Source of the DNA: Amphiscolops sp. MND2022 | Lineage: Eukaryota | Length of the DNA stretch: 64,000 nt | Reading direction: 5' to 3' | NCBI GenBank assembly: GCA_964187785.1 | Contig: OZ076409.1 | Location: 71,736,001 to 71,800,000 of the forward strand | Part shown: positions 1 through 64,000 of the stretch, piece after piece | Position numbering within the stretch: position 1 is the stretch's first letter | Layout of the letters: each line of letters opens with the position of its first letter | Made by a program: the position numbers and the translations under genes | Notes under the pieces: model-generated | Told to the model about the DNA's origin: nothing | Seen by the model: only the letters and a program-made list of their open reading frames with translations | Database searches by the model: none

Positions 1-109
1 CGCACCCAATATGATCGAAAATGCTATTCACAATGGTGACATGTGCTCTTTCAACGATCCTGGCTGGACAAGGTTTGCATATTTTTCAAGTACCTGTCAG
101 CTGAATCTT

Positions 110-157
110 GTGATAGCCTTTTAAGTTGGCCTTGTGTCAACTTGGGAAGGCTATCAC
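110..157 (+). other. Subterminal hairpin alpha (representative; present in every A, C and E unit with a 3' end in the window)
   Basis: GTGATAGCCTT-TT-AAGTTGGC-CTTGT-GTCAACTT-GGG-AAGGCTATCAC is an imperfect inverted repeat. Confidence 0.9.
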
Positions 158-483
158 ATCAAACAACCATCAACAAAAATAATTTTTGTTTATTGGATAT
201 TACAGTTGATACCTTATTTCGTGATTCTATACTACCGTTAGTATATTCCATGAGGTCACCTTACGATTGCATTCAGACTTTGATGAAAACCTATGAACTC
301 AAAGTCACATTTATATATTTTTTGCCCAAAAAAATCATCAAAAACATCTAATATATATAAAATTGAGTCTTTAACTTTTTTACGTTTCAAGTTTCTGCCG
401 TTATTAAGCCAATCAACTTCCTACAGCCACGCTCTCTGTCATACTGTACAACGCCACATAGTGTTGCGACGTGCACGGTCTGT

Positions 484-503
484 GGGCATGCCGAGGCATG
501 CCC
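484..503. promoter_or_regulatory. 20-bp palindrome GGGCATGCCGAGGCATGCCC, p53-family response-element-like (representative of 26 copies)
   Basis: Two adjacent decamers matching RRRCWWGYYY at 9/10 and 10/10, with no spacer. Function untested. Confidence 0.5.
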
Positions 504-525
504 TTCGACGACGTATGCCGAATAC

Positions 526-555
526 CGCGGGCCTACGCCCGCGCTCCCCGGCTAG
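526..555 (+). terminator. Helitron-like 3' terminal hairpin plus CTAG (representative; a putative transposition or replication end signal, not a transcription terminator)
   Basis: CGCGGGC-CTAC-GCCCGCG, then 8 nt, then CTAG. Confidence 0.55.
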
Positions 556-2539
556 GTGGGCGGGGGTAATTCCCCAACAAAAATTACGGCCGGCGGGTTG
601 GGTCCTGCCGGACGTCAAATAGCAAAGAATATCTAGTAGGAAACGGCGACACAGAATCGCGATTTTTAAATCTAACCACAATTTTTTGGACTTGGAGTGC
701 ATGCGGCCCTGAAATGCTCATACGAATCGAAGTTCCTGCTGACGTTAAGCGATTGAAATAATATATAAAAAGTTATGGCCCATTTTCCACTCACATAGAA
801 GGGTAAAATGAGGAAATTTTTAACAAAGTCGCTGATAACTCAAAATGTGTTAATTTTTGGACATTGACTGTGAAACAAACTTGGAACCTTCATTTCGTGG
901 CTGTGACATTGCACTGAACAGAAAAGATGTAGAGTTTTTACATTTTTTGAAAATTCGACATTTTTGAAATTTTTTTCACTACTATCAGTACACCATATGT
1001 CAAAAACGCCTCAGAAAAAAATTTTTCTTTGCTTTAAATTGGAAACTTTGGTATCCATGGTTTCTGTCGGAACCTACTCGCAGCCAAACACCCAACAGTT
1101 TGCATCCAATGTGAAAATAAAAATTTTTTCTGGGTCATAAGCGTTTCACAAGGATTTCTCAACTTAGTATTAATTTACAAAATAGTCAATTTGAACACAA
1201 TATTTTCATCGAGGCTTGTCGGCTATAGCCCTAATGTTCTAGAACGGTCCCAATGGCAACGTAGGAACCATTTATAGTAATAGAAAGTTAAAAAAAATAT
1301 TTTCACCCGGTCTTCAGTCATTTTTCAGTCATTCGGAACTTAACTTAGAAAAATTTCGACCAAAATACCCATTTTTTGTCAGGTCGAAAAATCAAATTCA
1401 GATTTTTAAGCAAAATTATTAACTCTGACGTGACTCATGGGGCCCATGATACTCAAAACAACGATTGACACTGGTATCAATGGCTCCAATAACATATGAG
1501 TCGCGATCGGACGTTATTTTGAGCAATATGTCTCAATTGAGGTAAAGATCTCGCAAGCCAGCGATCACTGTCAAATGTGATTTCATCAAAATTTTACTCA
1601 TTTTTGTCAATCATTATGTGCACAGAATGCGTAGGGTGCGTTTCAGCACTATAATGAGGTTTTTGAATGCATCGAGTTGCTCAAGGGGTGGTATGAGACA
1701 TTTTTGTCCCATATACTACTGTATTTTCCAAAATTTTTAGCCCAATATCTGGAAATACAAACTTGACAAAACACTTTCAACTACTTTATTCAAAGGTTAC
1801 GATATAGATCAACACTGTGGTTGATCAGAAACTTTCATCTCTTTCGTTTTCCGAAATATTTTCCTTCGCATGTGTTATATTTGTATCAGAAAAAAAATCG
1901 AAACTGAAAAATACGCTATTTTGCTAAAATAGAATCGCAATGATTGTGCCTAAAAACTCTTTAAACACTTCTAACGCGACCTTACGCACCCAAAATGATC
2001 GAAAATGCTAATCACAATGGTGACATGTGCTCTTTCAACGATCCTGGCTGGACAAGGTTTGCATATTTTTCAAGTACTTGTCAGCTGAATCTTGTGATAG
2101 CCTTTTAAGTTGGCCTTGTGTCAACTTGGGAAGGCTATCACATCAAACAACCATCAACAAAAATAATTTTTGTTTATTGGATATTACAGTTGATACCTTA
2201 TTTCGTGATTCTATACTACCGTTAGTATATTCCATGAGGTCACCTTACGATTGCATTCAGACTTTGATGAAATCCTATGAACTCAAAGTCACATTTATAT
2301 ATTTTTTGCCCAAAAAAATCATCAAAAACATCTAAAAAATATAAAATAGAGTCTTTAACTTTTTTACGTTTCAAGTTTCTGCCGTTATTAAGCCAATCAA
2401 CTTCCTACAGCCACGCTCTCTGTCATAGTGTACAACGCCACATAGTGTTTCGACGTTCACGGTCTGTGGGCATGCCGAGGCATGCCCTTCGACGACGTAT
2501 GCCGAATACCGCGGGCCTACGCCCGCGCTCCCCGGCTAG
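556..2539 (+). repeat. Unit U1, family A (1984 bp; head H1, tail T1)
   Basis: Junction to junction; closely similar to U6. Confidence 0.95.
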
Positions 2540-4520
2540 GTGGGCGGGGGTAATTCCCCTTCAAAAAATTCGGCCGGCGGGTTGGGTCCTGCCGGACGTC
2601 AAATAGTGTGAAACATCCAGTAGGAAACGGCGACATTTATCAGCGATTTTAAAATTTAACCGTTAGAATTCGGACTTGGAGTGCATGCGGCCCCAAAATG
2701 CCCATACAAATGGAAGTTCCTGCTGACGTTAAGCGATAAAAACACTTTATAAAAAGTTATGGCCCATTTTACGTTCACTTAGAGAGGTAAAATGAGGAAA
2801 ATTTTAACAAAGTTGCTGATAACTCAAAATACATTAATTTTTGGACTTTGACTGTGAAACAAGCTTGGAACCTTCATTTCGTGGCTGTGGCATTGCACTG
2901 AACTCAAAAGATGTAAAGTTTTCACAATTTTGGAAAATTCGACATTTTTGAATTTTTTTCACTACTATCAGTACACTATATGTCAAAAACACCTCTGAAA
3001 AAATTTTTTGTTTGCTTAAATTTAGAAACCTCGGTATCCATGGTTTCTGTCGGAACCTACTCGCAGCCAAACACTCAACAGTTTGCATCCAATGTGAAAA
3101 TAAAATTTTTTTCGGGGTCATAAGCGTTTCACAAGGATTTCTCAACTTAGTATTAATTTACAAAATGGTCATTTTGAACACAATATTTTCATCGAGGCTT
3201 GTCGGCTATAGCCTTAATGTTCTAGAACGGTCCCACTGGCAACGTAGGAACCATTTATAGTAATAGAAAGTATTAAAAAATTTTTTCATCCGGTCTTCAG
3301 TCATTTTTCAGTCATTCGGAACTTAACTTAGAAAAATTTCGACCAAAATACCCATTTTTTGTCAGGTCGAAAATTCAAATTCAGATTTTTAAGCAAAATT
3401 ATTAACTCTGACGTAACCCATGGGGCCCATGATACTCAAAACAATGATTGACACTGGTATCAATGGCTCCAATAACATATGAGTCGCGATAAGACGTTAT
3501 TTTGAGCAATACGTCTCAATTGAGGTAAAGATCTCGCAAGCCAGCGATCACTGTGAAATGTGATTTCATCAAAAATTTACTCATTTTTGTCAATCACTAT
3601 GTGCACAGAATGCGTAGGGTGCGTTTCAGCACTATAATGAGGTATTTGAAAGCATCGAGTTGCTCAAGGGGTGGTATGAGACATTTTTGTCCCATATACT
3701 TCTGTATTTTCCAAAATTTTTAGCCCAATATCTGGAAATACAAACATGACAAATAACTTTCAACTACTTTATTCAAAGGTTACAATATAGATGAACACTG
3801 TGGTTGATCAGAAACTTTCATCTCTTTCGTTTTCCGAAATATTTCCCTTCGCATGTGTTACATTTGTAGCAGAAAAAAAATCGATACTGAAAAATACGCT
3901 ATTTTGCTAATATAGAATCGCAATGATTGTGCCTAAAAACTCTTTAAACACTTCTAGCGCGACCTTACGCACCCAAACTTATCGAAAATGCTATTCACAA
4001 TGGTGACATGTGCTCTTTCAACGATCCTGACTGAACAATTTTCGCAAATTATTCAAGTACCTGTTAACTGAATCTCGTGATAGCCTTTTAAGTTGGCCTT
4101 GTGTCAACTTGGGAAGGCTATCACATCAAAAAATTTCCAACAATAAAACTTTTTGTTTATTGGAAATGACAGTCGATATATAATTTCGTGATTCTATACT
4201 ACCGTTAGTACCTTCCATTAAGTCACGTGACGATTGCATTCAGTCTTTGATAAATACCTATGAACTCGAAGTCATATTTATAAATTTTTCGCTAAAAATA
4301 ATTATCAAAATTATCCAAATTATTTAAAATTGAGTCTTTATCGTTTTTGTTTTTCTTTTTCTACTGTTATTAGGCCCATCAACTTCCTACAGCCACGCTC
4401 TCTGTCATTAGTACAACGCCACATAGTGTTGCGACGTTCACAGTCTGTGGGCATGCCGAGGCATGCCCTTCGACGACGTATGCCGAATACCGCGGGCCTA
4501 CGCCCGCGCTCTCCGGCTAG
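2540..4520 (+). repeat. Unit U2, family A (1981 bp; head H2, tail T1)
   Basis: Junction to junction; closely similar to U5. Confidence 0.95.
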
Positions 4521-6719
4521 GTGGGCGGGGGTAATTCCCCAACAAAAAAATCGGCCGGCGGGTCGGGTCCTGCCGGCCGTCCAAAATCAAAATCCTCCTA
4601 GTAGAAAACGGCCGGTCAAACGAGCTATTTTTTTATTTAACCGTTAGAATTTGGGTTTAGATTGCATGCGGCCATGAAATGGCCATACGAATGGAAGTTC
4701 CTGCTGACGTTTTGCGATTGAAACACTTTATAAAAAGTTATGGCCAATTTGTCATTCACCTAGAAGGGCAAAATGAGGAAAATTTTAACAAAGTCACTGA
4801 TAACTCAAAATGTAATAATTTTTGGACTTTGACAGTGAAACAAGCTTGGAACTGTCATTTCGTGGCTGTGGCATTGCACTGAACACAAAAGATGTAAAGT
4901 TTTCACATTTTTTGAAAATTCGACATTTTTGAATTTTTTTTCACTACTATCAGTACACTATATGTCAAAAACGCCTCTGAAAAAAATTTTTATTTGCTTA
5001 AAATTAGAAACCTTGGTATCCATGGTTTCCGTCAGTACCTACTCGCTGCCAAACGCTCAACAGTTTGCATCCAATGTGAAAATATAATTTTTTTCGAGGT
5101 CATAGGTGTTTCACAAGGATTTCTCAACTTAGTATCTATTTACAAATTGGTCATTTTGAACACATTATTTTCATCGAAGCGTGTCAGATACCACCCTAAT
5201 GCTCACGAATGGGCCTACTGGCAACGTTGGAACCATTTTTAGTAATAGAAAGTATTAAAAAAATATTTTCACCCGGTCTTCAGTCATTTTTCAGACATTC
5301 GGTACTTAACTTAGAAAAATTTCGCATCAAAAACCCATATTTGGTAGGGTCGAAATTTGAAATTCAGTTTTTTATGCAAAATTATTAACTCTGACGTAAC
5401 CAGTGGAGCCCATGATACTCAAAAACACGATTGGGACTGGTAGCAGTGGCTCCAATAACATATGAGCCGCGATAAGACGTTATTCAGAGCAAACGCTCTA
5501 AATCGAAGTAAACATCTCTGAAGCCTGGGATCACAGTGAAATGTGATATCACCAAAAGTTTACTCTTTTTTGTCAATCACTATGTACACAGAGTGCGTAG
5601 GGTGAGTTTCAGGACTATAATGAGGTTTTTGAAGTAATCGCGCTGCTCAAGGGGTGGTATGAGACTATTTTTTCCCATATACTACTACATTTCCATAAAT
5701 TTGCAGTCCATTGTCTTGGAAAGATAACTTCACAAAAACAATTTTTCTACTCTATTCAGTTATTAGAATAAAGTTGAACACTGTGGGTGATCAGAAATGC
5801 TCAATTCTTTTGGTTTTTAAAAAAAATCCTTCGCATTCGTTACATTTGTGGAAGGAAGGTTATCAGTAGCTCCAAAAAAACGAAATTTAGCACGAACAGA
5901 CATGCAACGATGCAAAGCAAAAACGTTTTTACAACTTCCGACGTTATTATTTTACACAAGAAGTTCGAAAATATCATTCGCAATGCTGTCATTCGCTATA
6001 TATACGATCGCGGTCAATTTACAAACATTTAGATTTCATTGTTCTGCTTGAAAACCAATTTTTGTCAGGTCGAAATTTTAAATTTTGCCTGGGGAGCAAT
6101 ACCCTTCACGCTGAAGTAAACAGTGGGGCCCAAGTTACTCAAAAACAAGAAAGAGACTGCTACAATATGTCCTAATAACATATGGACCACGATAGTACGT
6201 TTTTCACACAAAAAACTCTCATCCGAAGTAAATATGTTGAAAGCTTTTAATCACCGTGAGAAGTGATTTCATCAAAAAATAACTCTTTTTTGTCAATCAC
6301 TATTTACACAGAATTTGTAAAGTTAGTTTGAGTCAAGAAATGAGGCTTTACCGTAATATGGGTTGCTCAAGGTGTTATATAAGACAAAAACTTCCTCTTT
6401 TCTACTAGCTTCTTCAAATATTTCAACCCTTTGTCACAATAAGTTAATATTCAAAATCTCTTTGAAATGTATCTTTATGTTGGGGTGAAGTCTAAGAACA
6501 ATAACTATGATCGAAGAATGCTAGTACTGGTGTTTGAACCATGTCCGGATGAACAAATCACAAAATCATCAAAAAATTGTTCCCTTTTTTGGTTATTTTG
6601 GCAGTACTAAAAATGTTAGCCGAGAAATAATTTTTTCGATGGCACCATTGGATTCCTCTCAAAAAGTTGGTTATATGACCTGTGTAATAACCCCGTATCT
6701 TTTCAATTTAAATATATTT

Positions 6720-8100
6720 AAAAAGCCAACTATTTTGACCAAAATCCTAAAAATCATACCATTTCCTAAAAATTTTCAAATGCACCCCATTTGACGTATA
6801 AGATAAGCACAGAAAACTATCATATACCGATCAACTCTACTCCTATTGTAGATTATTAGAATTTTGTTTAGAATGAATTTTGATGAATAATAAAAAAATT
6901 TTGAACCCTCCAAAAATGGGCCAAAATTACACGAAAAAATTGACCTTAAAATACCAAAATGTCAAAAAATCATCAAAACCCAGGCTTCTTGGGGTTCTAT
7001 CAACTCCGCGTGGTCCACAGAGTATGCTAAAACAGGTTTTACCCGTTTTTGAGCAATATGTGAAAAAGCCGACATTTTTGGGAAAGAAAAACATACCATT
7101 TCATGAAAAAATTCAAATGCACGTCATTTGCCGTATTAGAATAGCACAGAAAACTATCACATACCAATCAACTCTACTTTCTTTGCAGATGAACAGAATT
7201 TTGTTTAGAATAAATTTTACCGGATAATAAAAAAATTTGAATCCTTCAAAAATGGGCCAAAAATACACGAAAAAATGGACCTTAAAAATTTAAAATGTCA
7301 AAAAATCATCAAAACAACAGCTTCTTGGGGTTCTATCAACTCCACGAGGTCCACAGAGTATGCTAAAACAGGTTTTACCCGTTTTTGAGCAATATGTGAA
7401 AAAGCCGACATTTTTGGGAAAGAAAAACATACCATTTCCTAAAAAAATTCTAATGCACGCCATTTGCCGTATGAAAATAGCACAGAAAACTATCACATAC
7501 CAATCAACTCTACTTTCATTGCAGATGAACAGAATTTTGTTTAGAATAAACTTTACCGGATAATAAAAAAAATTGATTCCTTCTAATATGGGCCAAAATT
7601 ACACGAAAAAATGGACCTTAAAATTTTAAAATGTCAAAAAATCATCAAAACCACGGCTTCTTGGGGTTCTATCAACTCCACGTGGTCCACAGAGTATGCT
7701 TAACCCGGTTTTACCCATCTTTGAGCAAAATGTGAAAATACCGACATTTTTGGAAAAGAAAAACATGCCATTTTCTAATAAATTTCAAATGCACGCCATT
7801 TGCTGTATGAGAATAACACAGAAAGCTGTCACATACCGATCAACTCTACTTCCATTGTAGATTATCAGAAGTTTGTTTAGAATAAATTTTGAAGGATAAT
7901 AAAAAAATTTGAATCCATCAAAAATGGGCCAAAATTACACGAAAAAATTGACCTTAAAATATCAAAATGTCAAAAAATCATCAAAACCACAATTTCTTGG
8001 CGTTCTATCAACTCCATATGATACCAAACCAGGTACTGCCAATCGTTTGAGTTATAATAAAAAAACGTCTTTTTTGGCAAGAATTCCATACCATAAATAA
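6720..8100 (+). repeat. Internal 336-bp tandem repeat (about 4 copies) of family B
   Basis: TGGGCCAAAA at 6917, 7253, 7589 and 7925 (period 336). Boundaries are approximate. Confidence 0.9.
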
Positions 8101-8305
8101 TAATCATGTTCCATATAAGAAGCGAATCATTTCAGATATATACCCTGTTCATTTTTTTAATATTACCGATTATTAATTTAATAGATGTTTTGAATGTGAG
8201 CTTCCTAAAAGGTTCAGGTGTGATGATACGTAAATAGAACCTTAGTTTCATCGAAATCTCAATTGAATATGTCCAATCTTAACCATCAGATAACAAGAAA
8301 CACTT

Positions 8306-8348
8306 AAGTACATTCCATCTCCCCATCGGGGGAGATGAGAATGTACTT
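8306..8348 (+). other. Subterminal hairpin beta (representative; present in every B and D unit)
   Basis: AAGTACATTC-CATCTCCCC-ATCG-GGGGAGATG-A-GAATGTACTT is an inverted repeat with one bulged A. Confidence 0.9.
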
Positions 8349-9280
8349 TCGAGAAGCCAAATACGTCCAACATTCAAACTTTTGTAACTTTGTATGTAAC
8401 TCCTGAAACGAAGAAGGAATAAAATTGTTTCTGGTACATACATGAGTCTTTACTTCAGCTTCTATTTCTGCTGAACAAAACCATTCGACTCTTTTGCCGG
8501 AGTTAAGATCGATTGTATTACCCAGTGAACAAAGGCATGACTGAAAACGTTTACTACTTTGTTCATAATTTTCTGGCCTTCCGAAATGATGAAACGTCCA
8601 CATAACTAAGATAGCAAGTGAATGACTGCGAAATGCACCTTATTAGATGAGGTAAATAACGTGTAAAACTCTCCTTTATCCTAACATGAGGTTGAGTAAT
8701 GATCATTTGAGAATAGTTTGATATGTGAATACAATAGTATAAAACAAGTACATTTTATATGAATAACGCCGTGGAAAGCGTTCAGAAAGGACAGTAGGCT
8801 TGTTTGGAACATGTATGTGTGGTGTCCCTTGGTGGCGTTCGCTTAGTGTATATGTCGAGGGGTATTCGAGTTGTTATGATAGAATTTACACACAAGTCTT
8901 TTGTTTTTTGGTTTTTTTAAAATGTCGTTAAGTACCTGCATTCTATCCCCTTCTCAGAGATGACGTGAAGTTACGTTTGCTAAATAAATGTCATCGAAAG
9001 ATCACACTCCCGACGAAATTAACTATCTTAACACGTGTTTAGAATTTTAAATAAACAACCGTATAAGATTTTTATATTTCATTGAGTTTGATGAGGTCTT
9101 TTGTTCTTCTCACTACTATTTCAACCAATACACATATCCGTTACCATATCACATGTCTCCATTAGTACAACGCCACATAGCGTTCCGACGCCCACAGTCT
9201 GTGGGCATGCCGAGGCATGCCCTTCGACGACGTATGGCAAATGGAGCCATGCCCGCCGTCTTTACGGCGGTAGCGGCTAG

Positions 9281-11272
9281 GTGGGCGGGGGTAATTCCCC
9301 AACAAAAAAATCGGCCGGCGGGTCGGGTCCTGCCGGCCGTCCAAAATCAAAATCCTCCTAGTAGAAAACGGCCGGTCAAACGAGCTATTTTTTTATTTAA
9401 CCGTTAGAATTTGGGTTTAGATTGCATGCGGCCATGAAATGGCCATACGAATGGAAGTTCCTGCTGACGTTTTGCGATTGAAACACTTTATAAAAAGTTA
9501 TGGCCCATTTTTCACTCATCGAGAAGGGTAAAATGAGGAAATTTTTAACAAAGTTGCTGATAATTCAAAATACAATAATTTTTGGACTTTGACTAAGAAA
9601 CAAGCTCGGAACAGTCATTTCGTGGCTGTGGCATTGCACTGAACACAAAAGATGCAAAGTTTTTATATTTTTTGAAAATTCGACATTTTTGAAATTTTTT
9701 TCACTACTATCAGTACCCCATATGTCAAAAACACCTCAGAAAAAAATTTTTATTTGCTTTAAATTGGAAACCTTGGTATCCATGGTTTCTGTTGGAACCT
9801 ACTCGCAGCCAAACACCCAACAGTTTGCATCCAATGTGAAATAAAAAATTTTTTCGAGGTCATAAGCGTTTCACAAGGTTTTCATGATTTAGTATTAAAT
9901 TACAAAGTGGTCATTTTAAACATAAAATTTTGGTCCAGGCATGTCGGATATAGTCTGAATGCTCACGAACGGTCCTACTGGCAACGTAGGAACCATTTAT
10001 AGTAATAAAAAGTATTAAAAAATTTTTTTCACCCGGTCTTCAGTCATTTTTCAGACATTCGGAACTTAACTTAGAAAATTTTCGAACCAAATACCCATTT
10101 TTTGTCAGGTCGAAAATTGAAATTCAGCTATTAAAGCAAAATTTTTTACTCTGACGTAACCAGTGGGGTCCATGATACTCAAAAATACGATTGGGACTGG
10201 TACCAATGGCTCCTATATCATATGAGCCGCGATAAGACGTTATTTTGAGCAATACGTCTCAATTGAGGTAAACATCTCGCAAGCCTGGGATCACAGTGAA
10301 ATGTAATTTCATCAAAAAATTACTCATTTTCGTCAATCACTATGTGCATAGAGTGGGTAGGGTGAGTTCCAACACTATAATGAGGTTTTTGAAGGCATCG
10401 GGTTGCTCAAGGGGTGGTATGAGTCATTACTTTCCTATATACAACTGTATTTTCAAAAACTTTTAGCCCATTATCTGGAAAAACTAACTTGACAAAATAC
10501 TTTCAATTACTTTATTCAAAGGTTACAATATAGATGAACCCTGTGGTTGATCAGAAACTTTCATCTCTTTCGTTTTCCGAAATAACTCCTTTCAAATGTG
10601 TTACATTTGTAGCAGGAAAAAAAACTGAAACTAAAAAATACGCTATTTTGCTGAGATAGAATCGCAATGGTTGCGCCTAAAATCTCTTTAAATACTTCTA
10701 ACGCGACCTTACGGACCCAAAATGATTAAAAATGCCATTCACAAGGCTGACATGTGCTCTTTCTACGATCCTGGCTGGACAAGTTTTGCATTTTTTTCAA
10801 GTACCTGTTAACTGAACATTGTGATAGCCTTTCAAGTTGGCCTTGTGTCAACTTGGGAAGGCTGTCACATCAAAAAACTGTCAACAAAAATACCATTTGT
10901 TTATAAGATATTGCTGTCGATGCTTCACTTCGTGATTCGATCATGTCGTGAGTTCCTTCCATCAGGTCAGCTAACATTTGGATTCAGTGTTTGATAAGAA
11001 CCTATGATTTTCATGACAATTTTTGTTTTTTTTTTTGCAAACAAAAAGTACGAATAAATGATATAAAACATATTTGTAACCTTTAGGAAGTTTAACTTTA
11101 CCTTTATTTACCGTTACCATCACCACCCACCCCCTACGATCTCGCAGTGTCCTCATTACAACGCCACATAGTGTAGCGACGCCCACAGTCTGTGGGCATG
11201 CCGAGGCATGCCCTTCGACGACGTATGGCAAATATAGCGTTAGCCCGCGGTCACTACCGCGGTAGCAGCTAG
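9281..11272 (+). repeat. Unit U4, family A (1992 bp; head H3, tail T3 CCGCGGT-CACT-ACCGCGG)
   Basis: Junction to junction; body similar to U14. Confidence 0.95.
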
Positions 11273-13255
11273 GTGGGCGGGGGTAATTCCCCTTCAAAAA
11301 ATTCGGCCGGCGGGTTGGGTCCTGCCGGACGTCAAATAGTGTGAAACATCCAGTAGGAAACGGCGACATTTATCAGCGATTTTAAAATTGAACCGTTAGA
11401 ATTTGGACTTGGAGTGCATGCGGGCCCAAAATGCCCATACGAATCGAAGTTCCTGCTGACGTTAAGCGATAAAAACACTTTATAAAAAGTTATGGCCCAT
11501 TTTACGTTCACTTAGAGAGGTAAAATGAGGAAAATTTTAACAAAGTTGCTGATAACTCAAAATACATTAATTTTTGGACTTTGACTGTGAAACAAGCTTG
11601 GAACCTTCATTTCGTGGCTGTGGCATTGCACTGAACACAAAAGATGTAAAGTTTTCACATTTTTTGAAAATTCGACATTTTTGAATTTTTTTCACTACTA
11701 TCAGTACACTATATGTCAAAAACACCTCAGAAAAAAATTTTTATTTGCTTAAATTTAGAAACCTCGGTATCCATGGTTTCCGTCAGTACCTACTCGCAGC
11801 CAAACACTCAACAAATTGCATCCAATGTGAAAATAAAATTTTTTTCGGGGTCATAAGCGTTTCACAAGGATTTCTCAACTTAGTATTAATTTACAAAATG
11901 GTCATTTTGAACACAATATTTTCATCGAGGCTTGTCGGCTATAGCCTTAATGTTCTAGAACGGTCCCACTGGCAACGTAGGAACCATTTATAGTAATAGA
12001 AAGTTTTAAAAAAATTTTTTCATCCGGTCTTCAGTCATTTTTCAGTCATTCGGAACTTAACTTAGAAAAATTTCGACCAAAATACCCATTTTTTGTCAGG
12101 TCGAAAATTCAAATTCAGATTTTTAAGCAAAATTATTAACTCTGACGTAACTCATGGGGCCCATGATACTCAAAACAACAATTGACACTGGTATCAATGG
12201 CTCCAATAACATATGAGTCGCGATAAGACGTTATTTTGAGCAATACGTCTCAATTGAGGTAAAGATCTCGCAAGCCAGCGATCACTGTGAAATGTGATTT
12301 CATCAAAAATTTACTCATTTTTGTCAATCACTATGTGCACAGAATGCGTAGGGTGCGTTTCAGCACTATAATGAGGTATTTGAAAGCATCGAGTTGCTCA
12401 AGGGGTGGTATGAGACCTTTTTGTCCCATATACTTCTGTATTTTCCAAAATTTTTAGCCCAATATCTGGAAATACAAACATGACAAAATACTTTCAACTA
12501 CTTTATTCAAAGGTTACAATATAGATGAACACTGTGGTTGATCAGAAACTTTCATCTCTTTCGTTTTCCGAAATATTTCCCTTCGCATGTGTTACATTTG
12601 TAGCAGAAAAAAAATCGATACAGAAAAATACGCTATTTTGCTAATATAGAATCGCAATGATTGTGCCTAAAAACTCTTTAAACACTTCTAACGCGACCTT
12701 ACGCACCCAAAAAGATCGAAAAGGCTATTCACAATGGTGACTTGTGCTCTTTCAACGATCCTGACTGAACAATTTTCGCAAATTATTCAAGTACCTGTTA
12801 ACTGAATCTCGTGATAGCCTTTTAAGTTGGCCTTGTGTCAACTTGGGAAGGCTATCACATCAAAAAATTTTCAACAAAAATACTTTTTGTTTATTGAAAA
12901 TGACAGTCGATATATAATTTCGTGATTCTATGCTACCGTTAGTACCTTCCATTAAGTCACCTGACGATTGCATTCAGTCTTTGATAAATACCTATGAACT
13001 CGAAGTCATATTTATAAATTTTTTGCTAAAAATAAACATCAAAATTATCCAAATTTATTAAAATTGAGTCTTTATTGTTTTTGTTTCTCTTTTTCTACTG
13101 TTATTAGGCCCATCAACTTCCTACAGCCACGCTCTCTGTCATACTGTACAACGCCACATAGTGTTGCGACGTGCACGGTCTGTGGGCATGCCGAGGCATG
13201 CCCTTCGACGACGTATGCCGAATACCGCGGGCCTACGCCCGCGCTCCCCGGCTAG
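11273..13255 (+). repeat. Unit U5, family A (1983 bp; H2, T1)
   Basis: Junction to junction. Confidence 0.95.
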
Positions 13256-15240
13256 GTGGGCGGGGGTAATTCCCCAACAAAAATTACGGCCGGCGGGTTG
13301 GGTCCTGCCGGACGTCAAATAGCAAAGAATATCTAGTAGGAAACGGCGACACAGAATCGCGATTTTTAAATCTAACCACAATTTTTTGGACTTGGAGTGC
13401 ATGCGGCCCTGAAATGCCTATACGAATCGAAGTTCCTGCTGACGTTAAGCGATTGAAACAATATATAAAAAGTTATGGCCCATTTTTCACTCACATAGAA
13501 GGGTAAAATGAGGAAATTTTTAACAAAGTCGCTGATAACTCAAATTGTGTTAATTTTTGGACATTGACTGTGAAACAAGCTTGGAACCTTCATTTCGTGG
13601 CTGTGGCATTGCACTGAACACAAAAGATGTAAAGTTTTTAAATTTTTTGAAAATTCGACATTTTCGAAATTTTTTTCACTACTATCAGTACCCCATATGT
13701 CACAAACGCCTCAGAAAAATATTTTTATTTGCTTTAAATTGGAAACCTTGGTATCCATGGTTTCTGTCGGAACCTACTCGCAGCCAAACACCCAACAGTT
13801 TGCATCCAATGTGGAAATAAAAAATTTTTCGGGGTCAAAAGCATTTCACAAGGATTTCTCAACTTAGTATTAATTTACAAAATGGTCATTTTGAACACAA
13901 TATTTTCATCGAGGCTTGTCGGCTATAGCCTTAATGTTCTAGAACGGTCCCACTGGCAACGTAGGAACCATTTATAGTAATAGAAAGTTTTAAAAAATAT
14001 ATTTTCACCAGGTCTTCAGTCATTTTTCAGTCATTCGGAACTTAACTTAGAAAAATTTCGACCAAAATACCCATTTTTTGTCAGGTCGAAAATTCAAATT
14101 CAGATTTTTAAACAAAATTATTAACTCTGACGTAACCCATGGGGCCTATGATACTCAAAACAACGATTGACACTGGTATCAATGGCTCCAATAACATATG
14201 AGTCGCGATCGGACGTTTTTTTGAGCAATACGTCTCAATTGAGGTAAAGATCTCGCAAGCCAGCGATCACTGTGAAATGCGATTTCATCAAAAATTTACT
14301 CATTTTTGTCAATCAATATGTGCACAGAATGCGTAGGGTGCGTTTCAGCACTATAATGATGTTTTTGAATGCATCGAGTTGCTCAAGGGGTGGTATGAGA
14401 CATTTTTGTTCCATATACTACTGTATTTTACAAAATTTTTAGCCCAATATCTGGAAATACAAACTTGACAAAATACTTTCAACTACTTTATTCAAAGGTT
14501 ACAATATAGATGAACACTGTGGTTGATCAGAAACTTTCATCTCTTTCGTTTTCCGAAATATTTTCCTTCGCATGTGTTATATTTGCATCAGAAAAAAAAT
14601 CGAAACTGAAAAATACGCTATTTTGCTAATATAGAATCGCAATGATTGTGCCTAAAAACTCTTTAAACACTTCTAACGCGACCTTACGCACCCAAAATGA
14701 TCGAAAATGCTATTCACAATGGTGACATGTGCCCTTTCAACGATCCTGGCTGGACAAGGTTTGCATATTTTTCAAGTACCTGTCAGCTGAATCTTGTGAT
14801 AGCCTTTTAAGTTGGCCTTGTGTCAACTTGGGAAGGCTATCACATCAAACAACCATCAACAAAAATAATTGTTGTTTATTGGATATTACAGTTGATACCT
14901 TATTTCGTGATTCTATACTACCGTTAGTATATTCCATGAGGTCACCTTACGATTGCATTCAGACTTTGATAAAAACCTATGAACTCAAAGTCACATTTAT
15001 ATATTTTTTCCCAAAAAAATCATCAAAAATATCTAAAATATATAAAATAGAGTCTTTAACATTTTTACGTTTCAAGTTTCTGCCGTTATTAAGCCAATCA
15101 ACGTCCTAGAGCCACATCCTGTCACATACTGTACAACGCCACATAGTGTTGCGACGTGCACAGTCTGTGGGCATGCCGAGGCATGCCCTTCGACGACGTA
15201 TGCCGAATACCGCGGGCCTACGCCCGCGCTCCCCGGCTAG
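13256..15240 (+). repeat. Unit U6, family A (1985 bp; H1, T1)
   Basis: Junction to junction. Confidence 0.95.
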
Positions 15241-17223
15241 GTGGGCGGGGGTAATTCCCCTTCAAAAAATTCGGCCGGCGGGTTGGGTCCTGCCGGACGT
15301 CAAATAGTGTGAAACATCCAGTAGGAAACGGCGACATAAATCAGCGATTTTAAAATTTAACCGTTAGAATTCGGACTTGGAGTGCATGCGGCCCCAAAAT
15401 GCCCATACGAATCGAAGTTCCTGCTGACGTTAAGCGATAAAAACACTTTATAAAAAGTTATGGCCTGTTTTACGTTCACTTAGAGAGGTAAAATGAGGAA
15501 AAATTTAACAAAGCTGCTGATAACTCAAAATACATTAATTTTTGGACTTTGACTGTGAACCAAGCTTGGAACCTTCATTTCGTGGCTGTGGCATTGCACT
15601 AAACACAAAAGATGTAAAGTTTTTACATTTTCTGAAAATTCGACATTTTTGAAATTTTTTTCACTACTATCAGTACCCCATATTTCAAAAACGCCTCAGA
15701 AAAATATTTTTATTTGCTTTAACTTGGAAACCTTGGTATCCATGGTTTCTGTCGGAACCTACTCGCAGCCAAACACCCAACAGTTTGCATCCAATGTGAA
15801 AATAAATATTTTTTCGGGGTCATAAGCGTTTCACAAGGATTTCTCAACTTAGTTTTTATTTACAAATTGGTCATTTTGAACACACTATTTTCATCGAGGC
15901 TTGTCGGCTATAGCCTTAATGTTCTAGAACGGTCCCACTGGCAACGTAGGAACCATTTATAGTAATAGAAAGTTTTAAAAAAATATTTTCACCCGGTCTT
16001 CAGTCATTTTTCAGTCATTCGGAACTTAACTTAGAAAAATTTCGACCAAAATACCCATTTTTTGTCAGGTCGAAAATTCAAAATCAGATTTTTAAGCAAA
16101 ATTATTAACTCTGACGTAACCCATGGGGCCCATGATACTCAAAACAACGATTGACACTGGTATCAATGGCTCCAATAACATATGAGTCGCGATAAGACGT
16201 TATTTTGAGCAATACGTCTCAATTGAGGTAAAGATCTCGCAAGCCAGCGATCACTGTAAAATGCGATTTCATCAAAAATTTACCCATATTTGTCAATCAC
16301 TATGTGCACAGAATGCGTAGGGTGCGTTTCAGCATTATAATGAGGTTCTTGAAGGCATCGAGTTGCTCAAGGGGTGGTATGAGACATTTTTGTCCCATAT
16401 ACTACTGTATTTTCCAAAAATTTTAGCCCAATATCTGGAAATACAAACTTGACAAAATACTTTCAACTACTTTATTCAAAGGTTACATTATAGATGAACA
16501 CTGTGGTTGATCAGAAACTTTCATCTCTTTCGTTTTCCGAAATATTTCCCTTCGCATGTGTTTTATTTGTAGCAGAAAAAAAAATCGAAACTGAAAAATA
16601 CGCTATTTTGGTAATATAGAATCGCAATGATTGTGCCTAAAAACTCTTTAAACACTTCTAACGCAACCTTACGCACCCAAAATGATCGAAAATGCTATTC
16701 ACAATGGTGACATGTGCTCTTTCTACGATCCTGGCTGAACAAGGTTTGCATATTTTTCAAGTACCTGTCAGCTGAATCTTGTGATAGCCTTTTAAGTTGG
16801 CCTTGTGTCAACTTGGGAAGGCTATCACATCAAACAACCATCAACAAAAATAGTTTTTGTTTATTGGATATTACAGTCGATACGTTTTTCGTGATTCTAT
16901 ACTACCGTTAGTACATTCCATCAGGTCACCTTACGATTGCATTCACTCTTTGATAAAAACATATGAACTCAAAGTCACATTTATATACTTTTGGCCCAAC
17001 AAAATTATCAAAAACATCTAAAACACATAAAATAAAGTCTTTAACATTTTTACGTTTCAAGTTTCAACCGTTATTAAGCCAATCAACGTCCTAGAGCCAC
17101 ATCCTGTCATACTGTACAACGCCACATAGTGTTGCGACGTTCACGGTCTGTGGGCATGCCGAGGCATGCCCTTCGACGACGTATGCCGAATACCGCGGGC
17201 CGACGCCCGCGCTCCCCGGCTAG
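15241..17223 (+). repeat. Unit U7, family A (1983 bp; H2, T1)
   Basis: Junction to junction. Confidence 0.95.
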
Positions 17224-20016
17224 GTGGCGGGGGGCTGTCCCCAATAGAATATAGTGAGGTAGGGTAGGGTTCCCTACCGAACATTCAGTACTGAAAGACT
17301 CTTGTAGTATGAAAATTTTTCGATGTTTTGAGACCGATTTCGGATTCCACCCGTCAGAAGTTTATGATTTTTTGGCCCCCACCCAGATTTTGGGCACTGA
17401 TCGCCCCCCACCAGGTTCCATACCCGTGGTTTCGTTGTGACGGGTACACGAGCGACCGTTAGGGGTCAATCAGGGGGTAAAATTTATAAAAGTGTGAATA
17501 ACTTTTCCCCCCGTCGTTTTAGCAGGTCCGGTCACTAGTAAAGGTTTGTTGGGCATCATGCAGTGGGTACGGGGGGCCAAACAAAAATTTTCTATCTTGC
17601 ACCGTTACGGACTTGGCCCCCCGCCCAAACCGCTATTTTACCGGAAATTGCACTTTTTGACCGGGAAGGAGTCGTCTGAGCGCGGAGTCATTTGGTAATG
17701 TTTTGTAGAGCATCTGGAGACGTGGTGGGGGACATGTAGTTTGCCGACCCCAGTTTACCCCTCGGACGGGAAATGACCGTTATGTGAGTTTCAAAAATGC
17801 CCCCCTCCAATTTTCCCCGCAATTTCCGGTGTGAAGGAGTCGGAATAGCGTGTCGAGTGCTATATATCAAAAGTAGCTTTAAACAAGGACCTATCAGAAA
17901 CATGTGGTTTGGGACACTTTGAACGGACCCGTTAGCCGGAAATAGGGTGACCGCCTCCTTTTTTTGGTGGTAAAACCGTAAAACGGGCATTAAAGTGTAA
18001 TTATCTCGTGAACGCGTGGAGCAATCGTGTCCATCACTCCTACAAGGTTTCATACCCATGACATGGTGCCTTCAGGGGGGCAAACAGATCAGCGCTATCT
18101 ATCACCGTTACGGACTTTGCCCCCCAGCCTAACCGCTATATTACCGGAAATTGCCCTTTTTGACCGGGAAGGAGTCGTCTGAGAGTGGAGTCGTTAAGTA
18201 ATGTTTTGTAGAGCATCTAGAGACGTGTTGGGGGACATGTAGTTTGCCGACCCCGGTTTACCCCTCGGACGGGAAATTACCGTTATGTGAGTTTTAAAAT
18301 TGACCCCCTTCAACTTTCCCCGTTATTTCCGATGTGAAGGAGTGAGGGTAGCGCGTCGGGTGTCATATATCAAAAGTAGGTTAAGACAAGGACCAACCGG
18401 GAACATGTTGTTTGGGACCCTCTGGCCCAACCCGTTAGCCGTTATAAGGGTGATCGCCTCCTTTTTTTACTGCTAAAACCGGAAAACGGGCATTGAGGGG
18501 TAAATATCTCGTGAACGCGTGGAGCAATCGTGTCCATCACTACTACAAGGTTTCATACCCATGATACGGTGCCTTCAGGGGGGAAAACAGATTACCGCTA
18601 TATATCACCGTTACGGACTTGGCCCCCCAGCCTAACCGCTATGTGACCGGAAATGTCATTTTTTGAGCCAAAAGGGTTGGTCCCAGCGTGGGAACGTCAG
18701 GTAACTTTATGTAGAACTCAATGAGACGAGTTGGGGGATATAGTTTTAGTCACCCCCCGTTGACCCGTTGGACCGGAAACGACCGTTATGTAGTGAAAAA
18801 TGTTATTTTTATACTTTTTGAAGGCCATTTAGGGCAGGAAGTATCGGTAATATGTCTTTGGACAGTATACAATGAAAGTTTTGGTGTGAAACGAGCAATC
18901 TGAAATAACCGTTATTATGATTCGGAAGTCACACTAACAGCGAAAATGACCGTTATGTAGTGAAAATTTTTTTCACAATTTTTTTATTTTCGATAGGTCC
19001 TTCAAGCCAGGAAGTAGCTGTATTAGGTCTTTGGTCACTTTATGATGATTGTGGTGTTGTGAGATGACCGTACGAACTTGACCGTTATAATGCCCCTGAA
19101 GTTGCGGCGGCACGAGAAATTTCAGAAAGTTTGTCTTTTCTGTGTTTTGTTGGAATAAACATGTAATTTCATCAAACCAAAGTGCATTCAGGGTGTCAGA
19201 AAGCTTCAAGAAAAGAATTTGACAGGAAACATGAGGTGAGAAAAAGGAAAATGCCACGGAAATCCAACCCGTTGGGAAGTAAAGATAATAAATTGGTTTG
19301 GAAGTGCCAATCGACGTGTAATTGCGGATCATAGCTACGATATTGTCTCTTTTGTTTCTTTTTGAAGACTTTGAACATTTTCACTTTATCAGCTTTATGA
19401 AGTTTCGACTCCATTAACTCAATAACCGTTACAATATGATAGCCCTCAAGTTGACCTTGTGTCAACTTGAAAGGGCTATCCTTTCACAACTGCGCAGCGA
19501 CAGTGTGATTGAGTGTTTTTGTTATTATCCATAGCCAATTTGAACTTCAACAAAAGTTTAACCATAGTTAAAAAATTTCATATGATTCTTTTAAAAGGAT
19601 AAGTAAGAAACAAATGTTTGACAAAAAACTTTCAACCTTTAATTTGTGGACTGAATATCAGGAAAACCATGTCTCCTAACGTTGTTGGATGAAATTCAAC
19701 ATGATTCTTTTAATAGGATAACAAAGTTTGACAACATATTTTTTTATATTCTTTCGTTGGTGCTCTACATTTTAGGAAAACGAATTTTCCAACAAATATT
19801 GTTGGCTGATGCCTGTTCATAGTGGCTTGAAAATTTCACCAACTGTAATGCTTTTTATCAAAGGTGAAACCGCTCCTTACCGTCGCATAATGTAATTCAA
19901 GCCGACGCCCACATGCCAACATCAACGCCCACCGTCCGTAGGCATGCCGAGGCATGCCTTTCGACGACGTATGCCAAATCACGCCCCTGCGAGGTCACTA
20001 AAGCGGTAGCGGCTAG
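17224..20016 (+). repeat. Unit U8, family C (2793 bp, GC-richer, related to family E)
   Basis: Starts GTGGCGGGGGGCTGTCCCC. Interior is unrelated to A. Has a hairpin alpha variant (19438-19480) and the conserved tail. Confidence 0.93.
17600..18830 (+). repeat. Internal 503-bp tandem repeat (about 2.4 copies) of family C
   Basis: CACCGTTACGGACTT at 17600, 18103 and 18606. End is approximate. Confidence 0.9.
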
Positions 20017-21294
20017 GTGGTCGTTAGCATGGGATTTTCTTTATGAGCGTAGTCCACTTTTTTTAGGCCGGGGTAGGGTCCCGGGCCGTTACCAATTTCT
20101 TACGGAGGAAAAATGTGAAAATCTGCGAGTTTAAAAAATTGGCCCGTACGATTTGGCTGAAAATTGGCATACAGCATCGTCTTGGTAAACAAATGACTTT
20201 GTCCTAGTGACATTTTGCCCAGAAAATTCAAAAAGTTGGTCAAATTGAAAATTTTTTGACCGTCTAAGGCTAAAATTTGACTTTTTCGCTTTTTTTGGTC
20301 AATTTCCTCAGAACTGGTTGATTTTGGTGAAGTAAGTCATAAGAGGTTATAAGGTCTGCAAATAGCCATCAATTGGCTTGCATAATCAGATTTTGTCAAA
20401 AGTGTTTAGTTTTTTCAAAATTTCACACTTTTTTTTCATTTCAGTGTTTTTTGATACAATTTATTGAATTTTTACTAAGTTCCACTAAATATTTTTAAAA
20501 TGTTTTTAAAAAACCTTTTTTTGCACGTTTTTGATGTTTTTTGCTCTCCCATATAGGTTTTCGCATACGGGGAACCTGAATCTGACAACGAAATAATTTT
20601 ATTCCGCAGTTCAACTTACGCCATTTTTAATAGTGAAAAATCACTCATTTTCAATCTAACGAGTGAAAATATCAGAATTTAAAAACCTAAAGTTGAGTTT
20701 AAGGCGACTTACAGGTAGAAACAAATGCTCAGAAACAAACTGATTTCTTGTATTAGCTAAAGAAAGCCTTTAAAATTCTTTTTACTTTCTTTAAATCAAA
20801 ATTCGACACTTTTCATGAAAGTTGTCAGTGGAAAAAATTTATCATTTTTTAAATTAAAAACTTGCTTTGTTGGTCATTTCCGTTAGTCATTAGTAGCTGT
20901 GTAATGCTCCAAAGCCTTTCAAGTTCTTTTGACCCTATTTGAAAATTTTTGATACTGCATAATCAATCCGAGAGAACGAAACAGTTGTGTACATTCCATC
21001 TCCCTCTTGGGGGAGATGAGAATGTACTTCCTAAAGTCTAGGTACTACAGATCATATTTGGTTTTATGCGACGCCCTCTATGCTAGTGCATATAAATACA
21101 AGTTGTTTGGCTGGATTTTGCTTCTGACTTGACGTATACTGTACGTTTGGTACTGACAATACCCATCATTTACATAACAAACGTCAACGCCACATACCCT
21201 TACCAACGCCCATAGTCCGTAGGCATGCCGAGGCATGCCTTTCGACGACGCGCGCCAAACACAAGCGCGCCCGCACTTTTGCGGTAGCGGCTAG
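20017..21294 (+). repeat. Unit U9, family D (1278 bp)
   Basis: Starts GTGGTCGTTAGCATGG. Hairpin beta at 20989-21027. Homologous to U25. Confidence 0.93.
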
Positions 21295-23283
21295 GTGGGC
21301 GGGGGTAATTCCCCAACAAAAATTACGGCCGGCGGGTTGGGTCCTGCCGGACGTTCAAATAGCGCGAAGCATCTAGTAGAAAACAAGGAGTCCTGAAACA
21401 GCGATTTTAAAATTGAACCGTTAGAATTTGGTTTTAGATTGCATGCGGCCCTAAAATCCCCATACGAATGGAAGTTCCTGCTGGCGTTAAGCGATTGAAA
21501 TAATATATAAAAAGTTATGGCCCATTTTTGGGTCACCGAGAAGGTCAAAATGAAGAAAATTTTAACTAAGTTGCTGATAACTCAAAATGTGTTAATTTTT
21601 GGACTTTGACTGTGAAACAAGCTTGGAACCTTCATTTCGTGTCTGTGGCATTGCACTGAACACAAAAGATGTAAAGTTTTCACATTTTTTGAAAATTCGA
21701 CATTTTTGAATTTTTTTTCACTACTATCAGTACACTATATGTCAAAAACACCTCTGAAAATTTTTTTTTATTGCTTAAATTTAGCAACCTCGGTATCCAT
21801 GGTTTCCGTCAGTACCTACTCGCTGCCAAACACTCAACAGTTTGCATCCAATGTGAAAATAAAATTATTTTCGAGGTCTTAGGTGTTTCACAAGGATTTC
21901 TCAACTTAGTATCAATTTACAAATTGGTCATTTTGAACACATTATTTTCATCGAAGCGTGTCATATACCGTCCTAATGCTCACGAACGGGCCTACTGGCA
22001 ACGTTGGAACCATTTATAGTAATAAAAAGTTTTAAAAAAATTTTTTCACCCCGTCTTCAGTCATTTTACACACTTTCGGAACTTAACTTAGAAAAATTTC
22101 AACCAAAAACCCATTTTTTGTCAAGTCGAAAATTCAACTTCAGCTTTTTAAGCAAAATAAATAAATCTGACATAACCAGTGGGGCCCATGAAACTCAAAA
22201 CCACGATTGAGACTGGTATCAATGGCTCCAATAACATATGAGTCGCGATAAGACGCTATTTTGAGCAAAACATCTCAATTGAGGTAAAGATCTCGCAAGC
22301 CAGCGATCACTGTGAAATGTGATTTCATCAAAAATTTACTCTTTTTTGTCAATCACTATGTGCACAGAATGCGTAGGGTGCGTTTCAGCACTATAATGAG
22401 GTTTTTGAAGGCATCGAGTTGCTCAAGGGGTGGTATGAGACATTTTTGTCCCATATACTACTGTAGTTTCCAAAAATTTTACCCCAATATCTGGAAATAC
22501 AAACTTGACAAAATACTTTCAATTACTTTATTCAAAGGTTACAATATAGATGAACACTGTGGTTGATAAGAAACTTTCATCTCTTTCGTTTTCGGAAATA
22601 TTTCCGTTCGCATGTGTTACATTCATAGCAGAAAAAAAAATCGAAACTGAAAAATATGCTATTTTGCTGATATAGAATCGCAATGATTGTGCCTAAAAAC
22701 TCTTTAAACACTTCTAACGCAACCTTACGCACCCAAAATGATCGAAAATGCTATTCACAATGGTGACATGTGCTCTTTCTACGATCCTGGCTGGACAAGG
22801 TTTGCATATTTTTCAAGTACCTGTCAGCTAAATCTTGTGATAGCCTTTTCAGTTGGCCTTGTGTCAACTTGGGAAGGCTATCACATCAAAAAACCATCAA
22901 CAAAAATAATTTTTGTTTATTGGATCTTACAGTCGATACTTTTTTTCGTGATTCTATACTACCGTTAGTATATTTCATCAGGTCACCTTACGATTGCATT
23001 CAGTCTTTGATAAAAACCTATGAACTCAAAGTCACATTTATATAGTTTTTTGCCAGAAAATAACATCAAAAATATCTAAAATATATAAAATAGAGTCTTT
23101 AACATTTTTACGTTTCAAGTTTTTGCCGTTATTAGACCAATCAACGTCCTAGAGCCACATCCTGCCACATACTGTACAACGCCACATAGTGTTGCGACGT
23201 GCACAGTCTGTGGGCATGCCGAGGCATGCCCTTCGACGACGTATGCCGAATACCGCGGGCCTACGCCCGCGCTCCCCGGCTAG
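21295..23283 (+). repeat. Unit U10, family A (1989 bp; head H4, T1)
   Basis: Junction to junction; closely similar to U23. Confidence 0.95.
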
Positions 23284-26200
23284 GTGGGCGGGGGTAATTC
23301 CCCAACAAAAAAATCGGCCGGCGGGTCGGGTCCTGCCGGCCGTCCAAAATCAAAATTATACTAGTAGAAAACGGCCGGTCAAACGAGCTATTTTTTTATT
23401 TAACCGTTAGAATTTGGGTTTAGATTGCATGCGGCCATGAAATGGCCATACGAATCGAAGTTCCTGCTGACGTTTTGCGATTGAAACACTTTATAAAAAG
23501 TTATGGCCAATTTGTCAGTCACCTAGAAGGGCAAAATGAGGAAAATTTCAACAAAGTCGCTGATAACTCAAAATGTGTTAATTTTTGGACTTTGACTGTG
23601 AAACAAGCTTGGAACCTTCATTTCGTGGCTGTGGCATTGCACTAAACACAAAAGATGTAAAGTTTTTACATTTTTTGAAAATTCGACATATTTGAAATTT
23701 TTTTCACTACTATCAGTACCCCATATGTCAAAAACACCTCAGAAAAAAATTTTTATTTGCTTTAAATTGAATACCTTGGTATCCATGGTTTCTGTCGGAA
23801 CCTACTCGCAGCCAAACACCCAACAGTTTGCATCCAATGTGAAAATAATTTTTTTTTCGAGGTTATAGGTGTATCACAAGGATTTCACAACTTAGTATTA
23901 ATTTACAAAATGGTCATTTTCAACATCATATTTTCATCGAGGCATGTCGGATATAGTCTTAATGCTCACGACCGGTCCTACTGGCAACGTAATACCCATT
24001 TATAGAAATATAAAGTTTAAAAAAAATATTTTCACCCGATCTTCAGTCATTTTTCAGTCATTCGGAACTTAACTTAGAAAAATTTCGACCAAAATACCCA
24101 TTTTTGTCAGGTCGAAAATTCAAATTCAGCTTTTTAAGCTAAATTATTAAATCTGACGTAACCAGTGGGGCCAATGAAACTCAAAACTGCAATAGACACT
24201 GGTATCAATGGCTCCAATAACATATGAGTCGCGATAAGGCGTTATTTTGAGCATTACGTCTCAATTGAGGTAAACATCTCGCAAGCCAGAGATCACTGTG
24301 AAAAGTGATTTCATCAAAAATTTACTCATTTTCGTCAATCACCATGTGCACAGAATGCGTAGGGTGAGTTTCAGCACTATAATGCGGTTTTTGAAGGAAT
24401 CGGTCTGCTCAAGGGGTGGTATGAGACATTTTTTTTCATGTAGTACTATATTTCTCAAAACTTTTAGCCCATTATCTCGAAAAGCTCACTTCGCAAATTA
24501 CTTTCAGTTACTCTATTCGAAGCTTAGAATATATATGAACACTGTGGTTGATCAGAAACTCTTGACTATTTTGTTTTTGGAAAAAAACTGCCTTGCATGT
24601 GTTACATTAGTGGCAGGAAAAATACCAGTAGCTCCAAAAATCACAATTTTGGACGGACAGACCTGCAATGATGCAAAGCAAAAACGTTTCAACAACTTCT
24701 GGCGCCACTTTTTTTACCCAAGAGGTTCGAAATTACTATTAACAATGCTGACATTCGCTATAAATAAGATCGAGGTCAATTTACTAACACTTAGGTTATA
24801 CATTTATATCTGAGAAACCATTCTTTGTCAGGTCGCAATTTTAAATTTAGTTTGGGAAACAATACTTTTCACTCTGAAGCAAACCGTTGGGCCCAAATTA
24901 CTCAAAAACTACAAAAAGACTGTCACCATATGCCCTAATAGCATATGAGATTCGACCGTTCGTTTTTAACACAAAAACTCTCATCCGAAGTAAACATGTT
25001 GAAAGCCTTGAATCACCGTGAGAAATGATTTCATCAAAAAATATTCCTTTTTCGTCAATCTTCATCTACACAGAACACGTTGTGTCATTTTCAGCCGTGA
25101 AATGAGCTTCTACCGTAATATGGGTTGCTCAAGGTGTTGTATAAGACAAAAACTTCCTCTTTTCTACTATCTTCTTCAAATATTTCAACCCTTTGTCACA
25201 AGAAGTTAATATTCAAAATCTCTTTGAAATGTTTCTTTAGGTTGGGGTGAAGTGTTAGAACAATAATTATGATCGAAGAATGATAGTATTGGTGTTTGGA
25301 CCATGTCCGGATGAACAAATTGCAAAATCATGAAAAATTTCTTACCATTTTTGGTCATTTTGTCAGTACTAAAAATGTTAGCTGAAAAAGAATTTTTTTG
25401 ATGGCACCATTGGATTCCTCTCAAAAAGTTAGCTATATGAACTGTGTAATAACCCCGTATCTTTTCAATTTAAATAATTTTAAAAAGCAAACTTTTTTGA
25501 CTAAAATCCTAAAAATCATACCATTTCCTAAAAAATTTCAAATGCCCCCCATTTGACGTATAAGAATAGCACAGAAAACTATCACATACCGATCGACTCT
25601 ACTTCTATTGTAGATTACCAGAATTTTGTTTAGAACAATTTTTGACGGATGCAAAAAAAATTTAAACCCTCCAAAAAAGGGCCAAAATTACACGAAAAAA
25701 TTGACCTTAAAATTTTAAAATGTCGAAAAATCATCAAAACCACAGCTTCTTGGGGTTCTATCAACTCCACGTGGTCCACAGAGTATGTTAAAACAAGTTT
25801 TACCCGTATTTGAGCAATATGTGAAAAAGCCGACTTTTTTGGGAATGAAAAACATACCATTTCCTAAAAAATTTCAAACGCACCCCATTTGACGTATAAG
25901 AATAGCACAGAAAACTATCACATACCGATCGACTCTACTTCCATTGTAGGTTACCAGAATCTTGTTTAGAACAATTGTTGACGGATGCAAAAAAAATTAA
26001 ACCCTCCAAAAATGGGCCAAAATTACACGAAAAAATTGACCTTAAATTTTTAAAATGTCAAAAAATCATCAAAACCACAGCTTCTTGGGGTTCTATCAAC
26101 TCCACGTGGTCCACAGAGTATGCTAAAACAGGTTTTACCTGTTTCTGAGCTATATGTGAAAAAACCGACATTTTGGGGAAGAAAAACATACCATTTCTTA

Positions 26201-28043
26201 AAAAATTTCAAATGCACGCCATTTGCCGTATGAGAATAGCACAGAAAACTATCACATACCGATCAACTCTACTTCTATTGTAGATTATCAGATTTTTGTT
26301 TAGAACAAATTTTTATGGATATAAAAAATTTTTAAACCCTCCAAAAATGAGCCAAAATAACACGAAAAAATGGACCCTAAATTTTTAAAATGTCAAAAAA
26401 TTATCCAAACCACAGCTTCTTGGGGTTCTATCAGCTCCACGTGGTCCACAGAGTATGCTAAAACAGGTTTTGCCCGTTTTTGAGCAGTATATGAAAAAGC
26501 CGACATTTTTGGGGAAGAAAAACATACCATTTCCTAAATAATTTCAAATGCAGGCAATTTGCCGTATGAGAGTAGCACAGAAAACTATCACACACCGATC
26601 AACTCTACTTCTTTTGTAGATTATCAGAATTATGTTTAGAGTAAAGTTTTATGGATATGAAAAATTTTTATACCCTCCAAAAATGGGCCAAAATGACACA
26701 AAAAAATTGACCTCAAATTTTTAAAATGTCAAAAAATTATCCAAACCACAGCGTCTTGGCGTTCTATCAACTCCAAATGACCTTCAGAGTATACCAAACC
26801 AGGTATTGCCAATCTTTTGAGCAATATTTAAAAACACCGACTATTTGGCAAGAACACGATAATATGTTCCATATAAGAAGTGAATCATTCCACATATATA
26901 CCCGGTCTAATATTTCCAAATTAGCGATAACATTTATACATGATGGTTTTTGAAAGTGAGCTTCATAAGAGGTTGAGATGTAATAATACGTAAATGGACC
27001 CTAAGTTTCATTGAAATCTCAATGGAATACGTCCAATCAACTTCAATCCTAACTATTATATAACAAAAAACACTTGAGTACATTCCATCTCCCCATCGGG
27101 GGAGATGAGAATGTACTTTTCAAAAGCCAAAAACTTCGAATTTTAAATCTTTTGTAACATTGTATGTAACTGTTGAAACGATGAACGAATAAAAATGCTT
27201 CTAGTACCTTCATCAATTTTTGCTTCAGCTCCTATTTCTGCAGAACAAAACCAAAAGACACACTTACAGCAGTTAAGTTCGATTGTATAACTCAGTGAAT
27301 AAAGGTATGACTGAGGAAGTTCACAAGTTGTTTCAAAAGTTTCCGGCCTTCCAAAATCATGAAACGTCCACACAACCAAGATAGCAAGTGAAAGAATGCT
27401 GAATGCACCTTATTAGATGAGATAAATAATGTGTGGAACTTGCCATTATCTCAAGATGACGTTGATTTATGATCTTTTAAGGATAGTTCGATATGTGACC
27501 ACAATAGTGGAAAACTTATTACTATTTGAAGAACACCGTGGAAAGCGTTCAGAAAGGACAGTATATTTGTTTCGAGCATGCATGCGTGTGTTCCTTTGGT
27601 GACGTTAGCTTAGTGTACATGACGGAGGTATTCGAGAGATTATGATAGAGTTTACTCACAAGTCTTTGTTTTTTTAAACTTTCTATGCCGTTGAGTACAT
27701 TCGTAAGGTACATCCATCCCCTTCTCTGGGAATGTACGTTTGCCAAATGACTGTCATCCAAAATTCGTAATCCGGACGAGTTTAACTACATAAACATGTG
27801 ATGAGCGTTTTCAATTCACAACCGAATAACATTTTTTTTCTCGAAAATGATGATGGTTTTGATTTTGATGTCTTCTACTTTTATCATCATGCAAACGACC
27901 TTACCATGTCTCTCTTCTGTCGTCATTTGTACAACGCCACATAGCGTTCCGACGCCCACCGTCTGTGGGCATGCCGAGGCATGCCCTTCGACGACGTATG
28001 CCAAATGAGCCATACCCGCACTCTGGAGTGCGGTAGCGGCTAG
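23284..28043 (+). repeat. Unit U11, family B (4760 bp; H3, tail T4 CCGCACTC-TG-GAGTGCGG)
   Basis: Same architecture as U3. 336-bp array at about 25480-26860; hairpin beta at 27078-27116. Confidence 0.95.
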
Positions 28044-30029
28044 GTGGGCGGGGGTAATTCCCCTTCAAAAAATTCGGCCGGCGGGTTGGGTCCTGCCAGA
28101 CGTCAAATAGTGTGAAACATCCAGTAGGAAACGGCGACATAAATCAGCGATTTTAAAATTTAACCGTTAGAATTCGGACTTGGAGTGCATGCGGCCCCAA
28201 AATGCCCATACGAATCGAAGTTCCTGCTGACGTTAAGCGATAAAAACACTTTATAAAAAGTTATGGCCCATTTTACGTTCACCTATAAGGGTAAAATGAA
28301 GAAAATTTTTACAAAGTCGCTGATAACTCAAAATACATTAATTTTTGGACTTTGACTGTGAAACAAGCTTAGAACCTTCATTTCGTGGCTGTGGCATTGC
28401 ACTGAACACAAAAGATGTAAAGTTTTTACATTTTTTGAAAATTCGACATTTTTGATTTTTTTTTCACTACTATCAGTACACTATATGTCAAAAACACCTC
28501 TGAAAAAAAATATTATTTGCTTAAAATTGGAAACCTTGGTATCCATGGTTTCTGTCGGAACCTACTCGCTGCCAAACACCCAACAGTTTGCATCCAATGT
28601 GAAATTAAAATTTTTTTCGAGGTCTTAGGTGTTTCACAAGGATTTCTCAACTCAGTTTCAATTTACAAATTGGTCATATTGAACACAATATTTTCATCGA
28701 AGCTTGTCAGATACCGCCCTAATGCTCACTAATGGGCCTACTCGCAACGTTGGAACCGTTTATAGTAATAGAAAGTTTAAAAAAAATATTTTCACCCTGT
28801 CTTCAGTCATTTTTCAGTCATTCGGAACTTAACTTAGAAAAATTTCGACCAAAATACCCATTTTTTGTCAAGTCGAAAAATCAAATTCAGATTTTTAAGC
28901 AAAATTATTTACTCTGACGTAACTAGTGGGCCCCATGATACTCAAAAACACGATTGGGACCGGTACCAATGGCTCCAATTTCATATGAGCCGCGATAAGA
29001 CGTTATTTTGAGCAACACGTCTCAATAGAGGTAAACATCTCGCAAGCCTGGGGTCACAGTGAAAAGTAATTTCATCAAGAATTTACTCATTTTTGTCAAT
29101 CACTATATGCACAGAGTGCTTTGGGTGCGTTTCAGCACTTTAATGAGGTTTTTGAAGGCATCGGTCTGCTCAAGAGGTGGTATGAGACATTTTTTTCCTG
29201 TATACTACTGTATTTTCCAAAACTTTTAGCCAATTATCTGGAAAACTAACTTGACAAAATACTTTCAATTACTTTATTCAGAGGTTACAATATAGATGAA
29301 CCCTGTGGTTGATCAGAAACTCTCAACTATTTTGTTTTCCGGAAAAAATCACTTCGCATCTGTTACATTTGTAGCATGAAAAAAAGCAGAATCTAAAAAA
29401 TACGCAGTTTTGTTAAGATAGAATTGCGTTGATTGTGTCTAAAAAGTTAATAAACACGTCTGACGCCACCATACAGACCCAAAATGATTGAACATGTCAA
29501 TCAGAATGCTGACATGTGTTCTATCTACGATCATGGTTTGACAATTTTTGCATTATTTTCAAGTACCTGTTAACTGAATCTTGTGATAGCCTTTTAAGTT
29601 GGCCTTGTGTCAACTTTGGAAGGCTATCACATCAAAAAATAATCAACAAAAATGCTTTTTATTTATACAATGTTGTTTTCGATAAACATTTTTGCGATTC
29701 TAAGCTACCGTTAGTACCTTCCATGAGGTCATCTAACGATAGCATGCAGTCTCTGATAAAAAATTATGAACTCAATTACATTTTTCTAAAATTTTTCTCA
29801 GAGAAAAGTACAAATAAATAAAAACAATATAAAATTCTAATCTCAAACAACTATAAATTGTCTGTTTTTCACCGTTATCAGTTTACGACCCATCACCCTA
29901 TGTCACGGCACCGTCATTAGTACAACGCCACATAGTGTTGCGACGTGCACAGTCTGTGGGCATGCCGAGGCATGCCCTTCGACGACGTATGCCGAATACC
30001 GCGGGCCTACGCCCGCGCTCCCCGGCTAG
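28044..30029 (+). repeat. Unit U12, family A (1986 bp; H2, T1)
   Basis: Closely similar to U24. Confidence 0.95.
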
Positions 30030-32001
30030 GTGCGGGGGGGAAACCCCAACAAATATATTGGAGGATTCGGGTAGGGTCCTGAATCCGATTTTAACTCTAA
30101 TAGCTATCGATAGGAAATCGTGCAAAAATTTCGGGATCTCGTGATCTAACCATAGGATTTTAAAGTTGGAGCGGCCCCCACCAGATTTTCCAAAGTTATT
30201 CGCCCCCCACCGGGTTCCAGCGTGATTGAAATATTTTGACGGGGTACACGGGCGACCGTTAGGGGTCATTTTGGGGGTAAAATTTATATCCGGTCGCATA
30301 ACTTTTTTCCTGTTGGATTAAAACTTTGGGACCCTGCTAAAAGTTTCTTGACCGTGTTGCGGGGGCTCCGGAGGTCCAAACCAAATTTTTCTATCTTGAA
30401 GCTATCTCCAAGTACCCCCCCGCCCAAACCGTTATTTTTCCGGAAACGCAGGTTTTTGACCCGGAAGGAGTCGTCTGAGCGCGGGGTCGTTAGGTGATGT
30501 ATTGGGGACGGCCTTGAGACGAAGCGGGGGATATATAGTTTGCCGACCCCAGTTCACCCCCCGGACGGGAAATGACCGTTATATGAGCGGGAAAAATGCC
30601 CCCCTCCACGTTTTACCGCTATTTCCGGTGTGAAGGAGTGGGAGTAGCGCTTCGGGAGCCATATATCAAAAATAAGTTTAGACAAGGACCTACCGGAAAC
30701 ATGTAGTTTGGGACCCCCTGGACCAACCCGTTAGCGGGAAATGGGGCTTCCGCCTCCTTTTTTTACTGCTAAAACCGTAAAATGGGCATTGAGGGGTAAA
30801 TATCTCGTGAACGCGTGGAGCAATCGTGTCCATCACTACTACAAGGTTTCATACCCATGATATGGTGCCTTCAGGGGGGCAAACAGATTTCCGCTATCTA
30901 TCACCGTTACCGACTTGGCCCCCCAGCCTAACCGCTATGTGACCGGAAATGTCACTTTTTGGGCCCAAAGGGTCGGTCCCAGCCGGGGAACGGTAGGTAA
31001 CTTATTGTAGTACTCAATGAGACGAGATGGGGGACATAGTTTCAGTCACCCCCCGTTACCCCTTGGGACCGGAAATGACCGTTATGAGGGTAAATTTGCA
31101 TTTTTTATACTCTTTGAAGTGCATTTTTGTGCGGGAGGAGTGGTAATAGGTGCTTGGACACTATATGAGGTAAGGGAGGACGTGAGGCGAACATTCGGAA
31201 ATAACCGTTATGTTGACCCTAAAGTACCCCTGGTACCGTAAACGACCGGAAATGGTCAAATTTTGCGTCTATTGGGTACAAATGTTTGGTATTTTGTAGA
31301 TAAAAGTATCTATTAGGTGTTTCGACGGTCTGCAGTAGTGAACGTAGTCATGAAACCTTGTGGGGGGTAACGGTATATAGCACCGGAAGTCCAAACCGTT
31401 GGACACAGGATATGTTTTTGGTTTGAAAAGGTCTTTCGGTGTACTTTTGTCGACTATTATGGACTATGTTTAAAAATTACAGTTTTTCCATATAGTTTCA
31501 GAGACTCCGAAACCTCAATCAACATAACCGTTACCTTTCGATAGCCTTTCAAGTTGGCCTGGTGTCAACTTGGAAGCGCTATCCTTCTAAAATCGTTATT
31601 CAAGAGTGTTTTTGGGTAGGTATATTTTGCATTAGTACCAATTAGAGCTTCATCAACAGTGTATCAACGACAAAAACTAAGCCGTCATGATTCCGTTATT
31701 AGAATAATAGTGAGCTAATTGTTGACAAAAATAATTTTTTCCATACAAAATGTGTCCTAAATGCCAGGAAACCTATTTACCTAACAAATGGTATTGATTG
31801 GAATGTATGTAACAGATTTATAAAAATTCAAATTGAATATTACGTTTCATTATGGAAGCTGAAACGTCATATTTCAGTTTAATTAACGTCCACGCCACAT
31901 ACTTTACATCAACGCCCACCGTCTGTGGGCATGCCGAGGCATGCCCTTCGACGACGTATACCAAATACATACCCAAACGACGCCCGTACATGCCGGGCTA
32001 G
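30030..32001 (+). repeat. Unit U13, family E (1972 bp)
   Basis: Starts GTGCGGGGGGGAAACCCC. Has about 1.4 copies of the 503-bp repeat shared with C and a hairpin alpha variant at 31540-31583. Confidence 0.93.
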
Positions 32002-33987
32002 GTGGGCGGGGGTAATTCCCCAACAAAAAAATCGGCCGGCGGGTCGGGTCCTGCCGGCCGTCCAAAATCAAAATTATACTAGTAGAAAACGGCCGGTCAA
32101 ACGAGCTATTTTTTTATTTAACCGTTAGAATTTGGGTTTAGATTGCATGCGGTCATGAAATGGCCATACGAATCGAAGTTCCTGTTGACGTTTTGCGATT
32201 GAAACACTTTATAAAAAGTTATGGCCAATTTGTCAGTCACCTAGAAGGGCAAAATGAGGAAAATTTTAACAAAGTCGCTGATATCTCAAAATGTGTTAAT
32301 TTTTGGACTTTGACTGTGAAACAAGCTTGGAACCTTCATTTCGTGGCTGTGGCATTGCACTGAACACAAAAGCTGTAAAGTTTTCACATTTTTTGAAAAT
32401 TCGACATTTTTGAAATTTTTTTCACTACTATCAGTACCCCATATGTCAAAAACACCTCAGAAAAATTTTTTTATTTGCTTTAAGTTGGAAACCTTGGTAT
32501 CCATGGTTTCTGTCGGAACCTACTCGCAGCCAAACACCCAACAGTTTGCATCCAATGTGAAATAAAAAATTTTTTCGAGGTCATAAGCGTTTCACAAGGT
32601 TTTCATGATTTAGTATTAAATTACATAGTGGTCATTTTAAACATAAAATTTTGGTCCAGGCATGTCGGATATAGTCTGAATGCTCACGAACGGTCCTACT
32701 GGCAACGTAGGAACCATTTATAGTAATAAAAAGTATTAAAAATTTTTTTCACCCGGTCTTCAGTCATTTTTCAGATATTCGGAACTTAACTTAGAAAATT
32801 TTCGAACCAAATACCCATTTTTTGTCAGGTCGAAAATTGAAATTCAGCTATTAAAGCAAAATTTTTTACTCTGACGTAACCAGTGGGGTCCATGATACTC
32901 AAAAATACGATTGGGACTGGTACCAATGGCTCCTATATCATATGAGCCGCGATAAGACGTTATTTTGAGCAATACGTCTCAATTGAGGTAAACATCTCGC
33001 AAGCCTGGGATCACAGTGAAATGTAATTTCATCAAAAAATTACTCATTTTCGTCAATCACTATGTGCATAGAGTGGGTAGGGTGAGTTCCAACACTATAA
33101 TGAGGTTTTTGAAGGCATCGGGTTGCTCAAGGGGTGGTATGAGTCATTACTTTCCTATATACAACTGTATTTTCAAAAACTTTTAGCCCATTATCTGGAA
33201 AAACTAACTTGACAAAATACTTTCAATTACTTTATTCAAAGGTTACAATATAGATGAACACTGTGGTTGATCAGAAACTTTCATCTCTTTCGTTTTCCGA
33301 AATAACTCCTTTCAAATGTGTTACATTTGTAGCAGGAAAAAAACTGAAACTAAAAAATACGCGATTTTGCTGAGATAGAATCGCAATGGTTGCGCCTAAA
33401 ATCTCTTTAAAAACTTCTAACGCAGCCTTATGGACCCAAAATGATTGAAAATGCCATTCACAATGCTGACATGTGCTCTTTCTACGATCCTGGCTGGACA
33501 AGTTTTGCATTTTTTTCAAGTACCTGTTAACTGAACATTGTGATAGCCTTTCAAGTTGGCCTTGTGTCAACTTGGGAAGGCTGTCACATCAAAAAACTGT
33601 CCACAAAAATACCATTTGTTTATAGGATATTGCTGTCGATGCTTCACTTCGTGATTCGATCATGTCGTGAGTTCCTTCCATCAGGTCAGCTAACATTTGG
33701 ATTCAGTGTTGGATAAGAACCTATGATTTTCATGACAATTTTCGTTTTTTTTTGCCAACAAAAAGTACAAATAAATGATATAAAACATATTTGTAACCTC
33801 TAGGAAGTTTAACTTTACCTTTTTTACCGTTACCATCACAACCCACCCCCTACGACCTCGCAGTGTCCTCATTACAACGCCACATAGTGTAGCGACGCCC
33901 ACAGTCTGTGGGCATGCCGAGGCATGCCCTTCGACGACGTATGCCAAAAATAGCGCCCTCCGCGGTCACTACCGCGGTAGCAGCTAG
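32002..33987 (+). repeat. Unit U14, family A (1986 bp; H3, T3)
   Basis: Junction to junction. Confidence 0.95.
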
Positions 33988-35979
33988 GTGGGCGGGGGTA
34001 ATTCCCCAACAAAAAAATCGGCCGGCGGGTCGGGTCCTGCCGGCCGTCCAAAATCAAAATCCTCCTAGTAGAAAACGGCATGTCAAACGAGCTATTTTTT
34101 TATTTAACCATACGAATTTCACCATTTTTTGCATGCGGCCCTGAAATGGCCATACGAGACGAAGTTCCTGCTGACGTTTTGCGATGTAAATGTTTTATAA
34201 AAAGTTGTGGCCGATTTGTCACTTACCAAGAAGGGCAAAATGAGGAAAATTTTTACAAAGTCGCTGATAACTCAAAATGTGTTAATTTTTGGACATTGAC
34301 TGTGAAACAAGCTTGGAACCTTCATTTCGTGGCTGTGGCATTGCACTGAACACAAAAGATGTAAAGTTTTTACATTTTTTGAAAATTCGACATTTTTGAT
34401 TTTTTTTTCACTAGTATCAGTACACTATATGTCAAAAACACCTCTGAAAAAAATTTTTATTTGCTCAAATTTAGAAACCTCGGTATCCATGGTTTCCGTC
34501 AGTACCTACTCGCTGCAAAACGCTCTACAGTTTGCATCCAATGTGAAAATAAAATTTTTTTGGAAGACTTAGGTGTTTCACAAGGATTTCTCAACTTAGT
34601 ATCAATTTACAAATTGGTCATTTTGAACACATTATTTCCATCGAAGCTTGTCGGCTATAGCCTTAATGTTCTAGAACGGTCTCACTGGCAACGTAGGAAC
34701 CATTTATAGTAATAGAAAGTTTTAAAAAAATATTTTCACCCGGTCTTCAGTCATTTTTCAGTCATTCGGAACTTAACTTAGAAAAATTTCGACCAAAATA
34801 CCCATTTTTTGTCAGGTCGAAAAATCAAAATCAGATTTTTAAGCAAAATTATTAACTCTGACGTAACCCATGGGGCCCATGATACTCAAAACAACGATTG
34901 ACACTGGTATCAATGGCTCCAATAACATATGAGTCGCGATAAGACGTTATTTTGAGCAATATGTCTCAATTAAGTTAAAGATCTCACCAACCAGTGATCA
35001 CTGTGAAATGTAAATTCATTAAAAATTTACTCATTTTCGTCAATCACCATGTGCACAGAGTGCGTAGGGTGAGTTCCAGCACTATAATGAGGTTTTTGAA
35101 GGCATCGGGTTGCTCAAGGGGTGGTATGAGACATTTTTTTCCTATATACTACTGTATTTTCCAAAAGTTTTAGCCCATTATCTGGAAAAACTAACTTGAC
35201 AAAATACTTTCAATAACTTTATTCAAAGGTTACAATGTAGATGAACCCAGTGGTTGATCAAAAATTTTCATCTCTTTCGGTTTCCGAAATAATTCCCTTC
35301 GAATGTGTTACATTTGTAGCAGGAAAAAAACCGAAACTAAAAAATACGCGATTTTGCTGAGATAGAATCGCAATGGTTGCCTCTAAAATCTCTTTAAATA
35401 CTTCTAACGCGACCTTATGGACCCAAAATGATTGAAAATGCCATTCACAATGCTGACATGTGCTCTTTCGACGATCCTGGCTAGACAAGTTTTGCATATT
35501 TTTCAAGTACCTGTTAACTGAATTTTGTGATAGCCTTTTAAGTTGGCCTTGTGTCAACTTGGGAAGGCTATCACATCAAAAAACTTTCATCAAAAATACT
35601 TTATGTTTATACAATAATGTAGTCGATAGTTATTTTCGTGATTTTACACTACCGTTAGTACCTTCCGCCAGGTCAGCTGACGATTGCATGCTGTCTTTGA
35701 TAAAAACGTATGAACACCAAGAAAATTTTGTTGTATTTTTGTTGAAGAAAAGTATTAATAAATAATAAAAATATAATTCTAACCTTAAACAACTATAAAT
35801 TTGCTTAACCGTTATTAGTCCTACCACCTATCATCAGCCTATGCCATGGCCCGGTGATTAGTAGTACAACGCCACATAAAGTAGCGACGCCCACAGTCTG
35901 TGGGCATGCCGAGGCATGCCCTTCGACGACGTATGGCAATTTTAGCGTAGCCCGCGGTCACTACCGCGGTAGCAGCTAG
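33988..35979 (+). repeat. Unit U15, family A (1992 bp; H3, T3)
   Basis: Junction to junction. Confidence 0.95.
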
Positions 35980-37951
35980 GTGCGGGGGGGTAACCCCAAC
36001 AAATATATTGGAGGATTCGGGTAGGGTCCTGAATCCGATTTTAACTCTAATAGCTATCGATAGGAAATCTTGCAAAAATTTCGGGATCTCGTGATCTAAC
36101 CATAGGATTTTAAAGTTGGAGCGGCCCCCACCAGATTTTCCAAAATTATTCGCCCCCCACCGGGTTCCAGCGTGATTGAAATATTTTGTCGGGGTACACG
36201 GGCGACCGTTAGGGGTCATTTTGGGGGTAAAATTTATATAATGTCGCATAACTTTTTTCCTGTTGGATTAAAACTTTGGGACCCTGCTAAAAGTTTCTTG
36301 ACCGTGTTGCGGGGGCTCCGGAGGTCCAAACCAAATTTTTCTATCTTGAAGCTATCTCCAAGTACCCCCCCGCCCAAACCGTTATTTTTCCGGAAACGCA
36401 GGTTTTTGACCCGGAAGGAGTCGTCTGAGCGCGGGGTCGTTAGGTGATGTATTGGGGACGGCTTCGAGACGAAGCGGGGGACGTGTAGTTTGCCGACCCC
36501 AGTTTACCCCCCGGACGGGAAATGACCGTTATTTGAGCGGGAAAAATGTCCCCCTCCACGTTTTACCGCTATTTCCGGTGTGAAGGAGTGGGAGTAGCGC
36601 GTCGGGTGTTATATAACAAAAGTAGGTTTAGACAAGGACCTATCGGAAACATGTAGTTTGGGACCCTCTGGACCAACCCGTTAGCGGGAAATGGCGCTTC
36701 CGCTTCCTTTTTTTACTGCTAAAACCGTAAAATGGGCATTGAGGGGTAAATATCTCGTGAACGCGTGGAGCAATCGTGTCCATCACTACTACAAGGTTTC
36801 ATACCCATGATATGGTGCCTTCAGGGGGGCAAACAGATTTCCGCTATCTATCACCGTTACCGACTTGGCCCCCCAGCCTAACCGCTATGTGACCGGAAAT
36901 GTCACTTTTTGAGCCCAAAGGGTCGGTCCCAGCCGGGGAACGTTAGGTAACTTATTGTAGTACTCAATGAGACGAGTTGGGGGATATAGTTTCAGTCACC
37001 CCCCGTTACCCCTTGGGACCGGAAATGACCGTTATGTGGGTAAAATTGCAATTTTTATACTTTTTCAAGTGTATTTAGGTGCGGAAGGAGTGGTAATAGG
37101 TGCTTGGACACTATATGAGGTAAGGGAGGACGTGAGGCGAGCATTCGGAAATAACCGCTATGTTGACCCTAAAGTCCCCCTGGTACCGTAAACGACCGGA
37201 AATGGTCAAATTTTGTGTCTATTGGGTACAAATGTTTAGTATTTTGTAGATAAAAGTATCTATTAGGTGTTTCGACGGCCTGCAATAGTGAACATAGTCA
37301 TGAAACCTTGTGGGGGGTAACGGGGTATATAGCACCGGAAGTCCAAACCGTTGGACACAGGATAGGTTTTTGGTTTGAAAATGTCTTTCGGCGTACTTTT
37401 GTCGACTATTATGGACTATTATTAAAAATTAAAGTTTTTCCATATAGTTTCAGAGACTCCGAAATCTCAACCAACATAACCGTTACACTTTGATAGCCTT
37501 TCAAGTTGGCCTGGTGTCAACTTGGAAGCGCTATCCTTCTGAAATCGTTAATCAATAGTGTTTTTGGGTAGGTATATATTGCATTAGTACCAATTAGAGC
37601 TTCATCAACAGTGTATCAACGACAAAAACTATGCCGTCATGATTCCGTTATTAGAATCATAGTGAGCAAATAGTTAAAAAAATGGTTTTTTCCATACAAA
37701 ATGTGTCCTAAATGCCAGGAAACCTATTTACCTAACAAATGGTATTAATTGGAATGTATGTAACAGATTTATAAAAGTTCAAATTGAATATTACATTTCA
37801 TTATGGAAGCTAAAACTTCATAACATAGTTTAATTAACGTCCACGCCACATACTTTACATCAACGCCCACCGTCTGTGGGCATGCCGAGGCATGCCCTTC
37901 GACGACGTATACCAAATACATACCTAACGACGCCCGTACATGCCGGGCTAG
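35980..37951 (+). repeat. Unit U16, family E (1972 bp)
   Basis: Homologous to U13 end to end. Confidence 0.93.
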
Positions 37952-39959
37952 GTGGGCGGGGAAATTTCACCCCGTTTGTATTCGGCCGACGGGTAGGGTC
38001 CTGGCGGCCGACGATCCGCCTTAAGCTAGCGGTATGTAGCAGAAATTGCAAAAAAAAGACCTAAAATTTAATCTAACCATTAGAATTTGCTCAAAATTTG
38101 CATGCGGCCCTCAAATCCTATTGCAAGACGAAGTTCCTGCTGACGCTAAGCGTTCTATAAACTTTATAAAAAGTTATGGCCAATTTTTTGTTCAAAATTT
38201 CAATAATTTTGGGAAATTTCTAATTTTTCACTTAATATCTCGAAATGTGTTAATTTTTGGACTTTGACTGTGAAACAAGCTTGGAACCTTCATTTCGTGG
38301 CTGTGGCATTGCACTGAACACAAAAGATGTAAAGTTTTTACATTTTTCGAAAATTCGAGATTTTTGATTTTTTTTCACTACTATCAGTACCCCATATGTC
38401 AAAAACACATCAGAAAAAAATTTTTATTTGCTTTAAATTGGAAACCTTGGTATCCATGGTTTCTGTCGGAACCTACTCGCTGCCAAACACCCAACAGTTT
38501 GCATCCAGTGTGAATTTAAATTTTTTTTCGAGGTCTTAGGTGTTTCATAAGGATTTCTCAACTTGGTTTTAATTTACAAATTGGTCATTTTGAACACAAT
38601 ATTTTCATCGAGGCTTGTCGGCTATAGCCTTAATGTTATAGAACGGTCCCACTGGCAACGTAGGAACCATTTATAGTAATAGAAAGTTTTAAAAAAATAT
38701 TTTCACCCGGTCTTCAGTCATTTTTCAGTCATTAGGAACTTAACTTAGAAAAATTTCGATCAAAATACCCATTTTTTGTCAGGTCGAAAATTCAAATTCA
38801 GATTTTTAAGCAAAATTATTAACTCTGACGTAACCCATGGGGCCCATGATACTCAAAACAACGATTGACACTGGTATCACTGGCTCCAATAACATATGAG
38901 TCGCGATACGACGTTATTTTGAGCAATACGTCTCAATTGAGGTAAAGATCTCGCAAGCCAGCGATTACTGTGAAATGTGATTTCATCAAAAATTTACTCA
39001 TTTTTGTCAGTCACTATGTGCACAGAGTGCGTAGGGTGAGTTCCAGCACTATAATGAGGTTTTTGAAGGCATCGGGTTGCTCAAGGGAGTGTATGAGACA
39101 TTTTTTTCCCATATAGTACTGTATTTTCCAAAATTTTTAGCCCATTATCTCAAAAACATAACTTCGCAAAATGCTTTCAATTACTTTATTCTAAGGTTAG
39201 AATATGAATGAACACTGTGGTTGATCAGAACCTCTCATTTTTTTGTTTTCCGAAATAATACCTTCGCATGGGTTACATTTATGGCAGAAAAGAAAGCAGA
39301 AGATAAAAAATACGCTTTTTTGCTAAGATAGAAACGCGATGAATGTGCCTAAATACCCTTTAAATACTTCTAACGCAACCTTGTGGATCCAATATGATTG
39401 GAAATACCGTTCACAGTCCTCACATGTACTCTTTCTACAATCCAGACTGCACTTTTTTTGAAAATTTTACATGTAGCTTTAAACTGAATCTTGTGATAGC
39501 CTTTTAAGTTGGCCTTGTGTCAACTTGGTAAGGCTATCACCACAAAAAACTATAAACAAAATTACCATTTATTAATTTAATTTTTCTTTCGATGCCTATT
39601 TTCGTAATTCGATCCTATCGTTAGATCCTTCCATCAGGTCAGCTAACGATTGCTTTCAGTGTTTGATAAGAATGTATGAACTTGAAGACAATTCTCTTTT
39701 TTTTTGTTTACAAAAAATAAAAACAAATAATTAAAAAAACCTAATTGGAATAATTGAAACCACTAGGAAGTATAACTTCTATCTTTTCGACCGTTATCAT
39801 CCCCAGCCATCCCCAACGTCCTCGCAATGTATGTCCTTATTACAACGCCGCGTCACATAGCGTTCCGACGCCCATAGTCTGTGGGCATGCCGAGGCATGC
39901 CCTTCGACGACGTATGGCAAATGAGCCATGCCCGCACTCTGGAGTGCGGTAGCAGCTAG
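37952..39959 (+). repeat. Unit U17, divergent family A' (2008 bp; unique head, tail T4)
   Basis: Head GTGGGCGGGGAAATTTCACCCC; A-type body. Confidence 0.92.
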
Positions 39960-42900
39960 GTGGGCGGGGGTAATTCCCCAACTAAAAAATCGGCCGGCGG
40001 GTAGGGTCCTGCCGGCCGTCCAAAATCAAAAATATACTAGTAGAAAACGGCCGGTCAAACGAGCTATTTTTTTATTTAACCGTTAGAATTTGGGTTTAGA
40101 TTGCATGCGGCCATGAAATGGCCATACGAATCGAAGTTCCTGCTGACGTTTTGCGATTGAAACACTTTATAAAAAGTTATGGCCAATTTGTCAGTCACCT
40201 AGAAGGGCAAAATGAGGAAAATTTTAACAAAGTCGCTAATAACTCAAAATGTGTTATTTTTTGGACTTTGACTGTGAAACAAGCTTGGAACCTTCATTTC
40301 GTGGCTGTGGCATTGCACTGAACCCAAAAGATGTAAAGTTTTTACATTTTTTGAAAATTTGACATTTTTGAAATTTTTTTCACTACTATCAGTACCATAT
40401 ATGTCAAAAACACCTCAGAAAAAAAATTTTATTTGCTTTAACTTGGAAACCTTGGTATCCATGGTTTCTGTCGGAACCTACTCGCAACCAAACAACCAAC
40501 AGTTTGCATCCAATGTGAAAATAAAAAATTTTTCTGGGTCATAAGCGTTTCACAAGGATTTCTCAACTTAGTATTAATTTACAAAATGGTCATTTTGAAC
40601 ACAATATTTTCATCGAGGCTTGTCGGCTATAGCCTTAATGTTCTAGAACGGTCCCACTGGCAACGTAGGAACCATTTATAGTAATAGAAAGTTTAAAAAA
40701 AATATTTTCACCCTGTCTTCAGTCATTTTTCAGTCATTCGGAACTTAACTTAGAAAAATTTCGACCAAAATACCCATTTTTTGACAGATCGAAAATTCAA
40801 ATTCAACTTTTTAAGCAAAATTAGTAACTCTGACGTAACCAGTGGGGCTCATGATACTCAAAAACACGATTGGGACTGGTACCAATGGCTCCAATATCAT
40901 ATGAGCCGCGATAAGACGTTATTTTGAGCAATACGTCTCAATTGAGGGAAACATCTCGCAAGCCTGGGATCACAGTTAAAAGTGATTTCGTCAAAAATTT
41001 ACTCTTTTTCGTCAATCACTATGTACACAGAGTGCGTAGGGTGAGTTTCAGCACTATAATGCGGTTTTTGAAGGAATCGGTCTGCTCAAGGGGTGGTATG
41101 AGACATTTTTTTTGCATGTAGTACTATATTTCTCAAAACTTTTAGCCCAATATCTCGAAAAGCTCACTTCGCAAATTACTTTCAGTTACTCTATTCGAAG
41201 CTTAGAATTTATATGAACACTGTGGTTGATCAGAAACTCTTGACTATTTTGTTTTTGGAAAAAAACTGCCTTGCATGTGTTACATTAGTGGCAGGAAAAA
41301 TACCAGTAGCTCCAAAAATCACAATTTTGGACGGACAGACCTGCAATGATGCAAAGCAAAAACGTTTCAACAACTTCTGGCGCCACTTTTTTTACCCAAG
41401 AGGTTCGAAATTACTATTAACAATGCTGACATTCGCTATAAATAAGATCGAGGTCAATTTACTAACACTTAGGTTATACATTTATATCTGAGAAACCATT
41501 CTTTGTCAGGTCGCAATTTTAAATTTAGTTTGGGAAGCAATACTTTTCACTCTGAAGCAAACCGTTGGGCCCAAATTACTCAAAAACTACAAAAAGACTG
41601 TCACCATATGCCCTAATAGCATATGAGATTCGACCGTATGTTTTTAACACAAAAACTCTCATCCGAAGTAAACATGTTGAAAGCCTTGAATCACCGTGAG
41701 AAATGATTTCATCAAAAAATATTCCTTTTTCGTCAATCTTTATCTACACAGAACACGTTGTGTCATTTTCAGCCGTGAAATGAGCTTCTACCGTAATATG
41801 GGTTGCTCAAGGTGTTGTATAAGACAAAAACTTCCTCTTTTCTACTATCTTCTTCAAATATTTCAACCCTTTGTCACAAGAAGTTAATATTCAAAATCTC
41901 TTTGAAATGTTTCTTTAGGTTGGGGTGAAGTGTTAGAACAATAATTATGATCGAAGAATGATAGTATTGGTGTTTGGACCATGTCCGGATGAACAAATTG
42001 CAAAATCATGAAAAATTTCTTACCATTTTTGGTCATTTTGTCAGTACTAAAAATGTTAGCTGAAAAAGAATTTTTTGATGGCACCATTGGATTCCTCTCA
42101 AAAAGTTAGCTATATGAACTGTGTAATAACCCCGTATCTTTTCAATTTAAATAATTTTAAAAAGCAAACTTTTTTGACTAAAATCCTAAAAATCATACCA
42201 TTTCCTAAAAAATTTCAAATGCCCCCCATTTGACGTATAAGAATAGCACAGAAAACTATCACATACCGATCGACTCTACTTCCATTGTAGATTACCAGAA
42301 TTTTGTTTAGAACAATTTTTGACGGATGCAAAAAAAATTTAAACCCTCCAAAAAAGGGCCAAAATTACACGAAAAAATTGACCTTAAAATTTTAAAATGT
42401 CGAAAAATCATCAAAACCACAGCTTCTTGGGGTTCTATCAACTACACGTGGTCCACAGAGTATGTTAAAACAAGTTTTACCCGTATTTGAGCAATATGTG
42501 AAAAAGCCGACTTTTTTGGGAATGAAAAACATACCATTTCCTAAAAAATTTCAAACGCACCCCATTTGACGTATAAGAATAGCACAGAAAACTATCACAT
42601 ACCGATCGACTCTACTTCCATTGTAGGTTACCAGAATCTTGTTTAGAACAATTGTTGACGGATGCAAAAAAAAATTAAACCCTCCAAAAATGGGCCAAAA
42701 TTACACGAAAAAATTGACCTTAAAATTTTAAAATGTCAAAAAATCATCAAAACCACAGCTTCTTGGGGTTCTATCAACTCCACGTGGTCCACAGAGTATG
42801 CTAAAACAGGTTTTACATGTTTCTGAGCTATATGTGAAAAAACCGACATTTTGGGGAAGAAAAACATACCATTTCTTAAAAAATTTCAAATGCACGCCAT

Positions 42901-44721
42901 TTGCCGTATGAGAATAGCACAGAAAACTATCACATACCGATCAACTCTACTTCTATTGTAGATTATCAGATTTTTGTTTAGAACAAATTTTTATCGATAT
43001 AATAAATTTTTAAACCCTCCAAAAATGAGCCAAAATAACACGAAAAAATGGACCCTAAATTTTTAAAATGTCAAAAAATTATCCAAACCACAGCTTCTTG
43101 GGGTTCTATCAGCTCCACGTGGTCCACAGAGTATGCTAAAACAGGTTTTGCCCGTTTTTGAGCAGTATATGAAAAAGCCGACATTTTTGGGGAAGAAAAA
43201 CATACCATTTCCTAAATAATTTCAAATGCAGGCAATTTGCCATATGAGAGTAGCACAGAAAACTATCACACACCGATCAACTCTACTTCTTTTGTAGATT
43301 ATCAGAATTATGTTTAGAGTAAAGTTTTATGGATATGAAAAATTTTTATACCCTCCAAAAATGGGCCAAAATGACACGAAAAAATTGACCTCAAATTTTT
43401 AAAATGTCAAAAAATTATCCAAACCACAGCGTCTTGGCGTTCTATCAACTCCAAATGACCTTCAGAGTATACCAAACCAGGTATTGCCAATCTTTTGAGC
43501 AATATTTAAAAACACCGACTATTTGGCAAGAACACCATAATATGTTCCATATAAGAAGTGAATCATTCCACATATATACCCGGTCTAATATTTCCAAATT
43601 AGCGATAACATTTATACATGATGGTTTTTGAAAGTGAGCTTCATAAGAGGTTGAGATGTAATAATACGTAAATGGACCCTAAGTTTCATTGAAATCTCAA
43701 TGGAATACGTCCAATCAACTTCAATCCTAACTATTATATAACAAAAAACACTTGAGTACATTCCATCTCCCCATCGGGGGAGATGAGAATGTACTTTTCA
43801 AAAGCCAAAAACTTCGAATTTTAAATCTTTTGTAACATTGTATGTAACTGTTGAAACGATGAACGAATGAAAATGCTTCTAGTACCTTCATCAATTTTTG
43901 CTTCAGCTCCTATTTCTGCAGAACAAAACCAAAAGACACACTTACAGCAGTTAAGTTCGATTGTATAACTCAGTGAGTAAAGGTATGACTGAGGAAGTTC
44001 ACAAGTTGTTTCAAAAGTTTCCGGCCTTCCAAAATCATGAAACGTCCACACAACCAAGATAGCAAGTGAAAGAATGCTGAATGCACCTTATTAGATGAGA
44101 TAAATAATGTGTGGAACTTGCCATTATCTCAAGATGACGTTGATTTATGATCTTTTAAGGATAGTTCGATATGTGACCACAATAGTGGAAAACTTATTAC
44201 TATTTGAAGAACACCGTGGAAAGCGTTCAGAAAGGACAGTATATTTGTTTCGAGCATGCATGCGTGTGTTCCTTTGGTGACGTTAGCTTAGTGTACATGA
44301 CGGAGGTATTCGAGAGATTATGATAGAGTTTACTCACAAGTCTTTGTTTTTTTAAACTTTCTATGCCGTTGAGTACATTCGTAAGGTACATCCATCCCCT
44401 TCTCTGGGAATGTACGTTTGCCAAATGACTGTCATCCAAAATTCGTAATCCGGACGAGTTTAACTACATAAACATGTGATGAGCGTTTTCAATTCACAAC
44501 CGAATAACATTTTTTTTCTCGAAAATGATGATGGTTTTGATTTTGATGTCTTCTACTTTTATCATCATGCAAACGACCTTACCATGTCTCTCTTCTGTCG
44601 TCATTTGTACAACGCCACATAGCGTTCCGACGCCCACCGTCTGTGGGCATGCCGAGGCATGCCCTTCGACGACGTATGCCAAATGAGCCATACCCGCACT
44701 CTGGAGTGCGGTAGCGGCTAG
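39960..44721 (+). repeat. Unit U18, family B (4762 bp; tail T4)
   Basis: Nearly identical to U22 (offset 13490). 336-bp array at about 42160-43540; hairpin beta at 43756-43794. Confidence 0.95.
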
Positions 44722-46708
44722 GTGGGCGGGGGTAATTCCCCAACAAAAATTACGGCCGGCGGGTTGGGTCCTGCCGGACGTTCAAATAGCGCGAAGCATC
44801 TAGTAGAAAACAAGGAGTCCTGAAACAGCGATTTTAAAATTGAACCGTTAGAATTTGGTTTTAGATTGCATGCGGCCCTAAAATCCCCATACGAATGGAA
44901 GTTCCTGCTAGCGTTAAGCGATTGAAATAATATATAAAAAGTTATGGCCTATTTTTGGGTCACCGAGAAGGTCAAAATGAAGAAAATTTTAACTAAGTTG
45001 CTGATAACTCAAAATGTGTTAATTTTTGGACTTTGACTGTGAAACAAGCTTAGAACCTTCATTTCGTGGCTGTGGCATTGCACTGAACACAATAGATGTA
45101 GAGTTTTTACATTTTTTGAAAATTCGACATTTTTGATTTTTTTTCACTACTATCAGTACACTATATGTCAAAAACACCTCTGAAAAAAATTATTATTTGC
45201 TTAAAATTGGAAACCTTGGTATCCATGGTTTCTGTCGGAACCTACTCGCTGCCAAACACCCAACAGTTTGCATCCAATGTGAATTTAAAATTTTTTTCGA
45301 GGTCATAAGGGTTTCACAAGGTTTTCATAACCTAGTATTAAACTACAAACTGGTCATTTTCAACATAATATCTTTGTCGAGGCATGTCGGATATAGTCCT
45401 ATTGCTCACGAACGGTCCTACTGGCAACGTAATAACCATTTATAGAAATGTAAAGTTATAAAAAAATTTTTTCACCCGGTCTTCAGTCATTTTTCAGTCA
45501 TTCGGAACTTAACTTAGAAAAATTTCGACCAAAATATCCATTTTTTGTCAGGTCGAAAAATCAAATTAGGAATTTTAAGCAAAATTATTAACTCTGACGT
45601 AACCCATGGGGCCCATGATACTCAAAACAACGATTGACACTGGTATCAATGGCTCCAATAACATATGAGTCGCGATAAGACGTTATTTTGAACATTACGT
45701 CTCAATTGAGGTAAAGATCTCGCAAGCCAGCGATCACTGTGAAATGTGATTTCATCAAAAATTTACTCTTTTTTGTCAATCACTATGTGCACAGAATGCG
45801 TAGGGTGCGTTTCAGCACTATAATGAGGTTTTTGAAGGCATCGAGTTGCTCAAAGGATGGTATGAGACATTTTTGTCCCATATACTACTGTATTTTCCAA
45901 AATTTTTAGCCCAATATCTGGAAATACAAACTTAACAAAATACTTTCAACTACTTTATTCAGAGGTTACAATATAGATGAACACTGTGGTTGATCAGAAA
46001 CTTTCATCTCTTTCGTTTTCCGAAATATTTCCCTTCGCATGTGTTACATTCGTAGCAGAAAAAAAAATCGAAACTGAAAAATACGCAATTTTGCTAATAT
46101 AGAATCGCACTGATTGTGCCTAAAAACTCTTTAAACACTTCTAACGCAACCTTAGGCACCGAAAATGATCGAAAATGCTATTCACAATGGTGACATGTGC
46201 TCTTTCTACGATCCTGGCTGGACAAGGTTTGCATATTTTTCAAGTACCTGTCAGCTAAATCTTGTGATAGCCTTTTCAGTTGGCCTTGTGTCAACTTGGG
46301 AAGGCTATCACATCAAAAAACCATCAACAAAAATAATTTTTGTTTATTGGATCTTACAGTCGATACTTTTTTTCGTGATTCTATACTACCGTTAGTATAT
46401 TTCATCAGGTCACCTTACGATTGCATTCAGTCTTTGATAAAAACCTATGAACTCAAAGTCACATTTATATATTTTTTGGCCAAAAAAACATCAAAAATAT
46501 CTAAAATATATAAAATAGAGTCTTTAACATTTTTACGTTTCAAGTTTTTGCCGTTATTAAGCCAATCAACTTCCTACAGCCACGCTCTCTGTCATACTGT
46601 ACAACGCCACATAGTGTTGCGACGTGCACAGTCTGTGGGCATGCCGAGGCATGCCCTTCGACGACGTATGCCGAATACCGCGGGCCTACGCCCGCGCTCC
46701 CCGGCTAG
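44722..46708 (+). repeat. Unit U19, family A (1987 bp; H4, T1)
   Basis: Junction to junction. Confidence 0.95.
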
Positions 46709-49700
46709 GTGGGCGGGGGTAATTCCCCAACTAAAAATTCGGCCGGCGGGTCGGGTCCTGCCGGCCGTCCAAAATCAAAATCCTACTAGTAGAAAACGGC
46801 ATGTCAAACGAGCTATTTTTTTATTTAACCGTTAGAATTTGGGTTTAGATTGCATGCGGCCATGAAATGGCCATACGAATTGAAGTTCCTGCTGACGTTT
46901 TGCGATTGAAACACTTTATAAAAAGTTATGGCCAATTTGTCAGTCACCTAGAAGGGCAAAATGAGGAAAATTTTAACAAAGTCGCTGATATCTCAAAATG
47001 TGTTAATTTTTGGACTTTGACTGTGAAACAAGCTTGGAACCTTCATTTCGTGGCTGTGGCATTGCACTGAACACAAAAGCTGTAAAGTTTTCACATTTTT
47101 TGAAAATTCGACATTTTTGAAATTTCTTTCACTACCATCAGTACCCCATATGTCAAAAACACCTCAGAAAAAAATTTTTATTTGCTTTAAATTGGAAACC
47201 TTGGTATCCATGGTTTCTGTCGGAACCTACTCGCAGCCAAACACCCAACAGTTTGCATCCAATGTGAAATAAAAAATTTTTTCGAGGTCATAAGCGTTTC
47301 ACAAGGTTTTCATGATTTAGTATTAAATTACATAGTGGTCATTTTAAACATAAAATTTTGGTCCAGGCATGTCGGATATAGTCTGAATGCTCACGAACGG
47401 TCCTACTGGCAACGTATGAACCATTTATAGTAATAAAAAGTATTAAAAAAATTTTTTCACCCGGTCTTCAGTCATTTTTCAGACATTCGGAACTTAACTT
47501 AGAAAATTTTCGAACCAAATACCCATTTTTTGTCAGGTCGAAAATTGAAATTCAGCTAATAAAGCAAAATTTTTTACTCTGACGTAACCAGTGGGGTCCA
47601 TGATACTCAAAAATACGATTGGGACTGGTACCAATGGCTCCTATATCATATGAGCCGCGATAAGATGTTATTTCGAGCAATACGTCTCAATTGAGGTAAA
47701 CATCTCGCAAGCCTGGGATCACAGTGAATTGTAATTTTATCAAAATTTTACTCATTTTTGTCAATCACTATGTGCACAGAGTGCGTAGGGGGAGTTGTAG
47801 CACTATAATGAGGTTTTTGAAGGCATCGGGTTGCTCAAGGGGTGGTATGAGACATTTTTTTCCTATATACTACTGTATTTTCCAAAACTTTTAGCCCATT
47901 ATCTGCAAAAACTAACTTGACAAAATACTTTGAGTTACTCTACTCAAAGCTTAGAACATAGATGAACACTGTGGTTGATCAGAAACTATTTACTATTTTG
48001 TTTTTAGAAAAAACTGCCTTGCATGTGTTACACTAGTGGCAGGAAAAATACCAGTAGCTCCAAAAATCACAAATTTGGACGGACAGACTTGCAATGATGC
48101 AAAGCAAAAACGTTTCAACAACTTCTGACGCCACTTCTTTTACCCAAGAGGTTCGAAAACGCCATTAACAAGGCTGACATTCGCAATAAATAAGATCGAG
48201 GTCCATTTACTAACACTTAGGTTTCAAATTTGTTTCTGAGAAACCCATTTTTGTCAGGTCGCAATTTCAAATTTAATTTGGGAAGCAAAATTTTTCACTC
48301 TGAAGCAAACCGCTGGGCCCAAATTACTCAAAAACAACAAAAAGACTATCACCATATGCTCTAATAACATATGAGATGCGACAGTATGCTTTTAACACAA
48401 AAACTCTCATCCGAAGTAAACATGTTGAAAGCCTTGAATCACCGTGAGAAGTGATTTCATCAAAAAATATTTCTTTTTCGTCAATCACTATATACACAAA
48501 ACCCGTTGTGTTAGTTTCAGCCGTGAAATGAGGTTCTACCGTAATATGGGTTGCTCAAGGTGTTGTATAAGAGAAAATCGTCCTCTTTTCTACTAACTTC
48601 TTCAAATATTTCGACCCTTTGTCACACGAAGTTAAAATTCAAAATCTCTTTGAATTGTTTCTTTAGGTTGGGATGAAGTGGTAGAACAATAACTTTGATC
48701 CAAGAATGCTAGTATTGGTGTTTGGACCATGTTTGGATGAACAAATCGCAAAATCATGAAAAATTTGTTTCTTTTTTTGGTTATTTTGGCAGTACTAAAA
48801 ATGTTAGCTGACAAATAATTTTTTCGATAGCACCATTGGATTCCGCTCAAAAAGTTGGTTATATGACATGTGTAATAACGCCGTATCTTTTCAATTTAAA
48901 TATATTTAAAAAGCCAACTTTTTTGACCAAAATCCTAAAAATCATACCATTTCCTAAAAAATTTCAAATGCACCCCATTTGACGTATAACAATAGCACAG
49001 AAAACTATCATATACCGATCAACTCTACTCTCATTGTGGATTATTAGCATTTTGTTTTGAACGAATTTTGATGGATATTAAAAAATTTTGAACCCTCCAA
49101 ATATGGGCCAAAATTACACGAAAAAATTGACCTTAAAATTTTAAAATGTCAAAAAATCATCAAAACTACAGCTTCTTGGGGTTCTATCAACTCCACGTGG
49201 TCCACAGAGTACGCTAAAACAGGTTTTACCCGTTTTTGAGCAATATGTGAAAAAGCCGACATTTTTGGGAAAGAAAAACATCCCATTTCCTAAAAAAATT
49301 CAATTGCACGCCATTTGCCGTATGAGAATAGCACGGAAAACTATCACATACCGATCAACTCTACTTTTATTGTAGATGATTAAAAATTAGTTTAAAACAA
49401 ATTTTGACGGATATTAAAAAATTTTAAACCCTTAAAAAATGGGCCAAAATTACACGAAAAAATTGACCTTAAAATTTTAAAATGTCACAAAATCATCAAA
49501 ACCACAGCTTCTTGGGGTTCTATCAACTCCACGTGGTCCACAGAGTACGCTAAAACAGGTTTTACCCGTTTTTGAGCAATATGTGAAAAAGCCGACATTT
49601 TTGGGGAAGAAAAAATAGGCATTTCCTAAAAAAATCAAATGCACGCCATTTGCCGTATAAGAATAGCACAGAAAACTATCATATACCGATCAACTCTACT

Positions 49701-51457
49701 CCCATTGTAGATTATTAGAATTTTATTTTGAATGATTTTTGATGGTTATTAAAAAATTTTGAGCCCCCCAAAAGCGGGCCAAAATTACACGAAAAAATTG
49801 ACCTTAAAATTTTAAAATGTCAAATAATCATCGAAACCAGAGCTTCTTGGGGTTCTATCCACTCCACATGGCCCACAGAGTATGCCAAACCAGGTTTTGC
49901 GCGTTTTTGAGCAATATTTGAGAAAGCCGAGTTTTTTGGGGAAGAAAAACATAACATTTCCTAATAAAATTCAAATGCACGCCATTTGGCGTATGACAAT
50001 AGCACAGAAAACTATCACATACTAATCAACTCTACTCTCTTTGTAGATCACCAGAGTTTTGCTTAGAATAAATTTTGATGAATATTTGTAAATTTTAAAC
50101 CCTCCTAATATGGGCCAAAATCACACGGAAAAATTGACCGTAAGGTATTAAAATGTCAGAAATTCATCAAAACCACAGCTTCTTGGGGTTCTATCATTTC
50201 TATATGACTTTCAGAGTATACCAAACAAGGTATTAACATTGGGCGATAATTAAAAACACCAATTTTATTTTAGAAGAAAACCATAATAAGTTCAATATAA
50301 GAAGTGAATCATTCCATATATATACCCTGTCTTATATTTTAAATTAGCGATAATATATATACTTGATGTTTTTTGAAAGTGAGCTTCATAAGTGGTTGAG
50401 ATGTGATAATACGTAAATGGATTCCAAGTTTCATCGAAATGTCAATGGAATACGTCCAATCAACTTCAATCTTAACAATTAGATAACAAAAAACCTAAGT
50501 ACATTCCATCTCCCCATCGGGGAGATGAGAATGTACTTTTCAAAAACCAAAAACTTAGATGTTTTTTTTTGTAACACTTACTGTAACTGCTGAAATGATG
50601 AAAGAATAATTATGCTTCTAATAACTCCATGATTTTTTGCTTCAGCATTTTTTTTGCAGAACAAAACCATCAGACATATTTTTCGCAGTTAAGTTCGATC
50701 GTATTACCCAGTGAACAAAGGTATGGAAGGATGTTTACAAGTTGTTTCAAAACTTTCCCGCCTTCCAAAATAATGAAACGTCTACACAACCAAGATAGCA
50801 AATGAATGAATGCGGAATGCATCTTATTAGATAAGATAAATAACGTGTAGAACTTACCTTTATCTGAAGTTGACGTTGATTTATGATCTTTAGAGGATAG
50901 TTTGATTTTTGACCATAATAGTGGGAAACTAATTATTATATGAATGATGGCGTGGAAAGCGTTCAGAAATTGTAGTATTTTGGATTCGAGCATGTATGCG
51001 TGGGTTCCTTTGGTGGCGTTAGCTTAGTGTACATGATGGAAGTTTTCGATCTGTTATGATTAATTTTACTCACGAGTCTTTGTTTTTCCTATTTTTTTGC
51101 CATTAAGTACATTCATTCTATCCCCTTTTCTGAGAATGTACGTTTGTCAAATGACTGTCATCCAAATTTTGCATTCCCGAAGAGTTTAAATACATAACAC
51201 GTGTTTAGCGTTTCCAAATCACAACCGAGTAACATTCTATTTTTTTTTCTCAAAATTGATAATGGTTTTGATTTTGGTGTCTTCTACTTTCATCATCCAT
51301 CATAACAACCACCTTACCATGTCTCTCGCTTGTCTTCATTTTACAACGCCACATAGTGTAGCGACGCCCACAGTCTGTGGGCATGCCGAGGCATGCCCTT
51401 CGACGACGTATGCCAAATTTAGCGTTAGCCCGCGGTCACTACCGCGGTAGCAGCTAG
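46709..51457 (+). repeat. Unit U20, family B (4749 bp; H3, tail T3)
   Basis: 336-bp array at about 48910-50280; hairpin beta at 50499-50536; 5' part resembles U14. Confidence 0.95.
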
Positions 51458-53449
51458 GTGGGCGGTAGGTTTCCCGTAGTCAAAAAAAAATTGCAGGCCG
51501 GGGTAGGGGCCCTGGCCGAGGCAAAATACCATAGAAAAGGTACCAAATTATGTGAGTTTAGAAAATTGAGCCATACAAATTCTCTGAAAATTGCTGTGTG
51601 TACCCTATCGCCCAATCTAAGAACTTTTTCCTGCTGACGTTTTGCTCTCCAAATGTTACTAATATGACTTTTTGAAAAATTTATCTCTGGTTTTTCATCA
51701 AAAATAGTGATTTTGGCAATTTTTGTGAAATATCTCTGATTGCATTAATTTTTGGACGTTGACTGTGAAACAAGGTCGGAACCATCATTTCGTGACCATG
51801 GCAATGCACTAAACACAAAAGATGTAGAGTTTTTAAATTTTTTGAAAATTTGACATTTTTAAATTTTTTTCACTACTATCAGTACCATATATGTCAAAAT
51901 AACCTCAGAAATTTTTTTTATTTTATTTAATTTAGAATCCTTGCTATCCATGGTTTCTGTTAGTATCTACTCGCTGCCAGAGACTCAACAGTTAGCATCG
52001 AATCTGAAATTAAAAATTTTTTCGAGGTCATAGGTGTTTCACAAGGATTTCACAACATAGTCTTGTTTTACAAATAGGTCATTTACAACATCATATTTTC
52101 ATCGAGGCATGTCGGATATAGTCTTATTGCTCACGAACGGTCCTACTGGCAACGTAATAACCATTTATAGAAATATAAAGTTTTAAAAAAATCTTTTCAC
52201 CCGTTCTTCAGACATTTTTCAGACATTCGGAACTTAACTTAGAAAAATTTCGTCTCAAAAACCCATTTTTCGTCAGGTCGAAAATTGAAATTCAGCTTTT
52301 GAAGCACAAATATGCACTCTGACGTAACCAGTAGGGCCAATGATACTCAACAACACCATTGAGACTGGTATCAGTCGCTCCAAAAACATATGAGCCGTGA
52401 TAAGACGTTTTTTCAACAATACTGTTCAATTGATGTAAACATCGCGGAAGCCTTGGATTACAGTGAAAGTTGATTTGAACAAAAATTTACTCTTTTTTGT
52501 CAATCAATATGTAGACAGAATGCGTAGGGTAAGTTTCAGCACTAATATGAAGATTTTGAAGGAATCGGGTTGCTCAAGGCGTGGTATGAGACACTTTTTT
52601 CTCATATACTAGTGTTTTTCAAAACCTTTTCGTTAAATATCTCGAAAAGCAAACATTAAAAAATACTTTCTGATATATAATTTAATTCCTAGAATATAAA
52701 TGAATCATGTGGTTGATCAGAAACTCTCTACTTTAATGTTTCAAGAAAAAAATCCCTTCCCATGTTTTATATCTGTAGCAGTAAAAAAAGTAGACGCTAA
52801 AAAATACGCAATTTTGCTAAGATTGAATTGCAATTGTTTAGCTTTAAAACTCTTTTAATACTTCTAACGCCACCTTAAGGACTCAAGATGATTGAAAATG
52901 TCAATCACAATGCTGACATGTAGTCTTTCTACGATCCTGGTTGGACAGATTTTGATTATTTTTCAAGTACCTGTTAACTGAATCTCGTGATAGCCTTCTA
53001 AGTTGACCTTCTGCGTCAACTTGAGAAGGCTATCACTAAAATAAACTAAATTCTGATTTGTTTGTTTGTTCCTAACGTCTTTTGGTACGATCGTCTTACG
53101 GTTAGTTGGTTAAACCAGGTCGCTTATACTTCCACAATTTTCGACCACCGTCCGTGTATTTGGTTCACACGACTTTACATTTTCAGTCGTTTGTTTTCGA
53201 TAACTATCACAATGTACTGCCATTAGCGCAAAATTCATACTAGTACTTGGTTGGTTGAAATACTTAAACAACTGTTTCCATAGTTATTCGCGGTGATGGT
53301 ACAATCCGCGCGCCTACATACCTACGGCGTCTTGTCACTACAACGCCACATAGGGAAACAACGCCCATAGTCCGTAGGCATGCCGAGGCATGCCTTTCGA
53401 CGACGCGCGCCAAATCTATGCGCGCCCGCACTTGTGCGGTAGCTGCTAG
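51458..53449 (+). repeat. Unit U21, divergent family A'' (1992 bp; unique head, unique 3' segment, D-like tail)
   Basis: Diverged A body. Hairpin alpha variant at 52987-53036. Tail CGCGCGCCAAA...GCGCGCCCGCACTT is as in family D. Confidence 0.92.
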
Positions 53450-56400
53450 GTGGGCGGGGGTAATTCCCCAACTAAAAAATCGGCCGGCGGGTAGGGTCCT
53501 GCCGGCCGTCCAAAATCAAAAATATACTAGTAGAAAACGGCCGGTCAAACGAGCTATTTTTTTATTTAACCGTTAGAATTTGGGTTTAGATTGCATGCGG
53601 CCATGAAATGGCCATACGAATCGAAGTTCCTGCTGACGTTTTGCGATTGAAACACTTTATAAAAAGTTATGGCCAATTTGTCAGTCACCTAGAAGGGCAA
53701 AATGAGGAAAATTTTAACAAAGTCGCTAATAACTCAAAATGTGTTATTTTTTGGACTTTGACTGTGAAACAAGCTTGGAACCTTCATTTCGTGGCTGTGG
53801 CATTGCACTGAACCCAAAAGATGTAAAGTTTTTACATTTTTTGAAAATTTGACATTTTTGAAATTTTTTTCACTACTATCAGTACCATATATGTCAAAAA
53901 CACCTCAGAAAAAAAATTTTATTTGCTTTAACTTGGAAACCTTGGTATCCATGGTTTCTGTCGGAACCTACTCGCAACCAAACAACCAACAGTTTGCATC
54001 CAATGTGAAAATAAAAAATTTTTCTGGGTCATAAGCGTTTCACAAGGATTTCTCAACTTAGTATTAATTTACAAAATGGTCATTTTGAACACAATATTTT
54101 CATCGAGGCTTGTCGGCTATAGCCTTAATGTTCTAGAACGGTCCCACTGGCAACGTAGGAACCATTTATAGTAATAGAAAGTTTAAAAAAAATATTTTCA
54201 CCCTGTCTTCAGTCATTTTTCAGTCATTCGGAACTTAACTTAGAAAAATTTCGACCAAAATACCCATTTTTTGACAGATCGAAAATTCAAATTCAACTTT
54301 TTAAGCAAAATTAGTAACTCTGACGTAACCAGTGGGGCTCATGATACTCAAAAACACGATTGGGACTGGTACCAATGGCTCCAATATCATATGAGCCGCG
54401 ATAAGACGTTATTTTGAGCAATACGTCTCAATTGAGGGAAACATCTCGCAAGCCTGGGTTCACAGTTAAAAGTGATTTCGTCAAAAATTTACTCTTTTTC
54501 GTCAATCACTATGTACACAGAGTGCGTAGGGTGAGTTTCAGCACTATAATGCGGTTTTTGAAGGAATCGGTCTGCTCAAGGGGTGGTATGAGACATTTTT
54601 TTTGCATGTAGTACTATATTTCTCAAAACTTTTAGCCCAATATCTCGAAAAGCTCACTTCGCAAATTACTTTCAGTTACTCTATTCGAAGCTTAGAATTT
54701 ATATGAACACTGTGGTTGATCAGAAACTCTTGACTATTTTGTTTTTGGAAAAAAACTGCCTTGCATGTGTTACATTAGTGGCAGGAAAAATACCAGTAGC
54801 TCCAAAAATCACAATTTTGGACGGACAGACCTGCAATGATGCAAAGCAAAAACGTTTCAACAACTTCTGGCGCCACTTTTTTTACCCAAGAGGTTCGAAA
54901 TTACTATTAACAATGCTGACATTCGCTATAAATAAGATCGAGGTCAATTTACTAACACTTAGGTTATACATTTATATCTGAGAAACCATTCTTTGTCAGG
55001 TCGCAATTTTAAATTTAGTTTGGGAAGCAATACTTTTCACTCTGAAGCAAACCGTTGGGCCCAAATTACTCAAAAACTACAAAAAGACTGTCACCATATG
55101 CCCTAATAGCATATGAGATTCGACCGTATGTTTTTAACACAAAAACTCTCATCCGAAGTAAACATGTTGAAAGCCTTGAATCACCGTGAGAAATGATTTC
55201 ATCAAAAAATATTCCTTTTTCGTCAATCTTTATCTACACAGAACACGTTGTGTCATTTTCAGCCGTGAAATGAGCTTCTACCGTAATATGGGTTGCTCAA
55301 GGTGTTGTATAAGACAAAAACTTCCTCTTTTCTACTATCTTCTTCAAATATTTCAACCCTTTGTCACAAGAAGTTAATATTCAAAATCTCTTTGAAATGT
55401 TTCTTTAGGTTGGGGTGAAGTGTTAGAACAATAATTATGATCGAAGAATGATAGTATTGGTGTTTGGACCATGTCCGGATGAACAAATTGCAAAATCATG
55501 AAAAATTTCTTACCATTTTTGGTCATTTTGTCAGTACTAAAAATGTTAGCTGAAAAAGAATTTTTTGATGGCACCATTGGATTCCTCTCAAAAAGTTAGC
55601 TATATGAACTGTGTAATAACCCCGTATCTTTTCAATTTAAATAATTTTAAAAAGCAAACTTTTTTGACTAAAATCCTAAAAATCATACCATTTCCTAAAA
55701 AATTTCAAATGCCCCCCATTTGACGTATAAGAATAGCACAGAAAACTATCACATACCGATCGACTCTACTTCCATTGTAGATTACCAGAATTTTGTTTAG
55801 AACAATTTTTGACGGATGCAAAAAAAATTTAAACCCTCCAAAAAAGGGCCAAAATTACACGAAAAAATTGACCTTAAAATTTTAAAATGTCGAAAAATCA
55901 TCAAAACCACAGCTTCTTGGGGTTCTATCAACTACACGTGGTCCACAGAGTATGTTAAAACAAGTTTTACCCGTATTTGAGCAATATGTGAAAAAGCCGA
56001 CTTTTTTGGGAATGAAAAACATACCATTTCCTAAAAAATTTCAAACGCACCCCATTTGACGTATAAGAATAGCACAGAAAACTATCACATACCGATCGAC
56101 TCTACTTCCATTGTAGGTTACCAGAATCTTGTTTAGAACAATTGTTGACGGATGCAAAAAAAAATTAAACCCTCCAAAAATGGGCCAAAATTACACGAAA
56201 AAATTGACCTTAAAATTTTAAAATGTCAAAAAATCATCAAAACCACAGCTTCTTGGGGTTCTATCAACTCCACGTGGTCCACAGAGTATGCTAAAACAGG
56301 TTTTACATGTTTCTGAGCTATATGTGAAAAAACCGACATTTTGGGGAAGAAAAACATACCATTTCTTAAAAAATTTCAAATGCACGCCATTTGCCGTATG

Positions 56401-58211
56401 AGAATAGCACAGAAAACTATCACATACCGATCAACTCTACTTCTATTGTAGATTATCAGATTTTTGTTTAGAACAAATTTTTATGGATATAAAAAATTTT
56501 TAAACCCTCCAAAAATGAGCCAAAATAACACGAAAAAATGGACCCTAAATTTTTAAAATGTCAAAAAATTATCCAAACCACAGCTTCTTGGGGTTCTATC
56601 AGCTCCACGTGGTCCACAGAGTATGCTAAAACAGGTTTTGCCCGTTTTTGAGCAGTATATGAAAAAGCCGACATTTTTGGGGAAGAAAAACATACCATTT
56701 CCTAAATAATTTCAAATGCAGGCAATTTGCCATATGAGAGTAGCACAGAAAACTATCACACACCGATCAACTCTACTTCTTTTGTAGATTATCAGAATTA
56801 TGTTTAGAGTAAAGTTTTATGGATATGAAAAATTTTTATACCCTCCAAAAATGGGCCAAAATGACACGAAAAAATTGACCTCAAATTTTTAAAATGTCAA
56901 AAAATTATCCAAACCACAGCGTCTTGGCGTTCTATCAACTCCAAATGACCTTCAGAGTATACCAAACCAGGTATTGCCAATCTTTTGAGCAATATTTAAA
57001 AACACCGACTATTTGGCAAGAACACCATAATATGTTCCATATAAGAAGTGAATCATTCCACATATATACCCGGTCTAATATTTCCAAATTAGCGATAACA
57101 TTTATACATGATGGTTTTTGAAAGTGAGCTTCATAAGAGGTTGAGATGTAATAATACGTAAATGGACCCTAAGTTTCATTGAAATCTCAATGGAATACGT
57201 CCAATCAACTTCAATCCTAACTATTATATAACAAAAAACACTTGAGTACATTCCATCTCCCCATCGGGGGAGATGAGAATGTACTTTTCAAAAGCCAAAA
57301 ACTTCGAATTTTAAATCTTTTGTAACATTGTATGTAACTGTTGAAACGATGAACGAATGAAAATGCTTCTAGTACCTTCATCAATTTTTGCTTCAGCTCC
57401 TATTTCTGCAGAACAAAACCAAAAGACACACTTACAGCAGTTAAGTTCGATTGTATAACTCAGTGAGTAAAGGTATGACTGAGGAAGTTCACAAGTTGTT
57501 TCAAAAGTTTCCGGCCTTCCAAAATCATGAAACGTCCACACAACCAAGATAGCAAGTGAAAGAATGCTGAATGCACCTTATTAGATGAGATAAATAATGT
57601 GTGGAACTTGCCATTATCTCAAGATGACGTTGATTTATGATCTTTTAAGGATAGTTCGATATGTGACCACAATAGTGGAAAACTTATTACTATTTGAAGA
57701 ACACCGTGGAAAGCGTTCAGAAAGGACAGTATATTTGTTTCGAGCATGCATGCGTGTGTTCCTTTGGTGACGTTAGCTTAGTGTACATGACGGAGGTATT
57801 CGAGAGATTATGATAGAGTTTACTCACAAGTCTTTGTTTTTTTAAACTTTCTATGCCGTTGAGTACATTCGTAAGGTACATCCATCCCCTTCTCTGGGAA
57901 TGTACGTTTGCCAAATGACTGTCATCCAAAATTCGTAATCCGGACGAGTTTAACTACATAAACATGTGATGAGCGTTTTCAATTCACAACCGAATAACAT
58001 TTTTTTTCTCGAAAATGATGATGGTTTTGATTTTGATGTCTTCTACTTTTATCATCATGCAAACGACCTTACCATGTCTCTCTTCTGTCGTCATTTGTAC
58101 AACGCCACATAGCGTTCCGACGCCCACCGTCTGTGGGCATGCCGAGGCATGCCCTTCGACGACGTATGCCAAATGAGCCATACCCGCACTCTGGAGTGCG
58201 GTAGCGGCTAG
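53450..58211 (+). repeat. Unit U22, family B (4762 bp; tail T4)
   Basis: Nearly identical to U18. 336-bp array at about 55650-57030; hairpin beta at 57246-57284. Confidence 0.95.
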
Positions 58212-60197
58212 GTGGGCGGGGGTAATTCCCCAACAAAAATTACGGCCGGCGGGTTGGGTCCTGCCGGACGTTCAAATAGCGCGAAGCATCTAGTAGAAAA
58301 CAAGGAGTCCTGAAACAGCGATTTTAAAATTGAACCGTTAGAATTTGGTTTTAGATTGCATGCGGCCCTAAAATCCCCATACGAATGGAAGTTCCTGCTG
58401 GCGTTAAGCGATTGAAATAATATATAAAAAGTTATGGCCCATTTTTGGGTCACCGAGAAGGTCAAAATGAAGAAAATTTTAACTAAGTTGCTGATAACTC
58501 AAAATGTGTTAATTTTTGGACTTTGACTGTGAAACAAGCTTGGAACCTTCATTTCGTGGCTGTGGCATTGCACTGAACACAAAAGATGTAAAGTTTTCAC
58601 ATTTTTTGAAAATTCGACATTTTTGAATTTTTTTTCACTACTATCAGTACACTATATGTCAAAAACACCTCTGAAAAATTTTTTATTTGCTTAAATTTAG
58701 AAACCTCGGTATCCATGGTTTCCGTCAGTACCTACTCGCTGCCAAACACTCAACAGTTTGCATCCAATGTGAAAATAAATTTTTTTTCGAGGTCTTAGGT
58801 GTTTCACAAGGATTTCTCAACTTAGAATCAATTTACAAATTGGTCATTTTGAACACATTATTTTCATCGAAGCGTGTCATATACCGCCCTAATGCTCACG
58901 AACGGGCCTACTGGCAACGTTGGAACCATTTATAGTAATAAAAAGTTTTAAAAAAATTTTTCACCCCGTCTTCAGTCATTTTACACACTTTCGGAACTTA
59001 ACTTAGAAAAATTTCAACCAAAAACCCATTTTTTGTCAAGTCGAAAATTCAAATACAGCTTTTTAAGCAAAATAAATAAATCTGACATAACCAGTGGGGC
59101 CCATGAAACTCAAAACCACGATTGAGACTGGTATCAATGGCTCCAATAACATATGAGTCGCGATAAGACGCTATTTTGAGCAAAACATCTCAATTGAGGT
59201 AAAGATCTCGCAAGCCAGCGATCACTGTGAAATGTGATTTCATCAAAAATTTACTCTTTTTTGTCAATCACTATGTGCACAGAATGCGTAGGGTGCGTTT
59301 CAGCACTATAATGAGGTTTTTGAAGGCATCGAGTTGCTCAAGGGGTGGTATGAGACATTTTTGTCGCATATACTACTGTATTTTCCAAAAATTTTAGATC
59401 AATATCTGGAAATACAAACTTGACAAAATACTTTCAACTACTTTATTCAAAGGTTACAATATAGATGAACACTGTGGTTGATCAGAAACTTTCATCTCTT
59501 TCGTTTTCCGAAATATTTTCCTTCGCATATGTTACATTCGTAGCAGAAAAAAAAATCGAAACTGAAAAATACGCTATTTTGCTAATATAGAATCGCAATG
59601 ATTGTACCTAAAAACTCTTTAAACACTTCTAACGCAACCTTACGCACCCAAAATGATCAAAAATGCTATTCAAAATGGTGACATGTGCTCTTTCTACGAT
59701 CCTGGCTGGACAAGGTTTGCATATTTTTCAAGTACCTGTCAGCTAAATCTTGTGATAGCCTTTTCAGTTGGCCTTGTGTCAACTTGGGAAGGCTATCACA
59801 TCAAAAAACCATCAACAAAAATAATTTTTGTTTATTGGATCTTACAGTCGATACTTTGTTTCGTGATTCTATACTACCGTTAGTATATTTCATCAGGTCA
59901 CCTTACGATTGCATTCAGTCTTTGATAAAAACCTATGAACTCAAAGTCACATTTATTTATTTTTTGCCAGAAAATAACATCAAAAATATCTAAAATATAT
60001 AAAATAGAGTCTTTAACATTTTTACGTTTCAAGTTTTTGCCGTTATTAGGCCAATCAACGTCCTAGAGCCACATCCTGCCACATACTGTACAACGCCACA
60101 TAGTGTTGCGACGTGCACAGTCTGTGGGCATGCCGAGGCCTGCCCTTCGACGACGTATGCCGAATACCGCGGGCCTACGCCCGCGCTCCCCGGCTAG
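58212..60197 (+). repeat. Unit U23, family A (1986 bp; H4, T1)
   Basis: Closely similar to U10. Confidence 0.95.
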
Positions 60198-62183
60198 GTG
60201 GGCGGGGGTAATTCCCCTTCAAAAAATTCGGCCGGCGGGTTGGGTCCTGCCGGACGTCAAATAGTGTGAAACATCCAGTAGGAAACGGCGACATAAATCA
60301 GCGATTTTAAAATTTAACCGTTAGAATTCAGACTTGGAGTGCATGCGGCCCCAAAATGCCCATACGAATCGAAGTTCCTGCTGACGTTAAGCGATAAAAA
60401 CATTTTATAAAAAGTTATGGCCCATTTTACGTTCACCTATAAGGGTAAAATGAGGAAAATTTTTACAAAGTCGCTGATAACTCAAAATACATTAATTTTT
60501 GGACTTTGACTGTGAAACAAGCTTAGAACCTTCATTTCGTGGCTGTAGCATTGCAGTGAACACAAAAGATGTAAAGTTTTTACATTTTTTGAAAATTCGA
60601 CATTTTTGATTTTTTTTTCACTACTATCAGTACACTATATGTCAAAAACACCTCTGAAAAAAAATATTATTTGCTTAAAATTGGAAACCTTGGTATCCAT
60701 GGTTTCTGTCGGAACCTACTCGCTGCCAAACACCCAACAGTTTGCATCCAATGTGAAATTAAAATTTTTTTTGAGGTCTTAGGTGTTTCACAAGGATTTC
60801 TCAACTTAGTTTCAATTTACAAATTGGTCATATTGAACACAATATTTTCATCGAAGCTTGTCAGATACCGCCCTAATGCTCACTAATGGGCCTACTCGCA
60901 ACGTTGGAACCGTTTATAGTAATAGAAAGATTAAAAAAATATTTTCACCCGGTCTTCAGTCATTTTTCAGTCATTCGGAACTTAACTTAGAAAAATTTCG
61001 ACCAAAATACCCATTTTTTGTCAGGTCGAAAAATCAAATTCAGATTTTTAAGCAAAATTATTTACTCTGACGTAACTAGTGGGCCCCATGATACTCAAAA
61101 ACACGATTGGGACCGGTACCAATGGCTCCAATTTCATATGAGCCGCGATAAGACGTTATTTTGAGCAACACGTCTCAATAGAGGTAAACTTCTCGCAAGC
61201 CTGGGGTCACAGTGAAAAGTAATTTCATCAAGAATTTACTCATTTTTGTCAATCACTATGTGCACAGAGTGCGTAGGGTGCGTTTCAGCACTTTAATGAG
61301 GTTTTTGAAGGCATCGGTCTGCTCAAGGGGTGGTATGAGACATTTTTTTCCTGTATACTACTGTATTTTCCAAAACTTTTAGCCAATTATCTGGAAAAAC
61401 TAACTTGACAAAATACTTTCAATTACTTTATTCAAAGGTTACAATATAGATGAACCCTGTGGTTGATCAGAAATTCTCAACTACTTTGTTTTCCGGAAAA
61501 AATCACTTCGCATCTGTTACATTTGTAGCATGAAAAAAAGCAGAATCTAAAAAATACGCAATTTTGTTAAGATAGAATCGCGTTGATTGTGCCTAAAAAG
61601 TTAATAAACACGTCTTACGCCACCATACAGACCCAAAATGATTGAACATGTCAATCAGAATGCTGACATGTTTTCTATCTACGATCAAGGTTGGACAATT
61701 TTTGCATTATTTTCAAGTACCTGTTAACTGAATCTTGTGATAGCCTTTTAAGTTGGCCTTGTGTCAACTTTGGAAGGCTATCACATCAAAAAATTATCAA
61801 CAAAAATGCTTTTTGTTTATACAATGTTGTTTTCGATAAACATTTTTGCGATTCTAAGCTACCGTTAGTACCTTCCATGAGGTCAGCTAACGATAGCATG
61901 CAGTCTCTGATAAAAAATTATGAACTCAATTACATTTTTCTAAAATTTTTCTCAGAGAAAAGTACAAATAAATAAAAACAATATAAAATTCTAATCTCAA
62001 ACAACTATAAATTGTTTGTTTTTCACCGTAATTAGTTTACGACCCATCACCCTATGTCACGGCACCGTCATTAGTACAACGCCACATAGTGTTGCGACGT
62101 GCACAGTCTGTGGGCATGCCGAGGCATGCCCTTCGACGACGTATGCCGAATACCGCGGGCCTACGCCCGCGCTCCCCGGCTAG
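60198..62183 (+). repeat. Unit U24, family A (1986 bp; H2, T1)
   Basis: Closely similar to U12. Confidence 0.95.
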
Positions 62184-63459
62184 GTGGTCGTTAGCATGGG
62201 ATTTTCTTTATGAGCGTAGTCCACTTTTTTTAGGCCGGGGTAGGGTCCCGGGCCGTTACCAATTTCTTACGGAGGAAAAATGTGAAAATCTGCGAGTTTA
62301 AAAAATTGGCCCGTACGATTTGGCTGAAAATTGGCATACAGCATCGTCTTGGGAAACAAATGACTTTGTCCTAGTGTCATTTTGCCCAGAAAATTCAAAA
62401 AGTTGGTCAAATTGAAAATTTTTTGACCGTCTAAGGCAAAAATTTGACATTTTCGCTTTTTTTGGCCAATTTTCTCAGAATTGGTTGATTTTAGTGCAGT
62501 GAGTCATAAGAGGTTACAAGGTCTGCAAGTAGCCATCAATCGGCTTGCATAATCAGATTTTGTCAAAAGTGTTTAGTTTTTTCAAAAATTCACACTTTTT
62601 TTTATTTCAGTGTTTTTTGATACTTTTTATTGAATTTTTTCTAAGTTTCACTAAATTTTTTAAAAATGTTTTAAAACACTTTTTTGCACGTTTTTGATGT
62701 TTTTCGCTCTCCCATATAGGTTTTCGCATACGGGGAAACTGAATCTGGCAACTAAATAACTTTATTCTGCAGTTCAACTTTCGCCATTTTTAATTGTTGA
62801 AAAATCACTCATTTTCAACCTAACGAGTGAAAATATCAGAATTTAAAAACATAAAGTTGAGTTTAAGGAGACTTACAGGTGGAAACAAATGCTCAGAAAC
62901 AAATAGATTTCTTGTATTAGCCAAAGAAAGCCTTTAAAATTCTTTTTACTTTCTTTAAATCAAATTTCAACTATTTTTAAGAAATTTGGCAGTGAAAAAA
63001 TTTATAATTTTTAAATTAAAAAAAACTTGCTTTGTTGGTCATTTCCGTTTGTCATTATTAGCTGTGCAATTCACCAACACGTTTCAAGTTATTTTGACCC
63101 AATTTGAAAATTTTTAATACTGCATAATCTATCCGAGAGAACGAAACAGTTGTGTACATTCCATCTCCCTCCTGGGGGAGATGAGAATGTACTTGCCAAA
63201 GTCCAGGTACTACAGACCATATTTGTTTTTATGCGACACCGTCTATACTAATGCACATGAATACAAATTGTTTGTCTAAATTTTACTTCTGACTTGCCGT
63301 ATGCTGTACGTTTGGTACTGACAATACCCATCATATACATAACAAGCGTCAACGCCACATACCCTTACCAACGCCCATAGTCCGTAGGCATGCCGAGGCA
63401 TGCCTTTCGACGACGCGCGCCAAACACAAGCGCGCCCGCACTTTTGCGGTAGCAGCTAG
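62184..63459 (+). repeat. Unit U25, family D (1276 bp)
   Basis: Homologous to U9; hairpin beta at 63154-63192. Confidence 0.93.
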
Positions 63460-64000
63460 GTGGGCGGGGGTAATTCCCCAACAAAAATTACGGCCGGCGG
63501 GTTGGGTCCTGCCGGACGTCAAATAGCAAAGAATATCTAGTAGGAAACGGCGACACAGAATCGCGATTTTTAAATCTAACCACAATTTTTTGGACTTGGA
63601 GTGCATGCGGCCCTGAAATGCCCATACGAATCGAAGTTCCTGCTGACGTTAAGCGATTGAAATAATATATAAAAAGTTATGGCCCATTTTTCACTCACAA
63701 AGAAGGGTAAAATGAGGAAATTTTTAACAAAGTCGCTGATAACTCAAAATGTGTTAATTTTTGGACTTTGACTGTGAAACAAGCTCGGAACCTTCATTTC
63801 GTGGCTGTGGCATTGCACTGAACACAAAAGATGTAAAGTTTTTACATTTTTTGAAAATTCGAAATTTTTGAAATTTTTTTCACTACTATCAGGACCCCAT
63901 ATGTCAAAAACGCCTCAGAAAAAATTTTTTATTTGCTTTAAATTGGAAACCTTGGTATCCATGGTTTCTGTCGGATCCTACTCGCAGTCAAACACCCAAC
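63460..64000 (+). repeat. Unit U26, family A (partial, 5' part; head H1)
   Basis: Matches 556 to about 1096. Confidence 0.95.

Follow-up and report, generated by a model that had tools for sequence, protein, structure and literature searches.

Relationship to described rolling-circle transposons and cassette arrays

Integron cassette arrays carry shuffled mobile units in one orientation with a conserved joint between them, and are probably assembled via single-stranded circles by a tyrosine recombinase at a single attI site. The array reported here, sampled in a window of 64 kb (the whole stretch of DNA analyzed), differs from these in that its proposed enzyme is an HUH transposase, its units are copied non-coding transposons, and any junction can take an insertion. 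With a probability of roughly 0.8, the window samples a larger array built from several families of Helitron-like transposons of a third lineage, in which single units are copied by rolling-circle replication and inserted at existing junctions.

Canonical Helitrons (HLE1, e.g., Helraiser) are described as encoding RepHel, composed of an HUH-Y2 Rep and a Pif1 helicase, as ending in a 3′ hairpin followed by CTRR, as inserting without target duplication, and as carrying an RPA-like gene downstream, all of which are shared by the array elements, the RPA-like gene by most of those inspected; HLE1 circles have a precise end joint that is cut by the enzyme (PMC11417382, PMC5876387). However, HLE1 elements start with TC and insert at A/T (slashes mark insertion points), whereas array elements start with GTG and a hairpin, insert at CTNG/DT with a G as the preceding base in 15 of 17 cases, and encode a RepHel with a C-terminal SLX1-like GIY-YIG domain, and their Rep falls outside the HLE1 clade. 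The second group, HLE2 (Helentron, Helitron2, and proto-Helentron), resembles the array elements in encoding RepHel, in the internal tandem repeats of its non-autonomous copies, and in an OTU domain, which occurs in some relatives. Proto-Helentrons end in CTAG, and one moss HLE2 family has a GIY-YIG domain (PMC11417382). The array elements differ from HLE2 in lacking DUF6570 and an AP endonuclease, in a target other than T/T, and in a Rep outside the HLE2 clade; they may also lack the short subterminal inverted repeats that HLE2 has between its two ends, none having been seen by eye.

The IS91 family has an HUH-Y2 transposase and a circular intermediate, and its oriented insertions occur without duplication at CTTG, GTTC, or CTCG, sites in which the second-place T is fixed and which resemble the terminator cut site CTCG (PMC13181058). 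The array elements likewise have a tetranucleotide target with a fixed second-place T and no duplication; IS91, however, is prokaryotic, its small Y2 transposase has no fused helicase, and the cited parts of its description contain no junction-targeted mixed arrays (PMC13181058). Replitrons are also eukaryotic HUH transposons and insert in a fixed orientation 3′ of a short target (PMC10288648), but have a Y1 Rep, no helicase, and short direct terminal repeats, in contrast to the Y2 Rep and Pif1 helicase of the array elements. Helitron-derived tandems in Xenopus hold 2–7 copies (PMC12001565), whereas the array elements form mixed arrays of thousands. No description of such apparently junction-targeted Helitron-like arrays was found in the literature searched, and the array elements seemingly represent an undescribed third branch of Helitrons.

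Organization of the array in the window

The octamer GCTAGGTG occurred 26 times on the + strand of the 64-kb window, compared with 0.39 copies expected by chance, and not once on the − strand. Its copies start at positions 551, 2535, 4516, 9276, 11268, 13251, 15236, 17219, 20012, 21290, 23279, 28039, 30025, 31997, 33983, 35975, 37947, 39955, 44717, 46704, 51453, 53445, 58207, 60193, 62179, and 63455, and mark 26 junctions, on one strand throughout, between units of 1,276–4,762 bp that adjoin without spacer. Every full unit had an intact head and tail and none was truncated, as the first-pass annotation had described. At a sample junction, GCTAG/GTG at 2535–2542 (+ strand), the cut was placed between 2539 and 2540 from the flanks of solo copies and their empty sites, described below.

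All units lie on the + strand. The window opens with a run of family A (1–4520), non-autonomous units of ~1.98 kb consisting of the 3′ part of U0 (1–555), U1 (556–2539), and U2 (2540–4520), and continues with U3 (4521–9280), a 4.76-kb unit of family B that is A-like over its first 1.33 kb and contains an internal 336-bp tandem repeat at 6750–8016. Four family A units of differing subtypes follow (U4–U7, 9281–17223), then U8 (17224–20016), a 2.79-kb unit of family C homologous to family E, and U9 (20017–21294), a 1.28-kb unit of family D with an identical copy 183 kb downstream that has different neighbors. Next are U10 (family A, 21295–23283), U11 (family B, 23284–28043; 336-bp repeat at 25512–26846), U12 (family A, 28044–30029), U13 (family E, 1.97 kb, 30030–32001), U14 and U15 (family A, 32002–35979), U16 (family E, 35980–37951), and U17 (37952–39959), which is A-related but divergent and has a head of its own. 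The remainder comprises U18 (family B, 39960–44721; repeat at 42189–43539), U19 (family A, 44722–46708), U20 (family B, 46709–51457; repeat at 48938–50196), U21 (51458–53449), which is divergent, A-related, and has a D-like tail, U22 (family B, 53450–58211; repeat at 55679–57029), U23 and U24 (family A, 58212–62183), U25 (family D, 62184–63459), and the 5′ part of U26 (family A, 63460–64000). The neighbor relationships singled out previously were all correct: D follows C at 20016 and A at 62183, E follows two tail types at 30029 and 35979, U12 and U24 are followed by E and D, and U10 and U23 are preceded by D and B. The families are not, however, unrelated, as had been proposed; the first 1.33 kb of A and of B are 84% identical, and C and E are 78–83% identical across ~60% of their length.

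The array continues past the window for at least 200 kb, and tail motifs form megabase-scale clusters in the genome. The window contained 19 ORFs of at least 100 aa; the longest was 212 aa, on which ground coding units were rejected, and a tested ORF of 171 aa had no Pfam match. A small-RNA gene array was also rejected, as the window had no Rfam match at the gathering score and no tRNA.

Unit ends and integration target

The octamer had been thought to be the only constant feature of the units, but a 29-nt palindromic motif was present in 26 of 26 window tails and a hairpin with a GG[KAGGGN]CC-type loop, with arms varying by family, in 26 of 26 heads; moreover, elsewhere in the genome the joint is CTRG/GTG, and the octamer's first G varies. 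The 5′ GTG itself was found in all 26 window units and in 14 of 15 solo heads. In U1 (+ strand throughout), the 5′ subterminal hairpin with the conserved loop lies at 586–614, the 3′ subterminal palindrome, within the 29-nt tail motif, at 2468–2487, and the terminal hairpin with its CTAG 3′ end, a Helitron-type terminator, at 2510–2539; an internal palindrome at 2094–2141 is common to A, C, and E units and absent from B. The head hairpin is the proposed origin, which RepHel would bind. Head arms had 7.9 paired bases, compared with 6.5 ± 0.24 (maximum 7.3) when arms were swapped (20 head types, 2,000 swaps), a modest excess in a test for which heads were chosen by the loop motif. By eye, no inverted repeat was seen between heads and tails at the window ends inspected. 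The window units are non-autonomous Helitron-like transposons with a 5′ GTG and hairpin and a 3′ palindrome ending in CTAG.

Solo copies and their empty sites defined the target as CTNG/DT without duplication. The 5′ flanks (n = 17) had C in 14, T in 17, any base, and G in 15, with CTTG in five, CTGG in three, CTAG in three, CTCG in two, and other tetranucleotides in four; the second base past the 3′ end was T in 19 of 23 ends that had not been selected for T. In 7 of 7 and 4 of 4 paralogues, the empty site was contiguous, with no sign of a target duplication. Judged by sequence, this target matches the elements' own end joint, CTRG/GTG. Tails followed by CTRG-GTG numbered 4,708 genome-wide (control 0), those followed by CTAG-H 112 (control 53), and those followed by CTAG-GTH 54 (control 4); ~95% of 3′ ends adjoined another copy. 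As ~5.9 million CTNG/DT sites are expected, these counts speak for a preference for junctions.

Autonomous elements and their enzyme

A search for long, ORF-bearing units with the same termini, as the first-pass annotation had recommended, recovered autonomous RepHel elements of 12–17 kb, which lie beyond the window in the same arrays, the nearest copy being separated from it by 108 kb. Eight long-ORF elements were inspected out of 25 listed; all eight begin at an array junction, and the seven with a visible end all finish at one. Their RepHel protein of ~2,400 aa combines an HUH-Y2 Rep with a Pif1 helicase and an SLX1-like GIY-YIG domain, and most of the elements inspected also carry an RPA-like OB-fold gene. 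The HUH histidines and two tyrosines were conserved in an alignment of 66 sequences, and the only fold match of the Rep model at E ≤ 0.001 was Helraiser (7LCC, E 1.6e-7); a sequence search of PDB with the Rep profile gave no match. In this genome, two of the four lineages have a degenerate GIY-YIG domain. Two enzyme classes had been suggested, of which the Helitron-like HUH class was upheld, whereas no tyrosine recombinase was seen among the ORFs scanned within array elements. The head hairpin occurs in all four autonomous lineages and the 29-nt window tail motif in three of four, but the commonest RepHel lineage (~2,375 aa) has a tail unlike that of the window units and is therefore not necessarily the one that moves them.

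Unit order and growth of the arrays

Order statistics were computed on 95 contiguous units in a single 264-kb stretch. The aperiodic order described earlier held both in the window and over the 264 kb, and a higher-order repeat was rejected, with no period to lag 30 in 95 units. Unit order was that of a shuffle: of the 31 pairs of units that were at least 99% identical, two had the same upstream neighbor and one the same downstream neighbor (0.86 and 0.84 in shuffles); U22 and U18, for example, are 99.9% identical and have different neighbors. Adjacent pairs at least 97% alike were absent (0/94, vs 2.7 in shuffles). The claim that tails and heads combine freely was upheld across junctions (adjusted mutual information 0.065, shuffle p 0.04) but failed within units (0.49). 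A C-D neighbor pair occurred twice (p 0.007, uncorrected, 36 pairs tested), an other-other pair four times (p 0.014), and one two-unit block recurred at 95%; some multi-unit blocks may have been copied.

By analogy with Helitron and IS91 biochemistry, RepHel would bind the head hairpin and nick the + strand at CTRG/GTG, the helicase would peel the unit off to the next CTRG terminator, the unit's ends would be joined into a circle, and the circle would be inserted by strand transfer at a CTNG/DT site. A joint between resident copies would be such a site beside a Rep-binding head, and would be strongly preferred because the two lie side by side; given this preference, arrays would grow by one unit per insertion, with a uniform orientation and a random order, and later homologous exchange between related units would scramble their interiors. 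The RepHel elements, the matching target, and the random order favor the earlier proposal of an HUH Rep/helicase that acts in trans, copying whole units and inserting them site-specifically at existing junctions. A more specific reading, to which we give even odds, is that the RepHel of a widespread third lineage, with its SLX1-like nuclease and RPA-like helper, is a site-specific single-strand cassette integrase targeting the resident hairpin and CTRG/GTG, so that many families, together with four or more deeply divergent transposases, share a self-made safe harbor and build shuffled megabase arrays.

Of the 48 A units, 35 were internally mosaic, and the 108 donor switches were distributed over the length of the unit; a further unit was chimeric between B and A, and a single B unit was 670 bp longer within its 336-bp repeat. 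Homologous exchange is thus active and may have contributed to array growth, and breakpoints are not confined to the octamer as the first-pass annotation expected; it had counted scattered breakpoints against its own model, and in part these were found. The widespread mosaicism, the chimeric and repeat-expanded units, and the megabase clusters of tail motifs would also fit a few chance tandem insertions followed by satellite-like expansion and shuffling through unequal crossover and gene conversion, without junction targeting. This history is improbable and largely refuted: it predicts near-identical copies with the same neighbors, seen here only as often as in shuffles (2/31 and 1/31), there were no single-subtype runs (0/94) and no period, arrays of only eight units were already mixed and had clean target flanks, and 14-kb autonomous copies that are 99.6% alike on two contigs have different neighbors.

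It is very unlikely that unit circles enter the arrays via host homologous recombination in the common 90-bp tail or in related interiors rather than by Rep strand transfer. The subterminal motif common to all tails and the mosaic A units would allow it, but a crossover in the tail would exchange the last 35–45 bases with the unit in front, and all 12 units of families C, D, and E retained their own, none having been passed forward, which also contradicts the alternative, raised earlier, of crossover within the GC-rich junction. Interior crossover would place members of a family side by side, but C-C, D-D, and E-E neighbors were all absent (few were expected) and A-A neighbors were at chance level; furthermore, solo copies sit precisely at CTNG/DT without homology. 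Slightly less probable still is rolling-circle over-replication or terminator bypass, in which a piece of several units is copied and inserted as a whole, as in ordinary Helitron tandems. Head-to-tail Helitron tandems are known (PMC5876387, PMC5148889), and the possible C-D block and the two-unit block recur here, but concatemers yield runs of the same unit (same-subtype adjacent pairs, 0/94), bypass copies retain their neighbors as the near-identical copies here do not, and bypass gives no account of how different families first come together. Least likely of all is an assembly artefact of a repeat-rich region: the order was read from the assembly and the sole public sequencing run found (13% of words, short contigs) was uninformative on order, but neighboring units are <97% alike and thus separable by long reads, the same junction rule held in arrays on five contigs, and solo copies have clean empty sites.

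Insertion of single units at existing junctions, the preferred reading, would make these elements a separate Helitron-like lineage with an IS91-like target that seems to direct itself to its own joints. If this is true, transposition alone can build satellite-sized, heterochromatin-like blocks (~4,700 joints correspond to an estimated ~10 Mb at 2 kb per unit), and the elements would show a new way for a copy-in transposon to spare its host. The intact autonomous copies and the defined ends and target make the choice of Helitron integration target directly testable, and an integrator that inserts several kilobases in a fixed orientation, leaves no scar, and restores its own landing site could serve gene stacking. 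Search tools keyed to TC...CTRR or to inverted repeats would miss these elements.

Phylogenetic placement and distribution

Phylogenetic analysis of Rep (56 rows, four fragments dropped) placed the array proteins in a lineage apart from HLE1 and HLE2 with 100/100 support, the HLE1 references being strong PF14214 matches from this genome and metagenome sequences rather than Repbase entries. A helicase tree, built without HLE1 rows and reduced by strict motif cutting that removed many rows, also placed the array lineage outside HLE2. DUF6570 was found in none of 4 array proteins and none of 12 homologues, vs five of six HLE2 loci of this genome, and no AP endonuclease was found in the array proteins and homologues scanned. 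The metagenome contigs had no end overlap (0/26), and none carried an element end. Public data contained 389 protein clusters of the third-lineage Rep. The head hairpin was also present in distant marine relatives; if RepHel is indeed an integrase reading this hairpin, the signal would be ancient, and perhaps the habit too.

Array Structure and Genome-Wide Distribution

The octamer GCTAGGTG occurs 26 times in the window, only on the plus strand, against a chance expectation of 0.39, and cutting between its G and GTG yields 25 full units of 1,276–4,762 bp without spacers. When units were compared across the window, the examples of differing neighbors in the first-pass annotation all proved right; the families it had called unrelated are in fact related, as the first 1.33 kb of family B, which also contains a 336-bp tandem repeat, is A-like (84%), and families C and E can be aligned at 78–83%. 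C and E have only their ends in common with A, apart from a 48-bp internal palindrome (window 2094–2141 and equivalents) retained in A, C, and E units. A 29-nt palindromic motif is present in every one of the 26 tails (unit 3′ ends), and each of the 26 heads (unit 5′ ends) carries a hairpin ∼40–60 bases into the unit, the arms of which vary in sequence by family while pairing is kept (7.9 paired bases vs. 6.5 with swapped arms; 20 head types). Scans of the window for RNA families, tRNAs, and long ORFs found none.

In the 1.07-Gb assembly holding the window (G000:C1:71,736,001–71,800,000), the strict tail motif was found in 2,935 copies (control, 0), both clustered and as solo copies outside arrays, and a tail followed by CTRG-GTG 4,708 times (control, 0), a lower bound because the same joints also serve further unit families whose tail sequences differ. 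These extra families (∼1.07, 1.28, and 4.7 kb; loci L016 391–3600, L024, L032, L067, and L074) also have the head hairpin. Tails followed by CTAG-H numbered 112 (control, 53), with 23 of the 30 inspected being genuine, and those followed by CTAG-GTH numbered 54 (control, 4). By our estimate, which is made without CTAG-GV and GTG-less CTGG ends, GTG directly follows ∼95% of tails; in the stretches read it almost always belonged to a head, the single exception being a solo flank.

Array content varies regionally, the window being A/B-rich and other stretches (C1:73.4–76.5 Mb; L075 at C1:38.16 Mb) being rich in 1.27-kb families and containing most of the long ORFs for RepHel (an HUH-Y2 Rep fused to a Pif1 helicase); such differences may record waves of activity. 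Array orientation flips at L019 (C1:23,977,000–23,979,000) and L110 (C1:72,444,500), with breakpoints within a unit or head and off the junctions; thus, ordinary rearrangement also affects the arrays.

Autonomous Elements and Their Proteins

The HUH Rep/helicase partner, one of two enzyme types postulated in the first-pass annotation, was found in array elements that encode an HUH Rep and PIF1 between the same junctions. Among the 150 of 152 genomic PF14214 matches listed, at least 25 are partial and fall within open frames of ≥2,200 aa, many of them near tail clusters. All eight of the 25 long-frame elements that were read start at a junction, directly behind the tail of a different unit, all seven autonomous elements with a visible end terminate at a junction, and those read are 12–17 kb long. 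The nearest (C1:71,601,601–71,615,683, 120 kb upstream of the window) is directly followed by B and A units 96.5–99.4% identical to window units, and its copy on contig C4 is 99.6% alike with different neighbors. The array RepHel proteins form four lineages, with Rep regions 33–35% identical to the first; three have the window's tail motif, and the fourth and commonest has a different tail, likewise ending in CTAG, and the same head hairpin. Frames of 217–222 aa in autonomous elements (L016 4908–5411, in a 14-kb element on C1; similar in L021 and L033) resemble SGNH/GDSL hydrolases by eye.

The array proteins gave a weak Helitron_like_N match and a PIF1 match, and both HUH histidines and two tyrosines are conserved in ≥90% of 66 aligned sequences. 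The Rep model (pLDDT 84.6) had Helraiser 7LCC as its sole fold match at E ≤ 0.001 (E = 1.6e-7, TM 0.37). A C-terminal GIY-YIG domain is present in 12 of 12 homologs scanned, 11 above the Pfam cut-off, and in 54 of 63 long homologs by a profile whose seeds were drawn partly from those homologs; in this genome, two lineages have a recognizable copy and the other two a degenerate one. Among solved structures, SLX1 is the closest to this domain (E = 1.9e-5 with a homolog, 0.027 with this genome's own protein). Downstream of RepHel lies an ORF of 320–390 aa, found in three lineages and split over two frames in one, for which a Pfam scan gave no convincing match; its model (pLDDT 79) has fold matches to RPA and to further single-strand-binding proteins of the OB-fold type (best E = 2e-6, with a low TM of ∼0.2), and the ORF also adjoins RepHel in distant metagenome relatives. 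Some members have an N-terminal OTU-like domain or a C-terminal Ulp1 protease domain (L039 887–1500, at the N-terminus of a 2,589-aa RepHel; P0017, P0018, P0020, and P0115).

Relationship to Known Helitrons

When 1.84 billion representatives were searched with a Rep profile, 389 clusters matched at E ≤ 1e-30. In an unrooted Rep tree (56 rows, 239 columns), with this genome's Helitrons and metagenome hits labeled by Pfam as references rather than Repbase entries, array proteins split from canonical Helitrons (HLE1) plus Helentrons/Helitron2 (HLE2) with support of 100/100; HLE1 and HLE2 were supported at 100/100 and 96.9/100. DUF6570, the HLE2 marker, was found in five of six HLE2 loci of this genome and in none of four array proteins or 12 homologs. 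Intact ordinary HLE1 and HLE2 elements (L056–L065) are also present and served as controls. The array is genuine, and by the features tested its element is a rolling-circle transposon variant that is neither HLE1 nor HLE2, resembling Helitrons in its enzyme and IS91 in its target.

Metagenome contigs such as L144, L149, L161, and L166 contain relatives 24–27% identical; the OB-fold gene is among the several accessory ORFs that accompany them. The same hairpin loop stands at the start of two relatives from marine metagenomes, which are 26% identical (two matches among 38 loci vs. 0.28 expected, both at contig starts), which is suggestive of a head loop common to distant marine relatives. Neither a GTG…CTRG Helitron group with GIY-YIG nor junction-targeted mixed arrays were described in the full-text literature searched, a body excluding Repbase and subscription journals. 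Simple Helitron tandems are already known (PMC5876387, PMC5148889), and the unclassified Helitron-like clusters that one study reports in 19 genomes, apparently without describing them, may already include this protein clade (PMC11417382).

Order of Units

Integron cassette arrays offer a comparison for shuffled unit arrays. Order was analyzed over the window plus the 200 kb that follow it, as 95 units cut at 96 common-tail junctions; five further sites resembling junctions were left uncut. This stretch held no reverse-oriented copies, and the 95 units showed no periodicity. Among 31 unit pairs ≥99% alike, the upstream neighbor was common to two and the downstream neighbor to one (shuffles, 0.86 and 0.84), and none of 94 adjacent pairs was ≥97% alike (shuffles, 2.7). 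Of 36 family pairs tested, only C-D (two occurrences, p = 0.007) and other-other (four, p = 0.014) departed from the shuffle.

Crossover at the GC-rich junction, the alternative raised in the first-pass annotation, is excluded for the shared tail, because in all 12 C, D, and E units the terminal 35–45 bases are the unit's own, with no transfer to the unit in front. Unit interiors speak against a pure cassette picture: a copying model of 48 A units gave 108 internal donor switches spread along their length, with 13 units lacking any, and one unit is a B-A chimera. Several internal breakpoints recur across different units, a pattern suggesting onward copying of recombinants. Unit interiors recombine, yet neighbors turn over faster, since near-identical whole-unit pairs almost always have new neighbors on both sides.

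Target Site and Probable Mechanism of Array Growth

The 5′ flanks of 15 solo heads and two array edges were CTTG (five), CTGG (three), CTAG (three), CTCG (two), and TTGG, CTTA, TTTA, and ATAG (once each), giving C in 14, T in 17, and G in 15 of 17. After the 3′ end, the first base is G, A, or T and the second is T in most cases (19 of 23 ends chosen without regard to this base, three of the 23 inside arrays). Flanks unlike the element's own ends place the cut between the preceding G and the following base. For two insertions inside other repeats, empty-site paralogs (7/7 and 4/4) had the flanks joined with nothing gained or lost. CTNG|DT, the target given by these sequences, matches the CTRG|GT joint that two copies or a circle would make. 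It resembles the IS91 targets CTTG, GTTC, and CTCG, in which T is likewise constant in second place (PMC13181058). About 5.9 million CTNG|DT sites are expected genome-wide; the motif alone therefore cannot account for nearly all tails abutting heads, and an additional cue is required, which we infer to be the resident head hairpin.

The element ends, the target, the lack of duplication, the autonomous partner, and the random order of single units are observed. Helraiser forms precise end joints that are then cut on the plus strand (PMC5876387). On that model, the arrays probably grew (a likelihood of roughly 80%) by a cycle in which CTRG|GTG would be nicked, the strand displaced as far as the next terminator, the displaced unit converted to a circle, and the circle resolved by strand transfer into a resident joint. 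Speculatively, the SLX1-like domain might cleave branched intermediates; the decayed state of this domain in two lineages speaks against a constant requirement for it. At L088 (C1:71,888,299–71,888,390), the final 32 bases of a different family's tail stand between an A tail and the next head; an insertion that missed the joint and was subsequently copied by bypass of the terminator is one possible origin.

Follow-up and report, generated by a model that had tools for sequence, protein, structure and literature searches.

The 64,000-nucleotide window analysed here, by which we mean the whole stretch of DNA, is a head-to-tail array of non-coding units, and the evidence supports the view that these behave as separately mobile elements that are joined to one another inside one invariant 8-bp sequence, GCTAGGTG. 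Everything lies on a single strand: the core, the head hairpin and the tail palindrome each occur 26 times on the forward strand and never on the reverse, and none of the 25 complete units is truncated or inverted. The array is real and recently active, its joints require a site-specific enzyme, and among related units ordinary homologous recombination has mixed body sequence as well.

Unit lengths span 1.3-4.8 kb, and an all-against-all comparison of units resolves several types (Table 1). The T type comprises 14 units, each near 1985 bp, and the D type five units near 4760 bp that have about 1.3 kb of 5' sequence in common with T; there are two E units of 1972 bp each, one unit of a related type (E', 2793 bp), two F units near 1277 bp and a single G unit of 1992 bp. 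The bodies of T, E and F cannot be aligned with one another except at their ends and in one internal module, and those of T and D, which are related, are mosaic, with recombination signals over the whole length. The internal tandem repeats of the D and E' units resemble those in satellite-carrying non-autonomous Helentrons. The GC content of the 64 kb is 37%, a value that, together with the absence of any convincing gene and of prokaryotic or viral matches, suggests a eukaryotic host. The ratio of observed to expected CpG is 0.99 over the whole window and CpG transitions account for 45 of 476 substitutions between close unit pairs, so the array bears little sign of methylation decay.

Table 1. 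Positions of the array, representative units and structured modules in the window
Feature	Position	Strand	Remarks
Head-to-tail array	1-64000	+	25 complete units and two partial; no array edge within the window
Unit u0	556-2539	+	T type, about 1985 bp; from unit comparison
Unit u7	17224-20016	+	E' type, 2793 bp; internal duplication of ~500 bp; stemless U8 tail at end
Unit u8	20017-21294	+	F type, 1278 bp; body not alignable to T/E; second copy 62184-63459
Unit u12	30030-32001	+	E type, 1972 bp; body not alignable to T/D/F; second copy 35980-37951
Unit u17	39960-44721	+	D type, 4762 bp; internal 336-bp tandem repeat
Unit u21	53450-58211	+	D type, near-copy of u17
336-bp tandem repeats of D type	6750-8016, 25512-26846, 42189-43539, 48938-50196, 55679-57029		about 4 copies
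Duplication of ~500 bp in E' unit	17530-18790		
Junction core, first of 26	551-558	+	GCTAGGTG; identical at 8 positions in 26/26
CTAG starts of the other 25 cores	2536, 4517, 9277, 11269, 13252, 15237, 17220, 20013, 21291, 23280, 28040, 30026, 31998, 33984, 35976, 37948, 39956, 44718, 46705, 51454, 53446, 58208, 60194, 62180, 63456		
Short G-run/C-run hairpin directly after core	563-575	+	absent or weak in F and G heads
Head hairpin	590-611	+	8-bp stem; fixed loop T(A/T/C)GGG(T/G); +40 to +61 from core
Conserved tail block	449-515	+	CRACG-type direct repeats at about -102, -84, -45 and -42 from core; same offsets in L002
Tail palindrome	484-503	+	RGGCATGCC-GA-GGCATGCCY; outer R/Y covary, G..C in 22 and A..T in 4
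Terminal hairpin, T1 version	526-543	+	7-bp stem, 4-nt loop; ends 12 nt before CTAG end
Internal palindrome A	2096-2139, also 112-155	+	T, E, E' and G types; z -6.85
Internal palindrome B	8308-8346, also 20989-21027	+	D and F types; one extra base in 3' arm; L002 567-605

The sequence CTAGGTG occurs 32 times on the two strands of the window, against 2.48 expected. The 26 forward-strand occurrences are the unit junctions, all of them GCTAGGTG, and the six on the reverse strand lie inside unit bodies and have no end modules. An initial annotation of this DNA had stated that CTAG is always followed by GTG, which holds at 26/26 unit ends but, over the whole forward strand, for only 26 of 84 CTAG. 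The positions immediately flanking the core (-1 and +8) vary, with all four combinations present (18, 5, 1 and 1, plus one T). As each of these goes with longer haplotypes, the point of exchange must be within the invariant 8-mer; the near-identical 50-bp block of the tail, further upstream, is not its site. That annotation allowed for a nick at other positions of the 8-mer, and rightly so: the array alone places exchange within these eight bases and no more finely. Around the core, positions -14 to -1 and +8 to +21 vary by unit type, and constant inverted repeats are absent.

Tails track the unit upstream of a junction and heads the unit downstream (Mantel r 0.25 and 0.72, respectively, with -0.01 for tail against head). 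Across the junction the mutual-information test of tail-head association gives p 0.85, as compared with 0 of 20000 permutations for head and tail within a unit, and 19 distinct tail-head combinations are found in 26 junctions. Among the 16 unit pairs with at least 93% identity, which are not independent of one another, members agree in their own tail class in 16 cases and in their own head in 14, and they agree in the preceding tail in five and in the following head in four, near the random values of 0.22 and 0.17. Units u17 and u21 differ at three of 4762 bases, but their upstream neighbours are not the same. Downstream, the next head belongs to one lineage in both cases, and the right border of this duplication may thus be the work of homologous recombination. 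Adjacent units are not more alike than expected by chance (identity 0.559, versus 0.608 in permuted order), and multi-round rolling-circle concatemers are thus not seen; nor is clear 3' read-through in the array of this window.

The same architecture exists in another source. A metagenome contig of 1172 bp (L002), holding a single copy, is a true homologous junction with internal palindrome B, the tail block and a new, compensatory head stem, and it joins a T1-like tail to an E-like head. Its core is GCGAGGTG, with CGAG in place of CTAG, and a terminal stem is lacking (z +0.6), which shows CTAG and that stem to be less fixed than the other modules. Two further metagenome matches to the search pattern (L001 and L003) are bacterial chance matches confined to the pattern, a GTDB match (L004) is likewise due to chance and covers 22 nt only, and pattern scans of viral contigs, phages and plasmids gave no matches. 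Searching sequencing runs returned one small-share match, run X1 (0.09); no RNA run was listed, so the search says nothing on expression. Over positions 19700-23500, X1 yielded 27 low-depth contigs, 18 of them under 90% alike, with no joints, and among the 6 of 23 loose ends listed none was at a junction. One X1 contig, 177 nt long, breaks off precisely at the core's G, which hints weakly that in X1, too, several tails may precede that head.

Three modules present in every unit are absent from the initial annotation: a head hairpin with a covarying stem, a tail palindrome of 20 bp and a long internal palindrome of one of two kinds. In nine variants of the head hairpin, a set that includes L002 and leaves out E', for which a 1-nt shift is needed, 95.8% of cells are paired and double changes occur at 5/8 pairs, with none of 500 shuffles as well paired; the third pair is G-T in seven variants and G-C in two. 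The loop region GGGT(A/T/C)GGG (595-603, present in all heads) is telomeric-repeat-like, and together with the G-run after the core it could form a G-quadruplex.

The tail palindrome is kept across unrelated unit types and in L002 (812-831), and T units show a trough of diversity there. It is a zero-spacer, one-mismatch match to the two-half-site response element of the p53 family. Relative to this consensus, 25 of 26 tails have one mismatch and the other has two; such a site arose in 2 of 20000 shuffled tails and 4 of 2000 shuffled units, figures that belong to a likeness noticed after the fact. A reading of the bases before this palindrome as a REP-like guide was rejected, the R base covarying as part of the stem. 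The CRACG-type repeats of the surrounding tail block appear iteron-like, and may function as iterons.

In all 26 unit 3' parts a long palindrome with a bulge precedes the core by 260-930 nt, one to each part. It is A in 19 and B in seven, two forms that are unrelated in sequence and mutually exclusive, with folding z of about -6 to -7. In eight related variants of A, the non-Watson-Crick cells read on the forward strand comprise 18 G-T and one A-C, an excess which points to a folded single forward strand, whether DNA or RNA. A second, decayed palindrome B is present in unit u19 (51107-51141). Two further candidates were discarded: the internal palindrome as a second exchange point, since linkage does not drop there, and GTGGGCG in the head with CGCCCAC in the tail as an asymmetric inverted repeat, for which covariation within units is absent.

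The terminal stem before CTAG is the least conserved of the structured modules, with the head hairpin, the tail palindrome and the internal palindrome all better conserved. At the first junction its arms (526-532 and 537-543) enclose a loop at 533-536 and are followed by an 8-nt spacer, CTAG (552-555) and GTG (556-558). A perfect 7-bp stem with a 4-nt loop is found at 20/26 junctions, 11 of type T1 at 12 nt and nine of types T3, T4 and U3 at 10 nt, counted from the last base of CTAG; of the remaining six, three have a 5-bp stem at 10 nt, two a 5-bp stem that overlaps CTAG and one (junction 20013) is stemless. If CTAG is taken as the end, a Helitron-like 3' hairpin, as first proposed from the letters of the sequence, is thus present at 23/26 junctions (20 with 7 bp and three with 5 bp), though not in U8, the E types or L002. 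Folding of the variable tails (200 shuffles) gives z of -2.3 to -4.2 for T1, U3, T3 and T4, -1.1 to -1.9 for the 5-bp types, -1.4 and -1.5 for E and +1.0 for U8; for the 35-nt stretch 522-556 alone z is -1.53, 13 of 200 shuffles being as good. The four-base loops of the terminal stems (533-536, for instance) start with C in 23/23 cases and vary at the other three bases.

All the stems that the initial annotation listed are present at junctions, and they do pair; its claim that the stem changes sequence while keeping its pairing needs a qualification for T1, which is in a different register and is not a compensatory variant of T3, T4 and U3. In the alignment the conserved motif GCCCGC forms the 3' arm in T1 and the 5' arm in T3, T4 and U3, so that the T1 hairpin is one that arose separately, and two independent hairpins occupy the same place. 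True double changes are confined to 2/7 stem pairs in the seven aligned T3, T4, U3 and U8 ends (T1, E and the 5-bp types being left out because of register).

The window has 11 frames of at least 120 aa, none of which encodes a Rep, a helicase or a recombinase, so any transposase goes unobserved. In 41 frames from 7 of the 25 units there was no Pfam match to a transposon family, and of five weak matches four were below the cut-off. The match to Flu_PB2_6th (E 8e-6), in a 135-aa stop-to-stop frame on the reverse strand of u7 (18976-19380), is probably due to chance, with a best PDB E of 0.39 and no support from the Atlas.

With moderate confidence, we favour the interpretation that these gene-less units of several lineages are non-autonomous passengers of an HUH/rolling-circle transposase, encoded elsewhere, that targets its own junction. 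It is recommended by a 3' end of Helitron-like geometry, by hairpins with a strand bias and by the lack of inverted repeats around the core. The geometry of 20/26 ends matches that of Helraiser, which has a 19-bp palindrome 11 nt from its end and kept about 90% of activity when the stem was exchanged (PMC4778049, available text). Such a transposase would nick the forward strand within the core and peel off one unit as single-stranded DNA, stopping at the next core, with the terminal hairpin as the stop signal. The peeled unit would circularize, which restores a tail-core-head junction, and the circle would join into another core at an existing junction; as every insertion regenerates the core, the array would both grow and shuffle. 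The long internal palindrome could serve in second-strand priming or protein binding. Helraiser joints fall between A and TC, CTAG and T, and A and T, each leaving a 5' T (PMC4778049, available text), from which we infer a nick between GCTAGG and TG; a nick between CTAG and GTG, the choice of the initial annotation, would be the alternative.

Several observations weaken this HUH interpretation. A 5' TC and a target between A and T are absent in 26/26 cases, and in L002 the terminal stem is missing and CGAG takes the place of CTAG. An invariant 8-bp crossover suits a tyrosine recombinase. Described Helitrons, in contrast, show no preference for unique targets and insert at dinucleotides (PMC8788227, accessible part). 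The loops of the terminal hairpins here vary, though in Helraiser a change of the loop did not keep activity (PMC4778049, available text). Multi-round concatemers, as noted, are not seen, and the enzyme goes unobserved. Finally, the signal for single-stranded DNA is ambiguous, since tolerance of G-T fits RNA equally well. What endures of the rolling-circle group with own-end targeting that was originally suggested is the mobility of the units, joining at the core and the Helitron1 3' geometry; a rolling-circle enzyme does not follow, a tyrosine recombinase predicting the same junctions, and neither does a CTAG terminus, given the CGAG of L002.

A tyrosine recombinase needs an invariant 8-bp crossover. 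The units could accordingly be cassettes of a Crypton- or integron-like system whose circles excise and re-integrate by crossover in the 8-bp core, with the hairpins as binding or replication signals, an explanation that we regard as possible, if rather unlikely. It accounts well for exchange confined to the invariant 8-mer and for units that are full length and co-oriented and form no concatemers, and a core that is uniform within the array and one base different in L002 is as expected if partners must match. There is also a precedent in CryptonF-1_cRei, with the end CACCG and the target CAYCG (PMC9977147, available text); the reverse strand of our core begins CACC. However, a recombinase acting on double strands does not predict a hairpin 10-12 nt before CTAG or the G-T bias of the forward strand, and the constant inverted repeats that it would lead one to expect around the core are lacking. 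The distance of the bulged palindrome from the crossover is, moreover, unlike the anatomy of an integron attC site, and no recombinase was seen in the scanned frames.

The many forward-strand hairpins with wobble pairs could instead belong to RNA-mediated elements, or to an array of structured non-coding RNAs that span the junction and have variable spacers, and the candidate p53-like site could then act as a promoter element. We consider this improbable. Tail and head show no linkage across the core, so the two halves are not alleles of one gene. In 18 kb (16000-34000) an Rfam search at E up to 1 returned only one sub-threshold miRNA match, no tRNA genes were found in the window, and poly(A), truncated ends and short-repeat tails are absent in 25/25 units.

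The mosaic T and D bodies, recombined along their whole length, are what would be expected of an ordinary macrosatellite diversified only by unequal crossing-over and gene conversion. The array does not, however, follow the satellite pattern of concerted evolution, in which neighbours are alike and blocks are duplicated: none of nine unit pairs with at least 95% identity has a neighbour pair at 95%. Furthermore, non-homologous bodies meet at the same eight bases, with the 50-bp near-identical tail block unused for exchange, and structured modules are kept across unrelated bodies and in L002, all of which makes this explanation very improbable. That the shuffled order is an assembly artefact is barely credible: near-identical 4.7-kb units could be misordered, and run X1 does not span the region, but an assembler should be unable to join different sequences through an 8-base overlap, the 19 tail-head combinations are local, and L002 is an independent contig with a mixed junction of its own.

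A eukaryotic rolling-circle or recombinase system restricted to one 8-bp site would, if true, represent a new targeting mode, and self-junction targeting would offer a way for transposons to give rise to very large tandem arrays of mixed composition. The enzyme, once found, would be a candidate tool for site-specific integration. The four conserved modules provide a precise profile with which to search eukaryotic assemblies for the autonomous partner.

Among described elements, Helitron1 (HLE1) resembles the units in its short GC-rich hairpin 10-12 nt before CTAG, in the exchangeable sequence of the stem and in the absence of terminal inverted repeats. At the candidate terminus, where HLE1 has its 3' CTRR, CTAG stands in 26/26 array ends and CGAG in L002. 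Non-coding passengers with internal tandem repeats are a further likeness, to the non-autonomous Helibat families of Helraiser; the same papers (PMC4778049, PMC11417382), in the available text, describe for HLE1 no counterpart of the hairpin in the head, the palindrome in the tail or the long one inside the unit. HLE1 elements inserted 3'-to-5' in abutting fashion are reported in Myotis; distinctive of our array is the strict reuse of one 8-bp junction in 26/26 joints (core CGAG in L002). The start is non-canonical, as had been pointed out, with GTG following CTAG in 26/26 cases on the forward strand and CCG, CTG, CCC or CAG on the reverse, and at the 26 junctions no TC is shared at any offset from -12 to +19. 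A target between A and T is lacking too: the dinucleotide AT is absent from the core, and the target within the array is a G-rich junction.

Helitron tandem arrays have reportedly been described by Xiong and by Dias, both in 2016. For Helitron2/Helentron (HLE2; FoHeli, DINE-1/HINE), tandem insertions are reported, along with hairpins near both ends and internal tandem repeats that recall the present units (PMC5148889, PMC4067079, available sections). The asymmetric terminal inverted repeat of HLE2 (11-17 nt) was not found in the array, where the longest match between head and tail is 7 nt (mean 6.2 within units and 6.3 between), and neither were its T-run, T-rich ends and joint between T and T (or T and C), there being no TT in or beside the core. 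In Paramecium, telomeric repeats are the target of a third clade of Helitrons (PMC13085455, accessible part), and centromeres are reported to contain tandem arrays that are mosaics of transposons (10.64898/2026.09.17.752431, accessible part). Flanking terminal inverted repeats, which would have told against the original proposal, were looked for as well; inverted repeats between a unit's own head and tail do not exceed 7 nt, and the signature of a TIR transposon or MITE is thus lacking in these units.

In bacterial IS91 and IS200-IS605 passengers and in integron cassette arrays, joining is hairpin-guided and sequence-specific, the target is formed anew each time, and unrelated units come to be stacked in head-to-tail order. 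The units described here differ in being 1.3-4.8 kb long, gene-less and apparently eukaryotic, GTDB, phages, plasmids and viral contigs having returned only the chance 22-mer. Replitrons, also of HUH type, carry a short direct repeat at each end, and the core shared by successive units of our array might be read as such a repeat; Replitron-1, in contrast, has TAAAGG, targets RG, and shows fuzzy right ends and target duplications (PMC10288648, available text). The joints here are exact. CryptonF-1_cRei excises cleanly, and its terminal motif equals its target motif, so that insertion regenerates the site, but that motif is of 5 bp and its insertions are dispersed (PMC9977147, available text), unlike the 8-bp core, the multi-family array and the several single-strand hairpins of the present system. 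Neither these ends nor an obligatory 8-bp junction is described in the open-access main text searched, which includes the available text of PMC6213432 and PMC13600161; a literature search for the literal motifs brought up two zebrafish papers, in each of which a single 13-mer matched. We put forward, tentatively and as a rather doubtful proposition, that the array represents an undescribed group of eukaryotic mobile elements conserved across species, whose enzyme would be strictly specific for the elements' own 8-bp junction and would build integron-like, continually reshuffled arrays of unrelated passengers by way of a single-stranded intermediate, possibly switched on by the conserved candidate p53-family site of every tail.
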